Positions 1 through 64,000 of a stretch of DNA of 64,000 nucleotides are shown here, piece after piece. A program made the translations under genes and the position numbers. The notes under the pieces are model-generated. The model was given only the letters and a program-made list of their open reading frames with translations, made no database searches and had not been told where the DNA came from. The stretch is from contig CAVYTM010000003.1 in assembly GCA_963771555.1 (NCBI GenBank), positions 500,610-564,609 on the forward strand. The letters run 5' to 3'. The number at the start of each line of letters is the position of its first letter. Position 1 is the first letter of the stretch. This DNA is from an uncultured Thermoplasmata archaeon. Its GTDB lineage: Archaea > Thermoplasmatota > Thermoplasmata > Lutacidiplasmatales > UBA184.

Positions 1-11
1 GGGCGCCCCCC

Positions 12-1031
12 GTGAAAGTCTTTGTTACGGGCGGTGGGGGGTACATTGGTACTTCCCTCGTCCCGATGCTCCTCGAGGCCGGGCATCAGGTCACGGTCGT
101 GGACCGTTTCTTCTTCGGAGACCAGGTCTTCGCGGGACTCCGCAACAATCGCTCCCTCCGGCTCGCCCGCGATGACGTCCGATGGTTCGATGGGAAGCTG
201 CTCTCCGGCCACGATGCCGTCATCGACATGGCCGCGCTCTCCAACGACCCGGCGGGTGAGTTGGACCCCTGGAAGACCTTTGAGATCAACTACCTCGGGC
301 GGGTTCGCACCTGTCGCCTTGCTCGGGAGGCAGGGGTCTCTCGATACTTGCTGACCTCCTCGTGCTCCGTCTACGGCTTCCGCGATGGACTTCTCGACGA
401 AACCACCCCTCCGAACCCCCTGACAGCGTACGCACGGGCGAACATCCTGGCCGAGGGTGACACGCTTCCGCTGGGTACGCCGACGTTCTGTCCGAGCGCG
501 GTTCGATTCGCCACCTTGTACGGCCTTTCGGGTCGGATGCGGTTTGACCTAGCAATCAACGCGATGGTTCTGGGAGCGCGGACTTCGGGCAAGATCCCGA
601 TCATGAAGGACGGCACCCAGTGGAGACCGTTCCTGCACGTCCGAGATGCCGCGCGGGCGCTGATCGCCCTGCTCGCCCAGAATCCGTCGTTGATTCAGGG
701 CCACGTGTTCAACATCGGCTCCGACGAACAGAACTATCAAGTCGCCCAGCTCGCGGAGCTCGTGGCCGCTTCGCTCTCGAAGCGACCGACTCTCGAGTGG
801 TACGGCGACCCTGACCTCCGGTCGTACCGTGTCAACTTCCGTCGCGCCCGCGAGGACCTTCGCTTCGCTCCCCGATTGACCCCGGCCGACGCGACGAAAG
901 AGATTGAGTCGGCGCTGGACTCCGGCGCGCTCGTCCCGTCCCCGCAGAACAAGACCGTCGACTGGTATCATCACCTGCTCAAGGATCCCGATGCCGGAAA
1001 ATCCGTGGCGCTTCACGGAATCGTGCTTTGA
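12..1031 (+). CDS. NAD-dependent epimerase/dehydratase (extended SDR)
   Basis: GGGGYIG Rossmann motif, SSCSVYG and YxxxN catalytic-type motif; GTG start. Confidence 0.9.
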   Translation: MKVFVTGGGGYIGTSLVPMLLEAGHQVTVVDRFFFGDQVFAGLRNNRSLRLARDDVRWFDGKLLSGHDAVIDMAALSNDPAGELDPWKTFEINYLGRVRTCRLAREAGVSRYLLTSSCSVYGFRDGLLDETTPPNPLTAYARANILAEGDTLPLGTPTFCPSAVRFATLYGLSGRMRFDLAINAMVLGARTSGKIPIMKDGTQWRPFLHVRDAARALIALLAQNPSLIQGHVFNIGSDEQNYQVAQLAELVAASLSKRPTLEWYGDPDLRSYRVNFRRAREDLRFAPRLTPADATKEIESALDSGALVPSPQNKTVDWYHHLLKDPDAGKSVALHGIVL

Positions 1032-1067
1032 GAACCCCCCGGGTCGTCCTCGGGGACTCCTCCTCCG

Positions 1068-1919
1068 CTAGCTCGAGAGGAGTATGCGGAGGGCGGTGTC
1101 GACCGAGGTGTACGTCACGCCCAGGCGTTCCGAACGTTCGACGTTGAGCGATGTATCTGCGGGGCGTCGAGCGGTCCATTGGGTCATGTCGGACACGCGC
1201 GAGGGGGCCACGAGCCCCGGGTCCGCCCCCACGACGTGGGCGATCTTCTGCGCGAACTCGAATCGTGTCAGCGGCTCGCTGCTGCCAACGTGAATCAGCC
1301 CTATGACGGACTGCCCGGTCAGAGTGTCGATCGCCCGCGCGAGGTCCGGGAGGAACGTGGCGGTGACCCGCTGGTCCGTAATTGCTTTGACCGACTTACC
1401 CGAGCGCAACGAATCGACCACGTAACGGAAGAACTGCGGCTTCCGTGCCCCGAACCCGCGTCCGTAAGGAGACGAGATGCGCACCACTAGGGACTCTGGG
1501 GAACGGAGCGCGACCTCCTCGCCCAACAGCTTCGACCGGCCGTACTCGTTCACGGGTTGAACGGCGTCCGTCTCGCGATACCCGCCCCGCGTCCCGTCGA
1601 AGACGTAGTCCGTAGATATGTGCACCAGGCGGAAGCCGACCTTCGGTTGGACCTCGACGAGATTCGCCACGATCAGCCGATTGAGGGAATCCGCCACCCC
1701 CGGCTCTCGTTCGGCACGGTCCACGTCGGCCAACCCGGCGCAGTTGATCAGTACCTCGGGCGCGAGAGGAAGGAGCTTGGCCCGGAGGTCTTCCACGCGG
1801 GTCGCGTCGACCGTGAGCAGCCCCTCGCGTCCGGTCAGCGACGTGCCGGGGCAGCCGAAGTAGTCGCGAAGCTCGCGGCCGAGGAACCCGCTCCCCCCGA
1901 GGACGACGGCCCGTTGCAT
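1068..1919 (-). CDS. rmlD: dTDP-4-dehydrorhamnose reductase
   Basis: GGSGFLG, HISTDYVFDG, PVNEYGRSKLLGE, RPADTSL motifs; start moved to MQRAVVLG (ATG at 1919). Confidence 0.9.
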   Translation of the reverse strand: MQRAVVLGGSGFLGRELRDYFGCPGTSLTGREGLLTVDATRVEDLRAKLLPLAPEVLINCAGLADVDRAEREPGVADSLNRLIVANLVEVQPKVGFRLVHISTDYVFDGTRGGYRETDAVQPVNEYGRSKLLGEEVALRSPESLVVRISSPYGRGFGARKPQFFRYVVDSLRSGKSVKAITDQRVTATFLPDLARAIDTLTGQSVIGLIHVGSSEPLTRFEFAQKIAHVVGADPGLVAPSRVSDMTQWTARRPADTSLNVERSERLGVTYTSVDTALRILLSS

Positions 1920-1924
1920 CGAGG

Positions 1925-2440
1925 TCACTTGTGAGGCGGCGCGTTCCAGTCCCACGTTCTACCGGAGCGAGGGTCCCGAAGGTTTCCGTTGATCGAGGTA
2001 GGAACGATCGTTAGGTCGTCCCACGGACGCCGGAGTTCGTCGGGCGCTTTCGCGTCGTATAGCCGGGTCACGAAGTAGATGGTTTCCGACGGTACGGGGC
2101 TCACGCACTTGGTCCCGTGCCAATAGTGGCCCCGAACCATGACCGCCTGGAACCGGTCGCCGCTCGCAACGATCTCGTCCAGTTCACCGTTCTGGGGGTC
2201 GCCGAGGTCGTTGTAGGCACAGATCTTGAGCGCTCCGCGAACTACGATGAAGATGTCGAACTGGCCCCGTTCGTGACGATGCCAAGCCCGGATCATGCCG
2301 GGATACGAAACCGAGTAATTGGCCTGGACGGGACGCTCCGAACCCAACAGCTCGGACCAGTCCTCTCGCATGACCTCGGTGAACGAGCCTCGGTCGTCGA
2401 TGTTGCGCTTGAGGTCGATAACGCGAACGCCCGGCAGCAT
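1925..2440 (-). CDS. rmlC: dTDP-4-dehydrorhamnose 3,5-epimerase family (cupin)
   Basis: DDRGSFTE, QANYSVS.PG.IRAWH.H motifs; adjacent to rmlD. Confidence 0.85.
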   Translation of the reverse strand: MLPGVRVIDLKRNIDDRGSFTEVMREDWSELLGSERPVQANYSVSYPGMIRAWHRHERGQFDIFIVVRGALKICAYNDLGDPQNGELDEIVASGDRFQAVMVRGHYWHGTKCVSPVPSETIYFVTRLYDAKAPDELRRPWDDLTIVPTSINGNLRDPRSGRTWDWNAPPHK

Positions 2441-2787
2441 GTGTACCCGCTACGAGCAGCCGCCCCCTTTGATTTAATACCTGAGGCGGGCGGCTAATAG
2501 CTCGTCGCCCGGCCGCGCCGTCGAGGAGGGGAGCCCTCGAGCTCGAGTCTCCCGACGCATTGCACCGATCTCCGAAGAGGTGGTCCGTAGCGGCCTGGGC
2601 CGCGGGACGACGAGGAAGCTGAGCTCGGAGTCGGAACTTGGGCATCGCACCGTCCAGCGCAAGGTGACGTTCGATCGAGCCGGGGGCGGCAGCAGTTCGA
2701 GATCGTTCCGGTAGGGGGTGGGTAGGCGCTCCCATCCGAGCCGATCGCAAGGGTTTCTCCGAACGGAAGACTCATGCTTACTGAGAC

Positions 2788-5523
2788 TTGGGGATTTTCG
2801 GCGGGAGGGGGAATGAGATTCGGGCGGGAATAGTTGCCTACCCCAGCGAAGAAAGCGACCTCGGCGAACGGTCGGGCGAGGCGGCGGCTCCGGTGAATTC
2901 GCTCTCCGGGTTTCGGCTATCAAGCGCGTTCCGATATCTGAGGAACCCGATCGTGCTGTTCGTTCTCGTCAACATTCCCTTCCTGTTCCTCTTTTACGAC
3001 GTGTGGAACCTCAACACCATCTTCTACGCCGCGAGCTACCTCGCCATCGGACTCAACCCGTACCAATATCACAATCTGATCACCGGCGGATTGCTGATCC
3101 AGTTCCTGGGTCTCACGTCGTACTACACGTTTCGGTGGTCGGGGTCGAACTACCTACTCTCCGCCAGCCTCATCAAACTCCTGTATCTTTCGCTGACCTA
3201 CCTCACAGGTCTCGTCCTTTCGAGAGTCGCCAAGTTCGAGGGCCTGGCGTATCACCGCAAGATCCTCTACGCGTTCATCTTCAATCCATTCCTGCTCTTC
3301 GTCAACAACGTTTGGATCGAAACGGACGTCATCATCGTCTTCCTGTACGTTCTCGGTTACGCCGCGCTCTACTACGGATGGGACCGAGGTGGAGAGCACC
3401 GGTACCTTGTCTTCGGTGTTCTGTGCATCAGTTTGGGGATCTTCAGCTACTACTCCATTGCACTGATCGTACCGACGCTGATTCTCTACCGCGAAACCCT
3501 TCGTAAGAAGCTGGAACTCTTGGTGGTCTTCCTCGCCATCGGTGGTCTGCTAAGCATCCCTCTTCTCGCGTTCGACCTCACCTCGCTCGGGACGGCTCTG
3601 GGCGGCCTCCAATCCCCCGGAACTCAGTTGGATGTGTACTCGATCTTCCAATTGATCTCACCCATCTCGGCCGACCGTTTGGCCGTCATCGAGAAGGGGG
3701 CGCTTGCCGTGATCGTGGGATCGTCGATCGTCGTCCCGGTCGTTCTGAAGCGATTGGGAGCCAAGGAACCGGTGAGCTTGCTCACGTCGTACGCGGTTGC
3801 GTACTTGGTCTTCGTCAACACGGTCCAGGGGGACAATCTCGTCCTTCTGACCGGACTGATCCTGCTCGCGCTCATCTCCTTCAAGGAGAGCACGCTCTCC
3901 TACAAACGAATCTTTCTCCTACAGCTGTTCATCCTCCCCCAATTCCTCGTCGCGGAGCTATTGGACGGGATCGGTCCCTCAACCGGCGTGTTCTACTGGT
4001 CGTTCTATCAGTTCCACGCAGCCCCGGATTTGTTCTCCCTACTTGGCGGAGTGAGCACGTGGCACTTTCTGCTCGTGGCGTACTTTGTCTCGCTCTGCCT
4101 CACCCTGGGGTACTTCCTCGTCCGAGGGACCCGACGGCACCCCGGGGCGGCGGCGCGCCTCCCACGCTCGGCTCCCTCGATGCATTCGTCCCCAGGGCCC
4201 CGCAACCTGCCCCGGGTGATGTCGACGGCTACGGTCATCGCGCTGGTTCTACTTGCCGGGGTCGTTCCCGCGCTGGTTCTTTGGGATCCCAACGTCGGGA
4301 AACCTTCGGGGACCCTCTCTGGCTTCGATGCCGGCCAGTTTGTCCCGCTTGAATACGGCTCCGAATGCATTCGCCCTCCCGAGTGCGCCTACCAATTATC
4401 GTCCTCTGATTCCTTCCAGGTGAATGGGTCGAGCTCGTCCGCCTACTTCGCGAATTCCTCGACCCCCATCGGCCTGTTCCGGAATATGACGAATCAACAG
4501 TTCACGATCAATTTCACCGCGAGCATTCCGCTAGCGGGGAACGACTCGACGACGGCGATGGACCTGGTCAATACTTCCAGCTTCTTTGCCGGCCTTCGCA
4601 ACGCTCTCATCGTGAACAACAGTTCACTCCTCACGCCGGCTCAGTCCAATGGGTCAGTGTCGATCGTCGAGGAGCCGAACCCGGCCCTTTCCGGAACGGA
4701 TACCCTCTTCCACCTCAACGGGGCCGGCGTCCGGACGTACTTTCTGAACCCTAAGGTGTTCCTTGGGCGGCAGATGGTCTTCGGGGCGGAGCTGACCACC
4801 AATGCCCAGAACCAGAATCTACTATGGGATATCTTTGGGATGAACTCCTCCTACGAGGGATATCTCCGGGGAAATACCTTCTATCTTGGTTACAAGGAAA
4901 GTCCGACGAGCGGCTGGGTCCTCGAGAGCTTCGCGCTCAATTTGCCGCTTAATCGGTGGTTTACCGCAGGGTTTGACGTGGACCCGATGGGGGACTACCT
5001 AACCGGCTTCGTGGACGACCACACGCTGTCGCTGCCGTACCTCTTCCGTTCGACCCCGGAGGTGAGCCTAAACATCGGCAAATTCAATGCCTCCAACCTC
5101 TTGAATGGTCAATTCAGCGTTTCCGGCCTCGTCACGAACCTCTACGCCTTGCCCTCGAACAACACCCACTACGCCCAGCTCGCGTACGCCTGGTCCTCCC
5201 TTTCCAATCGAACCACTGTGGTCCCGGCCAGCGATTACCTCACGGTGACGATTGTCGGGGGCAGCGAACGCACGACTCTGGCCCTGGATGGGACCGATAT
5301 TCCCGTCGGTCCTATACATGACCTGTGGCTCGGCAAGTTGTCGGATTCAGGTCTCTCCGTCAGTCTCGCGTTCGGTGAGGTGGCATTCTCTTCGTCGTCA
5401 TCTGGGCCCAATCTCGAGCTGGTCGTCCTCGACTTTGGCGTCCTAATCCCGGCCGTCCTTTCCCTCTGGACTTTCTATCGGCCGCTCGACCGATGGCTGC
5501 GCTCTCGCGCCCGTGGGAGCTGA
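2788..5523 (+). CDS. Multi-TM GT-C (GT87/DUF2029-like) protein fused to an extracellular beta-rich LamG/ConA-like domain
   Basis: Many hydrophobic helices with FNPFLLFVNNVWIETD motif, then about 400 aa beta-rich region with about a dozen N-x-S/T sequons and a C-terminal TM helix; start uncertain. Confidence 0.55.
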   Translation: MGIFGGRGNEIRAGIVAYPSEESDLGERSGEAAAPVNSLSGFRLSSAFRYLRNPIVLFVLVNIPFLFLFYDVWNLNTIFYAASYLAIGLNPYQYHNLITGGLLIQFLGLTSYYTFRWSGSNYLLSASLIKLLYLSLTYLTGLVLSRVAKFEGLAYHRKILYAFIFNPFLLFVNNVWIETDVIIVFLYVLGYAALYYGWDRGGEHRYLVFGVLCISLGIFSYYSIALIVPTLILYRETLRKKLELLVVFLAIGGLLSIPLLAFDLTSLGTALGGLQSPGTQLDVYSIFQLISPISADRLAVIEKGALAVIVGSSIVVPVVLKRLGAKEPVSLLTSYAVAYLVFVNTVQGDNLVLLTGLILLALISFKESTLSYKRIFLLQLFILPQFLVAELLDGIGPSTGVFYWSFYQFHAAPDLFSLLGGVSTWHFLLVAYFVSLCLTLGYFLVRGTRRHPGAAARLPRSAPSMHSSPGPRNLPRVMSTATVIALVLLAGVVPALVLWDPNVGKPSGTLSGFDAGQFVPLEYGSECIRPPECAYQLSSSDSFQVNGSSSSAYFANSSTPIGLFRNMTNQQFTINFTASIPLAGNDSTTAMDLVNTSSFFAGLRNALIVNNSSLLTPAQSNGSVSIVEEPNPALSGTDTLFHLNGAGVRTYFLNPKVFLGRQMVFGAELTTNAQNQNLLWDIFGMNSSYEGYLRGNTFYLGYKESPTSGWVLESFALNLPLNRWFTAGFDVDPMGDYLTGFVDDHTLSLPYLFRSTPEVSLNIGKFNASNLLNGQFSVSGLVTNLYALPSNNTHYAQLAYAWSSLSNRTTVVPASDYLTVTIVGGSERTTLALDGTDIPVGPIHDLWLGKLSDSGLSVSLAFGEVAFSSSSSGPNLELVVLDFGVLIPAVLSLWTFYRPLDRWLRSRARGS

Positions 5524-5553
5524 TCGTGCGATAGATCGCCCGCCGACGCAGCT

Positions 5554-7057
5554 TCAGTACCCCCACGATCTCAGGCGACGTTCGATACCCCCTTCGAAGG
5601 TCAGGATCCGGGTCGAGATTATCCGCGAGTGGAGAGCGAGGACTTCCCGCAGGGGGTCACGGTCGCCGAACTCGCCGGGCCGCCGGGTATTCGTTCGCGC
5701 CAAGGGGTCCAAATTCAGGTCGAAGGTTTCGACTAGGTTCCCCTCTGGACCGACGATGACCTTGGTGTCGAGCTGGTATCCCACCGCCCGCAATCCATCA
5801 ATGGCCTGTCGGATCTTGGGGGATACCCAATCGGCCTTGGGCGTGCCGAGTCCGGTGGAATAGGCGAACACGGGCCTCTTCCCGTCATTGTTGGAAATCT
5901 CCTGGATCGCCCTCGCTGAGGGAAGACTCGGTACATCGGCACCGATGGCGCGGAGGACCGTGGGAACGACGTCGATGAGGCTGACCCAGTTCCGAGCGTG
6001 GCGGGCGATTAGGGAATCGTCCGGCGTACGGATGTACATCGGAATCCGAAGCAGAGCTTCCTCTGTTCCCTGGGAGTGGAACAGGGTCCCGTTGGTGCCG
6101 AAGGCCTGGCCATGATCGCTCGTCAGAACGATGACCGGGTCGTTCCCGGGACGACGTTTTCGGATGATCGAGAGGATCCGCTCCAACCGTGGTCCGAGGC
6201 TCCGGATTGACGACCGGTAGAGGCGGGCAAGGGCTTCTTGCTCTTGAGACGACGGCGCCCAATGGCCGAGCAGCCAGCCGGTCCGATCTTGTCGGGGCAC
6301 GAAGTCGGCCTGCGCGGAAGAGGGACGGGGGGGGCGGGCAAAGTCCGGGTAGTATGGCTCGTGGGCATCCAACAAGTTCAGGAGCCCGAACACCGGCGTC
6401 TCCGCTCCCTGACGTTCCAACCAGCGCTCGAGCGTCGGTTCGATCCAAGGGGAGATGCTCGCGCTCGGCGGATGAGACGGGTTCCGTACCTTCTGGATCA
6501 ACCGACTGAGGTAGCGCCCGTACTTGGGGGAGCGTGCCATCATAGGGGCCAGATTGAGAAGTGCCTCCGGCGCCTGAATCCCCATGGAATCGCCTCCGTT
6601 CGGTGGGCTGGTACCGCGGGGGAGCGTCCCGTGGGGCGGCGACAGCCCTCCGGTCCGGAGGTAGATGTCCCACCATCGGCCCCACGCGCAGGCATCGAAG
6701 CCGTCCGTGAGCCCCGTGATCGGAGAAACCAGAACCGTTCGCGGAGAGGCAGCAACTCCGGTAACCGTGCTCTCGCAGGAGCGCGGGAAGGGTCCGGACG
6801 CCTTCTCGGGCCATCCGGAACGGCCGGGCCGGGTCGGGGGAAAGTTCCCAAGGATACAGTCCAGTCAGGAGACTTGCGTGCGATGGCAAGGTCCATGGAG
6901 CGACGGCCACCGCGCGCTCGAATCGGACCGACTCCCGGAGGAATTCGTCAACCTGCGCGAGCCCTCGGAACTCCGGCGCGACGCGCGAGAACTCGGCCGC
7001 CGAAACGCAGTCGAGGACTACAACGAACACGTCGGGACCACGAACGGGCGTCGTCAA
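5554..7057 (-). CDS. Sulfatase-like hydrolase/transferase (alkaline phosphatase superfamily), split by a +1 frameshift at about 6735
   Basis: VVVLDC, PWTLPSHASLLTG in ORF 5885-7057; HEPY and LTSDHGQAFG in ORF 5554-6585; removing one base at 6735-6736 joins them (SANVLVSPITGLTDGFD). Confidence 0.8.
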
Positions 7058-7182
7058 CAGCGCCTCTTCGGGACGGCTCGGGCATTAAAGATTTCTCGGC
7101 CAAGCGAAGCGGAGACCCTCCCTCCGCCGATTCGCAAGGAGTGCACAGACCAGACCCGGATTCAGTAATAGTCCAGGATCGG

Positions 7183-7673
7183 TCAGCCCCAGGCCTCCTT
7201 GGGGTGGTCGTACAACGCAATCATGTTCCCATCCGGGTCGGAAATGTACGAGACCCGAAATGCGATTCGATTTCCGGAAGATTCCGTCCAAACATGTTGC
7301 TGAATGGTCGTGGCCGAATCGGGGTCCGACTTCAGTTCTTCAACGGCGGTTGCGCTGGCCCAGAGCGTCTTCGTTACCGGCATGATCCCCCGCTCATTCG
7401 ACCGTTCGAGCATCTCCGGCAGGTTCCGGGCCCGTACCTCGATATGGTCAAGGTCTTCTCCAGGAACGTAGCTAGTCCAGAACGGCTCGACTCTGCGTAC
7501 CAGTTCAGCTCGATTCGTTGACCCGAGCGACGGTCGTGGAATAGGGCGTACGCCGCCTCTGAATCCGCCACTCACTTGAGCTCCTCGAGGTCCAGCAGCC
7601 GGGTATAGAACTCGATGGATTTGTCGAAATTCGTGCCCCGCAAGCCGAAGTCGCCAAGCCACGCGTCGGACAT
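7183..7673 (-). pseudogene. VOC/glyoxalase family pseudogene
   Basis: Reconstructed MSDAWLGDFGLR..SIEFYTRLLDLEELK*VADS..RIELNWY..LDHIEVR..YISDPDGNMIALY; in-frame TGA at 7572-7574 plus a frameshift at about 7484. Confidence 0.75.
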
Positions 7674-7719
7674 GAAGCGTTACCTCACCGCTCGGCTAGG
7701 GAGGTGTGATCCGGCAAAG

Positions 7720-7800
7720 AACCCCTTACGTGGGGCCGGGGCACACGCGCACGTTGACCCCGAGCCGCGGGAGGGCTTGAGCGAAAGTTTCAGTCCCAAC
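7720..7800 (+). repeat. att-like site A: left arm + 13-bp tRNA-Thr 3' core + right arm
   Basis: agccgcgggaggg at 7763-7775 is 13/13 identical to 9267-9279; right arm cttgagcgaaagtttcagtcccaac is 24/25 identical to 60314-60338. Confidence 0.85.
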
Positions 7801-7886
7801 ACCCCTCCAGCGAATTTTCCCACTGCGTGAGGGCGTCGGCGGAGTTCAATACCCTCCCGCTGCGGAGGTAGCCTGGCGGTCGGGGC

Positions 7887-8633
7887 ATGGGAGAGTATCT
7901 CGACGTCAACGGCGTCAGGACCTACTTCGAAACTCGGGGGAAAGGTGAACCAGTCCTCCTTCTCCACGGTGGGGGTGGCACTGTCGAGTCACTTTACGCG
8001 CAGGCTGACGAGCTGTCCAAGTTCTACTCCGTAGTGCTGCCGGAGAGACGATGGCACGGACGGTCCGCGTGCGTAGGAACCGAGCTGACGTACGAAATCA
8101 TGACGGCAGACACGATCGCTCTCTTGGACGCGCTGAAAGCACGGAAGGCGCATCTGATTGGCCACAGCGATGGGGCCAACGTCGCAGCGATGATCGCGCT
8201 AAAGCGTCCGGAACTCGTGCGGAAACTGGTGATGATCAGTGGCAACTTCAACTCTGACTACATGTCCGCCGAAGGCAGAGCTTCGCTCGGTCGGCTGACG
8301 GTGATTGGCCTGCGCGAAATATTCCCTGCTGTGGTCGACATGTATTACAAGGTCGTTCCGAACGCCGATGAACGATTCCCGATCTTGCTGGAAATGTTGA
8401 AGAAACTTTGGACCTCCGATTGGAGAATATCTTCTGAGGATTTAGGTCGAATCGGCGCTCGCACGCTGGTCATGTCGGCGGATCGGGATATGATTCCGCT
8501 GGCTCACACCCTTGAACTGTTCCGGTCCATCCCCCCAGCTCAGCTCTGTGTGATTCCGAATGCGAATCACCTCCTGGTGATGGAAAGTCCCGAAGCGGTG
8601 AACAGGGCGATCCTCTGCTTCCTCGAACCGTGA
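7887..8633 (+). CDS. Alpha/beta hydrolase
   Basis: LLLHGGGG, GHSDGA nucleophile elbow, C-terminal H (ANHLL). Confidence 0.9.
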   Translation: MGEYLDVNGVRTYFETRGKGEPVLLLHGGGGTVESLYAQADELSKFYSVVLPERRWHGRSACVGTELTYEIMTADTIALLDALKARKAHLIGHSDGANVAAMIALKRPELVRKLVMISGNFNSDYMSAEGRASLGRLTVIGLREIFPAVVDMYYKVVPNADERFPILLEMLKKLWTSDWRISSEDLGRIGARTLVMSADRDMIPLAHTLELFRSIPPAQLCVIPNANHLLVMESPEAVNRAILCFLEP

Positions 8634-8689
8634 ACTCCCCCGATGGGAGTCGGTGGGATGGCCAACCCTCCCTGTGCGAAAGTACCGGG

Positions 8690-8746
8690 CGGATGCCCTC
8701 GTGGACACGGAGCCGCGGGAGGACTTTAGCGATAGTTCGAAGCCCT
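8690..8746 (+). repeat. att-like site A2 (degenerate copy)
   Basis: gagccgcgggaggactttagcgatagttcgaagccc: core 12/13 to tRNA-Thr and 30/36 to site C at 62441. Confidence 0.75.
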
Positions 8747-8823
8747 TTCAAAAGGATGGGATTCCTCGGCGGGCGGCTACCGATCGGCATAGCCGACGAC
8801 TTGTTAGGCAACCCACGGGATTC

Positions 8824-9162
8824 TCATCGCTCGACCGGCTTGGACGAACCCAGGGAGCGCTCTGGAGCCGCTCCCGGTTTCGCCGTGGACTTCAGGACGT
8901 AATCGAAGAATCGGTAGACCTGTCCATCCTCGGCGGTCCATTCGGCGCGGAGGCGCGTCCTCTTCTCGACCTTCCGGAGAGCGGACAGGACCGAGCGGTT
9001 GAGGTCCTTCGCGCTGCCCCCTTCCATCGCAGCCTCGACCACGAACTCCGTTCCCTGCTCTCGGATCTGGCCGCCGGGGAACACTTCTCCGAGGATCGGT
9101 CGTATCCGCTCGAGGCTATCCGTGCTCACTCGGGCTACGAGTCGGAATCGACTTGCGGTCAC
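8824..9162 (-). CDS. Hypothetical protein (112 aa)
   Basis: Clean ORF with protein-like composition; TATA-like ttaaat about 30 bp upstream. Confidence 0.65.
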   Translation of the reverse strand: MTASRFRLVARVSTDSLERIRPILGEVFPGGQIREQGTEFVVEAAMEGGSAKDLNRSVLSALRKVEKRTRLRAEWTAEDGQVYRFFDYVLKSTAKPGAAPERSLGSSKPVER

Positions 9163-9266
9163 CGAGCCACCTCAGTTAGACCGGCCCCCGCGATTTAAGG
9201 AGCCCCGGGTCATGAGAGTGAAGCACCCATTGCCAAAGGGCCGGGCGCACGCCCGAGGTGACCGCC

Positions 9267-9340
9267 AGCCGCGGGAGGGATTTGAACCCTCGGCCTGCTC
9301 CTTACCAAGGAGCCGCTCTGCCAACCTGAGCCACCGCGGC
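9267..9340 (-). tRNA. tRNA-Thr(GGT)
   Basis: Cloverleaf: GCCGCGG/CCGCGGC acceptor, GCTCC-TTGGTAA-GGAGC anticodon arm, GAGGG-TTCAAAT-CCCTC T arm; CCA not encoded. Confidence 0.95.
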
Positions 9341-9341
9341 G

Positions 9342-10232
9342 TCAGTCCCGAGTCGACGTCTCGTCCTTATTCCGCTTTCCCATCGAGCGCGCCTTCGCGT
9401 CCTTCGCCCAGGGGAAGCCCTCGGAGGCGGCCTCCCAGCCCCGGCGCGACATCGGGGCGGAGGCCCGCTTCTCCAAGAAGGCCCTCATCCCCTCTTTCTG
9501 CCCATCGGTTCCGAACAGCTGAGCCCAGAGGTCGAGCTCGTAGCCGAGTCCCTGATCGATCGCTGGGTCGAGCGCTTCGAGGAGGGCGTACTTCGCCGCT
9601 GCGAGCGCGAGGGGCGGCTTCGTGGCCAGCTCCTCGGCGAGCGCGAGAGCGCTCGTCAGTAGCTCCGCACGTGGAACCACACGATCAACGAGGCCCTGAG
9701 CGAACGCTTCGGACGCCTTCACCGAGCGCCCGGTCATGATCCACCGGCGAGCGCGCGCGGCACCGACCCTACGTGGAAGTCGTCGTGTCCCGCCCCACCC
9801 GGGCATCACCCCAAGATTGATCTCGGGTTGGCCGAACTGGGCATCCTCGCTCGCGATGATGAAGTCGCACGCGAGGCAGACCTCGCAGCCTCCCCCTAAC
9901 GCGACGCCGTGGACAGCCGCTATCACGGGGAGCGACAGGCGTTCGATTTGGCGGGTGACCCCTTGTCCCAGCCCCCCGTGGACCCGCGCCCCCTGCCGGT
10001 CGAGAGGAGCCATCTCGCGGATGTCCGCACCCGCGGCGAACGCCTTCTCGGCGGCACTGGCCAAGACGACCGTGCGAGCTTCGGGGTCCTCTTCGGCTTC
10101 CGTGAGGCGGACGGTCATTGCGTCGAGGACGGCTCGCGAGAGGACGTTCACCGGTGGGTGGTCGAGCGTCAGGAGCACCGTTCCGCCCCGTCGCTCGTAG
10201 CGAACCAAATCTCGGGCCACCGCCTCCGTCAT
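9342..10232 (-). CDS. Enoyl-CoA hydratase/isomerase
   Basis: AFAAGADIREM, ALGGGCE, FGQPEINLGVMPGWGGT crotonase motifs. Confidence 0.92.
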   Translation of the reverse strand: MTEAVARDLVRYERRGGTVLLTLDHPPVNVLSRAVLDAMTVRLTEAEEDPEARTVVLASAAEKAFAAGADIREMAPLDRQGARVHGGLGQGVTRQIERLSLPVIAAVHGVALGGGCEVCLACDFIIASEDAQFGQPEINLGVMPGWGGTRRLPRRVGAARARRWIMTGRSVKASEAFAQGLVDRVVPRAELLTSALALAEELATKPPLALAAAKYALLEALDPAIDQGLGYELDLWAQLFGTDGQKEGMRAFLEKRASAPMSRRGWEAASEGFPWAKDAKARSMGKRNKDETSTRD

Positions 10233-10285
10233 CGGCGGCGCCGACCCGCGCCGGCCTATTTATCTCGGTCGGCTTCGGGCGATTC

Positions 10286-11335
10286 GTGAAGAGTGTCGTC
10301 ACCACCTGGTTCGGAACGTTCCTCCTCGACGGGGATGAGGTCGTGAGGGCGGTTCCCGCACCGGTCGAATCGACGCCGCTCGCCGAGCGAGCCCATCGCC
10401 GGCGCGAAGGCAGGCTCACCACCGAGGAGGAGGAGCTCCTGCACGGCGCGGAGACCTCCGGGTGGAGGACCCGCGATCGACGCCTCGCCGAACACGGGCT
10501 GCGCTACGACCCCGACGCTCCCCTCGCTCTTCCTGCCTCGGTCACGGTTCCCGACCGGGCGATCCTTGGGGTCGCGCTGCTCGAGGAGGCGGGTCGCGCC
10601 CTGGAGGCCTCGTGGGATCCCTCCATCCATGTGCAGGAGGCGGTCCGAGCGGCGTCCGACCTCGACCGGGTCCACAACCTCGTTGGAGAGCGCCTCGGCA
10701 GTTGGGTCTCACGGGACTTTCCCGAGCTCGACCCGGGCGACCACGCGCGAGCGGCCCGCGCTGCTACGGGTGGAACCTCACGGCCCGAACTCGGACCCGC
10801 CGACCCCGGACTTCTCGAAGCGAGGCGGCAACTCGGCGAACTCTACCGCGCGGTGACCGAGGCGCGCCGCGCCCTCCAGGAGGCTGTCGATGCCTCCTCG
10901 CCGCTGCGGACCCCGAACCTGACTGCTCTCTTGGGGCCCGAACTCGCGGCGCGGATGGTCGCCCAGGCGGGAGGCCTTGACCGGCTCGCGCGGCTCCCAT
11001 CGAGCACGGTTCAGGTTCTCGGCGCAGAGCGGGCCTTCTTCGAACACCTGCGGGGCCACGCGCCCCCGCCGCGCCACGGGCTTCTCTTCCTTCACCCGGC
11101 TGTCCAATCCGCTCCCCGCGCGGAGCGAGGAAAGCTCGCCCGTGCTCTCGCGGGCAAGGTGGCCATTGCCGCGCGGCTCGACCACGCGGGGAAACCGGTC
11201 GACCCGACCCTCGGCGCCGCTTTCGAGGCGCGTAAGGTCGAAGTACGCGCGCGAAGAGGGCGACCGGGCCGACCCGCCGCGAGCTCCGAGCCCGGTTCAG
11301 CCCTTCCACTTGACCGTGCAACCCGCGACCGGTAG
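10286..11335 (+). CDS. nop5: Nop5/Nop56 family C/D-box RNP protein
   Basis: TPNLTALLGPELAARMV..AGGL.RLA.LPSSTVQVLGAE.AFF Nop domain; start moved to GTG at 10286. Confidence 0.85.
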   Translation: MKSVVTTWFGTFLLDGDEVVRAVPAPVESTPLAERAHRRREGRLTTEEEELLHGAETSGWRTRDRRLAEHGLRYDPDAPLALPASVTVPDRAILGVALLEEAGRALEASWDPSIHVQEAVRAASDLDRVHNLVGERLGSWVSRDFPELDPGDHARAARAATGGTSRPELGPADPGLLEARRQLGELYRAVTEARRALQEAVDASSPLRTPNLTALLGPELAARMVAQAGGLDRLARLPSSTVQVLGAERAFFEHLRGHAPPPRHGLLFLHPAVQSAPRAERGKLARALAGKVAIAARLDHAGKPVDPTLGAAFEARKVEVRARRGRPGRPAASSEPGSALPLDRATRDR

Positions 11336-11848
11336 CTCGGCGGGAGTCACCGGCGTTCCGGCCAAGGCCTGGTCCAGTGCCCGGGCGAGGTAGTGTTCGG
11401 TCGCGTGTTCCGGGTGCTGGTGGTCGTTATCGATCCGGCCCTGGAAGAGCAGCTTTCGGTCCCGGTCGAAGAGCATGGGGTGAGGTGTGACGAGCGCGCC
11501 GTAGGCGTGCGCGACCGCCTGGGTCTCGTCCTGGAGGTACGGGAAGGGGTACTTCTTCTCCGCGGACCGCCGGACCATGGAGTCGAGACTGTCCTCGGGG
11601 TAGGCGCGGGCGTCGTTCGAATTGATCATCACCATGCCGACCCCCTGGGATTGATACTTTCGGCCGAGGTCGAGCATGCGGCCCTCCCACGCCTGAACGT
11701 ACGGGCAGTGGTTGCACCAGAAGACCACGAGCATCAGCCGCCGGTCGGCGAAGTCCCCGAGACGGTACGTCTTCCCGTCGACGCCGTGCAAGGCGAAATC
11801 GGGTGCGGGATCCCCGGCATGCAAGCGGAATTCCGCGAGTTCGGCCAT
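11297..11848 (-). CDS. Thioredoxin family (AhpC/TSA-like) protein
   Basis: FWCNHCPYV, FPYL.DETQ.VA.AYGA..TP, GC.VKWK. Confidence 0.9.
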   Translation of the reverse strand: MAELAEFRLHAGDPAPDFALHGVDGKTYRLGDFADRRLMLVVFWCNHCPYVQAWEGRMLDLGRKYQSQGVGMVMINSNDARAYPEDSLDSMVRRSAEKKYPFPYLQDETQAVAHAYGALVTPHPMLFDRDRKLLFQGRIDNDHQHPEHATEHYLARALDQALAGTPVTPAELPVAGCTVKWKG

Positions 11849-11959
11849 GCGGTAACGAGCGGCGGCGTCTTCTTAGCTTTTCGAGTTCCCGTCCCGACCG
11901 ATAGGGTGGGTCCATTTCCGGTCCAGCGCGGTCGCCGCGAGCTTCCTCGAGCGGTCCGG

Positions 11960-12617
11960 GCCTCACGACCTGGGTCGACGTACGAGTTACGTGCTCGGAG
12001 AACGTTCGAACCGACGAGGTGATCCTACGGCGGGCGGTGCCCGCCGTTCGCGTGGCGGTCCTGACCGACCGCGCCGTTTCGTTCGGTGTGGGCGTGCCCG
12101 CGGAAGCGCCGTACCTCCAGAGGGCCGCCAAAGCCGGGGTCCCGACGGTCCGCCGCACCACGGGGGGACCGGTCTCCTGCACGCGCCGGGAGACCTCGCG
12201 TGGTCGGTCGTCCTTCCCCGCACCGACCCGCGCGTGGGGGACGACTACGTCCACGCGTACTCACGCCTCGGCGCCGGGGTCGTCCACTTCCTTTCCGAGC
12301 GAGGGACCTCGGCGTCGTGGACCGAACCTCCGGGAAGCGACCCGGACTACTGCCTCCTCAGCGCCCGCGGGTCGGTGTTGTCCCTGCAGGAGAAGGTCCT
12401 GGGAGGCGCGGCCCAACACCTCGCCGGGGGAGCCCTCCTTCACCACGGCATCCTCCCCCTCGAGCTCGACCGCGCCCTCCTCCGCAAGCTCTTCGCGCTC
12501 TCGCCGAAGGCCCTCGAGCGGTTGACCTCACTTCGCGAGCTCGGGATCGAAGGCACCCCCGATGCGCTCGCGTGGAAGCTCGCCGCGAGCATTTCGGACA
12601 CCCTGGCCCGGGGGTAG
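11960..12617 (+). CDS. Lipoate-protein ligase family (BPL/LplA/LipB catalytic domain), frameshifted in a G run at 12162-12167
   Basis: ENVRTDEVIL (N..DE.L motif), RRTTGG then TGLLH in the next frame, KVLGGAAQ, LLHHG; start codon not resolved. Confidence 0.75.
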
Positions 12618-12633
12618 GGGCAGGCGCGCGAGC

Positions 12634-13953
12634 TCACTTCGGTCGGACCGACCAGAGCGCTTCGGCGGCCGACTCGCCGTCCCGCCGGATGGCGGTCCAG
12701 CTCCCCATCGTCAAGCTCCGGTGGCGGACGACGGGCACGCCCCCGACATACACCGAGTCGATCGCCTCGTCCGACGCCGCGTAGGCGAGGTGGGAGACGA
12801 TCGCTTCCGGCCGCGCGGGAAAGAGCGAGGGGTGGTCGAGACGGAACAGAGAGAAATCGGCCTGCTTACCGACCTCGACCGAACCGAGGTCGGCGATGCG
12901 GCCGAGCATGCGAGCTCCGTCGACGGTGGCGAAATCAAGGAGCTCTTGGGCCGAGAGCGCGGTCGCGTCCCAACGCTGGTTCTTCTGGACCAGCCCGGCG
13001 ATGTGCATCTCGCGCAGCATCGAGAGGGAGTTGTTGCTCGCGACCGAGTCCGTCCCGAGTCCGACCAAGGCTCCCGCGGCACGGAGCTCCACCACGGGCG
13101 CCACGCCTCCGGACGCGAGCTTCAGGTTCGAGCTCGGGCAATGCGCGATGGCGACCCCCTTCCCCGCCAGCAGGCCGATCTCCTCGCCCGTCAGCCAGAC
13201 CGCATGCGCCGCGACCGAGCGAGGGCCGAGGAAGCCGATCTCGTCGAGCCACACGACGGGGCGTCGCCCGGTCTTGGTCTGGTGCTCGTTCACCTCTCGG
13301 CGGGTTTCCGAGAGATGATAGTGGACGAGGGTCCCGGCCTTCTCCGCGACCTCCCGGGCGCGTAGCCAGGTCTCCTTTCCGCAGACGTAGACGCCTTGGG
13401 GCGCGACGAGGGGGGAGACCCGCGGGTGCCCTTTCCAGCGTTCGATGAACTGGCGGGCGTTCTCGACCGGGACCCCCTTCTGCGTGGTGAGCTCGGGGTC
13501 GAGGACCGCCCAGCCGAGGAACCCGCGGATGCCGAGCGCCTCGACGGCTCGGGCGACCGCGTCCTCGAAGTAGTAGAGGTCGAGGAACGAGGTCGTGCCG
13601 GAAAGGAGCATCTCCGCGACGCCGGCTCGGGCTCCCGCTTCCACGTCCGTCTCGGTCCGGCGGGCATCCACGGCGAAGAGGGTCTCGAGGAACCCGGCGA
13701 GCTCCCGGTCGTCGGCGACCCCTCGGAGGAGGCTCATCGCGACGTGGGTATGGGCGTTGACGAAACCGGGAACGACCGCGAAATCCCGACCGTCGACGAC
13801 GGTCGCTCCTTCGCGGGACGCTCCCGGACCGACATGGGAGAATCGTCCCCCGTCCACGCGGAGGTCTCCGCGGAAGACGCGTCGTGAGGGGTCCTGCGAG
13901 ACGAGCAAGGCGTCGGTGATGACGAGCGGAGACGCCGTTTCGGGGCGCGCCAC
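12634..13953 (-). CDS. Amidohydrolase (MTA/SAH deaminase-like)
   Basis: PGFVNAHTH, HLSET, AHAVW, HCPSSNLKLASG, GLGTDS metal ligands; start moved to GTG at 13953. Confidence 0.88.
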   Translation of the reverse strand: MARPETASPLVITDALLVSQDPSRRVFRGDLRVDGGRFSHVGPGASREGATVVDGRDFAVVPGFVNAHTHVAMSLLRGVADDRELAGFLETLFAVDARRTETDVEAGARAGVAEMLLSGTTSFLDLYYFEDAVARAVEALGIRGFLGWAVLDPELTTQKGVPVENARQFIERWKGHPRVSPLVAPQGVYVCGKETWLRAREVAEKAGTLVHYHLSETRREVNEHQTKTGRRPVVWLDEIGFLGPRSVAAHAVWLTGEEIGLLAGKGVAIAHCPSSNLKLASGGVAPVVELRAAGALVGLGTDSVASNNSLSMLREMHIAGLVQKNQRWDATALSAQELLDFATVDGARMLGRIADLGSVEVGKQADFSLFRLDHPSLFPARPEAIVSHLAYAASDEAIDSVYVGGVPVVRHRSLTMGSWTAIRRDGESAAEALWSVRPK

Positions 13954-13961
13954 GGTTTCGC

Positions 13962-14960
13962 CTACCGGGATTGGCGGATAAGTTTCTCGCCCTCGGACGT
14001 GCGGTTGACGTCCTGGGGTCGGATCTCCGGAAGGTCGGTCAGACCTTCCGCGCTTCGTCCTTCGTAGCTCGCGAGGCCCGCGAAGATCCGACGGACCCAC
14101 GGTCGAGTGAGCACGAAGGCGAGCGGGACCACGGCCAGCACGACGAGGATCACGTCGACCCACACGCCGGGGACCCACGCCGCGCTCGGCATTCCAAGGA
14201 TCGTCGCCCCGGTGTTCGGGAACAGGACGATGATGCTCAGGAGCGCGATGAAGAGGGCGAGGTAGGCGACGCCGAGCATACGGAGGTTCGAGGTGTTCGC
14301 GAGGGCGGCGATCTGGTTCGAGACGCGACCGATCTCGTTCGCCGCATCGGCGAGACGGTTCGACTCCGCGGCGTTCCGGAGCGCGACCAGGTCGCGAACG
14401 CCCTGGGAGAGGCCGTTCACGAACTCCTCGAGATGCGCCGCGTCGGTCCGGATCCCCGGGAGCCGGTCGGCAAGGCCCGGAAAGGAGGCGCCCAGCGGAC
14501 CTCCCAACTCGGTCACGAGCACCGAGAGCCGGGCCACCTTCGGGTGGACCCGGGTGATGGCATGGTGGAGCGCGGAGAGCTCGGCGAGGCTCGGCGGTTC
14601 GAGCTTCGCCTGCACCTCGTCCAGCTGGTGGCCGACGAGCTCGAGATATTCGATGTACGAGGACGAAGCCGCCTGCAGGAGGTCGAGGAGAGCCCGGGTT
14701 CCTGGATCGACGCCGGGACCTTCCGACAGAAGGCTCGGGGGCACGGCCGGTTCGAGCGCGTGCGCCCCGTCCGCGTCGATGAAGATCCCGTGCCAGGTCG
14801 GGTGGCCTTCCTTCGACAGGACCGCGAGCGGAACGAACGTCGCGTCCCGCGAACGCAGGACCGGACGCTGGGGCGGCGAGTAGTCGATGTGATGGCCGAA
14901 GGCGGCGAAGGCCTCGGCAACGGTGGTGATGGTTCGGTCCGTCGTGGGCTCCGCCCCCCG
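13962..14960 (-). CDS. CorA-like membrane transporter (divergent)
   Basis: Long helical coiled region followed by two C-terminal TM helices with GMP in place of GMN; frame is open back to the gyrB stop but first canonical start is at 14744. Confidence 0.5.
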   Translation of the reverse strand, partial: RGAEPTTDRTITTVAEAFAAFGHHIDYSPPQRPVLRSRDATFVPLAVLSKEGHPTWHGIFIDADGAHALEPAVPPSLLSEGPGVDPGTRALLDLLQAASSSYIEYLELVGHQLDEVQAKLEPPSLAELSALHHAITRVHPKVARLSVLVTELGGPLGASFPGLADRLPGIRTDAAHLEEFVNGLSQGVRDLVALRNAAESNRLADAANEIGRVSNQIAALANTSNLRMLGVAYLALFIALLSIIVLFPNTGATILGMPSAAWVPGVWVDVILVVLAVVPLAFVLTRPWVRRIFAGLASYEGRSAEGLTDLPEIRPQDVNRTSEGEKLIRQSR

Positions 14961-14961
14961 A

Positions 14962-16884
<1,923 letters not shown>

Positions 16885-17050
16885 TCAGGGCGCAAAATGG
16901 CCCAAAATTAGCGAGCCGAGCATGCGTTATAACGCTTGGGTTTCGGAGGAAAAATGAGCCTCGGGCGACCCTCCGGAACGAGGGCGTGAGGGAGCGCCCG
17001 GAACGGCCCCGAAATCGGGCGGGGAGGCCTCAATTCCGGCGTGAATCGGA

Positions 17051-18289
17051 CTAAGGTCTACGGCTTTCCGGGTGGGTTCCCAGAAGGTCCACGAGGCCGT
17101 CCACCAGGGATTCGCGCCAGCTTTCGAAATTATGGCTTCCGTTGAATTCGCGGTAGGTCAGGCGGTATCCTTTGAGCTGCAGGACGTCCCGCATGTGTCG
17201 GTTGGCGGCCAGGAGCGTCATCCCTCCGGGGATCACGTAGTTCCCTTCGATCAGTCCCGCCTCCATGTAGATCCGCAAGGGAAGCAGCGGACGCTTCATC
17301 ATCGACCGAATGAGGCTCCCCGGCTCTTCGTCCGGAGGCCGATTGATCTGGAATGAGCCGGACTGCGAGAGGACGAGACGGAAGTGCTTCGGATTCTCGG
17401 CCGCCCAGTAGAGGGCGGCCAGACCACCGCAGCTGAGGCCCACCAGCATGGTTCGGTCGGGGTGGACGTGAATCCGATAGGTCCGTCGGAGCCAGGGGAG
17501 GACTTCCTGGACCAGGAACTTCCCGAACGCCGGCGAAGATTGACATAGGTCCCGACGGCGTTCCACTCGTGTCTTCAATTGGTCAATGAACACCGAGAGG
17601 ACCGGCGCGATGCGGCCGGACGCCACCAGGTTATCGAGGGTCGTCGGGACGGACATCGAGTGAGCGTAGGCGAACCCGTCGAAGAACACGGCGACGTGCA
17701 GGCCGGATTGACCCGGTTCTACGCCCGCGGGGACGTGAACCCAGATGCGCCGCTTCTCCTTCAGGCTACGGCTGGTAACTACGTGCTCCTCGAGACGGCC
17801 GGCCTCGACGCCTCGACGGGGCAGCAGCTCGCGGTGGCGCGGCGCTCGAGGGAGTTGCACCAGGGAGAAGGCCGTTCGAGAACCTTTGATCGGGTCGTCC
17901 GGGAAGTCGGGGTCTTCGGGATAGAGAAGGCGCCTCGGGTTGCGCGGGTCCGCCACCCTCCGACTCTCCCATTGTTCTTCTTCCTTCGTGTTCCGCGCCG
18001 GGCGCCACGGCTCGTTCAGCGCGAATTGGTACATTTCCCGGAGGTCATCGCGGACCGGGTAGGTCCGATACCAAACGTCCGTTCCCGGAAGTCGGGCGAG
18101 CTCGGTCAGGGAGGCAATATCCCCACCCAACATCGCTCGGAACCCCACATTCCGGAACCCTCGGCCCCGCCACAGAAAAGTCACCCAGAAGTCGCGACGC
18201 GCGCCGGACCGCTTCTCGATCAGGGGCGTACCCTTACGTTCCATTTCGGCCCAGAATCGCGGCAGGGCGTCCGGGGCCTTCCGACGCAC
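17051..18289 (-). CDS. Enterochelin esterase (Fes)-like alpha/beta hydrolase with N-terminal beta domain
   Basis: VTFLWRG, R.IWVHVP, FDG..Y, GLSCGG nucleophile, SQSGSF, FNGSHNFESW. Confidence 0.8.
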   Translation of the reverse strand: MRRKAPDALPRFWAEMERKGTPLIEKRSGARRDFWVTFLWRGRGFRNVGFRAMLGGDIASLTELARLPGTDVWYRTYPVRDDLREMYQFALNEPWRPARNTKEEEQWESRRVADPRNPRRLLYPEDPDFPDDPIKGSRTAFSLVQLPRAPRHRELLPRRGVEAGRLEEHVVTSRSLKEKRRIWVHVPAGVEPGQSGLHVAVFFDGFAYAHSMSVPTTLDNLVASGRIAPVLSVFIDQLKTRVERRRDLCQSSPAFGKFLVQEVLPWLRRTYRIHVHPDRTMLVGLSCGGLAALYWAAENPKHFRLVLSQSGSFQINRPPDEEPGSLIRSMMKRPLLPLRIYMEAGLIEGNYVIPGGMTLLAANRHMRDVLQLKGYRLTYREFNGSHNFESWRESLVDGLVDLLGTHPESRRP

Positions 18290-18528
18290 GGCGGCATCGA
18301 GCCGTCAGATCCGGGGGCTCGAGATCCGGGACGCCCCCGACCTCGGTCGTTTCGCAGCGCGCGGCATTCGACCGTGCGAAAGCACTAGCCTCCCCTTAAC
18401 CTTCCCAACCCGAAAGGGCATCGGCGGCGGAGGACACGGGGCGACCGAAGCGGGGGCGCGGTGAGACCGCTCGGAATCCCTCCCCTCGACAACGCCTAAT
18501 ATCCTGTCCTCCCCTTCGAGCGACTCCC

Positions 18529-19095
18529 ATGCCCGACGACATCGCCGAGATACCCCCGGTTCCGCCTGTCAACGGGGGACCGGCCAAGGCGGCGGCCGAG
18601 ACGGCGGCCGGAGCTGCGGAGGACTGGGCGACCCGCTACAAGTATCTCCTCGCCGACTTCGAGAACTTCCGCCGACGGGTCGAACGCGACCGGGAATCGA
18701 TTTCTCGGCAGGCACGGGCGGGGATGCTCCGCGAGCTGCTCCCCATCATCGAAGCGTTTCGCGTCGCGCGGGATTCCCTCACGCACCTACCCCTCTCGGA
18801 CCCCACCCGCAAGGGTCTCGGCCTGCTCGACCACGAGTGGACGACGTTCCTGAAACACGAGGGGGTCGAGCCGATCGCTGCCGTAGGACAGCCGTTCCGA
18901 GCCGAGGAAGCCGAGGCGGTCGGGGAGGCTCCCGCAGATGCGACCCACCCCGACGGCTCGGTGGCGGAGGTCGTACAGCAAGGGTACCGCTTCTTTGGTG
19001 GGCTGCTACGAACCGCCAAGGTCGTCGTGGCCCGTGCGAAGTCGGGAAGTCCTCCCGCGGTCAGCGCTGCTCTGCAGCCGCCCGCGGAGGAGTGA
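18529..19095 (+). CDS. grpE: Nucleotide exchange factor GrpE
   Basis: YLLADFENFRRR, G.PF, VV.QGY..L.R.AKVVV. Confidence 0.9.
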   Translation: MPDDIAEIPPVPPVNGGPAKAAAETAAGAAEDWATRYKYLLADFENFRRRVERDRESISRQARAGMLRELLPIIEAFRVARDSLTHLPLSDPTRKGLGLLDHEWTTFLKHEGVEPIAAVGQPFRAEEAEAVGEAPADATHPDGSVAEVVQQGYRFFGGLLRTAKVVVARAKSGSPPAVSAALQPPAEE

Positions 19096-19098
19096 ACG

Positions 19099-20400
19099 AT
19101 GGAGAGGTCGTCGGAGATCCCGGGATTCTACAAGCGGACGATCGGTGAGCGCCGTGCCTTCATTCGAGAATGGGGGGGACTCACGGAGGAGGAAGCGCGA
19201 GCGTACGAGTTTCCGTCGGGCATCGACCCGGGGACGGTCGACCGAATGATCGAGAATGTCATCGGCGTCATGCCGCTCCCGCTCGGGGTCGCGACGAACT
19301 TCCGGATCAACGACAAGGACTACCTCATCCCCATGGCGATCGAGGAGCCCAGCGTGGTGGCCGCAGCCTCGAACGCGGCGAAGGTCGCGCGGGCGGCGGG
19401 AGGATTTACCGCCCAGACCACCGCCCCCATCATGATCGGGCAGGTCCAGATCCTTGATGTTCCCGACCCGGCAGCGGCGCGCCTTCGGATCCTGCACCAC
19501 CGCGACGCGCTTCTCGAGGCGGCCAACGCGAAGGACCCGGTCCTCGTCAAATTCGGTGGAGGTGCGAAAGACCTCGAGGTCCGTATTGTGCCCTCCTTGA
19601 GGGGTACGATGGTCATCGTACACCTGCTCGTCGACGCCCGGGATGCGGGCGGGATGAACGCCGTGAACACCATGTGCGAGGCTCTTGCCCCGGAGTTCGC
19701 GCGTCTGACTGGGGGCCGGGTCGTGCTTCGGATCATCTCGAACCTCGCGGTCCATCGACTCGCCCGCGCCCACGCGGTGTTCCCGGCGGAACTCCTCAAG
19801 ACCGACACCGCGACGGGTGCCGAAGTGGTCGATGCCATCCTGGACGCGTACGCGTTCGCGTTGGCCGACCCGTTCCGCTGTGCCACGCACAACAAGGGAA
19901 TCATGAATGGGGTGTCCGCCGTCGTGATCGCTACGGGAAACGACTTCCGAGCGATCGAGAGTGGCGCTCACACCTACGCCGCGTGGAAGGTCGCGAGCGG
20001 CGGGAGCGTCATCGGTCCGCTCACTACCTACGAGAAGGACAAGGACGGGAACCTCGTGGGAACGATCGAGATCCCGGCACCGGTCGGACTCATCGGGGGC
20101 GCTACCGCGGTTCACCCGACCGCCAAAGCGAACGTCAAGGTGCTCGGGGTCAAGTCCGCTCGCGAGCTGGGGGAGGTCCTCGCCTCCGTCGGGCTCGCGC
20201 AGAACTTCGCCGCTCTTCGCGCCCTCGCGACCGAGGGAATTCAACGGGGCCACATGGAACTCCACGCCCGGAACCTCGCCGTGAGCGCCGGCGCGCGACC
20301 GGAGGAGGTCGACCGGGTCGTCGAACGTCTCGTGAAGGACCACCAGGTCCGTTTCGACCGAGCGAAAGCGATCATCGAGGAGCTCCGTAGCGGCGGATGA
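19099..20400 (+). CDS. hmgA: HMG-CoA reductase, class II
   Basis: MIENVIG, PMAIEEPSVVAAAS, DAGGMN.VN, ATHNKGIMNG, EGIQRGHM.LH. Confidence 0.93.
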   Translation: MERSSEIPGFYKRTIGERRAFIREWGGLTEEEARAYEFPSGIDPGTVDRMIENVIGVMPLPLGVATNFRINDKDYLIPMAIEEPSVVAAASNAAKVARAAGGFTAQTTAPIMIGQVQILDVPDPAAARLRILHHRDALLEAANAKDPVLVKFGGGAKDLEVRIVPSLRGTMVIVHLLVDARDAGGMNAVNTMCEALAPEFARLTGGRVVLRIISNLAVHRLARAHAVFPAELLKTDTATGAEVVDAILDAYAFALADPFRCATHNKGIMNGVSAVVIATGNDFRAIESGAHTYAAWKVASGGSVIGPLTTYEKDKDGNLVGTIEIPAPVGLIGGATAVHPTAKANVKVLGVKSARELGEVLASVGLAQNFAALRALATEGIQRGHMELHARNLAVSAGARPEEVDRVVERLVKDHQVRFDRAKAIIEELRSGG

Positions 20401-21035
20401 AGGTCGGAGTACTCGCGCTCCAGGGCGATGTCCCGGAGCACCTTGCCGCGTTGGCGGCCATCATCCCCGGGGACGATATCGTTCCCGTTCGAACCCCCGC
20501 GGAGCTCGCGAGCGTAGGAGCTCTCTTCCTGCCGGGGGGAGAATCCACCACGATCGCCCGCCTCCTCGTCCAGGCCGGGCTCTGGAACCCGCTGGCGGAA
20601 CGACTCCGTTCGGGATTTCCCGTGCTCGCCACTTGCGCAGGGCTCATCTTGCTCGCCCGGGAACTTTCCCCGAGCGCGACCGGCCTCGACCCTCCGACCC
20701 TCGGTGTGGTGGACGCCCAGGTCCGACGGAACGACTACGGCACCCAGCGCGAGTCGTTCGAAGCCCCCGTACGAGTCGAGGGTTTGGCCGGGGGGCCCTT
20801 CCCCGGGGTCTTCATCCGGTCCCCGCGCATCCTCTCGCTAGGCCCCGACGCCACCGCGATCGCGTGGCGGGGCGACGAAGTGGTCGGACTCCGTTCGGGC
20901 GCGGTCTGGGGACTCACATTCCACCCGGAGCTCTCGGGGGATCCGCGCGTCCACCGAATGTTCCTTGAGGCCGCCCACGCGACCCAATCGAAGTCTACCG
21001 CACGAAAAGGACGAACGCGACGAAAGCCAGGATGA
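20397..21035 (+). CDS. pdxT: PLP synthase glutaminase subunit
   Basis: GVLALQGD, PGGESTT, TCAG, FIR.P, FHPEL. Confidence 0.93.
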   Translation: MKVGVLALQGDVPEHLAALAAIIPGDDIVPVRTPAELASVGALFLPGGESTTIARLLVQAGLWNPLAERLRSGFPVLATCAGLILLARELSPSATGLDPPTLGVVDAQVRRNDYGTQRESFEAPVRVEGLAGGPFPGVFIRSPRILSLGPDATAIAWRGDEVVGLRSGAVWGLTFHPELSGDPRVHRMFLEAAHATQSKSTARKGRTRRKPG

Positions 21036-21405
21036 ACAGGGCCGCCCCTAGGACGACGAGCCACCGCTGAGCCCGCTTCGAGATTCCCTTCCAGCTCCCG
21101 AATACAATAGGGACGGGACCGATGAGAACGAAACCTCCGGCGCCGCCCGCGGTCTTCGCAGGTGGGGTCGTCGTTGCGAGCCTCGTCGGGGAGACTTCGT
21201 CTTCGATTCCCACGAACGCCAAGGGAAGGGATAGGAACCCGACGATCAGGAGCACGACCCCGAGGAGGAAGATGAGGGAGGTCCCGGTAATGACCGGGAT
21301 CACGACGAGGAGGCTAACGCTCGCGGCACCTTCGATGACGCTGAGCACGATCAGGATTACCCCGGCGGCGAACGCCGTTACCGAGCCGAGCAGTCCGATC
21401 CTCAT
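20995..21405 (-). CDS. DUF131 membrane protein
   Basis: GGFVLIGPVPIVFGS signature with flanking TM helices. Confidence 0.8.
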   Translation of the reverse strand: MRIGLLGSVTAFAAGVILIVLSVIEGAASVSLLVVIPVITGTSLIFLLGVVLLIVGFLSLPLAFVGIEDEVSPTRLATTTPPAKTAGGAGGFVLIGPVPIVFGSWKGISKRAQRWLVVLGAALFILAFVAFVLFVR

Positions 21406-21446
21406 GAAGAGAAGAACCGTTGTCCCGGCTCTTTCGGGTTACGGCC

Positions 21447-22484
21447 TCAATGGTACGTGTCGAATCGGTACGGTTCGACCGGAAGTTCGCCGAGCGCCAT
21501 GAGGAACTCGGGCGGGGTCAGGATCGGCCGGGGGTAGTTGCTGCCGTCGTCGAGCGCGATCCGCGGGCACGCGGTATTGACGTACGCGTCGAACGCGCGC
21601 CCCTCGAGGTCCCGGCCGTCCAGACGGTCGAAGAGGAGGATCTCCGCATCCCAGCCCCGCGCCCGTGCCCTCTCTTGCAGGGCGAGCGCGGTCGGGCTTC
21701 GGTTCTGCCCGGCGAAGGTGGAAACCAGGATCCCCCACCGACGCGCGTCTCGAACTCCGGCCACCACGAGTTGGCGCTTCCGAATGAGGGCCCCGCGGTC
21801 GATGGGTGGCTCCAGCTCCCCCTGGAGAGGGTCGAGGGCGTGCACGGGACGGTCGACGGCGAAAGCGAGTCCGATGGGATGGAACTGTCCGGTTCCGAGG
21901 AAGAGGAAGGCATCCACCTGGCTCGCGATGGCCTCCGCTCCCGTGTAGTTGCATCCGAGCGCCTGAGCCGGGTACGCCAGGCGGCGGTCTCCGCTGCCGA
22001 CTCGGATTTCAAACCCGTGGCGTCCGAGAGCGGCCCGTAGCGGTTCCACCAGGTCGAGGTGTTGAACCGAAGCAACCAAACCGAGTCGTGGGGGAAGCTT
22101 TGCCTCGGCGACGATCTGGGCGAGGCGTTCCACATCGCCACCGGGATCTCGCACTTCCACGAAGAAGGTGGGTCGGGTGAGCGGGACGTTCGGTATCGGG
22201 GCATGTCCGAGGACCACCGCGAGGTCGGCCCGTGGTGCTTCGTCACGGGAGGGAAAGTCGCAAGCCCCGAAACAGGGGCGGGCTGCCAGGTCGACGGCGA
22301 CGCCCGTGGCATCGCGCAGCTGAGCCGCGAGGTCGTGCGCGTTGCGTACTAGCCCGGCCGGAATCTGGAGGATCACCCGCGTCGGCTTCGCCCCGCGGAT
22401 GGCATCCACGAGTTCCGGTCCTACCGTGGCGAACACTCGCGCGGCCGGTATCGGCGCGCGGGCGTCGGCGTGATCTTCCGCCAT
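21447..22484 (-). CDS. dph2: Diphthamide biosynthesis radical-SAM enzyme Dph2
   Basis: LQIPAGL, CFGACD, QALGC, YVNTACPRI..DD, ILTP.E (three Cys ligands); start moved to ATG at 22484. Confidence 0.92.
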   Translation of the reverse strand: MAEDHADARAPIPAARVFATVGPELVDAIRGAKPTRVILQIPAGLVRNAHDLAAQLRDATGVAVDLAARPCFGACDFPSRDEAPRADLAVVLGHAPIPNVPLTRPTFFVEVRDPGGDVERLAQIVAEAKLPPRLGLVASVQHLDLVEPLRAALGRHGFEIRVGSGDRRLAYPAQALGCNYTGAEAIASQVDAFLFLGTGQFHPIGLAFAVDRPVHALDPLQGELEPPIDRGALIRKRQLVVAGVRDARRWGILVSTFAGQNRSPTALALQERARARGWDAEILLFDRLDGRDLEGRAFDAYVNTACPRIALDDGSNYPRPILTPPEFLMALGELPVEPYRFDTYH

Positions 22485-22574
22485 CGAACGAAGACGGGGG
22501 GACGCGACTAAACGTTTGGGGCGGCCCGCCGGGGGGGAGGTCCCCCTCCTCGCCCTTCGGGTCGGACCCACTCG

Positions 22575-23024
22575 CTACGTCATCGTGGGGCGATTCACTA
22601 GGTACTCGCGGAGCCGTTCAACCGCCTTTTGATTGTCGTCGAAGTGGAGGTGCTCGAGGGCCGCTTCGGCGGAAACCCACTTTGCGAGTTCATGCTCGTG
22701 GCTGAGTCGAGGCTCGAACGAGCGCGGAACCTCGAGCGCGAAGGCGTGAAGTCGCCAGGTTTCCCCGTTATCGGCTCGGAACGGAACGTGCCAATCGAGG
22801 TCGATGAGCCGGTCCGGTCGGGCAACGAATCCGGTCTCTTCCTCGATCTCGCGACAAACGGCCGAAGGAAAGTCCGGATCGCTCGGCTCGACCTTCCCGC
22901 TCACGGGCACCCAAATCTGCCCGCGCGCCGGGGGTCGCCGAAAGAGGAGAAGCTCGAGAGGAGGAAACGCGAAGAGGTAGCCTTCGACGCACTCTTTCGA
23001 AACCGGACCCAACGGGTCGGTCAC
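22575..23024 (-). CDS. NUDIX hydrolase
   Basis: SGKVEPSD...AV.REI.EETG Nudix box, LSHEH. Confidence 0.85.
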   Translation of the reverse strand: MTDPLGPVSKECVEGYLFAFPPLELLLFRRPPARGQIWVPVSGKVEPSDPDFPSAVCREIEEETGFVARPDRLIDLDWHVPFRADNGETWRLHAFALEVPRSFEPRLSHEHELAKWVSAEAALEHLHFDDNQKAVERLREYLVNRPTMT

Positions 23025-23431
23025 TAACCCCCTCGGGAGAGGATTGCCAGGATCGCCTCCGCGGGGGCGCCCTTCGCTTGGAAGAGGGCCTCGATCGCCT
23101 CTTCGCGCGAAACGTTCGCCTGTTCCATGACGAGTCGGACGTCCTCCTCGGGGGGGCCACTCGGGGCGGCCGTGGTGGTCGTCGGGGCGGGCGAAGGGCT
23201 CGCAGGCAACGCGCCGGCCGTGCGCGGGCGGATCTCGGGGGTGCCGACCACCTGGTAGGTTCGGATTCCCTGGATCGTCATGATCGTCACCTCCGGCGAC
23301 CGGAAGACGTGATCCTTCGTCTTCGTCCGTACGATGACCTCCTCGACGTCCGGAACATCTTCCGTCGACATGCCGAGACGGCGCATCATGAGCTGCATCT
23401 GTTTCGGATTGCGGGGTCCGCCCGGGATCAT
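23024..23431 (-). CDS. nac: Nascent polypeptide-associated complex protein
   Basis: NPKQM..MMRRLG, VEEVIV, C-terminal UBA (EDV.LVMEQANVS.EEA); start moved to ATG at 23431. Confidence 0.92.
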   Translation of the reverse strand: MIPGGPRNPKQMQLMMRRLGMSTEDVPDVEEVIVRTKTKDHVFRSPEVTIMTIQGIRTYQVVGTPEIRPRTAGALPASPSPAPTTTTAAPSGPPEEDVRLVMEQANVSREEAIEALFQAKGAPAEAILAILSRGG

Positions 23432-23444
23432 GGATCCTCCTCGA

Positions 23445-24695
23445 CTACGAGTCGTCGTCCCCCGAAGCCGCTCGGATCTTCGCCTCGAGGTCGGGGTCCT
23501 CGAAGGTCGCATCGTCCGCTTCCGGAGGGAGGCCACGGCGCCGGCCCCGTCCGCGGGGGGTCTCGCTGACGCGCCGGGCTTGTGCGACCAGCTCGTCGAG
23601 CAGTCCGGCAACACCGGCCATCAAGTTCCAGCCCGTGTGGGAGGCGTAGAAGATCCGTCCCTGTTCGGTGAAGAGCCGTGCCTCGACCGTCAGGTCGTTC
23701 GTGCGGTGGGTGCCTTGCGGAGCGAAGTGGAGGGTGAGCAACGTGGGGCGGGCGTACCGTGCGATCCGGTGAAGGCCCTTCGCCACGCCTCCGTCGATCT
23801 CGGAGAGGAGGCCGGGGTCGGCCGAGCCGCGAAGACCCGTGATTTCGACGTAGACATTCTCGATGCCCTCGCGGGTCGCGCCCGGTCGTGCCCGAGAGAT
23901 CGCGAGGCTCAGGAGGTCGGCCTGGCCGACCACCCGCGTCGGTCGGCCGTCCTCGACAACGAAGACGCTCGACACCTTCTCCCGGGTCATCACCCGCGCC
24001 GCGTCGAGGGCGGGCGTGCCGAGAGGCACCGTGACCGCGGGAGAATGCATGACCGATCGAACCTCGACCTCGAGGCTCGTCCGGTTCGCGCGAGCGTCGC
24101 GCTTGCCGCCTTGGATCGGACGCCCGAGTACTTCGCCGAGGTCGGCGATCCCGACCGCGCCGACGATCCGACCCTTTCGGTCGACGACCGGGAGCGGATG
24201 TTCTTCGAGAAGGCGAAGTTGGGTGACCAGGTTCCGGCATTGTTCGTTCTCGCGGATGACCTCGCCGGTCGATCGCGCAATCTCTTCGACGTTCGGCCCG
24301 TCGCCCGAACGAAGGATGGCGAGACCGGGCATCGCGCGCACGAGGTCGGTGCGACTGATGATGCCGAGAAGCTCGCCGCGTCGGCCCACGACCGGGGCCC
24401 CGCGCATGCCGGTCGCGAGAAGCTGCTCCGCGACCTCCGGGAACGGAGTGGTCGGAAGAATGAGCGGAGGGACGATGAGGAGGTGCTCCACTTTGGTGGA
24501 CAGCGACCAGCGGCCTCGCCGCGCGATCGATTCGATCGTGACCATCCCGATCAATCGAGTGTTCCGGAGCACCGGGATCTGATGGTAACGGTGCGAACGC
24601 ATCAGACCGAGCGCCGTCGAGATCAGTGCGTCGTGCGGAAGCGTCACCGGGCGGGTGGTCATGAGGTCGCCCGCGGTGGGCCAAGCGGTGGGCAT
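23445..24695 (-). CDS. Four-CBS-domain protein with C-terminal HPF/RaiA-like domain
   Basis: Four CBS repeats followed by about 100 aa beta-alpha-beta-beta-beta-alpha pattern (VYVEITG..TVEARLFT..FYAS..WNL....GLLDEL). Confidence 0.7.
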   Translation of the reverse strand: MPTAWPTAGDLMTTRPVTLPHDALISTALGLMRSHRYHQIPVLRNTRLIGMVTIESIARRGRWSLSTKVEHLLIVPPLILPTTPFPEVAEQLLATGMRGAPVVGRRGELLGIISRTDLVRAMPGLAILRSGDGPNVEEIARSTGEVIRENEQCRNLVTQLRLLEEHPLPVVDRKGRIVGAVGIADLGEVLGRPIQGGKRDARANRTSLEVEVRSVMHSPAVTVPLGTPALDAARVMTREKVSSVFVVEDGRPTRVVGQADLLSLAISRARPGATREGIENVYVEITGLRGSADPGLLSEIDGGVAKGLHRIARYARPTLLTLHFAPQGTHRTNDLTVEARLFTEQGRIFYASHTGWNLMAGVAGLLDELVAQARRVSETPRGRGRRRGLPPEADDATFEDPDLEAKIRAASGDDDS

Positions 24696-24752
24696 AGGTG
24701 GGGGGCACCCTGAGGGGAGGCTTTGAAGCCTACGGGTCGACGAGCAGCGCTC

Positions 24753-25259
24753 TCAGGGAAGGTCGCGGGCCATCTGGTAGCCGTTCTCGCCGTCCGAGTA
24801 GTACGACCGCAAAAGGTCGACCACGGAGAATTGGTACCGGGAATAGAAACGGATCGCGGTCGCGTTCGAGACCCGGACCTCGAGCGTCACCCGTCGGAAG
24901 CCCCGCGCGCGGCATCGGTCGAGGAACGTGCTCATGAGGAGCGTTCCGACGCCCTGCATGCGTTGGCGGCGCTCGACCGCGAACATCAGGATCCGCGCCT
25001 CCCCCTCTACTTGATTCACGCCGAGCAGGAATCCGACCGGAACGTCGGAGGCATCGGCGGTGACGAGGAATCCCTTCGGCCACTCGGTCGAGAGCGAGCT
25101 GTAGAGCGACGGGTCGTAGTGCTCGTGGAGCGCCTCCGCGACGATCGCTCCGACGAACGGGACGTCACTGTAGCGAAACTCCCGGAGCGTCACCGGGGGA
25201 CGCGCGTCCGGTGGGAGGGCCGCCGAGGGGCCCATCGCCGAATCAGCGATACATCTCAC
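24753..25259 (-). CDS. RimI/Ard1-like GNAT N-acetyltransferase
   Basis: FAV....R.QGVG..LM, LEVRVSN..AI.FY, YY.DGE.GY.M. Confidence 0.88.
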   Translation of the reverse strand: MRCIADSAMGPSAALPPDARPPVTLREFRYSDVPFVGAIVAEALHEHYDPSLYSSLSTEWPKGFLVTADASDVPVGFLLGVNQVEGEARILMFAVERRQRMQGVGTLLMSTFLDRCRARGFRRVTLEVRVSNATAIRFYSRYQFSVVDLLRSYYSDGENGYQMARDLP

Positions 25260-26019
25260 CCGGCCCTTCCGGCTCCGCGTTGCGCATGCTGGCCATCGAA
25301 TCCCGCGTCTGCTGGAGCGTTTTTCGCACCTCGGACTCGATCTGCCGCGCTTTGTCCCGAAGCGGCTTCGTGTCGAGAACGAGCAACGGCACGAGCGGGT
25401 TGATCGTCTCGATCACCTTCGCCGCCGCTCGCGCGTCGGGATAGTCCTTGTGCGCCTGGGCAACCAGGCACAGGACCGGGGTCGTACGCGCGATCGCTCC
25501 GAGGAGCAGCCCCCCCGCGAGGCCGGTCACGACCCCGCTCGCCGCGTCGAAGCGATATTTTTCGAGCAGGGGCGCGGCCGCCCGGTTCGCCATCGCGACC
25601 ACCCGGGCGTCACCGCGTGCCTCGCCCTCGATCGGTTGGCCCTCCACGGCTACGACGAGCTGGATCCCCTTCTCTTCTGCCCAGTCGAGGAGCGCGCGGC
25701 CGATCGCGTTCAGCATCGTGGGTGGGGGCTGGATGTCCGAGAGAACGACCAAGAGCTGGTCGCACGACCGGTCGACGCCACAGACCAGCTTGCTCGCGTA
25801 GAATCGCACGGGGGCGCTCACGACCCCCTCCTCCATGATGACGGTCGGCGGGAACTCCTCGCTGATCATGTAGGCCACGAGCGTCATGTCGAGCGAATGA
25901 ACGAGGTACGAGGCAGCGACCGAACCGACGAGGCCATGGGTCGGGAATCCGACCACCATCATCGCGCCGCGCAGTGGTTCGTCGCGGGTGTCGACGATGC
26001 GGAGGTCCGACGCCGCCAT
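25243..26019 (-). CDS. Proteasome assembly chaperone (PAC2) family
   Basis: GFPTHGLVG..AA.YL, G..GGLL, YPDARAAA motifs. Confidence 0.85.
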   Translation of the reverse strand: MAASDLRIVDTRDEPLRGAMMVVGFPTHGLVGSVAASYLVHSLDMTLVAYMISEEFPPTVIMEEGVVSAPVRFYASKLVCGVDRSCDQLLVVLSDIQPPPTMLNAIGRALLDWAEEKGIQLVVAVEGQPIEGEARGDARVVAMANRAAAPLLEKYRFDAASGVVTGLAGGLLLGAIARTTPVLCLVAQAHKDYPDARAAAKVIETINPLVPLLVLDTKPLRDKARQIESEVRKTLQQTRDSMASMRNAEPEGPGEMYR

Positions 26020-26143
26020 CTGAACCGGTCCTGAGCGCCCCTCGAGGAAGAGCCACCCCCGCTGCGTTTATGGTGCTTTGGGCCGAAGAGCACTCGGTCC
26101 GTTTTCCTTTTAACCCGACCCCTCCATGTAATCGCCGCCCCGC

Positions 26144-27394
26144 ATGAAGGTCCTGATTACGGGCGTGGACGGCTACTCCGGGTGGCCGCTCGCCCTCCAT
26201 CTGCTATCCCGCGGCCACGAAGTGGTCGGCCTCGACAACTTCGTCACTCGACGCCGGGTGAACGAGGTCGGCTCCTGGTCGGCGACACCGATCCCCTCCT
26301 TCCCGAACCGACAACAGGCCGTACGCGAACTCCTCGGAAAGGAGCTCGGCTTCCACCGAGGCGACCTCGGGGATTACGAGTTCGTCCACCGCGTTCTCGC
26401 CCTTGAGAAGCCGGAGGCGATCGTCCACCTCGCGGAGCAGCGGAGCGCACCGTACTCGATGATCGACGTTCACCACGCGGTCACGACCCAGGTCGAGAAC
26501 CTCACCGGTACGCTCCACCTCCTCTACGCGATGCGCGACACCTGCCCCAACGCGCATCTCGTGAAGATGGGGACGATGGGAGAATACGGGACCCCGAACA
26601 CCGACATCCCCGAGGGATTCTTCGAGATGGAGTTCCGGGGCCGCAAGGACCGCGCCCCGTTCCCGCGCCAGGCGGGTTCGTGGTATCACTGGAGCAAGGT
26701 CTTCGACTCGGGCGACGTCATGTTCGCGTCCAAGATCTGGGGCCAGGCAGCCACCGACGTGATGCAGGGCGTCATTTACGGGATACGGACGCCCGAGATC
26801 ACCGACCGCCGGCTCTTGACCCGGTTCGACTTCGACGAGACCTGGGGCACGGCACTCAACCGATTCATCGCCCAGGCCGTCCTCGGCCTTCCGATCACGC
26901 CCTACGGGAAGGGGGAACAACGCCGAGGGTTCATCGCGCTCGAGGACTCGATGCAGTCGCTCCGCCTCGCCGTGGAGAATCCCGCCGGCCCCGGAGAGTA
27001 TCGGGTGTTCAACCAGTTCGATGCAGCGTACTCCGTCAACGAGCTGGCCGAGATCACGGCCCGTGTTGCGAAGGAGTTCGGTCGCTCTCCCGTCATCGAG
27101 CACCCGCCCGACCCCCGGGTCGAGGCGGAGCAGCACTACTACAACCCGATCCACGAGCACCTCCCGGCGCTCGGCTACCGACGAACGCGGGAACTCGAGG
27201 ACGTCGTGCGGGAGATCTTCCACGACCTCGTCCATTTCCGGCGTCGACTCGAGGCGAAGCGGAACGTCGTTCTGCCCACCGTGCAGTGGCGCTCGGTCGA
27301 TAGCCGCCCGGCGATCCTCGCCCGCACCGCGCCTTCCGCGGCTCCGCCTTCGGCCGGATCGTCCGAATCGACCTCCGAGGGCCCCCCGGCCTAG
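26144..27394 (+). CDS. agl3: UDP-sulfoquinovose synthase (Agl3/SqdB family)
   Basis: GVDGYSGWP, HLAEQRSAPYSM, KMGTMGEYGTP, GSWYHWSK, RFDFDE.WGTALNRF, HYYNP. Confidence 0.92.
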   Translation: MKVLITGVDGYSGWPLALHLLSRGHEVVGLDNFVTRRRVNEVGSWSATPIPSFPNRQQAVRELLGKELGFHRGDLGDYEFVHRVLALEKPEAIVHLAEQRSAPYSMIDVHHAVTTQVENLTGTLHLLYAMRDTCPNAHLVKMGTMGEYGTPNTDIPEGFFEMEFRGRKDRAPFPRQAGSWYHWSKVFDSGDVMFASKIWGQAATDVMQGVIYGIRTPEITDRRLLTRFDFDETWGTALNRFIAQAVLGLPITPYGKGEQRRGFIALEDSMQSLRLAVENPAGPGEYRVFNQFDAAYSVNELAEITARVAKEFGRSPVIEHPPDPRVEAEQHYYNPIHEHLPALGYRRTRELEDVVREIFHDLVHFRRRLEAKRNVVLPTVQWRSVDSRPAILARTAPSAAPPSAGSSESTSEGPPA

Positions 27395-27401
27395 GCACGC
27401 C

Positions 27402-28286
27402 ATGGAGGCGGTCGTCACTCTCGCGGGGGAAGGGACCCGCATGCTCCCGTGGAGCCGGGGGCTCCGCAAGGAATTCCTGCCGCTCTACGACCGGGGCGGC
27501 GACGACCGTCCGGTGCTGAAACCGGTCGCGCACCTCGTGGTCGAGCAGCTGGTCGCCGCGGGCGCGTTCCACCTCACGATCGTTCATCAGCCGCGGGATG
27601 CGGCCGTCGTGCACAACTACTTCACCGTCGACCCGAAATTCCTGCCGCGCCACCGCGGGCCTCGGGCGGCCGAGACCCGACGGTTCTACGACACGCTGAG
27701 CCGGCTCCGGGTCAGCTTCGTGGTTCAGCCGCGGCCCGCCGGATTCGGCGATGCCGTGGCCCGCGCGAAGGGTTCCGTCGGGGGCCAGCGGTTCTTTCTG
27801 CACGCCGGCGACGCAATCCTCCTCGAACCCCACCGGGGACGCCTCTTGCGGGCGATGGGAGCTCTCCTCGAACGGGACGGTTTGGACGCGGTCCTCCTCG
27901 TCCGAAAGGTCGCTGACCCGCGTCGCTACGGCGTCGTCGAGGGTCGGGCGGGCCCCTCGGTGCACGGGATCCGTCGACTCGATGTCAGCGCGATGGTCGA
28001 GAAACCCGAGCGGCCGAAATCCCACTGGGCGGCGACGGCGGTCTACGCCTTCCATCCGTCGATCTTCGCCGCGCTCGAGAAGGTCCGCACGGCGCGCCAC
28101 CCAAAGGAGCTCGAGGTCACGGATGGGATCCGGTCCCTCCTCGCGAACGGCGGACGTGTGGCGAGCCTCGTCCTCACTCCGCGGACCGGCGAGTGGTGGT
28201 CCGTCGGTTCGCCCGAGGGATTTGGACGAGCGCTCGCGCGGACCCACACGGTCGCCGCGCGTCCCCCGGCTCAACCGAACGATTAA
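27402..28286 (+). CDS. Sugar-1-phosphate nucleotidyltransferase (GalU-like)
   Basis: AG.GTRMLP....KEFLP, QP.P.GFGDAV, MVEKP; ATG at 27402. Confidence 0.82.
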   Translation: MEAVVTLAGEGTRMLPWSRGLRKEFLPLYDRGGDDRPVLKPVAHLVVEQLVAAGAFHLTIVHQPRDAAVVHNYFTVDPKFLPRHRGPRAAETRRFYDTLSRLRVSFVVQPRPAGFGDAVARAKGSVGGQRFFLHAGDAILLEPHRGRLLRAMGALLERDGLDAVLLVRKVADPRRYGVVEGRAGPSVHGIRRLDVSAMVEKPERPKSHWAATAVYAFHPSIFAALEKVRTARHPKELEVTDGIRSLLANGGRVASLVLTPRTGEWWSVGSPEGFGRALARTHTVAARPPAQPND

Positions 28287-28358
28287 AGCGCGTCCGAGCC
28301 TTCTGGGAGAGAGCTCATCACCCGTTCCGGGCACGAACGGCGAGAGGGTACTGTTTCA

Positions 28359-29438
28359 ATGAAACGCCAGATGGTCGACATGCTCTCCGAGCTTGTCAAG
28401 ATCCCGAGCGACCCGTTTTCGGACAAGCAGGAGGTGCTCGACTACGTGCAGTCGTTCACCGACCAGATCCACATGCGCAACACGCTGTTTGGGGACCCCC
28501 AGGCCCCGGCGTTGCTCGCCGAGTTCGGCCAGGGAGGTGTCGTGCTCTCCGGACACCTCGACACACCTCCGGTCGGTGACTACTGGAGCTTCTCCCAGAG
28601 CCAGCTCGCGTCCGGCCGGATGTACGGTCGCGGTGCCGCGGACATGAAAGGCACCGTGGTCGCGATGCTCGACGCAGCGCAGGACCTGGTCGCTCGCAAG
28701 ATCCCGGTCGTCCTCGCCTTTACCACCGACGAGGAAACGTCCATGCAAGGGGCGATGGCCCTCGCGAAGACACTGCCGCTACGTCGCGCGAAGGCGGTCG
28801 TCGTGGGGGAACCGACCGGCCTGCGCGTGGCCTACGCTGAGAAGGGCGTCCTCGACCTCGCGATCGAGACGAGAGGCAAGGCTGCCCACGGCGCGATGCC
28901 TCATCTCGGCGAGAACGCGATCGGCAAGATGATGCGAATCCTCCGTGGCCTCGAATCGTTCAAGGGACGCATCGCGCACCCCGAGCTCGGAATGGTGACC
29001 CTGAACATCGGCACGTTCGTCGGCGGCACGCGCATCAACGTCGTTCCGAACAAGTGCACCTCCGAGGTCGACATCCGATTCCCGCCTCCGTACACTCCCG
29101 ACCAGCTCTACCACGAAATCGAGGAGCACCTCCGGCGGATCAAGACCCCGTTCACGCTCCGCCGGATCCTCACGATGCCGGCCGTCCAGATCGACCCGAA
29201 CTCGGAGCACGTGAAGGTCCTCCGCGATGTCGCCCAGGCCGAGACCACGGTGCTGGTCCATGCGTCGGAGGCGGTCCACTATACGCAGGTGAACCCACGC
29301 GTCGTCATCTTCGGCGCCGGTGAGGAAGAGCTCTCGCACCAAGCGAACGAGTACGTCAAGATCGAGTCGGTCGCCCGCGCCACGGAGGTCTACAAGAAGT
29401 ACGCTCAGCGCCTTGCCTCCATGCGAACGCTCTCGTGA
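28359..29438 (+). CDS. M20 metallopeptidase (ArgE/DapE family)
   Basis: SGHLDT, YGRGAADMKG, DEE, GEPT, G..AHG. Confidence 0.88.
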   Translation: MKRQMVDMLSELVKIPSDPFSDKQEVLDYVQSFTDQIHMRNTLFGDPQAPALLAEFGQGGVVLSGHLDTPPVGDYWSFSQSQLASGRMYGRGAADMKGTVVAMLDAAQDLVARKIPVVLAFTTDEETSMQGAMALAKTLPLRRAKAVVVGEPTGLRVAYAEKGVLDLAIETRGKAAHGAMPHLGENAIGKMMRILRGLESFKGRIAHPELGMVTLNIGTFVGGTRINVVPNKCTSEVDIRFPPPYTPDQLYHEIEEHLRRIKTPFTLRRILTMPAVQIDPNSEHVKVLRDVAQAETTVLVHASEAVHYTQVNPRVVIFGAGEEELSHQANEYVKIESVARATEVYKKYAQRLASMRTLS

Positions 29439-29502
29439 GCGTGCGGCGGCCATCGATTCCTGCGACCGGACCGTCAAGTAAGGGGAACGCTACGCTGTCG
29501 CC

Positions 29503-30687
29503 GTGAAGGTCGCTCAGCTCGCGACCCGCTACCCGCCCGCGCCGGGCGGCGTCGAGCAGCATGTCGCCGAGATCGCGCCCCGTCTTCATGCCCGCGGACA
29601 CGCGGTCGACGTCTACACGAGCGAACTCTACCGCGAGTTCCCGGCGATGCAGCGATTCGGTCCCGAGGTCCCGCGCGAGGAGAGGACCTCCTTCGGAGCG
29701 GTCCACCGGCTGCCGGTCTGGTCGTTTCCCGGAGAGCTCCACTACACGTTCTTTCGCGGGCTCCACCAGGCGCTCGCGCGGGACCGACCCGAGGTCGTGC
29801 ACGCTCACACCTACGGCACGAACCAGGTGGCGGCCGCGAACCGCCACCATCGCCGGTTCGGCACCCCCTTCGTGCTGACCGCCCACTTCCATCCCATCTG
29901 GTCGATCGAGGGAGGCTGGTTCCGTCGTCGCCTCCGGAGCTTCTACGACCGCTCGATCGCGGGAGGTGTCGTGCAGGGAGCCTCCCGTATCATCGTCCAG
30001 ACGCACGAGGAAGAGCGCTTGCTCCGCTCGCTCGGCCTCCCGCTTCCTCCGCTCGAGATCATTCCGCCGGGCTACCGACCTCTTCCTCCTCCGGGCCCGG
30101 GAACTCCATCGTTCGCCGAGAAGTACCGCATTCCCGGGCCGTTTGTGCTCTTCGTAGGGAGACTCGCCTCGAACAAGGGCCTGCTCGACCTCGCCGAGGC
30201 GTTCGCGGTCGTCGCGAAGAGCGACCGCTCGGCCCAGCTCGTCGTCGTCGGCGAGGACGGAGGCCAGCGCGCGCCCCTCCAGGCGCGGGTGAAAGCCCTG
30301 GGCGTCTCCGACCGGGTCCATCTGGTGGGCCACGTCGAGGGCGACGCCCTCCTTTCCGCCGCGTACCGGGAAGCGCGCCTCACGGTCCTGCCGAGCGAAT
30401 ACGAGGCGTTCGGACTCGTGCTTCTCGAGTCCCTGGCGGCCGGCACTCCGGTCGTCGCCTCCCGCGTCGGTGGGATCCCTGAGTTCGTGGAGGATGGTAA
30501 GGCAGGCCTCCTCGTTCCTCCGAAGTCGCCCCACGAACTCGCCGCGGCCATCTCGCAGGTTTGGTCGGACCGGGACCTCGCCCATCGACTGGGGGAGTAC
30601 GGGCGCGATCACGTGGTCCCTCGCTACATGTGGGAAGCGCTCGTCGACCGACTGGACGGGCTGTACCGGGAGGTCACGCACCGGTGA
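29503..30687 (+). CDS. Glycosyltransferase family 4
   Basis: FVGRL..NKG, PS..EAFGLVLLES.A.G.PVV. Confidence 0.9.
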   Translation: MKVAQLATRYPPAPGGVEQHVAEIAPRLHARGHAVDVYTSELYREFPAMQRFGPEVPREERTSFGAVHRLPVWSFPGELHYTFFRGLHQALARDRPEVVHAHTYGTNQVAAANRHHRRFGTPFVLTAHFHPIWSIEGGWFRRRLRSFYDRSIAGGVVQGASRIIVQTHEEERLLRSLGLPLPPLEIIPPGYRPLPPPGPGTPSFAEKYRIPGPFVLFVGRLASNKGLLDLAEAFAVVAKSDRSAQLVVVGEDGGQRAPLQARVKALGVSDRVHLVGHVEGDALLSAAYREARLTVLPSEYEAFGLVLLESLAAGTPVVASRVGGIPEFVEDGKAGLLVPPKSPHELAAAISQVWSDRDLAHRLGEYGRDHVVPRYMWEALVDRLDGLYREVTHR

Positions 30688-31841
30688 AGGTGGCTCACGT
30701 CCTTCTCCGCTTCGACGCCCCCGGGGGGGTCGAAACGAATGTCCGGGAGGTCACTCGACGCCTCCGCGCCTCCGGAGAGGAGGTCGAGGTCTACGCGAGC
30801 GACCTCTACAACGAGTCCGGCTGGGAGCGGCGATCGAACTACGCCCCGGTCGTGGACGGGGTCCCGGTCCATCGATTCCCGGTCCGGAAGCGACTCGTTC
30901 CGGGGCTCACCATGCCGATGATGGTCGGCCTCATGGACGCATTGGCCGACAGCGGGGCCGACGTCCTTCATGCCCATTCGCACCGGTATGGTCACGTCCT
31001 CGAAGCGGCCGCCGTCGCCGAGCGGCTCGGGATCCCGCTCGTGGTGTCGACGCACTACCATCCGGCCGATCGTCGAGAGACCGCCGTGAAGCGAGGCCTC
31101 CTACGCACCCAGGATGTGGTCTTCGGTATGACTGCGTACCGGATCGCACGGGCCCTGGTCGTGCAGACCGATCGCGAGGGAGCGCTGATCCGCGAGTTCG
31201 CTCCGGCGGGGAAACTACGCACGATCCCTCCCGGCATCGACCTCGCGTCCTGGTCGACGCCCGGGGCCGACCGGACCGACGGTCTCGAGCTTCCGGAGGA
31301 GTACTTCGTCTTCGTAGGGCGCATCGCGTCCAACAAGGGCCTCTCGACCCTCCTCGAAGCGCTCGCGCGACTCGACCCGAAAGACCGTCGACCGCTCGTC
31401 CTCATGGGTCGGGACTGGGGCGAGCGGGCTCATCTCGAAGCCGAGGCCCGTCGGCTCGGACTCGCCGACTCCGTTCGCTTCCTCAGTCACGTGGAGCAGG
31501 CCTCCGTCTACCGCGGCGTGATCCGCCGGGCACGAGCCCTCGTTCTGCCTTCGGAGTGGGAGGCGTTCGGCCTCGTGCTCCTCGAGGCGATGGCCGCGGG
31601 AACTCCGATCGTCGCGAGCGCCGTGGGCGGCGTGCCGGAGGTGCTCGACTCCGGCCGGGTGGGCCGCCTCGTCCCGTACGGGGATGCGGCTGCACTGGCC
31701 GGAGCGCTGCGCGCCGTATCGAACGACGCGGCCGAGACACAACGGCTGAGGACCGCGGCCAGTGAGCGGGTGCGCGGGTTCGATTGGTCCGTGACGGTGG
31801 AGCGCCACCGCGCGCTCTATCGCGAGGTCACCGGTCGCTGA
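30684..31841 (+). CDS. Glycosyltransferase family 4
   Basis: FVGRI..NKG, PSEWEAFGLVLLEAMAAG; GTG overlaps upstream stop. Confidence 0.9.
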   Translation: MKVAHVLLRFDAPGGVETNVREVTRRLRASGEEVEVYASDLYNESGWERRSNYAPVVDGVPVHRFPVRKRLVPGLTMPMMVGLMDALADSGADVLHAHSHRYGHVLEAAAVAERLGIPLVVSTHYHPADRRETAVKRGLLRTQDVVFGMTAYRIARALVVQTDREGALIREFAPAGKLRTIPPGIDLASWSTPGADRTDGLELPEEYFVFVGRIASNKGLSTLLEALARLDPKDRRPLVLMGRDWGERAHLEAEARRLGLADSVRFLSHVEQASVYRGVIRRARALVLPSEWEAFGLVLLEAMAAGTPIVASAVGGVPEVLDSGRVGRLVPYGDAAALAGALRAVSNDAAETQRLRTAASERVRGFDWSVTVERHRALYREVTGR

Positions 31842-31956
31842 GCTCGCCGCGACTCGAGGCGGAGGAGCTCGGCTCCGACATGGTCGAGGTCCGCGCTCCC
31901 GTCCCTGGCGCGGAGCCGTGCCACGGCACGGAAGAGACGGCCGACGAGGCCCGCGA

Positions 31957-33087
31957 TCACGCTGTCACCTCGTCCGCGTACTCATGCAGGATCTTCAAAC
32001 CGGCCCGGATGTTCTTTCTCGAGGCCGCGAACGAGAGTCGGAGGTGCGACGCACCGAGCGACCCGAACGCGTCGCCGGGCGTCGTGATCAGGCCGCGGGC
32101 GAGCAGCGCTCGAGCGATCTCCGTGCTCGTCTTCGACCAGTCGAGTCGCGGGAAGGCGTAGAAGGCCCCCTCCGGCGGCACGAGGGAGACGCCCGGGATC
32201 TTCCCGAGGAGCTTCGTCACGAGCTCCCGACGGGCCCGGAACTCACGGACCATGCCCTTCAGCGTCGAGGATCCGCTCGACATTCCGGCGAGGACGGCCA
32301 CCTGCGCCGGGGTCGACGGGCACGCAATGATGTGATAATGGATCTTGTTGAGCGCGACCGCGAACGGTCGGGGCGCGACGAGGAAGCCGAGTCGCCAACC
32401 GGTCATCGCGAAGGTCTTCGAGAAGGAGTTCGCGATCACCACTCGGTCGCTGCGACCCCAGAAAGAGGTCGCCGGTACGTCGTAGACGATCTCCTCGTAC
32501 ACCTCGTCCGAAATGATCGTGAGGTCGTGCTTGTCGGCGAAGGCCACGATCCGGTCCACGACAACGCGCGGGAACACGGCGCCCGTGGGGTTGGACGGGC
32601 TGTTCACGACGATCGCTCGCGTCCGGGAGCTCACGAGCTGCTCGAGTTCGTCGAAGTCAGGGAGGAACTTCTGCGACGCGGGCAGGCTGTAGGGAACCGG
32701 CACGGCTCCGGCGAGCCGAGCGTGGGGGGCGTAGAGCACGAAACCGGGGTTCGGAATGAGGACCTCGGTGCCCGGGTCGTAGAACGCGAGGGCGGCGGTC
32801 ATGAGGCCCTCCGAGCCGCCCGCGGTCACAATCACATTGTCCCGCCGAGTTCCCGGGTCCAGTTCGCGATACTGTTCTGCGATCTTGTCGCGCAGTTCGG
32901 GAAGGCCGGCCGAGGGACCGTAATGGTTCCTCCCGCCTCGGACCGCCGAACAGAGCGCCTCGATGACCTCGGGCGCCGGGTTGAAGTCCGGCTCGCCGAG
33001 GCCGAGGTTGATCGAGTTCGGCGGGGCCGCCTCGAACATCTTTCGAATGCCCGAAATCTCGACCTCGCGCGTCCGCTGCGCAACCAT
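31957..33087 (-). CDS. Class I/II PLP aminotransferase (AspB-like)
   Basis: INLGLGEPDF, NSPSNPTG, SDEVY, SFSKTFAMTGWRLG. Confidence 0.92.
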   Translation of the reverse strand: MVAQRTREVEISGIRKMFEAAPPNSINLGLGEPDFNPAPEVIEALCSAVRGGRNHYGPSAGLPELRDKIAEQYRELDPGTRRDNVIVTAGGSEGLMTAALAFYDPGTEVLIPNPGFVLYAPHARLAGAVPVPYSLPASQKFLPDFDELEQLVSSRTRAIVVNSPSNPTGAVFPRVVVDRIVAFADKHDLTIISDEVYEEIVYDVPATSFWGRSDRVVIANSFSKTFAMTGWRLGFLVAPRPFAVALNKIHYHIIACPSTPAQVAVLAGMSSGSSTLKGMVREFRARRELVTKLLGKIPGVSLVPPEGAFYAFPRLDWSKTSTEIARALLARGLITTPGDAFGSLGASHLRLSFAASRKNIRAGLKILHEYADEVTA

Positions 33088-33126
33088 CGCGCCGAGGACC
33101 GCGACCCTCCTTCATAGGGTTATCCC

Positions 33127-34563
33127 GTGCGCCGGTTCGTGACGCCGCTCGCGGGGCGTTCGGGGTCGCGAGGCACAAGGGCCTTCTACCCGAACGCCTC
33201 GGTGGCTCGGGAGGGGAGCGCAACGTCCGTCCGGGTCGTGGTCGGGGCGCAGTTCGGCGACGAGGCGAAGGGGAAGATCACCGACTACCTCGCTGCCGGC
33301 GCCCGCTACGTCGTTCGGACCGGTGGTGGACCGAACGCCGGCCACTCCATTCACCTTCCCGAGGGCTCCGTCGTCCTTCACCAGTTGGCCTGCGGGGTCC
33401 TGCGCCATGGCGTGGTGGGCGTGAGCGGGCCGGGGATGGTCATTCAGCCGACCAAGCTCGAAGCGGAAATGCAGGACCTCGAGAAGCGCGGGCTCCTGCG
33501 CGGACAGGTCGTCCTCTCCGACCGGGCGCACGTCCTGTTGCCGATCCACGAGATCGAGGACGCCTGGGAGGACGACCTGCGCGCGAAGAAGAATCCCGGA
33601 GCGGGTCTCGGAACCACGCGCACGGGGATCGGTCCCGCGTACTCCGACCGGTCGGGCCGCTTCGGCATTCGGCTCGGGGACCTGGCCCATCCGACCCGCC
33701 TGCGCGAGACCCTCGAGCTCCTCTACGCGACGAAGACCCACCTCGCGAACCTTCCTTCTATCGACCACCTCGCCTCCGAGCTCGCCGAGGTCGGCGGGCG
33801 TCTCGCCCCGCTCATTCGTCCCACCGAACCGATGCTCTGGGACGCCATCGCCCGACGCGAGACGATCCTTCTTGAGGGGGCGCAGAGCGCTCTTCTCGAC
33901 ATCGATTTCGGCACCTATCCGTTCGTCACGAGCTCCCACCCGACGAGCGCCGGGGCGCTCGTCGGAAGCGGCATCCCCCCGACCGAGGTGGACGAAGTGA
34001 TCGGCGTCGCGAAGGCGTACTCCACGCGGGTCGGCGCCGGACCGTTCCCGACCGAGGATACGGGCGAGCGCGGCGAGTACTTGCGTCGGGTCGGCGGAGA
34101 GCGCGGAGCGACCACGGGCCGAGCCCGACGTTGCGGCTGGCTCGACCTCGTCCTGCTCCGGTACGCGGCTCGCCTGAACGGCTTCACCTCGTTCGCGATC
34201 ACCAAGGTCGACGTCCTCGGCGGACTGGACGAGATTCCGATCTGCACTCAGTATCTCATGCCGGACGGGACCACGGTCCGCGACGCGCTCCCCTCGCAGG
34301 CCGAGGAGCTCGCCCGGGCCACTCCTGTCTACGAGTACCTGCCCGGATGGCCCGCCTTCCACCAACGGCTCAAGGATCGGATCAAGAGCGAAGGAGCGAT
34401 GGCCCTCCCTCTCACGCTCCGCCGCTATCTCGACCGGATCCTGGAGGAGACCCGCGTGCCGGTCCAGTACGTCGGTTATGGTGCCGAACGGGACGAGACG
34501 GTCGCGCTCCCTCCCCCCACCGAGCGCACGCGACGGCCAGCGTTGACCCCCTGGACCGGCTGA
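33127..34563 (+). CDS. purA: Adenylosuccinate synthetase
   Basis: GAQFGDEAKGK, GGPNAGH, GTT..GIGPAY, EGAQ, GATTGR.RRCGW; true start may be slightly downstream. Confidence 0.93.
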   Translation: MRRFVTPLAGRSGSRGTRAFYPNASVAREGSATSVRVVVGAQFGDEAKGKITDYLAAGARYVVRTGGGPNAGHSIHLPEGSVVLHQLACGVLRHGVVGVSGPGMVIQPTKLEAEMQDLEKRGLLRGQVVLSDRAHVLLPIHEIEDAWEDDLRAKKNPGAGLGTTRTGIGPAYSDRSGRFGIRLGDLAHPTRLRETLELLYATKTHLANLPSIDHLASELAEVGGRLAPLIRPTEPMLWDAIARRETILLEGAQSALLDIDFGTYPFVTSSHPTSAGALVGSGIPPTEVDEVIGVAKAYSTRVGAGPFPTEDTGERGEYLRRVGGERGATTGRARRCGWLDLVLLRYAARLNGFTSFAITKVDVLGGLDEIPICTQYLMPDGTTVRDALPSQAEELARATPVYEYLPGWPAFHQRLKDRIKSEGAMALPLTLRRYLDRILEETRVPVQYVGYGAERDETVALPPPTERTRRPALTPWTG

Positions 34564-34572
34564 GCCGGGACC

Positions 34573-35442
34573 GTGGCGTTCGACCCGTTCCTGTACGTCG
34601 CCTTCGGGATAGGCCTCGTCGCAGGCCGGGTGCTGCGCTGGCGAAGCCCCTGGGTCACCCGCGCCACGATCCTGACGGTGGTCGTCCTGGTCGGGTTGCT
34701 GGGCGCATCGCTCAACGTCGTGGCGTTGGGATCGCTCGCACTGATCGTCCCGGTCGCGCTTGGGTTCGCGTTCCTCGTCCTCGGGCTGACCGCCGGCCTC
34801 GCCCTCCTGATCGCCCGATTCCGGCCGGAGAAACCTGTGCCGGCCGAGAGCGGTACGGGAAAGGAACGCTTCCCGCTGAGTGTGGTCCTCGTCGGGGCGG
34901 TCCTCGTCGGATTCGGCGTCGGACGGGTCGTCTCCGTTCCGACGGGCACCGGGATCACCTGGGCGTTGTACGCCCTGCTCGCGTTGGTCGCGTTCGACCT
35001 GCCCCTCCAATGGACGAGCGTCCGGGCGGTCTGGGTGCCCCTTACCGCCGCCATCGTGGGCGCGCTGGCAGCGGGCGCCCTCTTTGCGCTGGTTTCGGGC
35101 ATCGCGTTACCGGTGACACTGGGGACCGGCCTCGGGTTCGGGTTCTACACCCTCACCGGCCCTCTCGTGCTCGCTCGAGCCGGTGCGCTCCTCGGCCTCC
35201 TCGCCTTCCTCACGAACTTCTTCCGGGAGAACCTCACCATGGTGTTCTCGCCGCTCGTCGGTCGACGCCTCCGCGGAGAAGGGCTCACGGCCCTCGGCGG
35301 CGCCACATCGATGGACACGACTCTCTTCTTCGTCACGCGGTACGGTGACCGGGACGCGGGGAGCCTCGCCCTCGCGAGCGGGCTCGTCCTCACGGTGCTC
35401 GCGAGCCTCATCGTTCCGCTGGTCCTGGCCCTCCCCTTGTAG
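34573..35442 (+). CDS. Lysine exporter LysO (DUF340) family
   Basis: GFGFYT, N..RE, GGATSMDTTL motifs; multi-TM. Confidence 0.82.
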   Translation: MAFDPFLYVAFGIGLVAGRVLRWRSPWVTRATILTVVVLVGLLGASLNVVALGSLALIVPVALGFAFLVLGLTAGLALLIARFRPEKPVPAESGTGKERFPLSVVLVGAVLVGFGVGRVVSVPTGTGITWALYALLALVAFDLPLQWTSVRAVWVPLTAAIVGALAAGALFALVSGIALPVTLGTGLGFGFYTLTGPLVLARAGALLGLLAFLTNFFRENLTMVFSPLVGRRLRGEGLTALGGATSMDTTLFFVTRYGDRDAGSLALASGLVLTVLASLIVPLVLALPL

Positions 35443-35479
35443 AATCCCTTAAACACGGCCGCCCTTCGGCTCGGATGTT

Positions 35480-35552
35480 GGGCTCGTGGTCCAGTGGTTA
35501 CGACGTCGCTCTCACACAGCGAAGACCGCCGGTTCGAATCCGGCCGAGCCCA
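35480..35552 (+). tRNA. tRNA-Val(CAC)
   Basis: GGGCTCG/CGAGCCC acceptor, TCGCT-CTCACAC-AGCGA anticodon arm, GTTCGAATC T loop; pyrimidine tract downstream. Confidence 0.95.
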
Positions 35553-35628
35553 CTTCCTTTCCTGCGGGCGGCTTCCGTAGAGGAATCGTGCTGAGGAAGG
35601 CCCCGATGGTCTCGCGGGATGGGTGAGT

Positions 35629-36387
35629 TCAGAATCCCCGGAACACTTCGTAATCGATGTCGTCCTCGGGGACACCGAGCTTTCCGCCAAGCGCGGACAG
35701 CATTTCTTCGACCATCTCCGGGAGTCCCGCGATGAAGTACATCGGATGCTCCAAGGGCTTCACGACCTCCCCTATCCAGGAGGCGTCGATGCGGCCCACC
35801 CGACCGTTCCATGCGACCGACGACTCGCTCGGGCGCGTCACGGTGTAGTGGACCTCGAGGTTCGGTGAGGAGCGGGAGAGTTCGTCGAGCTCGCTGCGGA
35901 ACACGAGCTCCTCGGGAACGCGGGCCGAGTACAGCAGTCGGCGCGGCGCGGAAGCTCCCGTGTCCGCGGCGAACCGGAGCATGCCGCGGAACGGGGTGAT
36001 CCCGATCCCTCCGGCCAGGAACACGGTCGGTCGGGAGGGTTCGTAAAGGAAGTGACCGAGGGGGCCGAACACCTCCGCGGTCTCGCCCGGTCGAAGGCGA
36101 GAGAGCGCCTGCTTGAACGGAGTATCCGAGATCTTACAGGTGACGGAGATCTGGTCCGGTTCGGACGGGCTCGACGATAGGGAGAACGTGCGGGCCGCTC
36201 CCCACGGGTCGTCGACCCCCGGCAGGGAGAGCCGAACGGCCTGGTTCGAGAGATACCGGAATCCGGTTCCTTTCGTCGAGAAGCGGAACGTCATGGCGGT
36301 GGGTGACTCTCGTCGACTCTCGAATAGCGTCAGGACGAACCGCCCGGGGGGCGGCACCGGCGGTTGAGGTCCCCCGACGACGTGCAC
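35629..36387 (-). CDS. FAD/NAD(P)-binding oxidoreductase (FNR family)
   Basis: RTFSLSS, GPLG.F, AGGIGITPF, YFIAG. Confidence 0.88.
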   Translation of the reverse strand: MHVVGGPQPPVPPPGRFVLTLFESRRESPTAMTFRFSTKGTGFRYLSNQAVRLSLPGVDDPWGAARTFSLSSSPSEPDQISVTCKISDTPFKQALSRLRPGETAEVFGPLGHFLYEPSRPTVFLAGGIGITPFRGMLRFAADTGASAPRRLLYSARVPEELVFRSELDELSRSSPNLEVHYTVTRPSESSVAWNGRVGRIDASWIGEVVKPLEHPMYFIAGLPEMVEEMLSALGGKLGVPEDDIDYEVFRGF

Positions 36388-36714
36388 GTCGACTACCTTC
36401 TCCGGAAGCCTATAACGACCTAGCGGCGAGCGACCCGGTCACCGTGCCGCCGCCCTCCAACACTCGGTCGGGGCGCTCGATGCGCCCATCGCCCCCCCTT
36501 CGGCGATCGGCTCGCTGTGTCAGCCCCACGAGTTCCACGATGGCCGCGCGGGGAACGGCTCGCCGGGTTCGCGGTCCGGGGTCGAGGCCGACTCCGTCTG
36601 CGCGTCGCCCGCTGGTTCTATACTCTCGAAACCACCGTCAATTCACTGACGGAAGCTCCGACCAGCCGCCCCTCCCGGCGCATCGGCCGGAACGACCTCG
36701 AGGATGGAAACAGG

Positions 36715-37404
36715 ATGATGGGCCAGCGTTTCGGACGGCGAAGCGTGTCGGGGGGCGGAATTTGCTTCGTGGTCGCGATCCTGCTCGTCGGGGGTCTGGT
36801 CCCTAGCTCTTCGCGAGCTTCGAACCTCGGGACGGCGTCCACACCGCCCCTGACGGTCTCCATCTCGATCAGCCCGCAAACCCCCACTCAGGGGAGCCAG
36901 TTCACCATCTCCGCCTCCGTCTCGGGCGGTGTCCCGCCGTACACCTATGTCTGGAACGGCGCCCCCCAGGGATGCAATCCCCAACCCACCGCGAACTTCC
37001 AGTGCAGTATCTCGGGGACCGGGGAGTACAGCATCGACGTGACCGTAACCGACCACAACGGAGCCCAGGCCATGAGCTCCCAGAACTTCAATGTCGCGAG
37101 CAGCGGCGGGAACGGGGGCAACGGGAACGGAAACGGGGGTTCGGGGAGCAACGGGTCCAACGGATTCAATCTCTCCTCGTTCGGACCTCTTCTCGTCTAC
37201 GGGCTGATCGCGGGCCTCGTCGGTTTCGCGCTGCTCGTCGCCCTGACCGTGGGCGTGATCATGATCGCCGTCATTCTTTCCCGTCGCTTGCCCCGTCAAC
37301 CTCGCGGTAAGCTCGTGTGCGGGTCCTGCCAGGCGCAGGCGCCGGCGGGCTCCAAGTTCTGTCCGGCGTGCGCAGCGCCGCTCGCGCCGACGAAGCAGGG
37401 GTAG
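36715..37404 (+). CDS. Membrane-anchored Ig/PKD-like protein with cytoplasmic zinc ribbon
   Basis: Signal-like N terminus, GG.PPYTY.W and G.Y.I.VTVTD Ig-like motifs, G/N linker, TM helix, CxxC..CxxC; ATG at 36715. Confidence 0.65.
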   Translation: MMGQRFGRRSVSGGGICFVVAILLVGGLVPSSSRASNLGTASTPPLTVSISISPQTPTQGSQFTISASVSGGVPPYTYVWNGAPQGCNPQPTANFQCSISGTGEYSIDVTVTDHNGAQAMSSQNFNVASSGGNGGNGNGNGGSGSNGSNGFNLSSFGPLLVYGLIAGLVGFALLVALTVGVIMIAVILSRRLPRQPRGKLVCGSCQAQAPAGSKFCPACAAPLAPTKQG

Positions 37405-37522
37405 CGTCCGCCGACGCACGGTAGCCCTTCTGCTGCCCTCGCTTCGTCGCTCGGGGCGCGGTCCGACCGGGCTCGAGTCGACACTCGTAAAGGGTTCCGG
37501 CGTTCCCTCTCACGGGACGTCG

Positions 37523-38714
37523 ATGACCACCGGGACGCGGATCACGGCACTCGAGTGCCGAGCTTGCTGCACCCAAACCGACGCGGGAGCGGTGGCCACG
37601 ACCTGTCCGACATGCGGACAGACGCTCTTCGCCGTCTACGACACGGCGCACCTGGACGGACGCACTTGGTGGAACGCCCTCCCGGGCCGTCCGGCTAACC
37701 TCTGGCGGTATCGGGAGCTTCTGCCGGTGCGGGAAGTTCGGAACATCACCACACTGGGCGAGGGATTCACTCCCATCCTGGACCTCGGCGAGGTCGCTTC
37801 CGCTCCGGGCATTCGGGTTTCCTTGAAGGACGACGGAACGATGCCCACGGGGTCGTTCAAGGCCCGCGGGATGGCGGTCGCGGTTTCCCGCGCGCGCGAG
37901 CTCGGACTTCACGAGCTCTACGTCCCGAGCGCGGGGAACGCCGGGATCGCCCTCGCCGCCTACTCCGCCCGCGCCGGCCTCAAGGCCCGGGTCTATCTTC
38001 CCGAGCGGACCCCGGCTCCGATGAAGCGCGCGGTCCGGTCGGTACGGCGCAGAAGTGGTCGAGGTACCGGGGACGATCCGGGAGGCCGGAGAGCTCGCGC
38101 GCACCCGGGAGAAGACCCGCGGCTCGTTCGATATGTCGACCCTGCGCGAGCCCTACCGGGTCGAGGGAAAGAAAACGATGGGATTCGAGATCGTCGAGCA
38201 GGTCGGTCCCGAAGAGCTGCCCGACGCGATCCTCTATCCTACCGGGGGAGGCACGGGCCTCGTCGGCATGGCGAAGGCGTTCCGCGAGCTGCGGGCCCTC
38301 GGACTGCTCGAACGGACACCGCGACTCTACGCCGTGCAACCGGAGGGATGCGCCCCGGTGGTCCGAGCGCTCGCTGAGGGGAGCCCAAAGGTGACTCCCT
38401 GGGCCGACCCGAGGACGATCGCCCCCGGGCTCCTCGTCCCTTCCCCGTTCTCCTCCGAGCGGATCCTCGAGGCCGTCCGTGAGAGCCGGGGCGGCGGCGT
38501 CACGGTCGAGGACCGGGAGATCGTTCAGGCGATGCGGGTCCTCGCGACCCAACACGGGGTATCGGCTTCGCCCGAGGCCGCCGCCCCGTTCGCCGCGCTC
38601 CCGAAGCTCCTCGATCGCGGGGCGATCCGCGGCGGTGAGCGAGTGTTGCTCTACCTGACCGGAACCGGGCTCGCGTTTTCGATCGACGAGCTCGGGCGCG
38701 AGCTCGCCTCGTGA
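37523..38714 (+). CDS. thrC: Threonine synthase, split by +1 frameshift at 38041-38042
   Basis: CxxC Zn, LWRY.ELLP, TLGEG.TP, PTGSFK.RG, SAGNAG; then EPYR.EGKKT, PTGGG.G in next frame. Confidence 0.85.
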
Positions 38715-38741
38715 ACCGGGCGCTCGAGCGCGTCCGCCCTT

Positions 38742-39389
38742 CTACTTCCGCAGGAGCTTGAAGGCCACGTTGAAGTTCCCGAGGCCGACGGCCGACTTCA
38801 CCCAGAGGATGCAGAGCGATTCGAGCTCCCGTGACCCTTCGATCCCGCCGATGTCGAGGACCGACGGCCAGCCGAAATCGTGCAGGATCTTCTCGACCTT
38901 CTTCTTCGCCGCGGGGTCGTTCCCGCAGATGTACATGTCCGGCGGGCCGTTCGGGAGCACCGGTCGGAACATGAGCTGGTTTCCGACGATGTTGAACGCC
39001 TTCACCACGTGCGCTCGGGGGATTGCCTTCTGGTTCTCCTCCCCCGCGGACGTGGTGTGGCCGATCGCTAGGCTCGGGACGCCCTGGGCCGAGAAGGCGA
39101 GCGGATTGGTCGTGTCGATCACGACCTTCCGGTCGAAGTGAGCGACGCCCGCGAGTCGGATCGCCTCGGAGGTCGCTACGCCCAACGTGGAGAGGACGAG
39201 GATTTCCCCGAAGGCGGCGGTGTCGGCGAACGTGCCTGTCGACCCCTTCCCGCCCGTTCCCTTCGCCCATTCCACGGTCTTCGGGTTGTCGGCCGTCCGG
39301 CTGCCGAGCCGCACTTCGTGCCCCAGCGCTACGAACCCTGTGCCCAGTGCCTTCGCGACGTCGCCGCTTCCGAGAATGCCCACCTTCAT
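38742..39389 (-). CDS. NADPH-dependent F420 reductase-like NAD(P)-binding protein
   Basis: GILGSGDVA, IDTTNP, VVKAFN, GNDPAAK; ATG at 39389. Confidence 0.85.
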   Translation of the reverse strand: MKVGILGSGDVAKALGTGFVALGHEVRLGSRTADNPKTVEWAKGTGGKGSTGTFADTAAFGEILVLSTLGVATSEAIRLAGVAHFDRKVVIDTTNPLAFSAQGVPSLAIGHTTSAGEENQKAIPRAHVVKAFNIVGNQLMFRPVLPNGPPDMYICGNDPAAKKKVEKILHDFGWPSVLDIGGIEGSRELESLCILWVKSAVGLGNFNVAFKLLRK

Positions 39390-39898
39390 GTCGCTCCCTC
39401 GGAGGACCGAGTCCCCGTCGAGGGATGAAGACTTGGGGTGGCGGAGGGGAGCACCGAGTCCAGGGTTCGACGTCCGGCAAGGAACTGGAGCGTCTTCACG
39501 CGGTGGCAATCGCGGCAGACCGTCTGAAGGTTCGAGTACTCGAGCGCCGCACCCCCCGCCGCGATCTCGACGATGTGGTCCACGTCCAGCTGGCGTGCCC
39601 TTCGGCGGCCGTGGCAGATCTGGCAGGTGTAGCGGTCGCGGAGCATCACGTACGAACGTGCGGAGTCCCAGAAGTAGTGCCCATGGAACTTCCACTGGCA
39701 CCGGCGGGAGCAGTACGGGGTCCGGTGGCTCGAGAGCGCCATTCCACACTCGACGCATCGGCCGGCGTGACGGGCCTCCGTGCGCCGTCGGGCTCCGTCG
39801 GAGAACCATGCCGCCGAAAGCGAGATGATCCGGCCGTTGGGCCCGACGACCACCGACGTGGAGGGGTCCGGTTTCGGCATTCCCGTGTGAGCTGGCAC
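39386..39898 (-). CDS. HNH endonuclease with N-terminal Zn ribbon
   Basis: CVEC..YCS.RC, RD.YTCQ.C, VDHI....GG....NLQ.VC.DCH..KT. Confidence 0.85.
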   Translation of the reverse strand: MPAHTGMPKPDPSTSVVVGPNGRIISLSAAWFSDGARRRTEARHAGRCVECGMALSSHRTPYCSRRCQWKFHGHYFWDSARSYVMLRDRYTCQICHGRRRARQLDVDHIVEIAAGGAALEYSNLQTVCRDCHRVKTLQFLAGRRTLDSVLPSATPSLHPSTGTRSSEGAT

Positions 39899-40020
39899 GG
39901 CGATTCAAGAGGGTTCCGGTCCAAAGGAAGCGGGTTGAGATGTGGCCGAGAGAGGATTGGCCCTGCCGCGATCCGTCGTTCCGGACGTACGGTTTATGCG
40001 CCCTCCTCTACCGGGAACCT

Positions 40021-41094
40021 ATGCCGTTCCCGCTCGGGGAGTGGATCGACAGTCACCCGAATTGCCGCCACAACCTCGCGGAGAGTGGAATGCACGGCAC
40101 GATCTCCCCACCCGTGCCCTCGGCGGCCGAGATCCGTGGGGCCTCTGAGAACTTATTGCGCGCCGAGCTGGCCCACGCCCTGGGCGTAGACGCCCGCCGA
40201 CTCTTCCTCACGACCGGGGCCAGCCAGGCGAACGCGCTCGCGATGCTCTTCATCGCCGGGCTTCGCAAGGGCGGGACCACCGCGAACTGTCGCTTCTGCC
40301 CGCCCGAATACCCTCCGCTCTTCGATACGGCACGATGGGCCGGCTTCCGATTGACCACCGGAGCCGAGGAGGCTGATTTCGCGGTGGTTTCCCAGCCCCG
40401 GAACCCTGAGGGCGACCTTTGGGATCGAAGCCGTCTTCTCGAGTGGGCCTCGGGGGCGCGCTCGGTCCTCGTGGACGAGACGTTCCGCGAGTTCGCCGGA
40501 GCATCCTCGGTGGTAGGAACCGACCGTCCGGGGCTGTGGGCAAGCGGCTCATTCACGAAGTTCTTCGGGGGCGACGACCTGCGCGTCGGCTTTCTCGTGG
40601 CCCCGGAGGAATCCGCCTCCGATTTCGCCCGATTCCATGGGCTCGTGACGAACCGGTTGGCTCCGTACTCCGTCGCGGGTGCGACCCGGGCCTTCCGGGA
40701 GCGGGACCGCGCCCGGCGCAGCGTGCTGAGGGTCCTGGGGGCCAACGTAACGGTCGCGCGGGCCGCGTTCCCCCACCTTCGGCCGCCCCAGGCACCCGTG
40801 ATGTTCGACCGACCCGATTCGGGGGAGACAGGTGACGATCTCGCCGGCCGAGCGCTGAAGGCTTCGGTGCTCGTCTGTTCCGGCTCCTTCTTCGGGGATC
40901 CGACGGGCGTTCGGCTCTGCCTTACTCGAAGAAGCTTTCCGGCGGACCTCGCGGCGTATCTCGCCGTTCGGTCGCGACGTCTCCCGGCTCGCCCTCTACC
41001 ACAGGCGGGACCACCGCGGGTCAGCGGTCGTACCGGTCGACCCGCTCGACGGCCCCTTGGGGGAACCGGCCGAGCGAAAGCCGCGCCATCGTGA
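40021..41094 (+). CDS. PLP-dependent aminotransferase class I/II-fold protein
   Basis: HNLAESG, PRNPEG, VDETF, GSFTKFFG..LRVG; start moved to ATG at 40021. Confidence 0.75.
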   Translation: MPFPLGEWIDSHPNCRHNLAESGMHGTISPPVPSAAEIRGASENLLRAELAHALGVDARRLFLTTGASQANALAMLFIAGLRKGGTTANCRFCPPEYPPLFDTARWAGFRLTTGAEEADFAVVSQPRNPEGDLWDRSRLLEWASGARSVLVDETFREFAGASSVVGTDRPGLWASGSFTKFFGGDDLRVGFLVAPEESASDFARFHGLVTNRLAPYSVAGATRAFRERDRARRSVLRVLGANVTVARAAFPHLRPPQAPVMFDRPDSGETGDDLAGRALKASVLVCSGSFFGDPTGVRLCLTRRSFPADLAAYLAVRSRRLPARPLPQAGPPRVSGRTGRPARRPLGGTGRAKAAPS

Positions 41095-41311
41095 CCCGGT
41101 GGACCGATTCGACTCGCCCGGGAGGGGCTCGGCCCGCGCGCTCCTTGAGGAAGGTCGCGGCGAATTGGACGGCCTGGTTGCGGTCGGATTCGTGGACGAG
41201 CAGGAACCCCCGGGCGAGCTCGGTGAGCACGGCTCGCTCCGGCACGACCTCGTGGATCGACTCGACTTCCTCGTCGAACGACCCACCGGCCCCCTGCTCC
41301 GATGGTGGCAT
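41021..41311 (-). CDS. Hypothetical protein (96 aa)
   Basis: Protein-like ORF with TATA-like ttttat about 30 bp upstream; overlaps the low-complexity tail of the opposite gene. Confidence 0.45.
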   Translation of the reverse strand: MPPSEQGAGGSFDEEVESIHEVVPERAVLTELARGFLLVHESDRNQAVQFAATFLKERAGRAPPGRVESVHRVTMARLSLGRFPQGAVERVDRYDR

Positions 41312-41430
41312 TCCGGCCGCACGACCCGGCTGCGCGGCATAAAAGGAAATGTTCCAGAGGTAGTCGGTAAGTCAACTCGGCAGACCGTGAATGATTTACA
41401 CTCGTTCCGGCCTTCGCCCTCCCGAGACCC

Positions 41431-42822
41431 ATGAGCGAGAGCACTCCATCCTTCGTTCCGTCCCCTGCCGTACCGACGTCCGGGAAGCCCAAGCGCGGCG
41501 TCGTCCTGAAGACACCGATCCCGGGCCCGAATGCGCAGAAAGTGATCGCCCGAGACACCCGCTACCTGATGACGAGCACCAAGACGTCCCCCATCGTGGC
41601 GGCGTCCGGCGACGGAGTCTGGATCACCGACGTCGACGGGAACCGCCTCCTCGACTTCGCGTCGGGGGTCGCGGTCCAAGCGGTCGGGTACTCGCACCCC
41701 GAGGTCGTCCGGGCCGTCCGCGAACAGGTGGGCAAGCTCACCCACTTCGCCGGGACGGATTTCTACTACGAGAACCAGACCCTGCTCGCCGAGAAGCTCG
41801 GGCAGATCACGCCCGGGACGTACGAGAAGAAGGTCTTCTTCACCAACAGCGGGACGGAGAGCGCCGAAGGCGCGCTCAAGATGGCGCGCTGGAACCGCCA
41901 GAAACCGATCGTCATCGGTCTCATCGGAGCGTTCCACGGCCGCACGATGGGATCGCTCACGATGACCACCTCGAAGCCGGTGCAGCGCGCGCGCTTCGGG
42001 GCGTATGTCGGCGGCGGTCACCATATTCCCCCGCCGAACTGCTACCGATGCCCGTACAAGCTCGAGTACCCGAGTTGTGACCTCTATTGTGCGAAGATCC
42101 TGAAGGAGCTCTACTTCCAGACCTCCATCCCACCCGAGGATGTCGCCGCGTTCCTCGCGGAACCGGTCATGGGCGAGGGAGGCTACATCGTTCCGCCCAA
42201 GGGCTGGCATGCCGCCCTCAAGTCCATTCTGGACGAGCACAAGATCCTCCTGATCGATGACGAGGTCCAGGCCGGGATGGGCCGGACCGGCAAGTGGTTC
42301 GCGATCGAGCACCACGGGGTCACGCCGGACATCACGACGATGGCCAAGGCACTCGGTGGGGGCTTCCCCCTCGGTGCGATCGCGTTCCGCAAGGAGCTCG
42401 ATTTCACGACCCCCGGGGCTCACTCGAACACTTTCGGAGGGAACCTCGCGGCCGTGGCCGCAGCGATGGCCACGATCAGCGTGATCGAGAAGGAGCACCT
42501 GCTCGACAACGCGCGCGACCAGGGAAACTACCTGCTCGGCCGGCTGCGCGACCTGCAGACGAAGTTCGAGGAGATCGGCGACGTTCGGGGCCTCGGGCTC
42601 ATGACGGCGACCGAGTTCGTGAAGGACCGCAAGACGAAGGAGCCCGCGGTCGAGTTCCGGGACAAGGTCCTCGTCGAGGCATACAAGCACGGACTCATCC
42701 TCTTGCCCTGCGGCAAATCCGCGATCCGCTACATTCCGCCGCTCATCGTCCGCCGTGAGGAGATCGACGAAGCGATCGAGATCCTCGAGGCCGCGCTGAG
42801 GACGGCTCGTACCGCGGCATGA
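41431..42822 (+). CDS. Class III aminotransferase (4-aminobutyrate/ornithine type)
   Basis: DVDGN..LDF, NSGTES.E, AFHGRT, DEVQAG.GRTG, AKALGGG, HSNTFGGN. Confidence 0.92.
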   Translation: MSESTPSFVPSPAVPTSGKPKRGVVLKTPIPGPNAQKVIARDTRYLMTSTKTSPIVAASGDGVWITDVDGNRLLDFASGVAVQAVGYSHPEVVRAVREQVGKLTHFAGTDFYYENQTLLAEKLGQITPGTYEKKVFFTNSGTESAEGALKMARWNRQKPIVIGLIGAFHGRTMGSLTMTTSKPVQRARFGAYVGGGHHIPPPNCYRCPYKLEYPSCDLYCAKILKELYFQTSIPPEDVAAFLAEPVMGEGGYIVPPKGWHAALKSILDEHKILLIDDEVQAGMGRTGKWFAIEHHGVTPDITTMAKALGGGFPLGAIAFRKELDFTTPGAHSNTFGGNLAAVAAAMATISVIEKEHLLDNARDQGNYLLGRLRDLQTKFEEIGDVRGLGLMTATEFVKDRKTKEPAVEFRDKVLVEAYKHGLILLPCGKSAIRYIPPLIVRREEIDEAIEILEAALRTARTAA

Positions 42823-43859
42823 GGTTTGGCAAACTCGCGGGTCCGGGGACGGTCGTCCTCGAGGAACGCCCCGAGCCCACGCCGAGCCGTGGCGAGGTCA
42901 CGGTCACCCTAGCCGCGTGCGGAGTCTGCGGGACCGACCTCGAGAAGCTGCGGGGGAACTACCGGACCGCCGGTGTGATCGGTCACGAGCCGGTGGGACG
43001 GGTCGCGAAGGTCGGCGAAGGGGTCGAGGACCTCGCGGTCGGCGACCGGGTCTTTGTTCACCACCACGTTCCGTGCTACGCGTGCGAGGTCTGCGCCCGG
43101 GGCGATTACACGTTCTGCCCGACGTATTCGAAGACGAACCTCGACCCCGGAGGCTTCGCCGACACGTTCCGGGTACCGCGGGAGAACGTCGAGCGGAAGG
43201 CGGTCCTGAAGCTCGACCGGAAGGTGGATTGGGACACGGGCGCCCTCCTCGAGCCGGCCGGTTGCGCCCTCACCGCGATACGACGGGTCGGGATGCCCGA
43301 ACAGGCCTCGGTGCTCATCCTGGGTCTCGGCCCGGTCGGGATCCTCTACGCTCGTCTCGTTCGCGCGCTCGGAGCTTCGTGGGTCGCCGGGACCGAGATC
43401 GCGCCGCTGCGAAGGAAGGCGGCCGAGCGGGGCGGGGTCAACGTGACCCTCGACCCGCGGGAACCGGCGAGCGTCCGTGCGGCGGTCGACACGGCCACCC
43501 AGGGGCGCGGCGTCGACCTCGCGGTGGTCGCGACCGGCCATCCCTCGGTCGTGAGGTCGGCGACGGAGCTCGTCCGCCGCGGAGGTACGGTCAACCTGTT
43601 CGGGCTCCCCGAAGCGGGCAGCCGCCTCGACGCCGACCTCCAGGACCTCTACCTGAGAGGGATCCGTCTCGTCCCGTCGTACGCCACCACCGAGACCGAC
43701 ATCGCGGACGTTCAACGGCTCGTCGTGGAGGGGAAGCTCTCGGTCGCTGACCTCGTGACGCACCGCATACCGCTCGGAGAGATCGCCGAGGCGTTCCGTC
43801 TCGCCGGACGCCCGGAGGAGGCTGTCAAGGTGACCGTCACCGGCGCGGCGTCGCCCTAG
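42819..43859 (+). CDS. Zn-binding (MDR) alcohol/polyol dehydrogenase
   Basis: CGVCGTD, GHE..G, C..C..C.....C, G.GPVG. Confidence 0.88.
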   Translation: MRFGKLAGPGTVVLEERPEPTPSRGEVTVTLAACGVCGTDLEKLRGNYRTAGVIGHEPVGRVAKVGEGVEDLAVGDRVFVHHHVPCYACEVCARGDYTFCPTYSKTNLDPGGFADTFRVPRENVERKAVLKLDRKVDWDTGALLEPAGCALTAIRRVGMPEQASVLILGLGPVGILYARLVRALGASWVAGTEIAPLRRKAAERGGVNVTLDPREPASVRAAVDTATQGRGVDLAVVATGHPSVVRSATELVRRGGTVNLFGLPEAGSRLDADLQDLYLRGIRLVPSYATTETDIADVQRLVVEGKLSVADLVTHRIPLGEIAEAFRLAGRPEEAVKVTVTGAASP

Positions 43860-43874
43860 GACCGGACCCGGTCG

Positions 43875-44849
43875 TCAGGCTTCGACGCCCTCGCCGAGGA
43901 CCTGCCCGGTGACGCGGTGTCCCGAGCGGACCCGGACGCGGGGGCCGAGGACGCTGCCGCTCACCGTCGCATCCTTCTCGACCACCACACCGTCCATGAG
44001 GATCGAGTTCTCCACGTGCGCCCCGGCCTCCACGACCGAATCCGGTCCGAGAGTGACGTACGGTCCGAACGAAGCTCCGCTCGCCCGGGCTCCCGTCATC
44101 AGGGCCACCGGTCCCTTCCCGAACGCGCCGTTCGGAAGCGCTCCCTTGCCGCCGCGGCCGTCGTCGAAGAGGAGCTTCTGGGAGCGGAGCAATCGCTCCG
44201 GGGTCCCGGCGTCGTCGAAGTAGCCCGCGATCCGGAACCCGTAGACACCTCGGGAGAGCAAGCCCGGCACGATCTCCCGCTCGAAGCTCACCTCGCGGCC
44301 GGCCGGGATCACGTCGAGCACCGCGCGGCTCCAGATTGCGAGCCCCGCGTTGATCCAGTGGGAGGGAGCGTCGGCCGGCTCGGGCTTTTCGACGAAGGCA
44401 TGGATCCGGTCGCCGCGGTCGAGCGCCGCCACTCCGTACGGGCGCGTGTCCTCGACCTCGGCGAGGCCCATCGTGCCGATGCCGCCGCGAGCGCGATGCT
44501 GTTTCGCCATCTCGTTCAGGTCGGCCCGGACGATGACGTCCGAGTTGACGAAGTAGAACGGGTCGCTCATCGCTTCCCCGGCGTTCTTCATCCCCCCGCC
44601 GGTTCCGAGCGGCACCGCCTCGGGTACCGTACGGACGGCGAACCCCGGAGGATGGGCTCGTACGAAGGCATCGATCACGTCGGCCTTGTAGCCGGTCGCG
44701 AAGACGACCTCCTCGAGGTCGGTCGGCAGGAGGTCGAGGACGTGATAGAGCATCGGCTTACCGGCGAGGGGGATGAGCTGCTTCGGCACCGTGTAGGTGA
44801 TGGGACGCAGCCGGGTGCCGAATCCGCCGATGAGGATGAGCGCCTTCAT
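43875..44849 (-). CDS. NDP-sugar pyrophosphorylase (mannose-1-P guanylyl / glucose-1-P thymidylyltransferase family)
   Basis: GGFGTRLRP.T...PKQL, PLGTGG, FVEKP, C-terminal hexapeptide region. Confidence 0.88.
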   Translation of the reverse strand: MKALILIGGFGTRLRPITYTVPKQLIPLAGKPMLYHVLDLLPTDLEEVVFATGYKADVIDAFVRAHPPGFAVRTVPEAVPLGTGGGMKNAGEAMSDPFYFVNSDVIVRADLNEMAKQHRARGGIGTMGLAEVEDTRPYGVAALDRGDRIHAFVEKPEPADAPSHWINAGLAIWSRAVLDVIPAGREVSFEREIVPGLLSRGVYGFRIAGYFDDAGTPERLLRSQKLLFDDGRGGKGALPNGAFGKGPVALMTGARASGASFGPYVTLGPDSVVEAGAHVENSILMDGVVVEKDATVSGSVLGPRVRVRSGHRVTGQVLGEGVEA

Positions 44850-44894
44850 CTCGGGGGGCAGAAGTGAGGCTCCCCAAATCGGCTTCGGTTTCCG

Positions 44895-46098
44895 TTAGAG
44901 GAGCCGCGAGGGCTCCCCGTGCTCCGCTGCCCGGGAATACTCTCGCTCGACCACGTGCTTGAGGAGTCGCGCCGGACTTCCCCAGATCGTCACCCGGCTC
45001 AACGTACCCGGCCCCGCGCCCGACCCCAAGCGCCACGATGACGCCGCGTTCTTTGTACCGGAATACCTCGAGCTCGACGCCGTTCGCTCGGGCCACGATG
45101 TTGCGGGCGGCGACCCGCGACTCGGCGAGCGCCGCCTGGGCGGTCCCCGGAACCAACATTCCGGTCGCCGGGTCACGGAACTCCGCCACGTCGCCTACCG
45201 CGAACACCCCCGGATGGCCCGGCACCTCGAGCGTGGGCTCGGTCGCGATACGACCTCCCTTCCCGTGCGGAACGGGTAGATCTCGAACGAGGGCCGGAGC
45301 TTCGACGCCCGCGCACCAGACCGCCGCGTCGCACGCGAGGACGCTCCCGTCCTCGAGGTGGACCCGATTCGGTTCGACGTTCACGACGTTGAGACCGTGG
45401 ACGATCGTCACGCCGATCTCGTGGAGGATACGGCGGGCGTGATCGACCAGGCGGGGCGGAAACCCCGCGAGGAACGGGAGCGCGCCCGCGAGCAAGTAGA
45501 CGTCGGGCGGGCGGACCGGGGTCCCCGTGAGCTTTCCCCACGCGGTCGTGGCGACCTCGGCCGCGAGTTCGGTGCCGGTCGACCCTCCGCCGATCACGAC
45601 GATCCGGGGACGGCGTTCGCCCTTCAGGTCCGCGGAGGCTCGTTCGATGTCGATGAGGGCGCGGCCGAGCCGCTGTGCCCCCGAGAGCCGGTAGACGTTG
45701 TGCGTGTGTTCGGCGGCGCCGGTCACTCCGTAGTACGTGGCGACGTTGCCGAGACAGACCGCGAGCGACCCGTACGGAAGGTCCGCGCCATCGACCCGAA
45801 CGACGCTACGGACGAGGTCGATCCCCTCGACGTTGCCCTGTCGGACCGTCACGGAGGTTCGGTCGAACACGCGTCCGAGCGGGACCGTCCACCGGGCCAC
45901 ATCGCCCTCCGCGGCCGCGATCTGCCCGACCTCGTAAAGCTCCGTACGCAGAACATGGATCGAGTGTCGGTCGACGAGGACCACGGGAATCGACCCCTGG
46001 GAACGTCGATGAACCTCCTCCGCGACGGTGAGGCCCGCGTATCCGGCTCCGAGGATGACGAGCGGAGCGCGCGGAGAGGACACAGTGGTCCCGGACAC
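44895..46098 (-). CDS. Type II NADH dehydrogenase-like FAD oxidoreductase, frameshifted at about 45008
   Basis: LGAGYAG, IGGGSTG.E, WCAG, FAVGD, AQ.A; C terminus (TLSRVTIWGSPARLLK) lies in the frame ending at 44895. Confidence 0.82.
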
Positions 46099-46181
46099 GA
46101 TTCTCCCGGCCGTCGGGAGGCCATAGGCTTGGCGGCGCCGTCTCCGCGAATCGATATCAACCCTCCACGACTACGATACCG

Positions 46182-46640
46182 GTGATGACCATCCGATCGG
46201 TCCTGATCGCGGACGACATGCTCGAGTCCTCCCAGCACGCGCTCGAGGAAGCCGTGGACATCGCGAAGCTCGCCAACGCGAAACTGACGCTCGTGAGCGT
46301 CATTTCGGTGATCTCGCCCGGGTTCGGCATTCCGGTCCCGATCGGAGACTCCTTCGAGGCGCTGCTCGAGGCCGCGAAGCGGCGACTCGAGGCGCAGAAG
46401 GCGCGTCTTCTCGCGGAAGGGGTGCGGGAGGTCGAAACGGTGTTCCTCGAGGGGGACCCGGTCGAGCAGGTCGTGGAGTACGCGGAGAAGCACCCACCGG
46501 ACCTCATCGTGGTCGGGTCCCGGGGTCTCTCGACCGCGGGCCGCTTCTTCCTCGGGAGCGTCTCGGACGGGATCCTTCACCACGTCCACTGCTCGGTGCT
46601 CGTCGTGAAGACGCCAGCGACCCCGAAGATGCCCAGCTGA
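46182..46640 (+). CDS. Universal stress protein
   Basis: GDP...V..YA, DLIVVGSRG, FLGSVS..I..H..CSVLVV. Confidence 0.93.
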   Translation: MMTIRSVLIADDMLESSQHALEEAVDIAKLANAKLTLVSVISVISPGFGIPVPIGDSFEALLEAAKRRLEAQKARLLAEGVREVETVFLEGDPVEQVVEYAEKHPPDLIVVGSRGLSTAGRFFLGSVSDGILHHVHCSVLVVKTPATPKMPS

Positions 46641-46700
46641 ACCGGACGATCGGCCCCTGGGGGCGTAGATGCAATCCGGGCCGAGCTCGACCGCTCGCCG

Positions 46701-47642
46701 TCAGTTCGTGGGTTTGTGCCGCCAGTGGTCCAGAATATCCTTCAACGTATCCGTGAAGGAGAATTGGGGACTCCAGCCGAGCTCTCGGATCTTCGCGATG
46801 TCCGCCCACTGGACCGGCTCGTCGAGCGGTCGTCGGAGCTCCTCGACCACTTCGACTCGAATCGGGACCGTGGCGAGGCCCACGAGGCGGTCGACGTTCT
46901 CCCGGATCGAGCGAGATTCACCGCGAGCGATGTTGTAGGCTTCCCCCGGGTTCCCCTTCGCGAGGACCAGGCCCATCGCTCGAACCGCGTCCCGTACGTC
47001 CGAGATGTCGCGCTTCGGGTCGATGTTGCCGACCCGCAGGACGCCGGGTTTACCCGTGCGTTCGATCTTCGCTATCTGGCTCGCGAAATCGTTCGACGAG
47101 TCCCCGACCTTCCCGGGACCGCTCGTGGCGAAGATCCGGTAGCGAAGCGTCCGAACGCCGTACCGTTCGAAATAGACCCGACAGAGGAGGTCGGCCGCCA
47201 CTTTGCTCGCGCCGTAGGGGCTCTGGGGAGCGAACTCGGCGGTCTCGGGGGTCGGGACCAGCTTCGGAGTTCCGTACTCGGTGACGCTTCCCGCGTAGCC
47301 GATCGCCGCGGAGACGCGTGCGTTCCGCACGGCTTCGAGGAGGTTGAGCGTCCCCAGGAGGTTCGTTTCGTACGTGAGATGCGGGTCTTCCCAGGACTTC
47401 ATGACGAAGGCTTGGCCGGCGAAATGATAGACCTCTTCCGGGGCGACCTTGCGAACGAGGGCGGCCACGGCCGCCGGGTCGCGCACGTCCAGGGTCTCGT
47501 ACGTCACGCCCGGTACTTTCGGGAGGGCGTCCGACCGGACCTCCTCGAGGCGGGTGCCGACGACCTCGTCGCCGCGCTCCTGGAGGTACCGGGCCATGTA
47601 CGAGCCGAGGAATCCGGTGGCCCCGGTGACGAGGACGCGCAT
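46701..47642 (-). CDS. GDP-mannose 4,6-dehydratase / GDP-4-keto-6-deoxymannose reductase family
   Basis: VTGATGFLG, YHFAGQAFV..SW, SPYGASK, GN....RD..DVRD; ATG at 47642. Confidence 0.85.
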   Translation of the reverse strand: MRVLVTGATGFLGSYMARYLQERGDEVVGTRLEEVRSDALPKVPGVTYETLDVRDPAAVAALVRKVAPEEVYHFAGQAFVMKSWEDPHLTYETNLLGTLNLLEAVRNARVSAAIGYAGSVTEYGTPKLVPTPETAEFAPQSPYGASKVAADLLCRVYFERYGVRTLRYRIFATSGPGKVGDSSNDFASQIAKIERTGKPGVLRVGNIDPKRDISDVRDAVRAMGLVLAKGNPGEAYNIARGESRSIRENVDRLVGLATVPIRVEVVEELRRPLDEPVQWADIAKIRELGWSPQFSFTDTLKDILDHWRHKPTN

Positions 47643-47668
47643 CCGGCCTCCGGGAGAGCCGAGGCCCT

Positions 47669-49074
47669 TTAACCGTTGGTCCGCGCCGGCGCGTAGCGGG
47701 CGGTGAAGTGAGGGAGTCGCTCCGGACGGTACGTCATCGTGAGCCCCTGGATCTTGGACCGGCGTTCGTAGACCCGCCCGACCACCTCGGCCACGTACGC
47801 GAGATGGCTCGCCGAATAGACGCGTCGGGGGATGGCCAGCCGCACGAGCTCGAGAGGTCGCTGCGACTGCGAGCCTCCGGGGAACATGATGGAGCCGACC
47901 TCGACGCTGCGGATCCCCCCTCTCGGTAGAGCTCCACGGCGAGCGCCTGTCCCGGTAGGTCAGCATCCGAAAGATGGGGGAGGAATCGGTCCACGTCGAG
48001 ATAGATGGCGTGACCACCGACCGGATGCAGAAAGGGAACGCTCCGTTGGTCGAGGAGGGCTCCGAGATAGCGAACCTGCCCGATCCGGTGCGCCAGGTAC
48101 TCGAGGTCCATCGCTTCCTCGAGACCGACCGTCATCGCTTCGAGGTCCCGTCGCGCGAGGCCTCCGTACGTCGGGAATCCCTCGAACAGGATCAGCGCCT
48201 CCTTGAGACGCTCGGCGAGGGGCGCGTCCCGGACCGCAACGAACCCTCCGATGTTGACGAGACCATCCTTCTTCGCGCTCATGGTCGCGCCGTCCGCGAG
48301 GTCGAAGAACGCCCGACCGATCTCCGCGATCGAGCGCGCACCCATTCCGGGCTCGCGCTCCCGGACGAAGAATGCGTTCTCCGCCCAACGGCACATGTCG
48401 AGGTAGACCGGCACTCCATGACCGTGCGCGACCCGGGCCACTTCGGTGAAGTTCGCGAGCGAGACCGGTTGGCCGCCCCCCGTGTTGTTCGTGATCGTCA
48501 CCATGACGAGCGGGACGCGTTCCTTGCCTTCGACCGTCAGCAAACGGTCCAGCGCGGCCGTGTCGAGGTTTCCTTTGAACGGAAAGTCGCTCACCGCGTC
48601 GTACGCTTCTGCCACGGCGAGATTGACCGGGGTTCCCCCGGCGTGCACCACATGTGCCTGGGTCGTGTCAAAGTGCATGTTGTTGGGCACGATGTGGCCG
48701 GCGTGGCACAAAGTCGAGAACAGGAGATGCTCTGCGGCGCGTCCCTGGTGAGCCGGGATCACGTGAGGGAAGCCGGTGATCTCGCGTACCTTCGCTTCGA
48801 AATGAGCAAAGTTGCGGCTCCCGGCGTAGGACTCATCGCCCAACATCATCGCGGCCCACTGGCGGTCGCTCATCGCGCCGGTTCCCGAGTCCGTCAAGAG
48901 GTCGATTCGGACCTCTTCCGAGCGGAGATTGAAGAGATTGAACCCGGCCCGTTCGAGAGCCGCCTCCCGCTGTCGCGCGGTCGGGTTCGGCATCCGTTCG
49001 ACGACCTTCGCCTTGAACGGCTCGAACGGCAACACCGCATCGGGTGGGGTCATACCGTGTTGGACCAGCCCCAT
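47669..49074 (-). CDS. tnaA: Tryptophanase (beta-eliminating lyase), frameshifted in a C run at 47915-47920
   Basis: IDLLTDSGT, QGR.AE, MSAKKDG PLP Lys, RLAIPRRVY and HFTAR (His as in tryptophanase rather than the Phe of tyrosine phenol-lyase) after correction. Confidence 0.82.
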
Positions 49075-49220
49075 CTATTTGAGGCCGTTCGGGACGGGGG
49101 GGTATGGGCGACTCGGGCCAACGAAACACCGGTTTGCCACCCGAGTAGGGCTCGGAGCCCCCCTATTCGGACTGAACGAGGGTCTTAAGTGGGGGTGTCG
49201 ATAAGGGCGCCCGAAGCTCC

Positions 49221-49883
49221 ATGGCCGCACCAGCGTATCCGATGCCGCCCATGATGGCAGCCGAACCGCCCGAGATGCAGTCGATCAAGTCGATGCTGCA
49301 CATCGTGAGGATTCTCGCGATCGTCTTCGGCGTCCTCATTCTCCTTGTCGGCGTCGCCTACGCGGCATGGATTGCCTACCTCTCCACGGTCTGTTCGACC
49401 TATGTCGGGTACGACGCTTACTGCGGTGGCGCTGTTCTCGCCGCGCTCATCCCGGCCATTTTCCTCGCGATTGCGGGCGTGGTGGCAATCATCGTCTACA
49501 TGCAGATGAAGTCGATCGAGGCGAAGGTCAACGCCCACCAGTTCGAGGCAGCGAAGTCGCAGACCTTGATCTGGATGATCCTCGGGTTCATCTTCGGCTT
49601 TCTCCTCGGCATTCTGTTGCTGATTGCGTACATCAAATTCGACCCGCTCATCAACTGGCAGAGGACCCAGCAACAGGGAGGCGCCCCGCCTCCCGGCTAT
49701 GCGCCCCAGTACGCCGCTCCTCCCCAACAGTACGCTGCACCCGCCCCGATGGCGCCGCCTCCCCCGGCCCCAGCGCCGGTCGCGGCCCCGGCGGCTCCGA
49801 ACTGCGCGAAGTGCGGCAAGCCGACCACGTACATCGCCCAGTACGGTCGGTACTACTGCTACGCGGACAACCTCTACGTGTAG
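49221..49883 (+). CDS. Membrane protein with Pro-rich tail and C-terminal Zn ribbon
   Basis: Three to four TM helices, PAP repeats, CAKCG...YGRYYC. Confidence 0.7.
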   Translation: MAAPAYPMPPMMAAEPPEMQSIKSMLHIVRILAIVFGVLILLVGVAYAAWIAYLSTVCSTYVGYDAYCGGAVLAALIPAIFLAIAGVVAIIVYMQMKSIEAKVNAHQFEAAKSQTLIWMILGFIFGFLLGILLLIAYIKFDPLINWQRTQQQGGAPPPGYAPQYAAPPQQYAAPAPMAPPPPAPAPVAAPAAPNCAKCGKPTTYIAQYGRYYCYADNLYV

Positions 49884-49965
49884 AGGGGTTCCCGGCAGGG
49901 GACGGAGACGTCCAGAGCTGGCTTAGGGCGGCTTCGGCCTCCCCCGGACCAAGTGGAACCTTTCC

Positions 49966-50439
49966 TCAGGGTGGGTTCTTCCGAGCCGGGACGCAGCTCT
50001 CGCACAGGACCTTTCCGAGAGCGTTCCATCGCCCGCAGGATTGACACGGGATGATGTCGTCGGGAAGCTCGAGCTCCGTTCGTCGTGCCCGGCGCGCAGA
50101 GGCGATCTCGGCGAGCATCGTTCGGGACGACGCCGCCCGTCCTAGTTCGTAGATCGCGCCATCGACCTCGATCCCCTCGAGGGTCATTCGGTCGCCGTAG
50201 CCGATCCGCATCTCGGTGCGGTGAGGGGCAGCGCCTCCGATCCCTTCGAGCGACATCGGACGGTCGGAGGTGGGGGGATGAGAACGACCGAAGAGTCCAG
50301 CCTTGGCCACAAAGAAGAGGCGACGATTCGTCAGGAAGAGGTTACCGGAGGTGGGGTGACCGGGCGTCGCCGCCGGGGTGCGTGCCGGCCAGGCGCGCAG
50401 GAGGCGCTCCCCGGGGGAGAGTTCTGGGGTCGGGGTCAT
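49966..50439 (-). CDS. Hypothetical PH/GRAM-like protein with C-terminal Zn ribbon
   Basis: G.L.LTN.RL.F motif and CQSC..CESC. Confidence 0.6.
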   Translation of the reverse strand: MTPTPELSPGERLLRAWPARTPAATPGHPTSGNLFLTNRRLFFVAKAGLFGRSHPPTSDRPMSLEGIGGAAPHRTEMRIGYGDRMTLEGIEVDGAIYELGRAASSRTMLAEIASARRARRTELELPDDIIPCQSCGRWNALGKVLCESCVPARKNPP

Positions 50440-50720
50440 ACCGGGGAGACCGGCACCGCAGGGCCGTGAAGCGCAGGAGCCCAGCCGAGCCCCCGAAGGC
50501 GCTTATCCACTTCTTCGAACGCGTGGAGATGATGACCGCAGAACTCGACCTCGAGGACCGCCGCGCCGTCCCGGTGGTTCCCGCGTTCCATTCCTCGAAC
50601 CGCACTTCGGTACTCGGCCGGTAGAGCGCACGTCACGTCGATGTCGGATACCTCGAAGTGCGAAAAGTAGCCGGCCGGGATCGCATGGCGAAAGGCGGTT
50701 CGAACGTCACAAAGGCCCAT
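50436..50720 (-). CDS. Hypothetical protein (94 aa)
   Basis: ATG start; stop overlaps the next start; AT-rich box upstream. Confidence 0.45.
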   Translation of the reverse strand: MGLCDVRTAFRHAIPAGYFSHFEVSDIDVTCALPAEYRSAVRGMERGNHRDGAAVLEVEFCGHHLHAFEEVDKRLRGLGWAPALHGPAVPVSPV

Positions 50721-50855
50721 GCGGGCGTCTCTCCCTTCCTAATACAAGGCTCTGGCGCTCGACGCGCCTCCTCCTCGATGGGCCACCTGCCTCGGTCCGT
50801 TTTCGTGTCTCTCGGATGAGGACCCGCGAGATGGGGACTTTCCCGCCGAACGCTC

Positions 50856-51179
50856 TCAGTCGGTCTCGGCGGGTGCAAAGACGACGAGCAGGACGAGTGC
50901 TTCCGCGATGGAGTGGAAACGGTGTTCTTCCCGGGCGGGGACGAAGAGAACGTCCCCTGCCTCGACACTCCGATCTTCCGTCCCTTGGTGGAACCGGCCC
51001 CGCCCCCGGACCACGTAGTAGATCTCGTCCTCTTGGTGGGGGAGCTGACGGTCGGCCGCCCCGCGCTCGAGCACGTAGACTCCCGCGCTCATGGCCGGCA
51101 GGCGAAGGAACTCATGGTAACCGTGCGAAGTTTTCCGGGCGGTGTCGGCGAGGCGGTTTACCGAAGGGAGGGGCTCCAT
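50856..51179 (-). CDS. Cupin domain protein
   Basis: PH.EDEIYYV..G.G, GD..FVPA..EH.F; start moved to ATG at 51179. Confidence 0.85.
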   Translation of the reverse strand: MEPLPSVNRLADTARKTSHGYHEFLRLPAMSAGVYVLERGAADRQLPHQEDEIYYVVRGRGRFHQGTEDRSVEAGDVLFVPAREEHRFHSIAEALVLLVVFAPAETD

Positions 51180-51299
51180 GGGCAGCTCGAGCTCCGCGCC
51201 CACGATATGGCTTACCTCGGTCCCGGATTCTCCCGGACGCTCGAGGAAATGGTTCACCCGCCGCTCCGTGCGGGGCGGCGGGCGTTGGCGCTTACGCGC

Positions 51300-51551
51300 C
51301 TATGCGGTCGCTGTCGGCTCCGGGGCCGGGTCGGCTTCGGGCTCTGACTTCCTCGGGGTGCCGAACGACCGGAGGAATCGTCCCCAGCGGGCTCGGGCGC
51401 CGTCCTTCGGACGGGGAGCTCCCGAGACCGTTCGGGCTACCCAACGGCAGTCCTCGCGGGGGAATTCGCGCGCGGCGAACTCCCTAACGTTCGCACTCCG
51501 GGGAAGGGAGCGCGCGGCGAAGTCGGCTCGTACGATCTGATCCGCCAGCAT
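51300..51551 (-). CDS. Hypothetical protein (83 aa)
   Basis: ATG preceded by gaggagggaga SD-like run; fills an otherwise empty gap. Confidence 0.45.
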   Translation of the reverse strand: MLADQIVRADFAARSLPRSANVREFAAREFPREDCRWVARTVSGAPRPKDGARARWGRFLRSFGTPRKSEPEADPAPEPTATA

Positions 51552-51791
51552 CCTCTCCCTCCTCGGTCATATGCCTCGACCAAACGACTCGGGTGGGCTA
51601 CATAACGCCTCAGGCTGAGAGGAAGCGGTAGACCCCCCCAGGTAACCTGCCCACTCGTCGTCAACCCCCTTTTAACAGCATTGTCGGACGTTTGTCCGAC
51701 ATTCACTTTGAAGCCTGTCGACAGGGGAATTGCGGACTCGCGAACGAAGCGAACCTGGTTTGGGAAGTCGCCGTCCGGACTTCCAGTCTCC

Positions 51792-52448
51792 CTACGTCGC
51801 GGTGGTCGAAACGGAAGGCGAGAACCGAGGGAGACGGGCGAGGTGAATCCCGGCGACGAACCCCCAGAGGAGGATGGGGGCCACGATCAATCGCTCGATC
51901 AGGCCGGGGTCAAACGTCGTGTTGTACTGTTGAGTCGGAGCGTAGTAGAGCAGCGAGGTGAGGGTGATCGCTCCGAGCAGCCCGGTGAAGCTGCGGTAGC
52001 TCCACCACGGCGTTCCTTCACGCATACCCACCGCGAGGATGACCAACGCGAGCCCGCCCGGGAGGAACACAATCAGGGAAACGAAGTCATGAACCGACGG
52101 GTTCACGTTTTCCGGGAAGAAACCCACGAGAACGGCCGCCACACTAGCGATCAGTAGCAGGAACAAGCCTACGACCCGGGTCCCACCGCGCGGGAACCCG
52201 CCCCAGGCGAGCAGGGTGCCGACGAGGGCGAAGACCCCGAGGATCATGATGGAGACGTTGAAGACCGCGGGGAGCGGCGAGGTGGCGGTGTTCCCGAGAT
52301 CGCTGATGTAGTTCGTCAACAGCGAGTAGCCGCCGTACTTGCTCTGGACCCAAGCCATCGCGACAACGAATTGGACGACCCCCAGCCCGATCAGGACCCC
52401 GCCCCAGCGTACCGAGCGGCCCACGAGCACCGGTACCGCGCCTCCCAT
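51792..52448 (-). CDS. DUF998 membrane protein
   Basis: NYISDLG, VG.FPE, H..VS, G..ERL. Confidence 0.82.
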   Translation of the reverse strand: MGGAVPVLVGRSVRWGGVLIGLGVVQFVVAMAWVQSKYGGYSLLTNYISDLGNTATSPLPAVFNVSIMILGVFALVGTLLAWGGFPRGGTRVVGLFLLLIASVAAVLVGFFPENVNPSVHDFVSLIVFLPGGLALVILAVGMREGTPWWSYRSFTGLLGAITLTSLLYYAPTQQYNTTFDPGLIERLIVAPILLWGFVAGIHLARLPRFSPSVSTTAT

Positions 52449-52650
52449 CCTGACCCCTCCTTCGGCCCCGAGCGGTTTCGTGGACCGAGAGGAGAGCGCG
52501 GGGCCAACTATGAAAACCCCCCGCTCGAGCCGCTTCCCCGCCGCCTATATGCGGAGCCGAACCGTGCACCGGAGTGTGACCGGCCGGACGCCGGACTTCT
52601 TGCGACTTGCCCGAGGTCCGGCGGGGTTCCACCACAAGGTTCGTTGGGTT

Positions 52651-55348
52651 ATGGTGATGGCATTCGCCATCGCTCTCCTCGCCCTGGTCCCTCCGCTTTC
52701 GTCCGCGCGTACTGGCCCGGGCGACACGGCAGGCGCCAACGGAACCGGTTCCGTTCCGGTCCACGCTCCGACGGCGGCGCCCTGCTCGCGGGACACGACC
52801 TGTGCGGCGGGCCCGCTCGTCCGGAGCGATCTCTCGAGGATGACCTCGGCAGGGTTTCTGGCGAACCGGACGATGGGGTGGTCGGAGGTCACCTCCCCGC
52901 CGCCGACCCTCGGCGTCGGCTCCGGGATGATCGCCGACACCTCCACCGGGACGGCCCTATTGTTCGGTGGGGAGAGTTCGGGTCGTCTGGTCAACACGAC
53001 GTTCGCCTACACAGAGGCGACCGACGGCTGGACGACGATCCCTACGACGAACGCCCCCGGGCCACGAAGCGACTTCGCGCTCGCGTTCGACCCGATCGAC
53101 AGTACGGGGATCCTGTTCGGAGGACTCACGAATCTCACGTCCCTCGCGGTCTCGAACGAGACGTGGAGCTACGACGTGACCACCGCACAATGGACCTCCC
53201 AGACCCTCGGCCCGGCACCTCCCGCTCGGGAGGCCGCGGCGTTCGCGATCTCACCCTCTCTCGGCGTCGCGTTCCTGTATGGAGGGTGGAACCGAAACTA
53301 CACGGGAACGGAATCGATCACGTACTCCGACCTCTGGGAGCTCAACCTCACGACCTTCGCCTGGACCGAAGTGACGGTGCCCGGGCTCCGGCCCTCGCCG
53401 CTCGAGGACGCCGCGATGCTCTGGGACCCCACGACCGCGCGTTTGGAGATGTTCGGTGGTTGCTATCCCTGCACCTCGGCGGTCTGGCAATTCAACCCGA
53501 CGGCCCTGAGCTGGACTGACCTGGGTACGCCTTCCGGCGGTCCCGCCGCCCGCGCTGGCGCGAGCTGGGCGTACGACCCCACGGACCAGGAGGACCTTCT
53601 CTTCGGCGGCGCGAACGGGGGGGTCTCGTACAACGATACGTACGTCTTCGACGCGGTCTCCGACACATGGGTCGCCCAGACCCTGGCTCCGCGGCCGGCG
53701 GCCCGTGCCGACGCGGCGTCCGGGTTCCTCGACGTTCCCGGCAACGAGACCTGGCTTCTCGAGGGTGGTGTCGCGGGGTCGGTGACCTACTCGGACCTTT
53801 GGCGGCTATCGGCCACTGCGAACGTATCGGTCCAGGTGCTGAACGCGACCTCGTTGCGCCCGCTTGCCGGAGCCAAAGTGAATCTGAGCGGTCGGACGGC
53901 GGGGTTCACGAACGTCTCGGGCAACCTCACCCTCACCCAAGTCAACGCAGTGAACCAGCCCTTCGACGTCTCCGAGTTCCGCTTCTTTACCCGGAACGCG
54001 ACGATCTGGCTCGCGCCCGGTCGAACGACGAACCTAACGGTCGACCTCACGACGGAACCGCCCGGAAGCGTCTTCGTTACCGTCTTCCAACCGTCGGGAA
54101 CCCCGTTCGTGAACGCCTCGGTCAACCTGACCGTGAACGGAACCCGGATCAACCTCGTCCCTGCCCTCACCAACGGTACGGGGAACGCCAGCTTCTTCGG
54201 GGTGCCGCCCGGTCGCGTCAACGTCACGGTCTCCGCCCCGTTCGAGAGGCCTAACTACCAAGCGGGCGTGCTCGTCGCGTCCGGATATTTCAACGCCACG
54301 ATCGGTTCTGGTTCCCGACCCGGTCATTTCCGTGACGGTGCTCGGCCGCTTCCCGGGGGCCCCCCCCGTCCCCCTAGACCTCGCCTACGTTCTTCTCGGT
54401 GGGAACCAGATCGGGTTCACCGATTCTCTGGGGGAACTGAGCGTCGCCACGCCCGATTATGGTCTTACCGACATCGTAGCCGAGGCGACGGGGTATCTTC
54501 CCGCGTCTACGCTCGTCGACTTCCCGTGGACTGGGTCGGTCGAGACCACGCTCACCTTGGATTCGTTGCCGTTCGGAACGATCGCGGTGAGCGTCGTCAC
54601 GCTCGGCACGGACCATGCGATCCCGGACGCGTACGTGACTGCGTCCTCCATCTTTCCCCTCCCGGCCGGACCGTACGGCACGAGCAACTTCACGAACCAG
54701 TTCGGCACGACGATCATGGCGCTCCCTCAGGGGAGTTACTCGGTGTCGGCGTCGGCCGAGGGGTACCTCCCTTCGAACGCGACCTCGGTCTTCGTCCTGG
54801 CCGCCTCGCTCAGCTCGGTCACCTTCAGCCTCGAGCCGATCCCACCCGCGACCGTTCACGTCTTCGTGCGCAGCAACGAGACGGGGAGACCGATCCCGGC
54901 AGCGAACGTCTCCTTCGGTAACGGCGTGAACGGTGAAACGAACGCCTCGGGCGAGTTCAACGCGACGTTGCCTCCCGCGACGTACATCGTCTTGGTCATC
55001 GCCACCGGATACCTGCCGAACTCGACCACGGTAACGCTCGTCTCGCACGACAATCGAACGGTCGTCGTCAATCTGACGCTGTTGCCGCTCGTGGTGACCC
55101 TGAGTGGCTGGCCGTTTGCCCTCTTCCCGTCCGGTCTCGGCGACCTCTGGCCGTTCTTGGCCCTCCCCGCCCTTCTCGTGGTCGGAGCGTTCGTCTACGT
55201 CTCCGTGCTGCGGACGCGCGTCGAGAAGGAACCGGTCGAGCCGCCGAAGGTCTCCGGTCCACCCACCGACGGATCCGAAACCCCGACCGACCTTACGTCG
55301 GGGCCGGCACCCCCGGAACTCTCTCGCACGTCCCCGCCGAGCGGGTAA
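52651..55348 (+). CDS. Large secreted/surface glycoprotein: Kelch beta-propeller + carboxypeptidase-regulatory-like repeats + C-terminal TM; +1 frameshift at 54304-54305
   Basis: Repeated LFGG..W.Y/F Kelch motifs, repeats with P..GA.V, T...G and A.GY, many N-x-S/T sequons; removing one G joins the two ORFs (NATIVLVPDPVISVTV). Confidence 0.75.
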
Positions 55349-55357
55349 CGGTCAGAA

Positions 55358-56287
55358 TCAACCCTCGAGCCCGCCGAGAGGGGTGAGCCTCCGGGCGAGC
55401 ACGAGCGCGACCGCGACCAGGGCACCAACCGAGGCCAGCACGAGGACGAGAAGCGCGTAGCTCGGGGCCGCCACCGCGAGAGCGACGAAGCCGACGATCA
55501 GAGCAGCAGTGACGAGGAGCGACCCCAAGCCCGGCGCCAGAACGGAGCTCGGGGAGAGCGGCAGGGTGCGGGATTCCAGCACGTCGCGCTGCCCAGGGCG
55601 AAGCCCCACGATTTCCACCGCGGTCGGAGCTCGCGCGCGGGAGTGTGGGCCGGGGAGCCAGCTCCACGGCAGCGGTTCTTCGAGGGCGGTGCGGGGAGAG
55701 ATCCCAGAAAGCATCACTCCGAGAAGGGCGACGCCGCCGAGGGCCGCGTAGGTCACGTCGAGGGTGGCCTCGAGCGGGATCCCGCTCGGGATCACCCCCC
55801 CGAGAAGGGCTGCGAGGCCCTGAATCTGTAGGAGGAGCACGTTCCCGAACGCCTCGAAGAACGGCCAACCTCCCGAGCCCGAGGTCCCGGAGGCCCCGCT
55901 GGCGAGGCAAATGAGCCCGAGCACGAACGTCGACTGGAGCGCGACGACCCGCGCGGCCGGGGTCGACGCGTCGCGCCAAGCGTACTCGAGCCAGAGGAAG
56001 GGGGAGCCGATCACGACGCCGGCCGCCAGGTCGAGCCACCCTCCCCCGCCCGGGCCTAGCTCGAACGTGAGCGCGAGGAGGACGAGCAACACGAGGACGA
56101 GCCGGCCGAGCCAGACCCATACCGGGAAGCGTATCAGACCGAGTCCCGTGACCGTGCCAAAACCGACCGTGAGCAGGAACCCGACCGCGAGGCCTAGCCC
56201 GCCCCCCGCGAAGTGAGCGAGGACGAGCAGGCCGGCGTAGAGCGGCGCGGGATAGAGCAACGCGGCGATCCACAGACGGTCGCTCAC
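55358..56287 (-). CDS. Hypothetical multi-TM protein (last gene of the MoxR operon)
   Basis: About eight hydrophobic helices; GTG overlaps the DUF58 stop. Confidence 0.65.
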   Translation of the reverse strand: MSDRLWIAALLYPAPLYAGLLVLAHFAGGGLGLAVGFLLTVGFGTVTGLGLIRFPVWVWLGRLVLVLLVLLALTFELGPGGGGWLDLAAGVVIGSPFLWLEYAWRDASTPAARVVALQSTFVLGLICLASGASGTSGSGGWPFFEAFGNVLLLQIQGLAALLGGVIPSGIPLEATLDVTYAALGGVALLGVMLSGISPRTALEEPLPWSWLPGPHSRARAPTAVEIVGLRPGQRDVLESRTLPLSPSSVLAPGLGSLLVTAALIVGFVALAVAAPSYALLVLVLASVGALVAVALVLARRLTPLGGLEG

Positions 56288-57609
56288 GGCGGTCCTCCCG
56301 AGTGCAACCAGGCCTGGACATCCAGTGCGGTATCGCGGACGTTCGTGGCCGAATAGCGGACCACCGAAACCCCTGCACTGCGCAGGCGCTGGACCGCCAG
56401 CTCCACCTGGCGCCGAACAGGTTCGAGGGCGAAGCCCATCGTCTGCGCCGCGAGGGGGTCCGGCTCCGGAGGGAAGAAGGAATCCACGTCCGGACAGAGC
56501 ACCACCAGCCGATGTCCCCGGGTCCGGGTCCCGGCGACCGCCTCCTCGACCGGCCCCGAGAGCGAAAGGAGCGTGGAGAACAGGACGATCGAGGTGGGGC
56601 CGGTGAGCCGCTCCGAGGCCGCGACGAGCGCGCCGGGGAAGTCGAAGGGAGCGGGGGAGAGGCCGACGCGGGCGAAGGCCTGGGTAAGGGGCTCCGTCCC
56701 GGCGGGCCCTCGCTGGGGAGGGACGTACTGGAGCACGCGGTCCGCGAAGACGAGCAGCGAGACTCGGTCCGCCCTTCCGACCGCCTGGCCAGCGATCACG
56801 GTGCCTCCTTCCACGGCCTGCTCGAGGCTCTCTTTGCCCGGAACGCCGAGACGCATGTCCCGGCTCGTGTCGAGCAGGACCATCAGGTCGGGATGCACCT
56901 CTTCCTCGTGTTCGCGCACGTAGGTCTTGTCGAGCCCCGACCTCCGCCAGGCGATCTTGCGGGCATCGTCGGACGGCTGGTACTCCCGCAGCGAGTGGAA
57001 CTCGCTGCCCGGCCCGGTCCGTTGACGGTACGCCTCGCTCGCTCCCCGGACACCGCTCGTGGGGATCGCGTCGGCCTCCTCGACCGAGAGCGCCGGGGTC
57101 ACCAGCACTTCCCAACGGTTCTCCAGTTTCGCCATCCGGAAGGCGAGCCCGAAGGGGTCGTGCGCGACGACGATCGTAGGCCCCACCCGGAACCGGCCGC
57201 GCTCTCGGGGACGATACGCGTAGGCAAGACGGATCGGGCCGGACGAAGGCCACCAGGTCAGTAGCCGTGGCGACCCCCCCGTCACTTCGAACGATTCGGG
57301 CTGCGGGTCGAAGACCTCGGCGTAGACCTCGTGACGACCGGTCATCTCGAGGTCGAGAGCCATCGACCCGACCCCGTCGATCCGGACCTCCGAACTGTTC
57401 TCGAAGCGCTGCCAGCGGAACCATTCGGGACCGAACTCGAGGGTCGCCCGGTCGAACGCGAGCAGCTCCGTCGTGACGAATCCGAGCACGGCGACGGGAA
57501 CGAGGAGGGTGAGGAAGTTGAGGGTCACGAGAGCGATCATGAGCGTCCCCATCCCGCCCACTACCGCCGACCACCCGAGGGGGCTCAGCACGACGCGGGA
57601 GCTCGCCAT
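56284..57609 (-). CDS. DUF58 (vWA-like) protein
   Basis: G.EF.SLREY.P.DD.R.IAW, LLDTS..M. Confidence 0.88.
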   Translation of the reverse strand: MASSRVVLSPLGWSAVVGGMGTLMIALVTLNFLTLLVPVAVLGFVTTELLAFDRATLEFGPEWFRWQRFENSSEVRIDGVGSMALDLEMTGRHEVYAEVFDPQPESFEVTGGSPRLLTWWPSSGPIRLAYAYRPRERGRFRVGPTIVVAHDPFGLAFRMAKLENRWEVLVTPALSVEEADAIPTSGVRGASEAYRQRTGPGSEFHSLREYQPSDDARKIAWRRSGLDKTYVREHEEEVHPDLMVLLDTSRDMRLGVPGKESLEQAVEGGTVIAGQAVGRADRVSLLVFADRVLQYVPPQRGPAGTEPLTQAFARVGLSPAPFDFPGALVAASERLTGPTSIVLFSTLLSLSGPVEEAVAGTRTRGHRLVVLCPDVDSFFPPEPDPLAAQTMGFALEPVRRQVELAVQRLRSAGVSVVRYSATNVRDTALDVQAWLHSGGPP

Positions 57610-57618
57610 GGGGTCCCG

Positions 57619-58695
57619 TCAGCGTGGGGCCGGGACCTGGTGCAGCGCGTCGGCGAGGATCCCGCGGACGACCTCGGAGCTTCCGCGCGGGTCCCCGGGC
57701 AGGAACCGCCGCCCCCGGAACTCGGGCCGAACGATCACGCGGTGGTTGAGGATGGGAAAGAGCAGTTCCTGGACGTCGTCCGGGACGACGTACGCCCGGC
57801 CCGCGAGGAACGCCGCGGCACGGGCGGCGCGCATGAACTGGACGGCCGCGCGGGGCGACCCTCCCGCCTCGAGGCGCTTGTCTAAACGGGTCGCCCCGAC
57901 CAGCGCGGTGACGTACCGGATGAGGTCCTCGTCGACGGTCACCGTTCGGATCGACCGTCGCAATCGGTCGACTTCGCCCGCGGACAGTACCTCCGACGTC
58001 GGCGGGACCGCGCCCGGGTCGAGCTGGGAGCGCACGATGGTCGCCTCCTCCTCCGGGCTCGGATACGTCATGATCCAGCGGAAGAGGAACCGATCGAGCT
58101 CCGCCTCGGGCATCGGATACGTTCCTTCCTGCTCGAGCGGGTTCTCCGTGGCGATCACGAGGAACGGTCGGGGCAGGGGGTAGGTATGCCGGTCGACCGT
58201 CACCTGCTGCTCCTGCATCGCCTCGAGGAGCGCCGACTGGACCTTCGGAGGAGCTCGGTTGATCTCGTCTGCCAGCACGACGTTCGCGAACACTGGCCCG
58301 GGCCGGTAGACGAACGAACGGTCCTTTGGGTCCATGACCAGACCGCCGATGATGTCGGACGGGAGCATGTCGGGGGTGAACTGGATCCGCTGGAACGAAA
58401 GGCCGAGGGACCGCGCGAATGTTCTCGCGAGGTACGTCTTCGCGATCCCCGGGACGCCTTCGACCAGGACGTGTCCCTCGACGGCAAGCGCGATCGTGAG
58501 CGCCCGGACGACCGTCCCCGCCCCGATCACTTCGCGCGCTACGGCGTCTTGGAGGCGGCCTAGAAGTTCCCGAGCATCGTTCGGCGAGAGGTCGCCCACG
58601 ACCTCGGACGGGGCCGTGACGATGTTCGGGGTCGCGCTCGTCGGTCCTGCTCCCACCAGCAACGAGTCGTCCGTGGGTCGGTCCGCCGGGGTCAC
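57619..58695 (-). CDS. moxR: MoxR family AAA+ ATPase
   Basis: EGVPGIAKT, RIQFTPD.LPSDI.G, DEINRA.PK.QSALLE.M.E, TENP.E.EGTY; start moved to GTG at 58695. Confidence 0.92.
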   Translation of the reverse strand: MTPADRPTDDSLLVGAGPTSATPNIVTAPSEVVGDLSPNDARELLGRLQDAVAREVIGAGTVVRALTIALAVEGHVLVEGVPGIAKTYLARTFARSLGLSFQRIQFTPDMLPSDIIGGLVMDPKDRSFVYRPGPVFANVVLADEINRAPPKVQSALLEAMQEQQVTVDRHTYPLPRPFLVIATENPLEQEGTYPMPEAELDRFLFRWIMTYPSPEEEATIVRSQLDPGAVPPTSEVLSAGEVDRLRRSIRTVTVDEDLIRYVTALVGATRLDKRLEAGGSPRAAVQFMRAARAAAFLAGRAYVVPDDVQELLFPILNHRVIVRPEFRGRRFLPGDPRGSSEVVRGILADALHQVPAPR

Positions 58696-59195
58696 GAGGA
58701 GGCCTCCAGCGAGGCCCAGACCGACCGGATCTCGGAGAGCTCCTCTTCGAAACGCCGGCGGGCAGAGGCCCGCCAAGCCGGTCGCCTCCAGCGGGACCAT
58801 AGGTCCGTACGGCGAAGGTCTTCCGCCCGAGAAGCGACTTCGTAAACGAGACCCAGCCGTCGGATGGCCCGGCAGGCGGTCTCGATCGAAGCGTCCCGGG
58901 GCGGGTGGAACGGGCGACCGACCGTCGCGATGTCGTGCAACGTCAGTCCGTGGCGGAGCGTGAGCTCGCGGACGAGCCGGTCGCGCACGGTGACCACGGC
59001 GCTCGTCAGCTTCTCGTGCCTCAAGTCCTGGTCCAAGACCGCGAGCGGGTCGACTTGCCAACCCTGCCGCACAGCGTACCCGGTGAAGCGGGGCGGCAAG
59101 GCGGGTCGAGCCCAGGAGTCCCATCCAACGGCGGCGAGGAAGGCGATCACCGAGGGAACGGCGAGCAGGAGTGGGCCGGAGAGCTCGCCGCTCAC
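58692..59195 (-). CDS. Hypothetical membrane-anchored protein
   Basis: N-terminal TM helix; overlapping start/stop with neighbours. Confidence 0.65.
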   Translation of the reverse strand: MSGELSGPLLLAVPSVIAFLAAVGWDSWARPALPPRFTGYAVRQGWQVDPLAVLDQDLRHEKLTSAVVTVRDRLVRELTLRHGLTLHDIATVGRPFHPPRDASIETACRAIRRLGLVYEVASRAEDLRRTDLWSRWRRPAWRASARRRFEEELSEIRSVWASLEASS

Positions 59196-59728
59196 GGCGA
59201 CTCCGGCTTTCGGCGATGGGAAAATGGCCAGGCAGACTCGGGGTGCTTATCCACGAGGGTAGCGGGTCGGCTCGGCTGGAACAGCGGGTCGTCGATCCGC
59301 CCAAGGGCGGTCTCCGAGTAGAGCTTGACTAAGAGGGCATCGAAGGCCGTCCGGTCCTCTTCGGTCGGTTGCGTCACCGTCCCGAACCTCAGGGGCTCGT
59401 AGCGGTGATACAATGCGGGCAACAGTTCTATCAGCTTCCCCATGTCCGGGCGCAAGAACTCCGCAAGGAACTGACGGTCGGTGCTTGAGGGAGGGACGGT
59501 GAGGCCATACGCCCGGACGGTGCCATCGAACGCCATTCGGTACGCCGTGCGGACCGCCAAGGTGTAGTCTCCGCTCCCGAGGAGGTCGCGGACCTTCTGG
59601 AGAACCGGGCTGGATTCCGGCTTCGCCTCCGGTAACGGTCCGTCAACAGAGGAGTGGGTCCCGGGGTTGCCCGCGGCAACGGCGGGTGTTCTCGTACCGG
59701 TCGGGAGCGAACCACCGGCCGCGGTCAT
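59192..59728 (-). CDS. Hypothetical protein (possibly DUF4129-like)
   Basis: AV..AY, T.R.FL, L..LY...RFG helical pattern; first gene of the MoxR operon. Confidence 0.55.
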   Translation of the reverse strand: MTAAGGSLPTGTRTPAVAAGNPGTHSSVDGPLPEAKPESSPVLQKVRDLLGSGDYTLAVRTAYRMAFDGTVRAYGLTVPPSSTDRQFLAEFLRPDMGKLIELLPALYHRYEPLRFGTVTQPTEEDRTAFDALLVKLYSETALGRIDDPLFQPSRPATLVDKHPESAWPFSHRRKPESP

Positions 59729-59973
59729 CCCACTGGTTCTGGACGTCTCGACGCCCCCGATGGGAAGGTTGCGGGGTGAGATATGCCCTTCTCGACCGGC
59801 CCGCGTGCGCAGGTCGCGGGCACACGAGAACCCTTAACCCTCGCTTCAACCCCGGGGGGGCGGCTCGCCCTAATTGGAGAGCCTCGTGGGCACACGGCCG
59901 TGGAGGAGAGGTGGCGCTCCACAGAAACGACCTTAGCACTTACTGCCCTACGAGCCACGGAGGTGGGAATCGA

Positions 59974-60195
59974 ATGAAGGAATACAAGATTCTGAAAGAG
60001 ATCGAGAACGCGAGAATGGGACCGAACAATCACCGGCTCCTCGAGAACCAGATCAACGAACTCGCCCGGGAGGGATGGGTGGTCAGTTCGTTCGGAGTAA
60101 GCCATTCCACGACCGCCACGGGGCTGCTGGTCACGACGAACGCGTGGTTCTGTGCCCTGCTGGAACGGGAAACACAGAGCGGCCGTTCCCGATAG
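59974..60195 (+). CDS. DUF4177-like small protein
   Basis: MKEYK..., LE..IN.LA.EGW.V, ..LLERE; SD ggaggtgg upstream. Confidence 0.7.
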   Translation: MKEYKILKEIENARMGPNNHRLLENQINELAREGWVVSSFGVSHSTTATGLLVTTNAWFCALLERETQSGRSR

Positions 60196-60290
60196 GAAGC
60201 CGGACCCGCGGGGTTAGCTCACGGAAAGCCTGGAAGGCGCGACTTGCGGGATCATCCAGCGGCCACAGCGCCCCGGCCACGACATCCCGG

Positions 60291-60338
60291 AGGAATTGCG
60301 GGCCGAAGGAGGGCTTGAGCGAAAGTTTCACTCCCAAC
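60291..60338 (+). repeat. att-like site B
   Basis: ggccgaaggaggg is 11/13 to the tRNA-Cys 3' end; right arm is 24/25 to site A; left flank ggaggaattgc resembles ggaggaactcc next to tRNA-Cys. Confidence 0.85.
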
Positions 60339-60446
60339 CTCTCGAAAACCCAACGAGTGCTTTTCGAGGACCTGCCTGTTTCAAACCTTCTAAGGGAACG
60401 GTCCGGGTGGGGTGCGGCTTAATCTAACCGAGACCAGTTTCGGGTC

Positions 60447-62435
60447 GTGGCCTCTACTCGAAGACTCGCCGCCATCATGTTCACCGACATGGTGGGCTCC
60501 ACCGCCTCGGCTCAAGCGAATGAGTCGCAAGCCCTCAAGCTCCGGGACGAGCAGTCGGAGTTGGTTCGTCCCCTCTTCCCCACGCACCATGGACGCGAGA
60601 TCAAGTCGATGGGGGATGGGTTCCTCACCGAGTTTGACAGCGCGCTTCATGCGGTCCAGTGCGCGATCGATATCCAGCAACATCTTCACGAGCGGAATTC
60701 ACAACCTGGCGTGGTACCCATCCAGCTTCGCATTGGGATCCACTTGGGGGACGTCGAACAGCGTCAGACCGACATCTTTGGCGACTCAGTGAACATCGCC
60801 GCACGGATCGAACCGCTCTCTTCGCCGGGCGGAATCTGCATTTCCGGTGAGGTGTTCAGTCAGGTTCGAAACAAGATTCCGAATCCGTTCGAAAAGCTTC
60901 CGCCGGCGACCCTGAAGGGGTTGCAAGGGCCGATCGACATCTACCGTGTTCTGCTACCATGGACCGTTCGCGAGCAGCCCTCCCGCGGCAACGGACCGAT
61001 CCGTCTCGCCGTGCTGCCCTTCACTAACATGAGCACGGACCCAGCCGATCTCTACTTCGCCGACGGCCTGACAGAGGAGCTGATCACCGTCCTATCTCAG
61101 CTCCGGGAACTTCGGGTCATCGCCCGCACGTCGGTGATGCCGTACAAGTCGAGCTCCAAAGGGGTGTCCCAGATAGGGGAAGAGCTCCGTGTTTCGTCGA
61201 TCCTCGAAGGAAGCGTCCGAAAGGCGGGAAACCGGCTTCGGGTGACCGCACAGTTGATCGACGTCGAGTCCGAGGACCACGTCTGGGCCAAATCGTATGA
61301 CCGACAGATCGACGATGTCTTCGCAGTCCAGGCGGAACTCGCCAAAGAGGTGGCGGATGCGTTGAAGATCGAACTACGACCGACCGAAACGGCGCGCCTG
61401 GAAGCCAGGCCCTCCGTGCGACCCGAATCTTATCTTGCGTATCTCAAGGGACGATCCGCCCTTCAATCCGTATGGAACGAAGAGGTCTTTCGGGGAGCGA
61501 AGCACCAATTCGAGCTCGCGCTATCCATCGATCCCGAGAACGCACGGGCTCATTCCGGGTTGGCGGATGCTACTATCCAACTCTGGTGGCACTACCGCGG
61601 TCGATCGGAGGGCGAGCGGGACCCGGCCATTCGAGAACATATCGAGCGTGCGCTGGAGGTGGACCCTGACCTGGCGGAGGCTCACTGCTCGCTCGCCCTC
61701 ATTCTGTGGGACGATTCGGACCACCGGCGGGCGGTTGAGGAGCTCCAGCTGGCCTTGTCCCTGAATCCGAGTTACGCGTACGCTCATTGGAGTTACGGGC
61801 ACCTTTTGTGGGTGTTTGACCGAGCCGAGGATGCCCTCGTAGAGTTCGAGCTCGCAGAGGAGCTCGACCCGAAATCGATGCAATTTCTGGTTTCGAGCGT
61901 AATGTTGCTGATTCAGCTTCGAAGACTCGATACGGCGAAGACCAAGTTGGAGAGACTCAGAGAGTTGGACCGAGACGGACCCACCCACCAAAGTTACCTC
62001 ACTTCCTATCAGTACGCTCGGTCGGACTTTGAGGGGGCTTTGCGGACCGCCGACCGATGGGACGAGCTCAATCCCGGAGCGTCCTGGCTTCGTCGCGTCC
62101 TAATCTACTCGGCGACGGGGAGGATCGAGGAGGCTCGGAAAGTGATCAAGCAACAGGAATCGAAGGCGGAAAAGCCGAGTCTCGAGGAGCTCGCCCGGTC
62201 GCATGCATTCGTTGGCGATCTCGATAGTTGCTTTCAGTACATGGACAGCGCACTCGAGGGCCACCAGCTGTCCATCCAATCCTGGCGTACCGATCCGGCG
62301 CTCGGACCGGTTCGCGCGGATCCCCGGTTCGGCCAGATCCTGAAGAAGTTGAACCTTGCCTATCCCTTGGCAACTGGGTCCCTTCGGGTCAGAGATCGCA
62401 CCCTTTGCTTGGAGCCCGCGCGCGGGCCCATGTAG
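60447..62435 (+). CDS. Class III adenylate/guanylate cyclase with TolB-like and TPR domains
   Basis: FTDMVGST, KSMGDGF, RIGIH.GDV, FGD.VN.AAR.E; LAVLPF.N, FADGLTEELI; TPR repeats. Confidence 0.9.
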   Translation: MASTRRLAAIMFTDMVGSTASAQANESQALKLRDEQSELVRPLFPTHHGREIKSMGDGFLTEFDSALHAVQCAIDIQQHLHERNSQPGVVPIQLRIGIHLGDVEQRQTDIFGDSVNIAARIEPLSSPGGICISGEVFSQVRNKIPNPFEKLPPATLKGLQGPIDIYRVLLPWTVREQPSRGNGPIRLAVLPFTNMSTDPADLYFADGLTEELITVLSQLRELRVIARTSVMPYKSSSKGVSQIGEELRVSSILEGSVRKAGNRLRVTAQLIDVESEDHVWAKSYDRQIDDVFAVQAELAKEVADALKIELRPTETARLEARPSVRPESYLAYLKGRSALQSVWNEEVFRGAKHQFELALSIDPENARAHSGLADATIQLWWHYRGRSEGERDPAIREHIERALEVDPDLAEAHCSLALILWDDSDHRRAVEELQLALSLNPSYAYAHWSYGHLLWVFDRAEDALVEFELAEELDPKSMQFLVSSVMLLIQLRRLDTAKTKLERLRELDRDGPTHQSYLTSYQYARSDFEGALRTADRWDELNPGASWLRRVLIYSATGRIEEARKVIKQQESKAEKPSLEELARSHAFVGDLDSCFQYMDSALEGHQLSIQSWRTDPALGPVRADPRFGQILKKLNLAYPLATGSLRVRDRTLCLEPARGPM

Positions 62436-62477
62436 ACCCTGAGCCGAGGGAGGGCTTGAGCGAGAGTTCGATTCCCT
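62399..62477 (+). repeat. att-like site C
   Basis: agccgagggaggg at 62442-62454 is 13/13 to the tRNA-Cys 3' end; both arms homologous to site A. Confidence 0.85.
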
Positions 62478-62572
62478 ACGCCCCAACCCGACCTGTCGGG
62501 GGGAGGGCAATTGTCGCTCGGAGCCCCTCGCCGCCGAATCCTTAACCGAAGCGCGAATCGTTCGACATTTGG

Positions 62573-63514
62573 GTGGGGGCTCACATGGGTGCCGGTCTAG
62601 AGGCGGCGAGCCCCAGCCGCTCCGTCTCCCGGGCGAGCCGATCTTTGCAACTCCTTTCGTTAGCCGCCGGCGCTCTCGCGATTTCGGGCGTCGGTGGCTA
62701 TTGGATCGCGGCCTCGGTCCAGTGTGGAATGTCTTCCACCCCGTTCCGACCGGCGGTTTGCCCACTGTCGAGCGAGCCTGTCGTGGAGATACTTGCTCTT
62801 CTCACGCTCGGCATGACCCTGGTCGCCGTCCCCGCTGTTTTGGGGGGCTTTGAGCGGGTGCTTTCCGTGGGCGCGGCCATCCTCTTCGTTGGAGTCTTTC
62901 AGTTCCCGGCGGGCGGCCTTTTCCCGACGTTGTTGCCCGACGCGCCGCTGTTCGATCCGCGCTTTCCCCCGTCGCTGTTCCTTCTCGTGTCGGGGTTCAT
63001 AGGATTCGCGGCGTCGGCCTGGGGTCGGAGCCGGTCCCCGACCGGGAACGGACCGTTCAATCGGCTCGCGACGGGGGCTGTCATGGTCGGCCTGACTGGA
63101 TGGGCCATGTTTTGGTTCCCCCCGTTTCTTGGAGGACCTGTCGACTCGGGCTGCCCGGTCTCGTTCGGGGGAGCATTACCCTGCACGGCACCCGCGTACT
63201 CTACGCTCACCCCGGTGCTGCCGGAATGGGCTTCGGCAACCTTGATCGCCTTCGCACTCGTGCTCGCGGTTCCGATGGTTTACCGCGCCCTAACACCGGT
63301 GAGCTTGGGCGCAGCTCTTTCAATCCTGGTCACCACCGACTACGTGTTCTGGATGTTCGGTTCCGATGATTGGGGGGCCGTCGGGGCCGCCATGTTCTGG
63401 TTGGCGGTGGGAGCGTCGATCGCGATCGCCGGCCTCTTCCAGAGCTTCTGGACGATGTATGTAACGCCCCGTTACGGGTCTTGGTGGTCGGCGACGCGGG
63501 TCAATCGGACCTAA
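62573..63514 (+). CDS. Hypothetical multi-TM protein with two Cys-loop halves
   Basis: About eight TM helices; two similar modules with paired-Cys extracellular loops (C.......C); TATA-like cttaacc about 30 bp upstream. Confidence 0.65.
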   Translation: MGAHMGAGLEAASPSRSVSRASRSLQLLSLAAGALAISGVGGYWIAASVQCGMSSTPFRPAVCPLSSEPVVEILALLTLGMTLVAVPAVLGGFERVLSVGAAILFVGVFQFPAGGLFPTLLPDAPLFDPRFPPSLFLLVSGFIGFAASAWGRSRSPTGNGPFNRLATGAVMVGLTGWAMFWFPPFLGGPVDSGCPVSFGGALPCTAPAYSTLTPVLPEWASATLIAFALVLAVPMVYRALTPVSLGAALSILVTTDYVFWMFGSDDWGAVGAAMFWLAVGASIAIAGLFQSFWTMYVTPRYGSWWSATRVNRT

Positions 63515-63571
63515 ACCTACCGTGCTTCGACGAGGGCGGCACGGTGCCGCAAGGATTCATGGAGGAACTCC

Positions 63572-63644
63572 AGCCGAGGGAGGGAATCGAACCCCCAGGA
63601 AACAGATCTGCAGTCTGTCGCATTAACCATTCTGCCACCTCGGC
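63572..63644 (-). tRNA. tRNA-Cys(GCA)
   Basis: GCCGAGG/CCTCGGC acceptor, ACAGA-CTGCAGA-TCTGT anticodon arm, GTTCGATTC T loop, T discriminator. Confidence 0.95.
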
Positions 63645-63701
63645 GCGGCGAGGGGCAGGGGACCCCTGCTTAAAGCCGTCGAGGCGGGGAGGGATGCGGG
63701 C

Positions 63702-64000
63702 TCAAATGGGCCGTAGGCCCCGACGCAACCGGAGACGCGTCGTGCGCCACTCGAGCTCGACTCGACGGGGGAAGGAAAGTGAGCTGCCCCCCGCGCTCAT
63801 CCCGCCGGTCCGCAAGGATTTCAGGACGGCGTCCGAGGTTCTCGTCCCTTCGGGGAATTCGGTATACGCTCGACCGAGGTCCGCGAATTCGTGCACGTCG
63901 CTCCCGCCCGTGGCTCCGAGACCGCGACGCTGAGCCACCTGCGCGGCCTTCCGGTTCGCCCGGGGTGAATTGTGCCCGTTCACGGTCTCGATTGCCAGCA
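63702..64000 (-). CDS. PHP domain protein (C-terminal part; runs off the window)
   Basis: ETVNG.N...N..A, GGSDVH....G..YT.F. Confidence 0.8.
   Translation of the reverse strand, partial: LAIETVNGHNSPRANRKAAQVAQRRGLGATGGSDVHEFADLGRAYTEFPEGTRTSDAVLKSLRTGGMSAGGSSLSFPRRVELEWRTTRLRLRRGLRPI

Follow-up and report, generated by a model that had tools for sequence, protein, structure and literature searches.

Analysis of the window, that is, the whole stretch of 64,000 nucleotides examined here, indicated that the genes downstream of tRNA-Thr(GGT) probably form the tRNA-adjacent end of a hypervariable island built by the serial integration of tiny, recombinase-less circular cassettes into the last 12–13 bases of tRNA-Thr(GGT) and tRNA-Cys(GCA). 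We classify this process as serial site-specific integration that follows an integron-like logic without being a classical integron, and as a new form of tandem accretion at tRNA sites. Accessory genes appear to accumulate in this lineage in a manner close to that of bacterial integrons, with different parts. This reading draws on repeats of the tRNA end, their arm architecture, the lack of synteny with relatives, loci free of the proximal cassette, reshuffled cargo and arms that are matched within cassettes.

Repeats of tRNA 3′ ends in two arrays

The preliminary description of this DNA reported a tRNA-Thr gene followed by two copies of its terminal sequence, and ARAGORN, Rfam and core matching confirmed the coordinates (Table 1). 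The core corresponds to tRNA positions 61/62–73. Its sequence, AGCCGCGGGAGGG, occurs exactly at 7763 and 9267 and with 12 of 13 bases at 8711, all three copies being on the same strand. To the left of each core, similarity extends over approximately 46 nt, which forms a 62-nt repeat family with 65–73% identity. Chance repetition was ruled out: an exact 13-mer is expected approximately 1.6e-4 times inside 2 kb, conservation extends to the arms, and the 1.83-Mb genome has no more than four such sites, all of them downstream of tRNA-Thr and tRNA-Cys. The sites were also rejected as tRNA pseudogenes or another known RNA, as an Rfam search at E ≤ 1 returned the true tRNA only.

The same site family forms a second array at tRNA-Cys(GCA), located at 60301–63644. 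The P arm of site CysB is identical to that of site A at 20 of 20 positions over GGAGGGCTTGAGCGAAAGTT, and the single base that distinguishes the tRNA-Thr core from the tRNA-Cys core follows the local tRNA. Both cores and both arms are present in each of the two Thr and two Cys cassettes, as in CIMEs. Each unit is bracketed by repeats of its tRNA's 3′ end in direct orientation, and the tRNA is regenerated, as in tandem accretion.

TABLE 1 Features of the tRNA-Thr(GGT) and tRNA-Cys(GCA) arrays, in window coordinates.
Feature	Position	Strand	Details
tRNA-Thr(GGT)	9267–9340	−	ARAGORN; Rfam tRNA, 65.9 bits
Integration core (attB/current attL)	9267–9279		Final 13 nt of tRNA-Thr, AGCCGCGGGAGGG
Cassette 1 P′ arm	9221–9266		Type 1 (GC hairpin + GTGACCGCC); directly downstream of tRNA-Thr; 62-nt repeat family D1
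Cassette 1 body	8724–9220		AGCGA-type P arm (8724–~8760) and 112-aa gene; unit of 556 bp core to core
112-aa gene	8824–9162	−	724 homologues; no Pfam family
Site A2 core	8711–8723		12/13, AGCCGCGGGAGGA; A2 subfamily signature
Cassette 2 P′ arm	8665–8710		Type 1; 62-nt repeat; conserved in relative locus L219, where it abuts the tRNA
Cassette 2 body	7776–8664	+	A-type P arm (7776–~7800) and hydrolase gene; unit of 948 bp core to core
Alpha/beta hydrolase gene	7887–8633	+	Pfam Abhydrolase_6/1
Conserved box	7843–7866		GAGTTCAATACCCTCCCGCTGCGG; inside cassette 2
Site A core	7763–7775		13/13
P′ arm left of site A	7717–7762		Type 1; assigned to whatever integrated before cassette 2
VOC/glyoxalase pseudogene	7183–7677	−	At least two frame disruptions; read-through matches Glyoxalase PF00903 (E = 1.3e-7)
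tRNA-Cys(GCA)	63572–63644	−	Second anchor; 3′ end AGCCGAGGGAGGG, 12/13 identical to that of tRNA-Thr
Cys cassette 1	62455–63571	+	313-aa membrane protein gene (62573–63514); unit of 1130 bp
Site CysA core	62442–62454		13/13 to tRNA-Cys, then A-type P arm
Cys cassette 2	60314–62441	+	Adenylate/guanylate cyclase-TPR gene (60447–62435; Pfam); 2141 bp
Site CysB core	60301–60313		11/13, then A-type P arm

Three single-gene segments had been proposed at tRNA-Thr. Two of them, of 556 and 948 bp, are bounded on both sides; the VOC segment has a tRNA-proximal boundary only, because exact, fuzzy and profile searches to the left of the VOC remnant found no distal site. A search of the 38-kb island likewise found no further degenerate sites. 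The VOC pseudogene is the remnant of an older unit. The decay ascribed to this most distal gene is evident from a frame broken in at least two places, and same-species contigs carry the gene as pieces of 33 and 130 aa. The attempt to read age from the perfection of the cores failed, since the apparent mismatch of site A2 (GGAGGA) is a subfamily signature conserved in at least 18 metagenome contigs and is therefore not a sign of decay.

The hydrolase, whose sampled segments had suggested 47–57% GC against approximately 68% in a core gene, proved to have 56.8% GC when the profile was computed, which places it at the 0.3rd percentile of long ORFs (median 67.6%). The values for the VOC remnant and the 112-aa gene were 58.4 and 64.3%, respectively. 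Gene orientations in the window alternate as described (−, +, −), and cargo orientation is mixed across 44 cassettes, metagenome arrays included. This mixture, together with 44 nt upstream of the hydrolase that are conserved across three different cassette contexts, is consistent with the suggestion that each segment has its own promoter, from which each gene would be expressed.

Locus states in related genomes

The synteny of tRNA-Thr and ECH is retained in 30 of 31 genomes of the genus, and the region downstream is variable: the distance between the tRNA and a conserved neighbouring gene block is 1.4 kb in G021 and 38.5 kb in this genome. Vertical inheritance in conserved synteny was tested and rejected, as none of the three genes was present downstream of tRNA-Thr in 20 same-genus genomes, in which tRNA-Thr and ECH remained linked.

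Empty or alternative states of the two loci were found in relatives. Locus L219 shares 79.5% identity across tRNA-Thr and ECH, and there the hydrolase cassette abuts tRNA-Thr directly, the 112-aa cassette being absent. This hydrolase cassette aligns to window positions 7771–8722 with 74.7% nucleotide identity and ends at the tRNA core; therefore, the 112-aa cassette was inserted precisely at this core. At locus L211, which shares 80% identity across tRNA-Cys, tRNA-Cys is directly adjoined by the orthologous cyclase cassette, which shares both its P and its P′ arm with that of the window, and thus the 313-aa cassette was inserted later. As both loci lack the proximal cassette, new cassettes enter beside the tRNA, which is the anchor-proximal insertion of a minimal cassette that characterizes integrons.

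The cargo is also reshuffled among loci. The hydrolase cassette has three different neighbourhoods, namely, those of the window, L219 and L223 (80% nucleotide identity to window positions 7843–8631), and a cassette combining a hydrolase with a 225-aa gene is second in the array of G006 and third in that of G024. The absent synteny and the alternative states bear out the preliminary description of an array whose segments, most of them with one gene, were acquired separately at a tRNA 3′ end. Exact-protein look-ups detected no polymorphism within the species, every same-species contig having the identical arrangement, and no excised circle was seen.

Cassette structure and proposed mechanism

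Of 180 genomes from this family of uncultured soil and peat Thermoplasmata, 71 contain sites detected by a covariance model, with arrays of up to six, and at least 19 metagenome contigs carry sites. Cassettes measured 0.56–3.6 kb (median 1.3 kb; 1278 bp), the smallest consisting of 556 bp around a 339-bp gene. Each contains between one and three accessory genes, which may face either way and are of types including GNAT, MarR, VOC, hydrolases, methyltransferase, DUF1326, NUDIX and SnoaL, and this cargo is low in GC and patchily distributed.

The P arm contains an inverted T-arm-like box, GTTCGAA(T/G)CCC, approximately 10 nt from the core. Among 44 cassettes, the class of the P arm predicts the class of the P′ arm within the same cassette (14:3 versus 1:18; Fisher p = 3e-6), whereas the pairing of arms at junctions is near random (p = 0.06; AGCGA versus GGTTCGA, p = 0.49), these p-values being optimistic because some arrays are inherited and cassettes are not independent. 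The type 1 P′ arm of cassette 1 is also present in metagenome contigs. Matched arms per cassette and hybrid junctions fit a model in which small circles integrate and every circle brings an attP.

In the proposed mechanism, each cassette would carry one attP composed of P′ arm, core and P arm. A putative circular intermediate would recombine at the tRNA end, regenerating the tRNA and moving older cassettes outward. If older cassettes are pushed outward in this way, the order of arrival at tRNA-Thr in the window would be the VOC unit, the hydrolase cassette and, as the newest, the 112-aa cassette; at tRNA-Cys, the cyclase cassette would have preceded the membrane-protein cassette. Catalysis would probably be provided in trans by a tyrosine recombinase, and the candidates are the int2 family, host XerA and the enzyme of an unsampled episome.

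Possible decay of larger elements

The units could instead be decayed, CIME-like remnants of larger integrase-carrying elements or proviruses that were stacked successively at the tRNA and lost integrase and backbone through deletions, in which case the small units would never have been mobile as such. We consider this unlikely, although it has a precedent in bacteria, where accretion followed by decay is a documented route to integrase-less att-flanked units (PMC5704250), and in tycheposon islands, which are filled with degenerate elements and partial tRNAs (Hackl et al., 10.1101/2020.12.28.424599). An integrase located beside tRNA-Cys in G006 and G104, the decayed VOC gene without a distal site and the uniformity of same-species contigs also agree with it. 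However, no integrase was found in any of the 44 cassettes by int2 tblastn, ORF surveys and Pfam analysis of some cassette ORFs, and no recognisable backbone fragment or replication gene was present in them. Each cassette, down to the smallest, has kept both arms and a compact intact gene, and the arms are matched within cassettes. The same small cassette is found intact in different arrays and positions, so decay would have to yield an identical minimal unit repeatedly. No parent element was detected in genomes of the genus and family or in metagenome contigs.

Tycheposons of Prochlorococcus carry an integrase and comprise approximately 1 kb for integration, 2–4 kb for replication and cargo that can reach at least 10 kb (Hackl et al., 10.1101/2020.12.28.424599). 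The arrays resemble tycheposon islands in their placement at the 3′ termini of a small number of tRNA genes, in the apparent outward displacement of older elements, in the partial tRNAs between units and in niche-adaptive cargo. They differ in that genes for a recombinase or for replication are absent from all 44 units, in their median size, in their complete att arms and in their archaeal host. CIMEs of Streptococcus are described as decay products of ICEs and IMEs, and in most cases a single CIME adjoins a functional element (Pavlovic 2004; Bellanger 2011; PMC5704250). Like CIMEs, the present units are flanked by attL and attR, lack integration genes, are stacked by site-specific recombination at the 3′ terminus of a target gene and could be mobilised only by an integrase from elsewhere. 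Unlike CIMEs, they form arrays of up to six with one to three genes per unit, occur in many species, have no visible parent element and show matched arm families.

Candidate recombinases

No PF00589 signal was detected in the window, and no integrase is adjacent to the array. In this genome (G000), PF00589 matches were confined to C3:573744–574223, which is XerA-like and lies 9.5 kb past tRNA-Cys, at 64 kb from tRNA-Thr, and C1:103018–103491; neither adjoins an array. The int2 gene of this genome, at C1:102634–103587, is located on another contig in an unrelated island. In G006 and G104, int2 orthologues lie 1.6–1.8 kb downstream of tRNA-Cys, and the first 10 nt past the core, GGAATTTCTG, match the P′ arms of small G168 cassettes; no second core was found within 9–11 kb at the far end of these int2-containing segments. 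By tally, int2 occurs in approximately 22 of 36 array-bearing genomes versus 76 of 150 overall, a weak association with no clear enrichment. Serine recombinases were missing from half of the array-bearing genomes checked, and pattern scans of IMG/VR revealed no attP-bearing episome.

It is improbable that host XerA moves the cassettes in an arrangement like IMEX or dif modules that targets the tRNA end. Such a role would suit cassettes without a recombinase, and the sole PF00589 protein and tyrosine recombinase detected in array-bearing G168, G116, G154, G155 and G126 is XerA-like. Archaeal XerA has also been found to bind weakly to stem-looped, unrelated att sites (PMC8371274). However, the tRNA-linked sites lack the 11-6-11 geometry that defines dif (PMC8371274), G152 (90% complete) bears arrays while no recombinase, XerA included, was detected in it, and the linkage of xerA to the tRNA is ordinary synteny. 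The dyad of the tRNA-linked sites has arms of approximately 8 nt and a spacer of 9–10 nt and is poorly conserved; no covarying stem was visible in the P-arm dyad in an alignment of 34 sites.

The pdif modules of Acinetobacter plasmids and IMEX are small, Xer-dependent, recombinase-less and mostly single-gene units bounded by short sites. The cassettes are similar in being small, mostly single-gene modules that would need a host or foreign recombinase, and they differ in that their tRNA-linked sites do not have the inverted arms of approximately 11 nt and the 6-nt spacer of dif. A dispersed palindrome elsewhere in this genome does show dif geometry.

Coding and folding of the sites

It is very unlikely that the sites derive from an integrase gene of the SSV type (class I) split at an internal attP on integration, with the arms as leftover Int(N) and Int(C) coding sequence. 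One plus-strand frame does give a similar peptide (..A.A.VD.EPREG..) at the tRNA junction and at all four sites of the window, and several differences between sites A and CysA fall at third codon positions. This coding reading fails on a wider sample of sites: in-frame stops occur 10–18 codons upstream of the core in L197, L209, L214, L215 and L211, the L202 arm has a 1-nt indel that breaks the triplet frame and the P arms of relatives contain an in-frame TAG. In addition, the ORF stops 18 codons past core A, and a PF00589 signal is absent throughout the window.

A classical integron or CALIN, with an IntI-type integrase and attC sites, has a negligible probability, because the mostly single-gene arrays, integron-type cargo and anchor-proximal insertion that it would explain are accompanied by no adjacent integrase, by sites defined by identity to the tRNA 3′ end, by cargo that is not co-oriented for a common promoter Pc and by four junctions that, folded as ssDNA on both strands, gave no attC-like signal relative to shuffled controls (z of −0.05 to −1.38, approximately −1.4).

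A possible route to single-gene capture in Archaea

Integrons, the textbook device for single-gene capture, are essentially bacterial; they have reportedly been encountered in Archaea as well. The arrays share with integrons a fixed anchor, serial capture, one site per minimal cassette, the newest cassette beside the anchor and similar cargo classes. In contrast to the IntI, attI and attC of integrons, the anchor is a tRNA 3′ end, no integrase is adjacent and the att sites are of a duplex type that shares the anchor sequence. Cargo genes point in both directions and apparently have promoters of their own.

A broader reading can be held only tentatively. The arrays may belong to a tRNA-anchored gene-capture platform of soil/peat Thermoplasmata, in which minimal circles with a bipartite attP that mimics the T-arm and acceptor end would be inserted and excised singly at tRNA-Thr(GGT) and tRNA-Cys(GCA) by a recombinase in trans, possibly XerA. 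A second system, far larger and composed of single-gene modules with dif-shaped palindromes between them, would also circulate the same cargo, and the whole would be an archaeal counterpart of the integron that is independent of IntI and attC.

Island finders that demand an integrase or a size of more than 5 kb will miss such arrays. It appears that a second solution to single-gene capture exists in an abundant, uncultured lineage of soil archaea, in which the tRNA 3′ end serves as the dock and cassettes carry only an att site. Should the cassettes prove individually mobile, a genetic tool for archaea could come from this defined pair of short sites, the tRNA end and an attP of approximately 100–150 bp, together with one of the few candidate recombinases. 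Individual mobility would also raise the question of how recombinase-less cassettes move between cells, and it would explain the turnover of accessory genes in these small genomes of approximately 1.8 Mb.

Core sites and genes of the tRNA-Thr array

The window corresponds to C3:500610-564609 of the source genome, G000, an archaeal MAG of 1.83 Mb with 66% GC that contains a Nop5 gene, and many of the Thermoplasmata records related to it come from soil surveys. The final 13 bases of its tRNA-Thr, AGCCGCGGGAGGG in the plus-strand reading, recurred exactly at 7763 (site A) and with one change at 8711 (site A2); the chance expectation for an exact 13-mer inside 2 kb is ~1.6e-4. Here, this repeat is called the core, its left and right flanks are the P′ and P arms, and the unit from core to core is a cassette. 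A conserved, GC-rich P′ arm of ~46 nt lies left of every core copy, and a second conserved stretch, the P arm GGAGG(G/A)CTT(G/T)AGCGA(A/T)AGTT(T/C).., lies right of the two internal copies. The tRNA and core copies of the preliminary description were confirmed by ARAGORN, Rfam and the exact or one-change core matches, and its cassette genes were confirmed as well (see table). Its three single-gene segments held only in part: no att site of any quality was found left of the glyoxalase (VOC) remnant, which leaves two segments with a site at either end. Same-species contigs all share one common arrangement and contain the remnant as the same two pieces.

A GC check also bore out the low GC reported for the hydrolase gene (56.8%, the 0.3rd percentile of long ORFs, versus a median of 67.6%); the VOC remnant had 58.4% and the 112-aa gene 64.3%. 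Given the mixed gene orientation, the conserved 44-nt leader of the hydrolase gene and a TTAAAT box, read by eye ~35 nt ahead of the 112-aa gene, the cassette genes may have their own promoters. Homologues of the hydrolase form a small Thermoplasmata group of 13 clusters at 52–80% identity, and its nearest named relatives outside Thermoplasmata are Actinomycetota (Kitasatospora, Nocardia, Streptomyces, and Kribbella; ~37–41%). Such a distribution may point to the gene having come from soil bacteria by an old transfer. Between 20 and 44 nt ahead of the hydrolase start lies the box GAGTTCAATACCCTCCCGCTGCGG, which in inverted orientation nearly copies the T-loop and acceptor end of tRNA-Thr (17/20 to 9268–9287). 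It was kept with the gene in the related contigs L219 and L223 and may serve as a promoter or be left over from an older att site. A nearby sulfatase gene, intact (500 aa) in the same-species contig L061, consists of two overlapping ORFs in G000, reflecting either a frameshift in the G000 assembly or a strain-specific pseudogene.

Features of the tRNA-linked arrays, recombinase candidates and palindrome regions (window positions unless a contig is named)
Feature	Position	Strand	Description
tRNA-Thr(GGT)	9267-9340	-	ARAGORN and Rfam
112-aa gene	8824-9162	-	Between core copies; 724 homologues, without Pfam family
Alpha/beta hydrolase gene	7887-8633	+	Between core copies
GAGTTCAATACCCTCCCGCTGCGG box	7843-7866		
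Glyoxalase/VOC gene	7183-7677	-	Left of site A; broken in at least two places; PF00903 E = 1.3e-7 on read-through across breaks
Sulfatase gene	5554-7057		
Conserved gene block to tRNA-Thr	G000 C3:471346-509875		38.5 kb; window 1-9266 is its right end
tRNA-Cys(GCA)	63572-63644	-	Second anchor; sites at 62442 and 60301
tRNA-Cys array	60301-63644		Second array; same site family as tRNA-Thr array
Membrane-protein cassette (tRNA-Cys)			313 aa; 1130 bp
Adenylate-cyclase/TPR cassette (tRNA-Cys)			2141 bp
XerA-like protein	G000 C3:573744-574223		PF00589; 9.5 kb beyond tRNA-Cys
int2	G000 C1:102634-103587 (L078 9634-10590)		Tyrosine recombinase; in large, unrelated, palindrome-studded low-GC island
int2-family loci	L079 10515-11462; L161 10341-11246		
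Transposase-like ORF	L041 5269-6705		Contig of relative G006
Palindrome regions	G000 C1:13114-118216; C3:188-261 kb; C3:608-655 kb		Outside window
Palindrome in contigs	L221 820-7601; L182; L178		
tRNA-Ala(CGC)	G000 C1:370164-370235		Similar small downstream unit
tRNA-Lys(CTT)	G000 C3:601559-601634		Similar small downstream unit
tRNA-Leu(GAG)	G000 C3:1021661-1021747		Similar small downstream unit
tRNA-Val(TAC)	G000 C3:1002929-1003001		Similar small downstream unit

Second array and anatomy of the att sites

A whole-genome pattern search of G000 found four sites only, two at tRNA-Thr and two downstream of tRNA-Cys, and a profile built from 42 sites found nothing beyond these four in the genome. 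The 3′ ends of the two tRNAs are one base apart, and the internal sites each match the base of the local tRNA. The cyclase-TPR gene at tRNA-Cys has ~10 paralogues in G000.

At a distance of ~10 nt from the core, all P arms contain the box (G/A)GTT(C/T)(G/A)A..CCC, which resembles an inverted T-arm. Junction ssDNA folding was no better than in shuffled controls and no covarying stem was seen in the aligned sites; on both counts, the tRNA-linked sites resemble att sites of the ordinary duplex type rather than attC. The arms were also considered as relics of a split integrase ORF. The frame is suggestive in the window, but this reading was rejected because of stops and a 1-nt indel across more sites.

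The base change at A2 is common to at least 18 metagenome contigs carrying AGCCGCGGGAGGActttagcga(a/t)agttcgaagccc and thus marks a subfamily, where the core meets the P arm, rather than decay. Identity to the tRNA starts one base later in this subfamily. The 12/13 core of A2 had been read as an imperfection bearing on age, which these contigs do not bear out.

Order of insertion and putative circular intermediates

Comparison of the locus across relatives, as proposed in the preliminary description, revealed alternative states. Contig L219, from a related species, is 79.5% identical across tRNA-Thr and the neighboring enoyl-CoA-hydratase (ECH) gene, and it matches window 7771–8722, which covers the hydrolase cassette in full (core A through core A2), at 74.7% identity. 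The right end of this block in L219 is the tRNA core itself; thus, relative to L219, the 556-bp cassette of the 112-aa gene has been inserted precisely at the core. L219 contains six consecutive cassettes, mostly single-gene, of ~0.7–1.2 kb each. Likewise, in contig L211 (80% identical across tRNA-Cys), a cyclase cassette with the same P and P′ arms directly abuts tRNA-Cys, indicating that the membrane-protein cassette of the window is a later proximal insertion. In contig L223, the hydrolase gene with 44 nt upstream (80% identical) has different arms and lies between two other cassettes, and a hydrolase and 225-aa cassette occupies second place in relative G006 and third in relative G024. These states and the shifted cargo thus indicate that new units enter next to the tRNA and that cassettes assort independently.

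Three classes of P arm (AGCGA, TCGTCG, and GGTTCGA) and two of P′ arm (T1, GC hairpin then ..GACCCCG; T2, A-rich ..GAAAATC) were distinguished. Within cassettes, AGCGA occurred with T1 at 14:3 and the other P classes with T2 at 18:1 (Fisher p = 3e-6), although with inherited arrays among them these counts are not independent. At junctions, where the P′ arm of one cassette meets the P arm of the next, the association was weak (p = 0.06; AGCGA versus GGTTCGA, p = 0.49). Such pairing is what one would expect if each cassette had been a circle with one contiguous attP (P′-core-P) that recombined with the tRNA end.

Hypervariable island and distribution among relatives

The tRNA-Thr/ECH pair is retained in 30 of 31 genus genomes. 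In 20 relatives, the first 12 kb downstream of tRNA-Thr contained none of the genes that lie left of it in the window, and the conserved synteny that would have spoken for vertical descent was thus not found. The usual downstream gene block lies 1.4 kb from tRNA-Thr in relative G021, 3.6–11 kb in other relatives and 38.5 kb in G000. The varying distance and missing synteny indicate that tRNA-Thr heads a hypervariable island. The right 23 kb of the 38.5-kb stretch has low GC (0.58–0.64) and surface/glycosylation genes (rhamnose synthesis, sulfatase, and a 911-aa membrane protein), and no further att sites of the tRNA-Thr/Cys family were found in the 38.5-kb stretch.

Several relatives have their own core-repeat arrays with related P arms (four in G006, two each in G024 and G042). 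A P-arm motif scan of JGI metagenomes found 35 contigs, 19 of which are genuine, with sites adjoining tRNA-Thr or tRNA-Cys that form arrays of two to four. A sequence-only covariance model matched 71 of 180 GTDB-family genomes, some weak matches being the tRNA itself, and revealed arrays of up to six on one contig (G078, G116, G146, G188, G154, and G152). Across all GTDB species, the pattern scan hit Thermoplasmata MAGs, plus roughly the estimated chance number elsewhere. The 44 cassettes measured core to core were 556–3588 bp long (median, 1278 bp). Nameable cargo included GNAT acetyltransferases, MarR, alpha/beta hydrolases, glyoxalases, a methyltransferase, DUF1326, NUDIX, SnoaL-like, squalene-cyclase-like and membrane proteins. 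A 478-aa, CxxC-rich, transposase-like ORF splits an amidohydrolase-like gene within one cassette of G006, and IS elements may therefore also land in arrays.

Candidate recombinases

No integrase was found in any cassette by tblastn with int2 or by ORF/Pfam surveys covering some cassette ORFs. G000 encodes two PF00589 proteins, the XerA-like protein and int2. Orthologues of int2, 68–74% identical, lie 1.6–1.8 kb downstream of tRNA-Cys in relatives G006 and G104, where the 10 nt after the tRNA-Cys core match P′ arms of small cassettes in relative G168. int2 is present in approximately half of all genus genomes, five array-bearing genomes have the XerA-like protein as their only PF00589-type recombinase, and serine recombinases are absent from half of the array-bearing genomes checked. 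Candidates for the enzyme are XerA, int2 working in trans, and a recombinase carried by an unsampled episome, but many of the arrays may also have become inert. The int2 orthologues in G006 and G104 are followed by palindrome-punctuated genes, and the upstream neighbor of int2 in G000 shares homology with tRNA-Thr cassette cargo in contig L188 (SQHop_cyclase_C-like).

Palindrome modules and units at other tRNAs

The palindrome GTGGGTGCAA-N6-TTGCACCCAC occurs 58 times in G000 versus ~6 in shuffles, clustered in low-GC islands. In arm length and 6-nt spacer, it agrees with the published geometry of dif, the Xer site (PMC8371274), and the palindrome-bounded modules may thus be dif-module-like units. 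Related contigs have the palindrome as a divider between single-gene modules, at intervals of 0.65–2.5 kb (TA pairs, DndB, DpnI, cupin, and MarR); such modules hold a 60%-identical copy of the window hydrolase and copies of the 112-aa gene at 85–89% identity.

Similar small units also lie downstream of other tRNAs in G000, and the pattern may extend to further att families. An exact 14-nt repeat of the tRNA-Ala 3′ end, preceded by a GGATTCGAACC box, lies 671 bp downstream, and tRNA-Lys and tRNA-Leu have 3′-end repeats with one mismatch at ~1.0–1.15 kb. The tRNA-Leu unit holds an alpha/beta-hydrolase paralogue, and tRNA-Val is abutted by a cyclase paralogue.

Comparison with known systems

Both bacteria and archaea are known to build tandem arrays by re-using one tRNA site (PMC6563490). 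In Prochlorococcus tycheposons, older elements are pushed into islands and partial tRNAs are left behind (10.1101/2020.12.28.424599), and streptococcal CIMEs are att-flanked units without integrases (PMC5704250). What sets the present unit apart is its minimal form, with one to three genes, two intact arms and no recombinase, and its up to sixfold repetition in ~40% of the family's species. The cassettes fit the formal description of a CIME, but no parent element is visible. The arrays depart from the classical integron in three of four criteria and from genomic islands in the integrase criterion. The cassette arrays are therefore filed under tandem tRNA-site accretion, as a new form whose working resembles that of an integron.

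Follow-up and report, generated by a model that had tools for sequence, protein, structure and literature searches.

The closest known concept for the loci described here is the tandem, site-specific accretion of integrase-less elements, as seen for CIMEs and in tycheposon islands. CIMEs (cis-mobilizable elements) are known from the ICESt1/ICESt3 family of Streptococcus (review PMC5704250). They are bounded by att direct repeats of the 3' end of their target, lack genes for integration and transfer, and reuse the regenerated target. The same holds for the arrays in the window, as we call the whole 64,000-nt stretch of DNA from an uncultured Thermoplasmata archaeon that was analysed: its units are flanked by att sites repeating the target 3' end, the tRNAs are intact, and the scanned units contain no integrase, transfer or replication genes. 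However, CIMEs have been described as decayed ICEs or IMEs, several kb long and few per locus, that depend on a resident ICE for mobilisation in cis (PMC5704250), whereas the arrays here, which belong to an archaeal genus, stack up to six or more one- or two-gene units at a locus and occupy five or more tRNAs in each genome; no cognate integrase-bearing element lies within or beside them, and the scanned ORFs show no remnants of an integration module.

Tycheposon islands of Prochlorococcus (bioRxiv 10.1101/2020.12.28.424599) likewise lie beside specific tRNA genes, including Thr-GGT, and carry adaptive cargo; full or partial tRNA copies record successive integrations, newer elements displacing older ones inward. 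Tycheposons possess their own tyrosine recombinase and a replication module, and integrase fragments are spread across the islands, whereas the units scanned here have none of these and are much smaller. Integrons and CALINs, including those of archaea (PMC9668308), resemble the present arrays in holding mostly single-gene cassettes with similar cargo between recombination sites, and CALINs also in having no integrase nearby; the cassettes here are similarly discrete, mostly single-gene and variable in content between genomes. The arrays differ from integrons in lacking IntI, attI and Pc, in having several anchor loci per genome, in sites that are defined by sequence where attC is defined by its fold, and in cassettes that occur in both orientations.

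A further point of comparison is provided by the tyrosine integrases that target tRNA genes, which, as Williams is said to have described in 2002, cross over at the T-loop/3'-end sublocation. With these enzymes, as here, a block of identity extends from the T-stem/T-loop to the 3' end, the tRNA is restored, and the fragment displaced from it marks the opposite end of the insertion. In such islands (Islander database, PMC4383910) the cognate integrase normally lies within the island at its edge, adjacent to an att site, which is not the case here.

Composite sites behind tRNA-Thr and tRNA-Cys

A sequence-only reading of the window had claimed four internal copies of a short core with flanking arms behind tRNA-Thr and tRNA-Cys. 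These copies are non-random, the core-plus-arm pattern being observed four times against 0.03 expected by chance. Each site spans approximately 80 nt on the plus strand and follows one plan: a conserved left arm leads into the antisense of the final 12–13 nt of the local tRNA, and after a spacer of 12 nt comes an inverted T-loop-like motif (GTTCGAAKCCC). Site A (7715..7800) consists of a left arm (7715–7761), the core GAGCCGCGGGAGG (7762–7774) and the right arm GCTTGAGCGAAAGTTTCAGTCCCAAC; site C (8660..8750) comprises a left arm, the same core GAGCCGCGGGAGG (8710–8722) and the right arm ACTTTAGCGATAGTTCGAAGCCCTTTC. In the Cys array, site B (60255..60340) has the core GGGCCGAAGGAGG (60300–60312) with two mismatches, and site D (62395..62480) a left arm, the core GAGCCGAGGGAGG (62441–62453) and the right arm GCTTGAGCGAGAGTTCGATTCCCTAC.

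The 3' ends of tRNA-Thr and tRNA-Cys, which on the plus strand read CAGCCGCGGGAGG and CAGCCGAGGGAGG, are identical at 12 of 13 positions, and the diagnostic core base follows the local tRNA (c in the Thr array, a in the Cys array), both as originally reported. Such tracking is expected under any model that preserves the tRNA, and alone it is no proof of a single integrase. The near-identity noted between the right arms of sites A and B amounts to 25/26 positions, and the left arm that had been recognised at A, C and the tRNA-Thr flank defines one conserved family of approximately 45 nt to which site D also belongs. Site B has a left arm of the element type, resembling the flank of tRNA-Cys. 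When the 1.83-Mb genome was scanned with a profile of the ~80-nt site, as the earlier reading had suggested, the sole matches were the four sites behind tRNA-Thr and tRNA-Cys (E 1e-15 to 1e-18), with the tRNA-Thr end as the next-best match; a broader profile added weak, isolated candidates only, such as C3:959248.

An alignment of 30 diverse sites showed the core, the fixed-length spacer and the GTT...CCC of the T-loop-like motif to be invariant; the chance of finding this motif in its allotted interval is approximately 0.002 per site. The block of tRNA identity common to all sites is 12–13 nt long and extends to at most 20 nt (through GATTTG of the T-loop) in one site of genome G006. This attP/tRNA identity spans the T-arm to the 3' end, as in the att sites of tRNA-targeting tyrosine integrases. 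The right arm of site C is present in more than 20 Thermoplasmata contigs, and the A-type arm is found in Thr and Cys arrays alike. Together, the evidence supports the view that the sites are att-type junctions arising from serial site-specific insertion at tRNA 3' ends. Separately, we considered a dual-target attP in which the sense half of the right arm matches the 3' end of a second tRNA; one 8/8 match was found, to tRNA-Arg(CCT), and the candidate was rejected as the overall distribution equals the shuffled null.

Two other origins for the arms and motifs were weighed. In most copies the left arm can be read in one frame as HPLxKGRAHARxDP-EPREG, and in that frame 42% of single-difference codon pairs are synonymous, compared with 17–24% in the other two. 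Such arms might be coding sequence left behind by a 'suicidal' integrase gene of the SSV type, in which attP lies within the gene and integration splits it. However, this codon-like bias is weak, indels or stops break the frame in several copies, and G006-type arms have stops 13–15 codons upstream. Neither tblastn nor Pfam revealed int(N) or int(C) fragments beside any cassette, and a profile of the translated site run against 1.84 billion proteins retrieved four short ORFs (51–92 aa) and no integrase or long protein. As no parent protein exists among these sequences, we rejected a split-integrase origin, to which we assign very little probability.

The second origin concerns folding. Each site forms an imperfect inverted repeat, GGGAGG(G) ... 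CCC(TCC), and a GC-rich palindrome followed by TTTG lies in the left arm, as might be expected of attC-like sites that fold as single-stranded DNA, or of tRNA-minihelix-like signals for RNA processing or termination, rather than of duplex att sites. Yet predicted DNA folding is no better than that of shuffled sequences for 9 of 10 sites (z −1.0 to +0.9; one at −2.0), the hairpins show no covariation (one double-change pair, below the shuffles), and neither an Rfam family nor the attC R''/R' consensus was matched. A role at the transcript level cannot apply to all sites, given that cargo is found on both strands. An attC-like fold, a GNRA hairpin and a tRNA minihelix were accordingly all rejected, and a folded or transcribed function for the sites appears most improbable.

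Organization of the two arrays

The target of the first array is tRNA-Thr(GGT) (9267..9340, minus strand), and synteny with all relatives begins exactly at its 3' end. Beside it lie an element-type left arm (9220–9266) and a tRNA-proximal cassette carrying a 112-aa ORF (8824..9162, minus strand) that matches no family. This cassette is presumably the newest of the array; its ORF is missing from the array of L135, in which the hydrolase cassette abuts the tRNA itself. The second cassette, between sites C and A, encodes an alpha/beta hydrolase of 248 aa (7887..8633, plus strand; Pfam Abhydrolase_6/1), with homologues in the tRNA-Thr arrays of other species at 75% amino acid and 81% nucleotide identity. 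Its leader contains a stacked partial site (7829..7866, plus strand) composed of GAGGG, a spacer and GTTCAATACCCTCCC; the homologous cassettes of L135 and L137 have it conserved in their leaders.

Beyond site A, a glyoxalase/VOC pseudogene (7183..7662, minus strand), interrupted by one in-frame stop and one frameshift as seen by three-frame translation, is a distal cassette in decay; glyoxalase genes recur as cassettes in other arrays. It is followed by a frameshifted sulfatase gene (5554..7057, minus strand), represented by two overlapping ORFs that correspond to the N- and C-terminal parts of a protein that is intact (500 aa) in L126, a second assembly of the same species. Further out lies a degenerate site (2677..2689, plus strand) that reads GAGCCGGGGGCGG and then GTTCGAG, with one mismatch to the core pattern. 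This site is approximately 240 nt from the break in synteny, has the correct orientation, and is preceded by TTCGA, as in L033; it is probably the oldest junction of the island. The conserved distal boundary is formed by rfbC (dTDP-sugar epimerase; 1913..2440, minus strand): positions 12–2440 of the window are collinear with L033 2755–5188 at 72–91% amino acid identity, and synteny ends at rfbC. In L033 the first site is found 113 nt past that end.

The second array lies behind tRNA-Cys(GCA) (63572..63644, minus strand), at whose 3' end synteny with relatives begins. Its first cassette encodes a 313-aa multi-pass membrane protein with no family match (62573..63514, plus strand), and its second a 662-aa protein with adenylate cyclase and TPR domains assigned by Pfam (60447..62435, plus strand). 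A homologue of the latter is a cassette in another Cys array (L071, 53% amino acid identity), and inverted homologues reside in Thr arrays (L038, 51%; G006, 39%). Cyclase-TPR cargo therefore occurs in both orientations relative to the sites, an observation that counts against the explanation that we favour in the Discussion.

On the far side of site B, a DUF4177-like ORF of 73 aa (59974..60195, plus strand), which is not at this position in G009 or G011, is probably the oldest Cys cassette, its distal site having been lost. A DUF4129-like gene (59192..59728, minus strand) marks the conserved distal boundary of the array; it is syntenic in G009, with one cassette next to it, and in G011, with 156 nt between it and the tRNA. 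Occupancy of the Cys locus thus ranges from nothing in G011, through a single cassette with an MNT/HepT toxin-antitoxin pair in G009, to two or three cassettes in this genome. Both arrays run further than first stated, the Thr island as far as its degenerate distal site. An age gradient is apparent, with degradation of the distal parts (site B, the site at 2677, and the glyoxalase and sulfatase genes).

Cargo of the cassettes

Each interval between sites in the window holds one convincing ORF, as the sequence-only reading had noted, namely the hydrolase, the 112-aa ORF, the cyclase-TPR protein and the membrane protein. The ORF accounts for 79–93% of the cassette in three cases and 61% in the fourth. 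Across 23 arrays, approximately 40 cassettes range from 556 to 3588 bp and carry one or two accessory genes apiece; relative to the sites, cargo is split about evenly between the two strands. About 31 cassette ORFs were scanned with Pfam, and the families detected include hydrolases, GNATs, VOC proteins, NUDIX, MarR, toxin-antitoxin pairs, Fic, AlkZ, ferritin, a methyltransferase and the cyclase-TPR protein. No recombinase, replication or virion gene was present among these ~31 ORFs, nor were remnants of integration or transfer modules, and tblastn with this genome's two tyrosine recombinases found no recombinase in the array loci. The earlier observation that the arrays lack a recombinase is borne out in the window and in the ORFs and loci so covered.

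Cassettes of mostly single genes with a content typical of integrons (GNAT, VOC, toxin-antitoxin, NUDIX) raise the question of whether the arrays are true integrons of the CALIN type, that is, attC clusters lacking an integrase, which are known to exist in archaea alongside complete integrons (PMC9668308). Their construction argues otherwise. Neither of the genome's tyrosine recombinases is an IntI, since both score below the TIGR02249 integron-integrase cut-off of 265 bits (144 and 45 bits), and neither is adjacent to an array. In the 30-site alignment the sites begin with the tRNA 3' end and lack RYYYAAC/GTTRRRY; their folding is not significant, cassette orientation is mixed, and the anchors are tRNA genes, with no attI beside an intI. 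With IntI, R boxes, folding and co-orientation all lacking, integron or CALIN identity is refuted, and we place its probability close to nil. The earlier description of the loci as integron-like serial capture at tRNA 3' ends therefore stands with respect to the att-type junctions and the outcome, and fails with respect to the build, for which IntI, the attC consensus and folding are absent.

Arrays in related genomes

Three independent assemblies of the same species share this arrangement, with both arrays identical in exact-protein look-ups. The arrangement is therefore no misassembly, and turnover is invisible at the strain level. In other relatives the 5' flank of the tRNA is shared from exactly the tRNA end, and the 3' side is different in every species. 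The proposal that cargo varies at these loci accordingly held between species, including one empty Cys site, and did not hold among same-species assemblies. As relatives carry other cassettes or an empty site, the loci are hotspots of gene capture.

Arrays of the same kind at tRNA-Thr(GGT) or tRNA-Cys were found in genomes of the same genus and in approximately 20 metagenome or MAG contigs; G006 has four internal copies behind tRNA-Thr, and the contigs have two to six. In this genome, analogous sites that have other cores and follow the same plan lie behind tRNA-Ala(CGC), tRNA-Leu(GAG) and tRNA-Lys(CTT). The hydrolase cassette keeps its ends between species: both the leader and the 3' arm show conservation in L135 (74/96 nt of the arm) and also in L137 (67/88 nt), where the cassette is internal, and in both species its neighbours are unrelated.

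Homologous cassettes also occur at more than one tRNA. A Cys cassette of G018 has a homologue in a Thr array, and the cargo of the Ala cassette shares 57% identity with cargo from a Thr-array cassette. Together with the arm family, these cases bear out the claim that one family of sites serves two tRNAs. The arms of such homologues at different tRNAs are mostly not shared, so the genes may be recruited repeatedly, with no hopping of cassettes.

A search for donor viruses or plasmids in IMG/VR, comprising three pattern scans and one integrase scan, returned chance coding matches or nothing, and no site copy was detected on free, plasmid or viral DNA. In some members of the genus, tRNA-Thr and tRNA-Cys are divergent and 25.6 kb apart. 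An inversion between them was considered as a sign of site activity and rejected, as its breakpoints, with coordinates judged by eye, seem to lie away from the sites.

Candidate enzymes and the origin of the units

Two tyrosine recombinases are encoded in the genome. The first, C3:573744, is classified as XerA (NF040815, 234 bits against a cut-off of 220), its gene lying 9.5 kb from tRNA-Cys on the 5' side; the other, C1:103018, is an unclassified enzyme of 318 aa whose gene spans C1:102634–103590. The genome's integrase adjoins a gene with 70% identity to a cassette gene of a Thr array, and no att-like site was found at the integrase locus. G006 has integrase-bearing DNA at a distance of 1.6 kb from tRNA-Cys, and G010 at approximately 9 kb from tRNA-Thr, with no distal att site for it within 17–28 kb. 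No integrase-bearing element stands in tandem with the cassettes in either array here or in the array loci searched.

These findings bear on whether the units moved as minimal cassettes or were trimmed after arrival. Each interval could be the trimmed remnant of a larger integrase-bearing provirus or integrative plasmid, that is, a CIME produced by decay, with no movement of minimal units. Tandem accretion followed by decay is well documented (PMC5704250, PMC6563490, bioRxiv 10.1101/2020.12.28.424599), and decay is evident from the pseudogenes, from distal sites that have degenerated and from a G006 cassette carrying an IS66 insertion; the integrase-bearing DNA near both tRNAs, the homologue of a cassette gene beside this genome's integrase, and the lack of turnover among same-species assemblies also fit. 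Against trimming stand the lack of recombinase, replication and virion genes in the scanned ORFs and in the tblastn searches of the loci, the compactness of the cassettes, with short conserved leaders and arms instead of random deletion scars, and the occurrence of the hydrolase unit with the same two ends in three species. We consider decay from larger elements unlikely, though it deserves the most weight among the alternatives.

Discussion

The best explanation, which we lean towards, is that tRNA 3' ends serve as reusable insertion points for minimal cassettes, with the recombinase acting in trans. The insertion points would be the 3' ends of tRNA-Thr(GGT), tRNA-Cys(GCA), tRNA-Ala(CGC), tRNA-Leu(GAG) and tRNA-Lys(CTT). 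The mobile unit would measure 0.56–3.6 kb and consist of one or two accessory genes and an attP-like site of approximately 80 nt, itself made up of the left arm, a copy of the T-stem/acceptor 3' strand, the 12-nt spacer and the inverted T-loop-like motif. Units would enter serially, possibly as circular intermediates, by conservative site-specific recombination within the shared 12–17 nt. Every insertion would restore the tRNA, displace older units outward and leave an attP-like junction between units, and distal units would afterwards decay. Since the units have no recombinase, the enzyme must be encoded elsewhere. It would most likely be a tyrosine integrase, supplied from the chromosome, with the unlinked 318-aa recombinase as a candidate, or from a helper element. 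Besides the mixed orientation of the cyclase-TPR cargo, several observations count against this view: no recombinase is linked to the arrays, the scans yielded no free, plasmid or viral copy of the site, both arrays are the same in three assemblies of the species, and cargo homologues at different tRNAs mostly have unlike arms.

In a more specific form, which we offer tentatively, the arrays could constitute a multi-locus cassette platform independent of IntI, in which units of 0.6–3 kb, each bearing a composite site and a conserved 3' arm, are gained, lost and passed between tRNA loci through the action of an unlinked recombinase in trans. Such a platform would be functionally analogous to the integron while consisting of different components. 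The system lends itself to direct testing, since both attP-like and attB sequences are available, as are two candidate recombinases. Because the sites are short and defined by sequence and the target genes are universal, the recombinase behind the arrays could serve archaeal genome engineering.

Standard island finders look for an integrase and will miss arrays of this kind. Even under accretion and decay, the arrays are precise hotspots of genome flux. If the cassettes do move as minimal units, they would represent a second, tRNA-anchored route of modular gene capture in archaea, independent of integrons, and would help to explain how the small-genome Thermoplasmata of soil and peat build up their complement of accessory enzymes, toxin-antitoxin pairs and signalling proteins gene by gene.

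Sites behind tRNA-Thr and tRNA-Cys

Read on the plus strand, the 3' ends of tRNA-Thr(GGT) (9267-9340, minus strand) and tRNA-Cys(GCA) (63572-63644, minus strand), as called by ARAGORN, are CAGCCGCGGGAGG and CAGCCGAGGGAGG, respectively. Four 13-mer copies with shared arms lie behind these tRNAs: sites A (core 7762) and C (core 8710) on the tRNA-Thr side, and sites B (core 60300) and D (core 62441) on the tRNA-Cys side. The sequence-only reading had identified these copies, and both counts bear it out: the core-plus-arm pattern gave 4 matches against 0.03 expected, and a whole-genome search with a profile of the ~80-nt site (1.83 Mb, 66% G+C, four contigs; window at C3:500610-564609) returned sites A-D only. 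A and B share 25 of 26 positions in their right arms. In all four sites the core base matches the local tRNA, as had also been claimed, a pattern that selection for acceptor-stem integrity would yield under any model. The same arrangement is found in three independent assemblies of the species, among which no strain-level polymorphism of the arrays was seen.

Sites of the source genome, same-genus genomes and metagenome contigs follow one plan, comprising a left arm, a stretch antisense to the tRNA's final 12-13 nt (the 3' strands of acceptor and T-stem), a spacer fixed at 12 nt but variable in sequence, and a sense-oriented T-loop-like motif, GTTCGAAKCCC. Across 30 diverse copies, there is little or no variation in the core, GTT and CCC; identity to the tRNA reaches 20 nt in one copy from the same-genus genome G006. 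Two left-arm types occur: a short one, GGGAAATC, and a conserved one of ~45 nt, ACCCnTTGnnnAAGGGCCGGGCRCATGCCCGnnTTGACCCCG, which directly borders the tRNA wherever the tRNA-proximal cassette is of that type.

Some cassettes are preceded by two or three partial sites stacked head to tail in units of ~42-56 nt without the core's acceptor part (window 7829-7866, and 4836-4990, 5301-5375 and 5162-5230 in the compared loci L135, L033 and L044, respectively). Such stacks suggest either the loss of intervening cassettes or crossovers that can take place to the right of the acceptor segment. Two isolated, weak site-like sequences of the source genome are distant from any detected tRNA: a Cys-type core with 12 nt and GGTTCGAAGC (C3:959248-959280), and a T-loop-like motif beside a gene paralogous to the SRPBCC-like cassette gene (C3:661450-661474). 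Between oxidoreductase and integrase genes of G006 (L020 6420-6445), GAGCCGCGGTTCAAGGAG resembles a Thr-type core fused directly to a T-loop-like motif and is oriented opposite to the local tRNA-Cys; this may be a chance likeness.

Other identities for the sites were rejected. They match no known RNA, and the sense half of the right arm as the 3' end of another tRNA was ruled out. One reading frame shows a peptide-like pattern and modest synonymous bias; as a test of a split integrase, a translated-site profile recovered four short ORFs only from 1.84 billion proteins, and several copies are frameshifted.

The tRNA loci across relatives

Ten same-genus loci were compared per tRNA: in all of them synteny with the 5' flank starts exactly at the tRNA 3' end, and the 3' side differs in every species. 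The distal boundary of the Cys locus is a conserved DUF4129-like gene (59192-59728). This gene lies 156 nt from tRNA-Cys in G011, an empty site; G009 has a single 1.96-kb cassette with an MNT/HepT toxin-antitoxin pair, and in the source genome two cassettes come after a DUF4177-like ORF. The distal boundary of the Thr locus is rfbC (1913-2440), collinear with a peat MAG (L033) in which the first site directly follows rfbC. A degenerate site at 2677 (GAGCCGGGGGCGG plus GTTCGAG) thus places the Thr island at 2677-9266; its further contents are a glyoxalase pseudogene and genes for a 911-aa membrane protein and a sulfatase. The sulfatase gene (5554-7057) is frameshifted in the source genome and ERZ25039509 and intact, at 500 aa, in the same-species assembly GCA_052326205.1 (L126 11176-12678); recent decay or misassembly would account for the frameshift.

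Four internal copies lie behind tRNA-Thr in G006. Arrays of 2-6 copies that end at tRNA-Thr(GGT) are present on ~20 Thermoplasmata-annotated metagenome or MAG contigs, and one contig array ends at tRNA-Cys. Among 301 genomes of the class, a site sequence model matched only the genus itself (seven genomes, including the source), apart from a single marginal match in another genus. The two tRNAs are divergent and 25.6 kb apart in G001, G006 and G009, and co-oriented and 54-65 kb apart in the source genome, G010 and G012, a difference that implies a large inversion or rearrangement; judged by eye from coordinates, its breakpoints seem not to lie at att-like sites.

Cassettes and their cargo

One convincing ORF was found in each of the four window intervals, as previously described: an alpha/beta hydrolase, a 112-aa ORF, an adenylate cyclase-TPR protein and a 313-aa membrane protein. 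Some 40 cassette intervals span 556-3588 bp, with one ORF each, sometimes two, on either strand. Pfam-assigned cargo includes enzymes (alpha/beta hydrolases, an esterase, an amidohydrolase), GNAT acetyltransferases, glyoxalase/VOC, NUDIX, MarR, ferritin, methyltransferase, AlkZ glycosylase, Fic, MNT/HepT, DUF981, beta-propeller, squalene-cyclase-like and cyclase-TPR proteins. The amidohydrolase gene of one cassette in the Thr array of G006 is split by an IS66-family transposase (478 aa; L011 2466-3902) into pieces at 1429-2403 and 3937-4296.

Evidence for discrete units comes from the hydrolase cassette. Homologues of the window gene in two other species (L135 and L137; 75% identity in amino acids, 81% in nucleotides) are likewise flanked by sites of the same family, and the leader, including the stacked partial site, and the 3' arm are conserved, with 74 of 96 and 67 of 88 nt retained from stop codon to next core. 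Its neighbours are unrelated among the three species: in L135 it is the last of six cassettes and borders tRNA-Thr itself, in the window the 112-aa cassette intervenes, and in L137 a 315-aa cassette follows. Because the source genome and L135 share 83% identity in the neighbouring core gene, enoyl-CoA hydratase, vertical descent of the cassette with later insertions and losses is possible; vertical or not, the changes around it fall exactly at the sites. The hydrolase (7887-8633) has a handful of Thermoplasmata homologues at 52-80% identity, and its next relatives, at ~40%, are soil-metagenome and actinobacterial proteins (Kitasatospora, Nocardia, Streptomyces), similarities that hint at a cross-domain origin of this cargo.

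Sites of one family at different tRNAs

Right arms of the A type are shared by the Thr array (A) and Cys arrays (B, D and L071). In G018, a small-ORF cassette beside tRNA-Cys is homologous to a Thr-array cassette (69% in nucleotides, at equal distance to the next core), and a degenerate internal site has a D-like arm. Cyclase-TPR cargo has one orientation in Cys arrays and the opposite in Thr arrays. The same plan with other cores recurs in the source genome ~0.7-1.8 kb behind tRNA-Ala(CGC), tRNA-Leu(GAG) and tRNA-Lys(CTT), with cargo encoding an SRPBCC-like protein, an alpha/beta hydrolase, an MBL-fold hydrolase and a GrpB-like protein; a gene that recurs among Thr-array cassettes shares 57% identity with the gene in the tRNA-Ala cassette, and their 3' arms are similar. 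ARAGORN called only 30 tRNAs in the whole genome, with two odd calls carrying four-base anticodons (C3:287624-287722 and a second call that wraps contig C2). Archaeal tRNAs with introns were probably missed, and further tRNA-anchored arrays may therefore exist.

Recombinases and a model for array growth

The genome encodes only two tyrosine recombinases, both outside the arrays. XerA (C3:573744-574223; NF040815, above cut-off) is 9.5 kb away from tRNA-Cys, in its 5' flank; synteny of this gene holds throughout the genus, at a distance of 5-9 kb on that side in nearly all members. The second, an unclassified 318-aa protein on contig C1, lies directly downstream of a squalene-cyclase-like gene (both genes within L029 58-2073, C1:101575-103590). 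The squalene-cyclase-like gene is 70% identical to tRNA-Thr cassette cargo in L045; the similarity does not extend to the flanks, and no att-like site was seen near the recombinase locus. A 74%-identical homologue of the 318-aa protein lies 1.6 kb from tRNA-Cys in G006. This unlinked recombinase and an unsampled helper element are the candidates for the enzyme; searches of viral contigs turned up neither a site copy nor a relative of the 318-aa protein.

The T arm and 3' end of tRNAs are a classical target of tyrosine integrases, and the most economical reading of the arrays is serial conservative site-specific recombination there. Every insertion would regenerate the tRNA and leave an attP-like junction, so that the newest unit would adjoin the tRNA and distal units would decay. 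The integron-like gene capture by an integrase in trans proposed from sequence stands in part: serial insertion at tRNA 3' ends is supported, and an integron was rejected, with no IntI, attC boxes, folding excess or covariation, and with mixed orientation.

This logic is shared with tandem accretion and CIMEs (PMC5704250), with archaeal integrated elements that form arrays (PMC6563490) and with tycheposon islands (bioRxiv 10.1101/2020.12.28.424599). In contrast to all three, the units here are minimal in size, the numbers of units and anchor tRNAs differ, and recombinase remnants are absent: a Pfam scan of ~31 cassette ORFs found no recombinase, replication protein or virion protein, and tblastn of the array loci with both recombinases gave no match, upholding the earlier claim on this point. 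These features make trans-mobilised minimal cassettes, which we consider somewhat probable, somewhat likelier than the decay of larger elements down to the present units, itself rather doubtful. The arrays would represent accretive, tRNA-anchored islands built of integrase-free single-gene cassettes.

Follow-up and report, generated by a model that had tools for sequence, protein, structure and literature searches.

Our analysis of a 64,000-nt stretch from an uncultured soil Thermoplasmata archaeon (hereafter, the window) indicates that positions 60301-63584 form a tandem array, which was probably built up stepwise as cassettes, moved in trans, recombined site-specifically with the tRNA-Cys 3' end. 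Each unit is a small circularizable cassette that consists of a P' right arm (~25 nt), one cargo gene, a P left arm (~15-45 nt), and 13 nt that repeat the tRNA 3' end. Furthermore, the tRNA-Cys array is one instance of a genus-wide system that lands at tRNA-Thr(GGT), tRNA-Thr(TGT), and tRNA-Cys(GCA).

ARAGORN and Rfam identify an intact target tRNA gene, tRNA-Cys, at one end of the array (Table 1). Its last 13 nt (AGCCGAGGGAGGG on the + strand, 63572-63584) cover the discriminator plus the 3' strands of the acceptor stem and T-stem. Two internal sites repeat this sequence: the core of site C matches the tRNA-Cys 3' end at 13/13 positions and that of site B (GGCCGAAGGAGGG) at 11/13, and both cores are followed by a common 25-nt right arm, which at site B agrees at 24/25 positions with that of site T1 at the tRNA-Thr(GGT) locus. 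A preliminary description of the sequence had proposed the layout tRNA-Cys, multi-TM gene, site C, cyclase-TPR gene, site B, and DUF4177-like gene, and this order is confirmed by ARAGORN, Rfam, Pfam, and the sequence itself.

Table 1. Features of the tRNA-Cys array and of the sister array at tRNA-Thr(GGT), in window coordinates
Feature	Position	Strand	Details
DUF4177-like ORF, 73 aa (flanking DNA)	59974-60195	+	Pfam E 0.0016, below the curated cut-off
Site B, outermost junction, attL type	60287-60338	+	E 2.2e-16; left arm 60287-60300, core 60301-60313, right arm 60314-60338
Cassette 1, distal	60314-62441	+	right arm 60314-60338 (CTTGAGCGAAAGTTTCACTCCCAAC) plus cyclase-TPR gene; ~2.1 kb
Adenylate/guanylate cyclase (class III) + TPR ORF, 662 aa	60447-62435	+	Pfam PF00211 1.2e-14, plus TPR families
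Site C	62396-62479	+	profile E 4.9e-21; left arm 62396-62441, core 62442-62454, right arm 62455-62479
Cassette 2, tRNA-nearest	62455-63571	+	right arm 62455-62479 (CTTGAGCGAGAGTTCGATTCCCTAC) plus membrane-protein gene; ~1.1 kb; GC 0.645
Multi-pass membrane-protein ORF, 313 aa	62573-63514		about 7-8 hydrophobic segments
tRNA-adjacent left arm, trailer-like	63558-63571	+	catggaggaactcc (sequence); read as P arm of the membrane-protein cassette
tRNA-Cys(GCA), anchor, attB-type target	63572-63644	minus	ARAGORN; Rfam tRNA 65.1 bits
Array at tRNA-Thr(GGT)	7717-9340	+	site T1 core 7763-7775, site T2 core 8711-8723
Alpha/beta hydrolase cassette gene, Thr(GGT) array	7887-8633		
112-aa ORF, Thr(GGT) array	8824-9162	minus	
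tRNA-Thr(GGT)	9267-9340	minus	anchor of the sister array

The left arms fall into two types. The left arm of site C, which overlaps the final codons of the cyclase ORF, is 73-76% identical over 62-85 nt to the Thr-locus arms, and this type is common to T1, T2, C, and the flank beside tRNA-Thr. The left flanks of site B and of tRNA-Cys, by contrast, are of one tRNA-trailer-like type, unlike the site C arm, and the tRNA-adjacent arm is of the same type as the tRNA-Cys flanks in the related genomes G071, G006, G018, and G024. The earlier observations that the flank of site B resembles that of the tRNA and that site C has a Thr-locus left arm are therefore both borne out by sequence, as is the proposal that at least two arm variants took part, namely, a structured arm common with the Thr locus and a tRNA-trailer-like arm.

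As proposed earlier, the segments 60314-62454 and 62455-63584 behave like units acquired independently of each other, with att-type repeats of the tRNA 3' end as their boundaries. Both cassettes have a GC content below that of their surroundings (0.597 for cassette 1, relative to a window mean of 0.663). Pfam detects no recombinase or transfer functions in either cargo gene, and the 313-aa membrane protein, which has one paralogue elsewhere in the genome (36%), matches no Pfam family. The DUF4177-like gene had also been listed as a segment of the array, and here the data disagree: no site lies on the far side of the gene, even when three mismatches are allowed, and therefore the gene cannot be counted as a segment. 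It is missing from the orthologous flank in G009, and a 70% homologue is located 5.7 kb from tRNA-Cys in G065.

The rarity of the complete site separates it from background repeats. The 12-mer core alone is not enriched (37 matches with <=2 mismatches, 30.6 expected). When the core is joined to the right arm (26 nt, <=3 mismatches), three occurrences are found, compared with none in 100 shuffles. A whole-site profile recovers exactly four internal copies (E 5e-21 to 2e-16) from the 1.83-Mb genome, which is 83.6% complete, plus the flank beside tRNA-Thr; two copies lie behind tRNA-Cys and two behind tRNA-Thr(GGT), all downstream and in a single orientation. A chance origin of the repeats was rejected, since the core plus arm is unique to the tRNA-Cys and tRNA-Thr loci, even though the 12-mer alone is unenriched. 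In a search for tRNA 3'-end repeats (14 nt, <=1 mismatch), 5/28 tRNAs of the present genome had one within 15 kb downstream, and none of the 28 had one upstream or on the opposite strand.

Some features of the sites would also be expected if the repeat were a functional RNA or transcription element, e.g., a terminator or a processing signal mimicking the tRNA 3' end, that was duplicated together with neighboring genes. The right arm contains a T-loop-like motif (GTTCGATTCCC in site C), long hairpins are present in some copies (G033, z = -5.5; G071, z = -3.9), and the left arm can form a small GC hairpin with partly compensating variation. However, Rfam finds no family besides tRNA, and folding of 26 sites with DNA parameters gives a mean z of only -0.07, with just two sites below -2. 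Moreover, the orientation of the sites tracks the tRNA while cargo genes lie on either strand, the core copies the adjacent tRNA, whichever one it is, and the sites are almost confined to the regions downstream of three tRNAs. As such, we consider an RNA or transcription element most improbable. Two related candidates were discarded: a conserved right-arm hairpin, which by eye looks like an extended T-arm in several copies and did not stand out from shuffles in the same folding, and a split or partial tRNA gene, given that the right arm lacks T-arm pairing to the core and that ARAGORN and Rfam call nothing there.

At least seven other species (two arrays in G006, three in G024, and further arrays in G009, G018, G033, G063, and G071) and two metagenome contigs (L107 and L113) have arrays of the same orientation behind tRNA-Thr(GGT), tRNA-Thr(TGT), and tRNA-Cys. 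The 24 cassettes in 12 arrays are 0.55-3.7 kb in size, with one of 6.9 kb. Their arms are conserved across species while the cargo is unrelated, and the core follows the local tRNA: in the present genome the Thr locus has GCCGCGG and the Cys locus GCCGAGG, in G009, G018, G024, and G063 the core is GCCAAGG, matching their own tRNA-Cys, and at tRNA-Thr(TGT) it is GCCGCCAGAG. The cargo comprises hydrolases, GNAT acetyltransferases, glyoxalase/VOC enzymes, methyltransferases, an aminoglycoside-adenylyltransferase-like gene, and toxin-antitoxin pairs, carried on both strands within and between arrays. Similar cargo recurs at different tRNAs. RelE pairs occur at Cys and at Thr-GGT, and an SRPBCC-like gene is found at tRNA-Ala here and at tRNA-Cys in G024. 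Cyclase-TPR genes are present in the Cys array here and in Thr-GGT and Thr-TGT arrays elsewhere (G033 and G006), a recurrence that is weaker evidence than it appears because the present genome contains at least nine paralogues; no distal site was found for the cyclase paralogue abutting tRNA-Val(TAC).

The tRNA-Cys locus turns over between species. The tRNA-PHP-MetRS order 5' of tRNA-Cys is kept in most of the tRNA-Cys loci fetched from the genus, and the comparison among relatives that the preliminary description had suggested reveals strong variation on the array side: G009 retains the MoxR-DUF4129 flank and has a distal site, but its cassettes encode toxin-antitoxin pairs instead of the cyclase and the membrane protein. 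Within the species, the array is identical in two conspecific assemblies and in Logan contigs derived from other samples, with no excised circle, empty site, or strain polymorphism seen among them, and all contigs found through identical-protein look-ups agree with the window. Logan contigs that end at 60492 or inside the tRNA were not taken as strain variation, as they are best explained by sequence common with cyclase paralogues and with the tRNA-Cys of other species. Pattern scans of metagenomes and genomes returned only further Thermoplasmata arrays and chance matches in unrelated bacteria, and neither the site pattern nor an integrase relative was found in viral contigs. The proposed fall of core fidelity with distance from the tRNA is not a general rule: it holds here and in the two G006 arrays and is reversed at the Thr locus of the present genome and in the G018 and G024 Cys arrays.

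None of the arrays, in the present genome or in relatives, contains a PF00589 match or an integrase fragment, even when stop codons are read through, and the tRNA-Cys array region has no match to PF00589 or PF00239. This absence bears on the possibility that the cassettes are dead remnants, in which full-size integrase-bearing elements (a virus, plasmid, or island) integrated serially and deletions then left one gene with its att ends in an array that is now fixed. Integrase-bearing tandem arrays at a single tRNA are well known (PMC6563490; 10.1101/2020.12.28.424599). The conspecific assemblies without polymorphism and the decay of some cores (site B at 11/13 and the distal sites of the G006 Thr-TGT array) also agree with such a history, as does a ~20-kb integrase island with the same right arm at tRNA-Cys of G006. 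On the other hand, all 24 cassettes in the 12 arrays would have had to lose their integrase cleanly and yet retain both arms, no integrase fragment is detectable, the arms are conserved between species that differ in cargo, and unit sizes cluster at 0.5-3.7 kb. We therefore regard serial decay as unlikely. In SSV-type partitioning integrases, attP lies inside the int gene, so that int fragments are left at both junctions. No such fragments were found at the junctions here, where the reading frame that spans the sites is short and matches no family.

The G006 island provides a tentative link to a candidate enzyme for movement in trans. The present genome encodes a second tyrosine recombinase (C1:102634-103587) that stands apart from the arrays. 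In G006, an orthologue with 74% identity is located 1.6 kb from tRNA-Cys within the ~20-kb island, and at the far end of this island there is a degenerate core, together with a right arm that agrees at 24/30 positions with arms B, C, and T1. This distal site, the one case of its kind, was first found by profile search at E = 0.2 only, and an exact-repeat search for the partner repeat of the island returned nothing. The integrase link comes from one island in one relative, and orthologues elsewhere do not adjoin these sites. Among 12 loci examined for att-like sites beside orthologues of the C1 integrase, only that of G063 had an adjacent tRNA-Thr(TGT), and there was no synteny in the flanks; the G063 gene, a 47% homologue of the C1 integrase upstream of this tRNA, is the only tyrosine recombinase beside any array. 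A close orthologue is missing from several array-bearing genomes. A permissive regular expression used to look for right arms around the C1 integrase was uninformative (0 matches in one version and 107 noisy matches in the other). A serine recombinase (C3:1061063-1061698) was set aside as a small, 211-aa resolvase type that lies beside DNA methyltransferases at an unrelated position.

IMEX elements exploit XerCD, and the host XerA could move the cassettes in a similar manner. The tyrosine recombinase nearest to the array is in fact a Xer-type gene, 9.5 kb away on the opposite side of tRNA-Cys. A Xer-type gene is the only tyrosine recombinase found in every genome examined, and in G000, G071, and G033 it lies 5-10 kb from tRNA-Cys. 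This proximity is nevertheless accounted for by the conserved Xer...MetRS-PHP-tRNA-Cys gene order. Given also that proximity is inapplicable to the Thr arrays and that the target is a tRNA end rather than a dif-like 11-6-11 site, we find a role of XerA very unlikely.

Stepwise insertion in trans, our preferred reading, would account for the junctions as follows. Insertion at the tRNA would rebuild it using the cassette's own 13 nt, and older material, together with the original tRNA trailer, would be pushed outwards by each new arrival. Site B would then join the original trailer, through a core, to the cyclase cassette's P' arm. At site C, a core would lie between the cyclase cassette's P arm and the membrane-protein cassette's P' arm, and at the tRNA-adjacent junction a core would lie between the membrane-protein cassette's P arm and the tRNA body. 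With this junction composition, the cyclase cassette would have arrived first. Since the cassettes have no recombinase, their movement would have to occur in trans. The most likely enzyme would be a tyrosine integrase from the C1:102634-103587 family, and the system may still be active.

If cassettes do move in trans, small-genome archaea would possess a compact way of swapping single accessory genes (here, detoxifying enzymes, signaling proteins, and toxin-antitoxin pairs) without a recombinase per element, a role so far credited mainly to integrons. Such movement would also account for the finding that, in these metagenome-assembled genomes, gene order and assembly break mainly at tRNA flanks. 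In addition, if the candidate integrase acts on the site, it could become a new tool for tRNA-targeted integration in archaea.

Tandem integration of archaeal viruses and plasmids at tRNA genes by tyrosine recombinases has been reviewed (PMC6563490). As in our arrays, the site is re-used and every junction has a duplicate of the tRNA 3' end, but those elements bring an integrase gene along with replication or virion genes, none of which occur in the arrays here. The arrays also resemble CIMEs (cis-mobilizable elements) and accretion arrays, such as those of the ICESt1/ICESt3 family and, in Dehalococcoides, the tandem ssrA genomic islands (PMC3146451). There too, units are stacked in tandem behind an intact tRNA or tmRNA gene and are each delimited by a direct repeat of its 3' end with a conserved extra motif alongside, the insertion point is in the T-loop/T-stem region, and some units have no integration module and presumably depend on the recombinase of a neighbor or another element. 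What differs here is that every unit in every array is without a recombinase, that units mostly carry one gene (0.5-3.7 kb versus 10-30 kb), that one site family serves three tRNA genes, that the host is archaeal, and that the candidate enzyme is a tyrosine recombinase instead of a CcrB-like serine recombinase.

The tycheposons of Prochlorococcus, which are defined by their own integrase and a replication module (10.1101/2020.12.28.424599), similarly use few tRNA targets, stack with partial tRNA copies between them while newcomers push older elements outwards, and form hypervariable islands of niche-adaptive cargo. Integrase-less pieces were described in that work as degenerate remnants, whereas the arm-bearing, integrase-less cassette is the standard unit here; neither the arrays of the present genome nor those of relatives were found to have their own tyrosine or large serine recombinase with a replication or packaging module.

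Archaeal examples are also known for integrons, a group that includes sedentary chromosomal integrons and CALINs (10.1101/2022.02.06.479319). Integrons share with our arrays mostly single-gene cassettes that lack a recombinase, have one recombination site when circular, and enter at a fixed site, along with a similar cargo spectrum and arms conserved within a lineage. Unlike integrons, the arrays have no adjoining IntI, their landing site is a tRNA 3' end and not attI, and their sites are not imperfect palindromes of the attC type, as judged from the folding of 26 sites. Because the cargo lies in both orientations, the shared Pc promoter logic of integrons, with promoterless, co-oriented cassettes behind Pc, does not apply. 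A bolder, tentative extension, which we rate as possible though somewhat doubtful, is that this whole genus of soil and peat Thermoplasmata has assembled an integron-like gene-capture system from tRNA-integration parts, with single-gene cassettes landing at the three tRNAs and perhaps at Ala, Lys, and Leu, an attC-like two-part arm bearing the T-loop-like motif, and a stand-alone tyrosine integrase that is encoded in another part of the genome or by a mobile element and serves all arrays in trans. Altogether, the tRNA ends probably act as gene-collecting sites somewhat like integrons, and the arrays can be regarded as a form of tandem tRNA island with cis-mobilizable elements that differs from the known ones.

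The tRNA-Cys(GCA) gene of the source genome, a metagenome-assembled Thermoplasmata genome of 1.83 Mb with 66% GC in four contigs, ends on the plus strand in AGCCGAGGGAGGG (63572-63584), 13 nt that comprise the discriminator base and the 3' strands of the acceptor stem and the T-stem. Two internal sites, C and B, repeat this end as a core that matches it at 13/13 and 11/13 positions (two changes), respectively, and share a 25-nt right arm after the core, CTTGAGCGA[A/G]AGTT...TCCC.AC. Site C also has a left arm of ~45 nt before the core, and in most site copies the identity to the tRNA ends at the T-stem/T-loop border. The short core alone shows no enrichment over expectation. Since core plus right arm never occurs in shuffled sequence, and since a whole-site profile finds no more than four internal copies genome-wide (B, C, T1 at 7763 and T2 at 8711, the last two behind tRNA-Thr(GGT)), we conclude that the preliminary description, which had reported the same core matches, is accurate on the sites. 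The same profile also matches the flank adjoining tRNA-Thr.

Positions of the features discussed (bare numbers, window, which is C3:500610-564609; C1 and C3, contigs of the source genome; L numbers, fetched loci or metagenome contigs; G numbers, genomes of the genus)
Feature	Position	Strand	Remarks
tRNA-Cys(GCA)	63572-63644	minus	ARAGORN and Rfam
Site C core	62442-62454		
Site B core	60301-60313		
VOC/glyoxalase-like ORF	7183-7662	minus	directly left of T1
Cyclase-TPR paralogue	C3:255986-257908		
Cyclase-TPR paralogue	C3:232539-234506		
Cyclase-TPR paralogue	C3:239672-241618		
Cyclase-TPR paralogue	C3:744848-746773		
Cyclase-TPR paralogue	C3:1000941-1002854		
Cyclase-TPR paralogue	C1:31939-35265		
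Cyclase-TPR paralogue	C1:60340-62241		
Cyclase-TPR paralogue	C1:118362-120277		
tRNA-Ala(CGC) locus	C1:369480-370235		insert of 0.67 kb; exact repeat; SRPBCC-like gene
tRNA-Lys(CTT) locus	C3:601559-602680		insert of 1.03 kb; 12/13 repeat; metallo-beta-lactamase-fold gene
tRNA-Leu(GAG) locus	C3:1020502-1021747		insert of 1.15 kb; exact repeat; alpha/beta hydrolase gene
Solitary site, G006	L016 9838-9885	minus	>10 kb from any detected tRNA
Solitary site, G006	L017 9609-9692	plus	>10 kb from any detected tRNA
C1 integrase	C1:102634-103587		318 aa
Xer-type recombinase gene	C3:573744-574223 (L018 17090-18001)	minus (L018)	9.5 kb beyond tRNA-Cys, conserved flank
Serine recombinase region	C3:1059082-1064258		two DNA methyltransferase-like ORFs, SppA/ClpP-like gene; near contig end
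G006 tRNA-Cys island	L034 + L039 (G006:C2:611818-632110)		~20 kb
G063 integrase homologue	L090 (G063:C4) 625-1600		

Between sites B and C lies a gene for a 662-aa class III cyclase with a TPR region (PF00211 and TPR families), and between site C and tRNA-Cys one for a protein of 313 aa that has ~7-8 hydrophobic segments and matches no family. GC content is 0.597 and 0.645, respectively, in the two cassettes, the units that the sites bound, and thereby lower than the 0.663 of the window (sd 0.031 in 1-kb windows). Left of site B there follow a 73-aa ORF that matches DUF4177 weakly and, farther left, DUF4129- and MoxR-type genes; a PHP-domain gene and MetRS lie to the right of the tRNA. The DUF4177-like gene had also been counted as a segment of the array, a claim that is not supported: no site was found on its far side, and it is missing from the orthologous flank of G009. 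G065 has a homologue of it at a distance of 5.7 kb from tRNA-Cys. The gene is perhaps a decayed cassette of some age, or else plain flanking DNA. At least nine paralogues make up the cyclase-TPR family of the source genome (39-68% identity). One paralogue ends 75 bp from tRNA-Val(TAC), where a distal repeat was sought and not found.

Most of the 20 tRNA-Cys loci that were fetched across the genus keep the tRNA-Cys-PHP-MetRS side, and downstream of the tRNA 3' end nearly every species has different DNA, a variability that agrees with the earlier reading of the locus as an array of insertions. Specifically, G009 has the MoxR-DUF4129 flank of the window and, 85 bp beyond it, a site whose core (GCCAAGGGAGGG) is a copy of its own tRNA-Cys and whose right arm is of the family type; this site is followed not by the cyclase and membrane-protein genes but by 2 kb with a HEPN/nucleotidyltransferase pair and a RelE-type pair. 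The toxin-antitoxin insert of G071 measures 772 bp, and the 28-nt repeat on either side of it combines 11 nt of the trailer with 17 nt of the tRNA. In G033 the assembly breaks at tRNA-Cys. At the strain level, no polymorphism was found at the array: an ENA assembly, the assembly GCA_049585555.1 and Logan contigs of several runs all match the window. The Logan contigs share end points at 60465-60492, the conserved N-terminal cyclase motif, and at 63572-63621, within tRNA-Cys or at its end; these ends likely stem from sequence common to paralogues and other species and not from cassette polymorphism.

We used a sequence model from seven sites to find further sites, which have one orientation relative to the tRNA throughout and stand in rows behind three tRNA genes: tRNA-Thr(TGT) in G006, G024 and G063; tRNA-Thr(GGT) in G006, G024, G033 and metagenome contig L107; and tRNA-Cys in G009, G018, G024, G063 and contig L113. 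In every row, the core is a copy of the adjacent tRNA. The proposal that two arm variants took part is borne out, as left arms of type 1 (structured, CACC...GGGCCGGGCG...GCCC...) occur at site C and at all Thr-locus sites of the source genome, and those of type 2 (purine-rich, equivalent to a T-rich trailer on the tRNA sense strand) at site B and in the flank adjoining tRNA-Cys. The type 1 arm adjoining tRNA-Thr(TGT) is kept in three species despite different neighbouring cargo. Right arms have the common form ...G[A/G]AAAGT...TCC in Cys arrays and CTTCGTCGATT.GTT...GCCC in the Thr(GGT) arrays of other species. The Thr array of the source genome has Cys-type right arms, with T1 and B identical at 24/25 positions, which fits cross-use of two tRNAs whose 3' ends are one base apart. 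T1 has a full cassette-type left arm, and therefore this array may reach leftward beyond its last recognisable site.

Solitary sites with no detected tRNA nearby number two in G006 and one in G004. Both G006 sites are near a glyoxalase/VOC gene. The core of one of them is of the tRNA-Thr(TGT) type; this site is ~15 kb away from the Thr(TGT) array and oriented oppositely to it, perhaps owing to an inversion. A single small insert is also present at each of three further tRNAs of the source genome, those for Ala(CGC), Lys(CTT) and Leu(GAG), and the last 13-14 nt of the respective tRNA recur at its boundary; upstream or on the opposite strand, no such 3'-end repeat was found among the 28 tRNAs of this genome.

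In the insertion model that we propose, a circular cassette consisting of a P arm, core and P' arm would recombine with the tRNA 3' end to give trailer-core-P' ... P-core-tRNA, and a second insertion at the rebuilt tRNA would create an internal P-core-P' site. The arms are seen as predicted, with a trailer-type left arm at B and a full P-core-P' at C, and the flank adjoining the tRNA would be the P arm of the last cassette. On this model, the cyclase cassette would have been inserted first and the membrane-protein cassette second. The preliminary description had also used, as a supporting argument, a fall in core fidelity with distance from the tRNA. This decay holds in the Cys array of the window and in both G006 arrays; the Thr array of the source genome and the Cys arrays of G018 and G024 show the opposite, and the decay is thus not general.

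The 24 cassettes in 12 arrays measure 0.55-3.7 kb, except for a single one that reaches 6.9 kb, and the number of ORFs per cassette is 1-5. Cargo identified by Pfam or otherwise readily recognisable includes alpha/beta hydrolases, an amidohydrolase and a metallo-beta-lactamase-fold protein; GNAT acetyltransferases, a methyltransferase and a streptomycin-adenylyltransferase-like protein; a GyrI-like protein and glyoxalase/VOC proteins; and RelE-type pairs, HEPN/nucleotidyltransferase pairs and Fic. An IS66-family transposase (PF03050, PF13005) occurs once, beside an amidohydrolase in the 3.6-kb cassette 2 of the G006 Thr(GGT) array (L081), and therefore IS insertion may have enlarged some of the longer cassettes. 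Homologues of the cyclase-TPR protein (46-63% identity) lie in both orientations in the Thr(GGT) arrays of G033 and G006 and the Thr(TGT) array of G006, a recurrence to be read against the many paralogues of this family. RelE pairs are common to Cys and Thr(GGT) arrays, and an SRPBCC-like gene is found behind tRNA-Ala(CGC) in the source genome and behind tRNA-Cys in G024. In the window, a VOC/glyoxalase-like ORF neighbours T1.

Within the arrays of seven array-bearing genomes, no PF00589 match was found with stop codons read through, and tblastn likewise found no recombinase inside arrays. The source genome encodes two tyrosine recombinases, the Xer-type gene and the C1 integrase, and one small serine recombinase (211 aa), whose setting is unrelated to the arrays and perhaps a mobile or defence island of its own. 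The Xer-type gene lies 5-10 kb from tRNA-Cys in the source genome, G071 and G033, in a flank that also holds MetRS and PHP, and its position probably reflects conserved gene order, not function. Orthologues of the C1 integrase occur in about half of the genus, in contexts that are never syntenic and often at contig ends. The G006 orthologue (74% identical) lies 1.6 kb from tRNA-Cys, in an island that also encodes RelE-type toxin-antitoxin pairs, an AAA ATPase, PIN, Fic and a quinone-oxidoreductase-like protein. At the far end, ~20 kb downstream and in the expected orientation, a degenerate core (GCTAAGGG) is followed by CATTGGCGAAAGGTCCGATTCCCAAC, and this distal arm matches the arms of B, C and T1 at 24/30 positions; with a Cys arm of G024 outside the model, it agrees at 22/29. 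The island seems to be an autonomous member of this site family. In G063, a 47% identical homologue ends 60 bp upstream of tRNA-Thr(TGT), with a cassette downstream of the same tRNA, a layout similar to that of an integron; the genes at this position in G006 and G024 are conserved and unrelated. Altogether, these results are suggestive of the integrase as the mover of the site family, a candidate that, like present-day activity of the arrays, is unproven.

The feature is real, and its first reading was largely right. It is established that tyrosine recombinases stack elements at a single tRNA (PMC6563490). In the ssrA islands of Dehalococcoides, some units lack an integrase and are read as cis-mobilizable elements, and a conserved motif lies beside the repeat (PMC3146451); the present arrays share both properties. 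Tycheposons also form stacks at tRNAs, in which partial tRNA copies separate them (10.1101/2020.12.28.424599). In contrast to all of these systems, here every unit is without a recombinase, most units have a single gene, the arms are conserved across the genus independently of cargo, and one site family is found at three tRNA genes in an archaeal host. The arrays are like integrons in their working, but they fail the tests for integrons, since they have no adjacent IntI and no palindrome of the attC type and their genes lie in both orientations. They are best filed as tandem tRNA-anchored islands with cis-mobilizable elements and integron-like behaviour.
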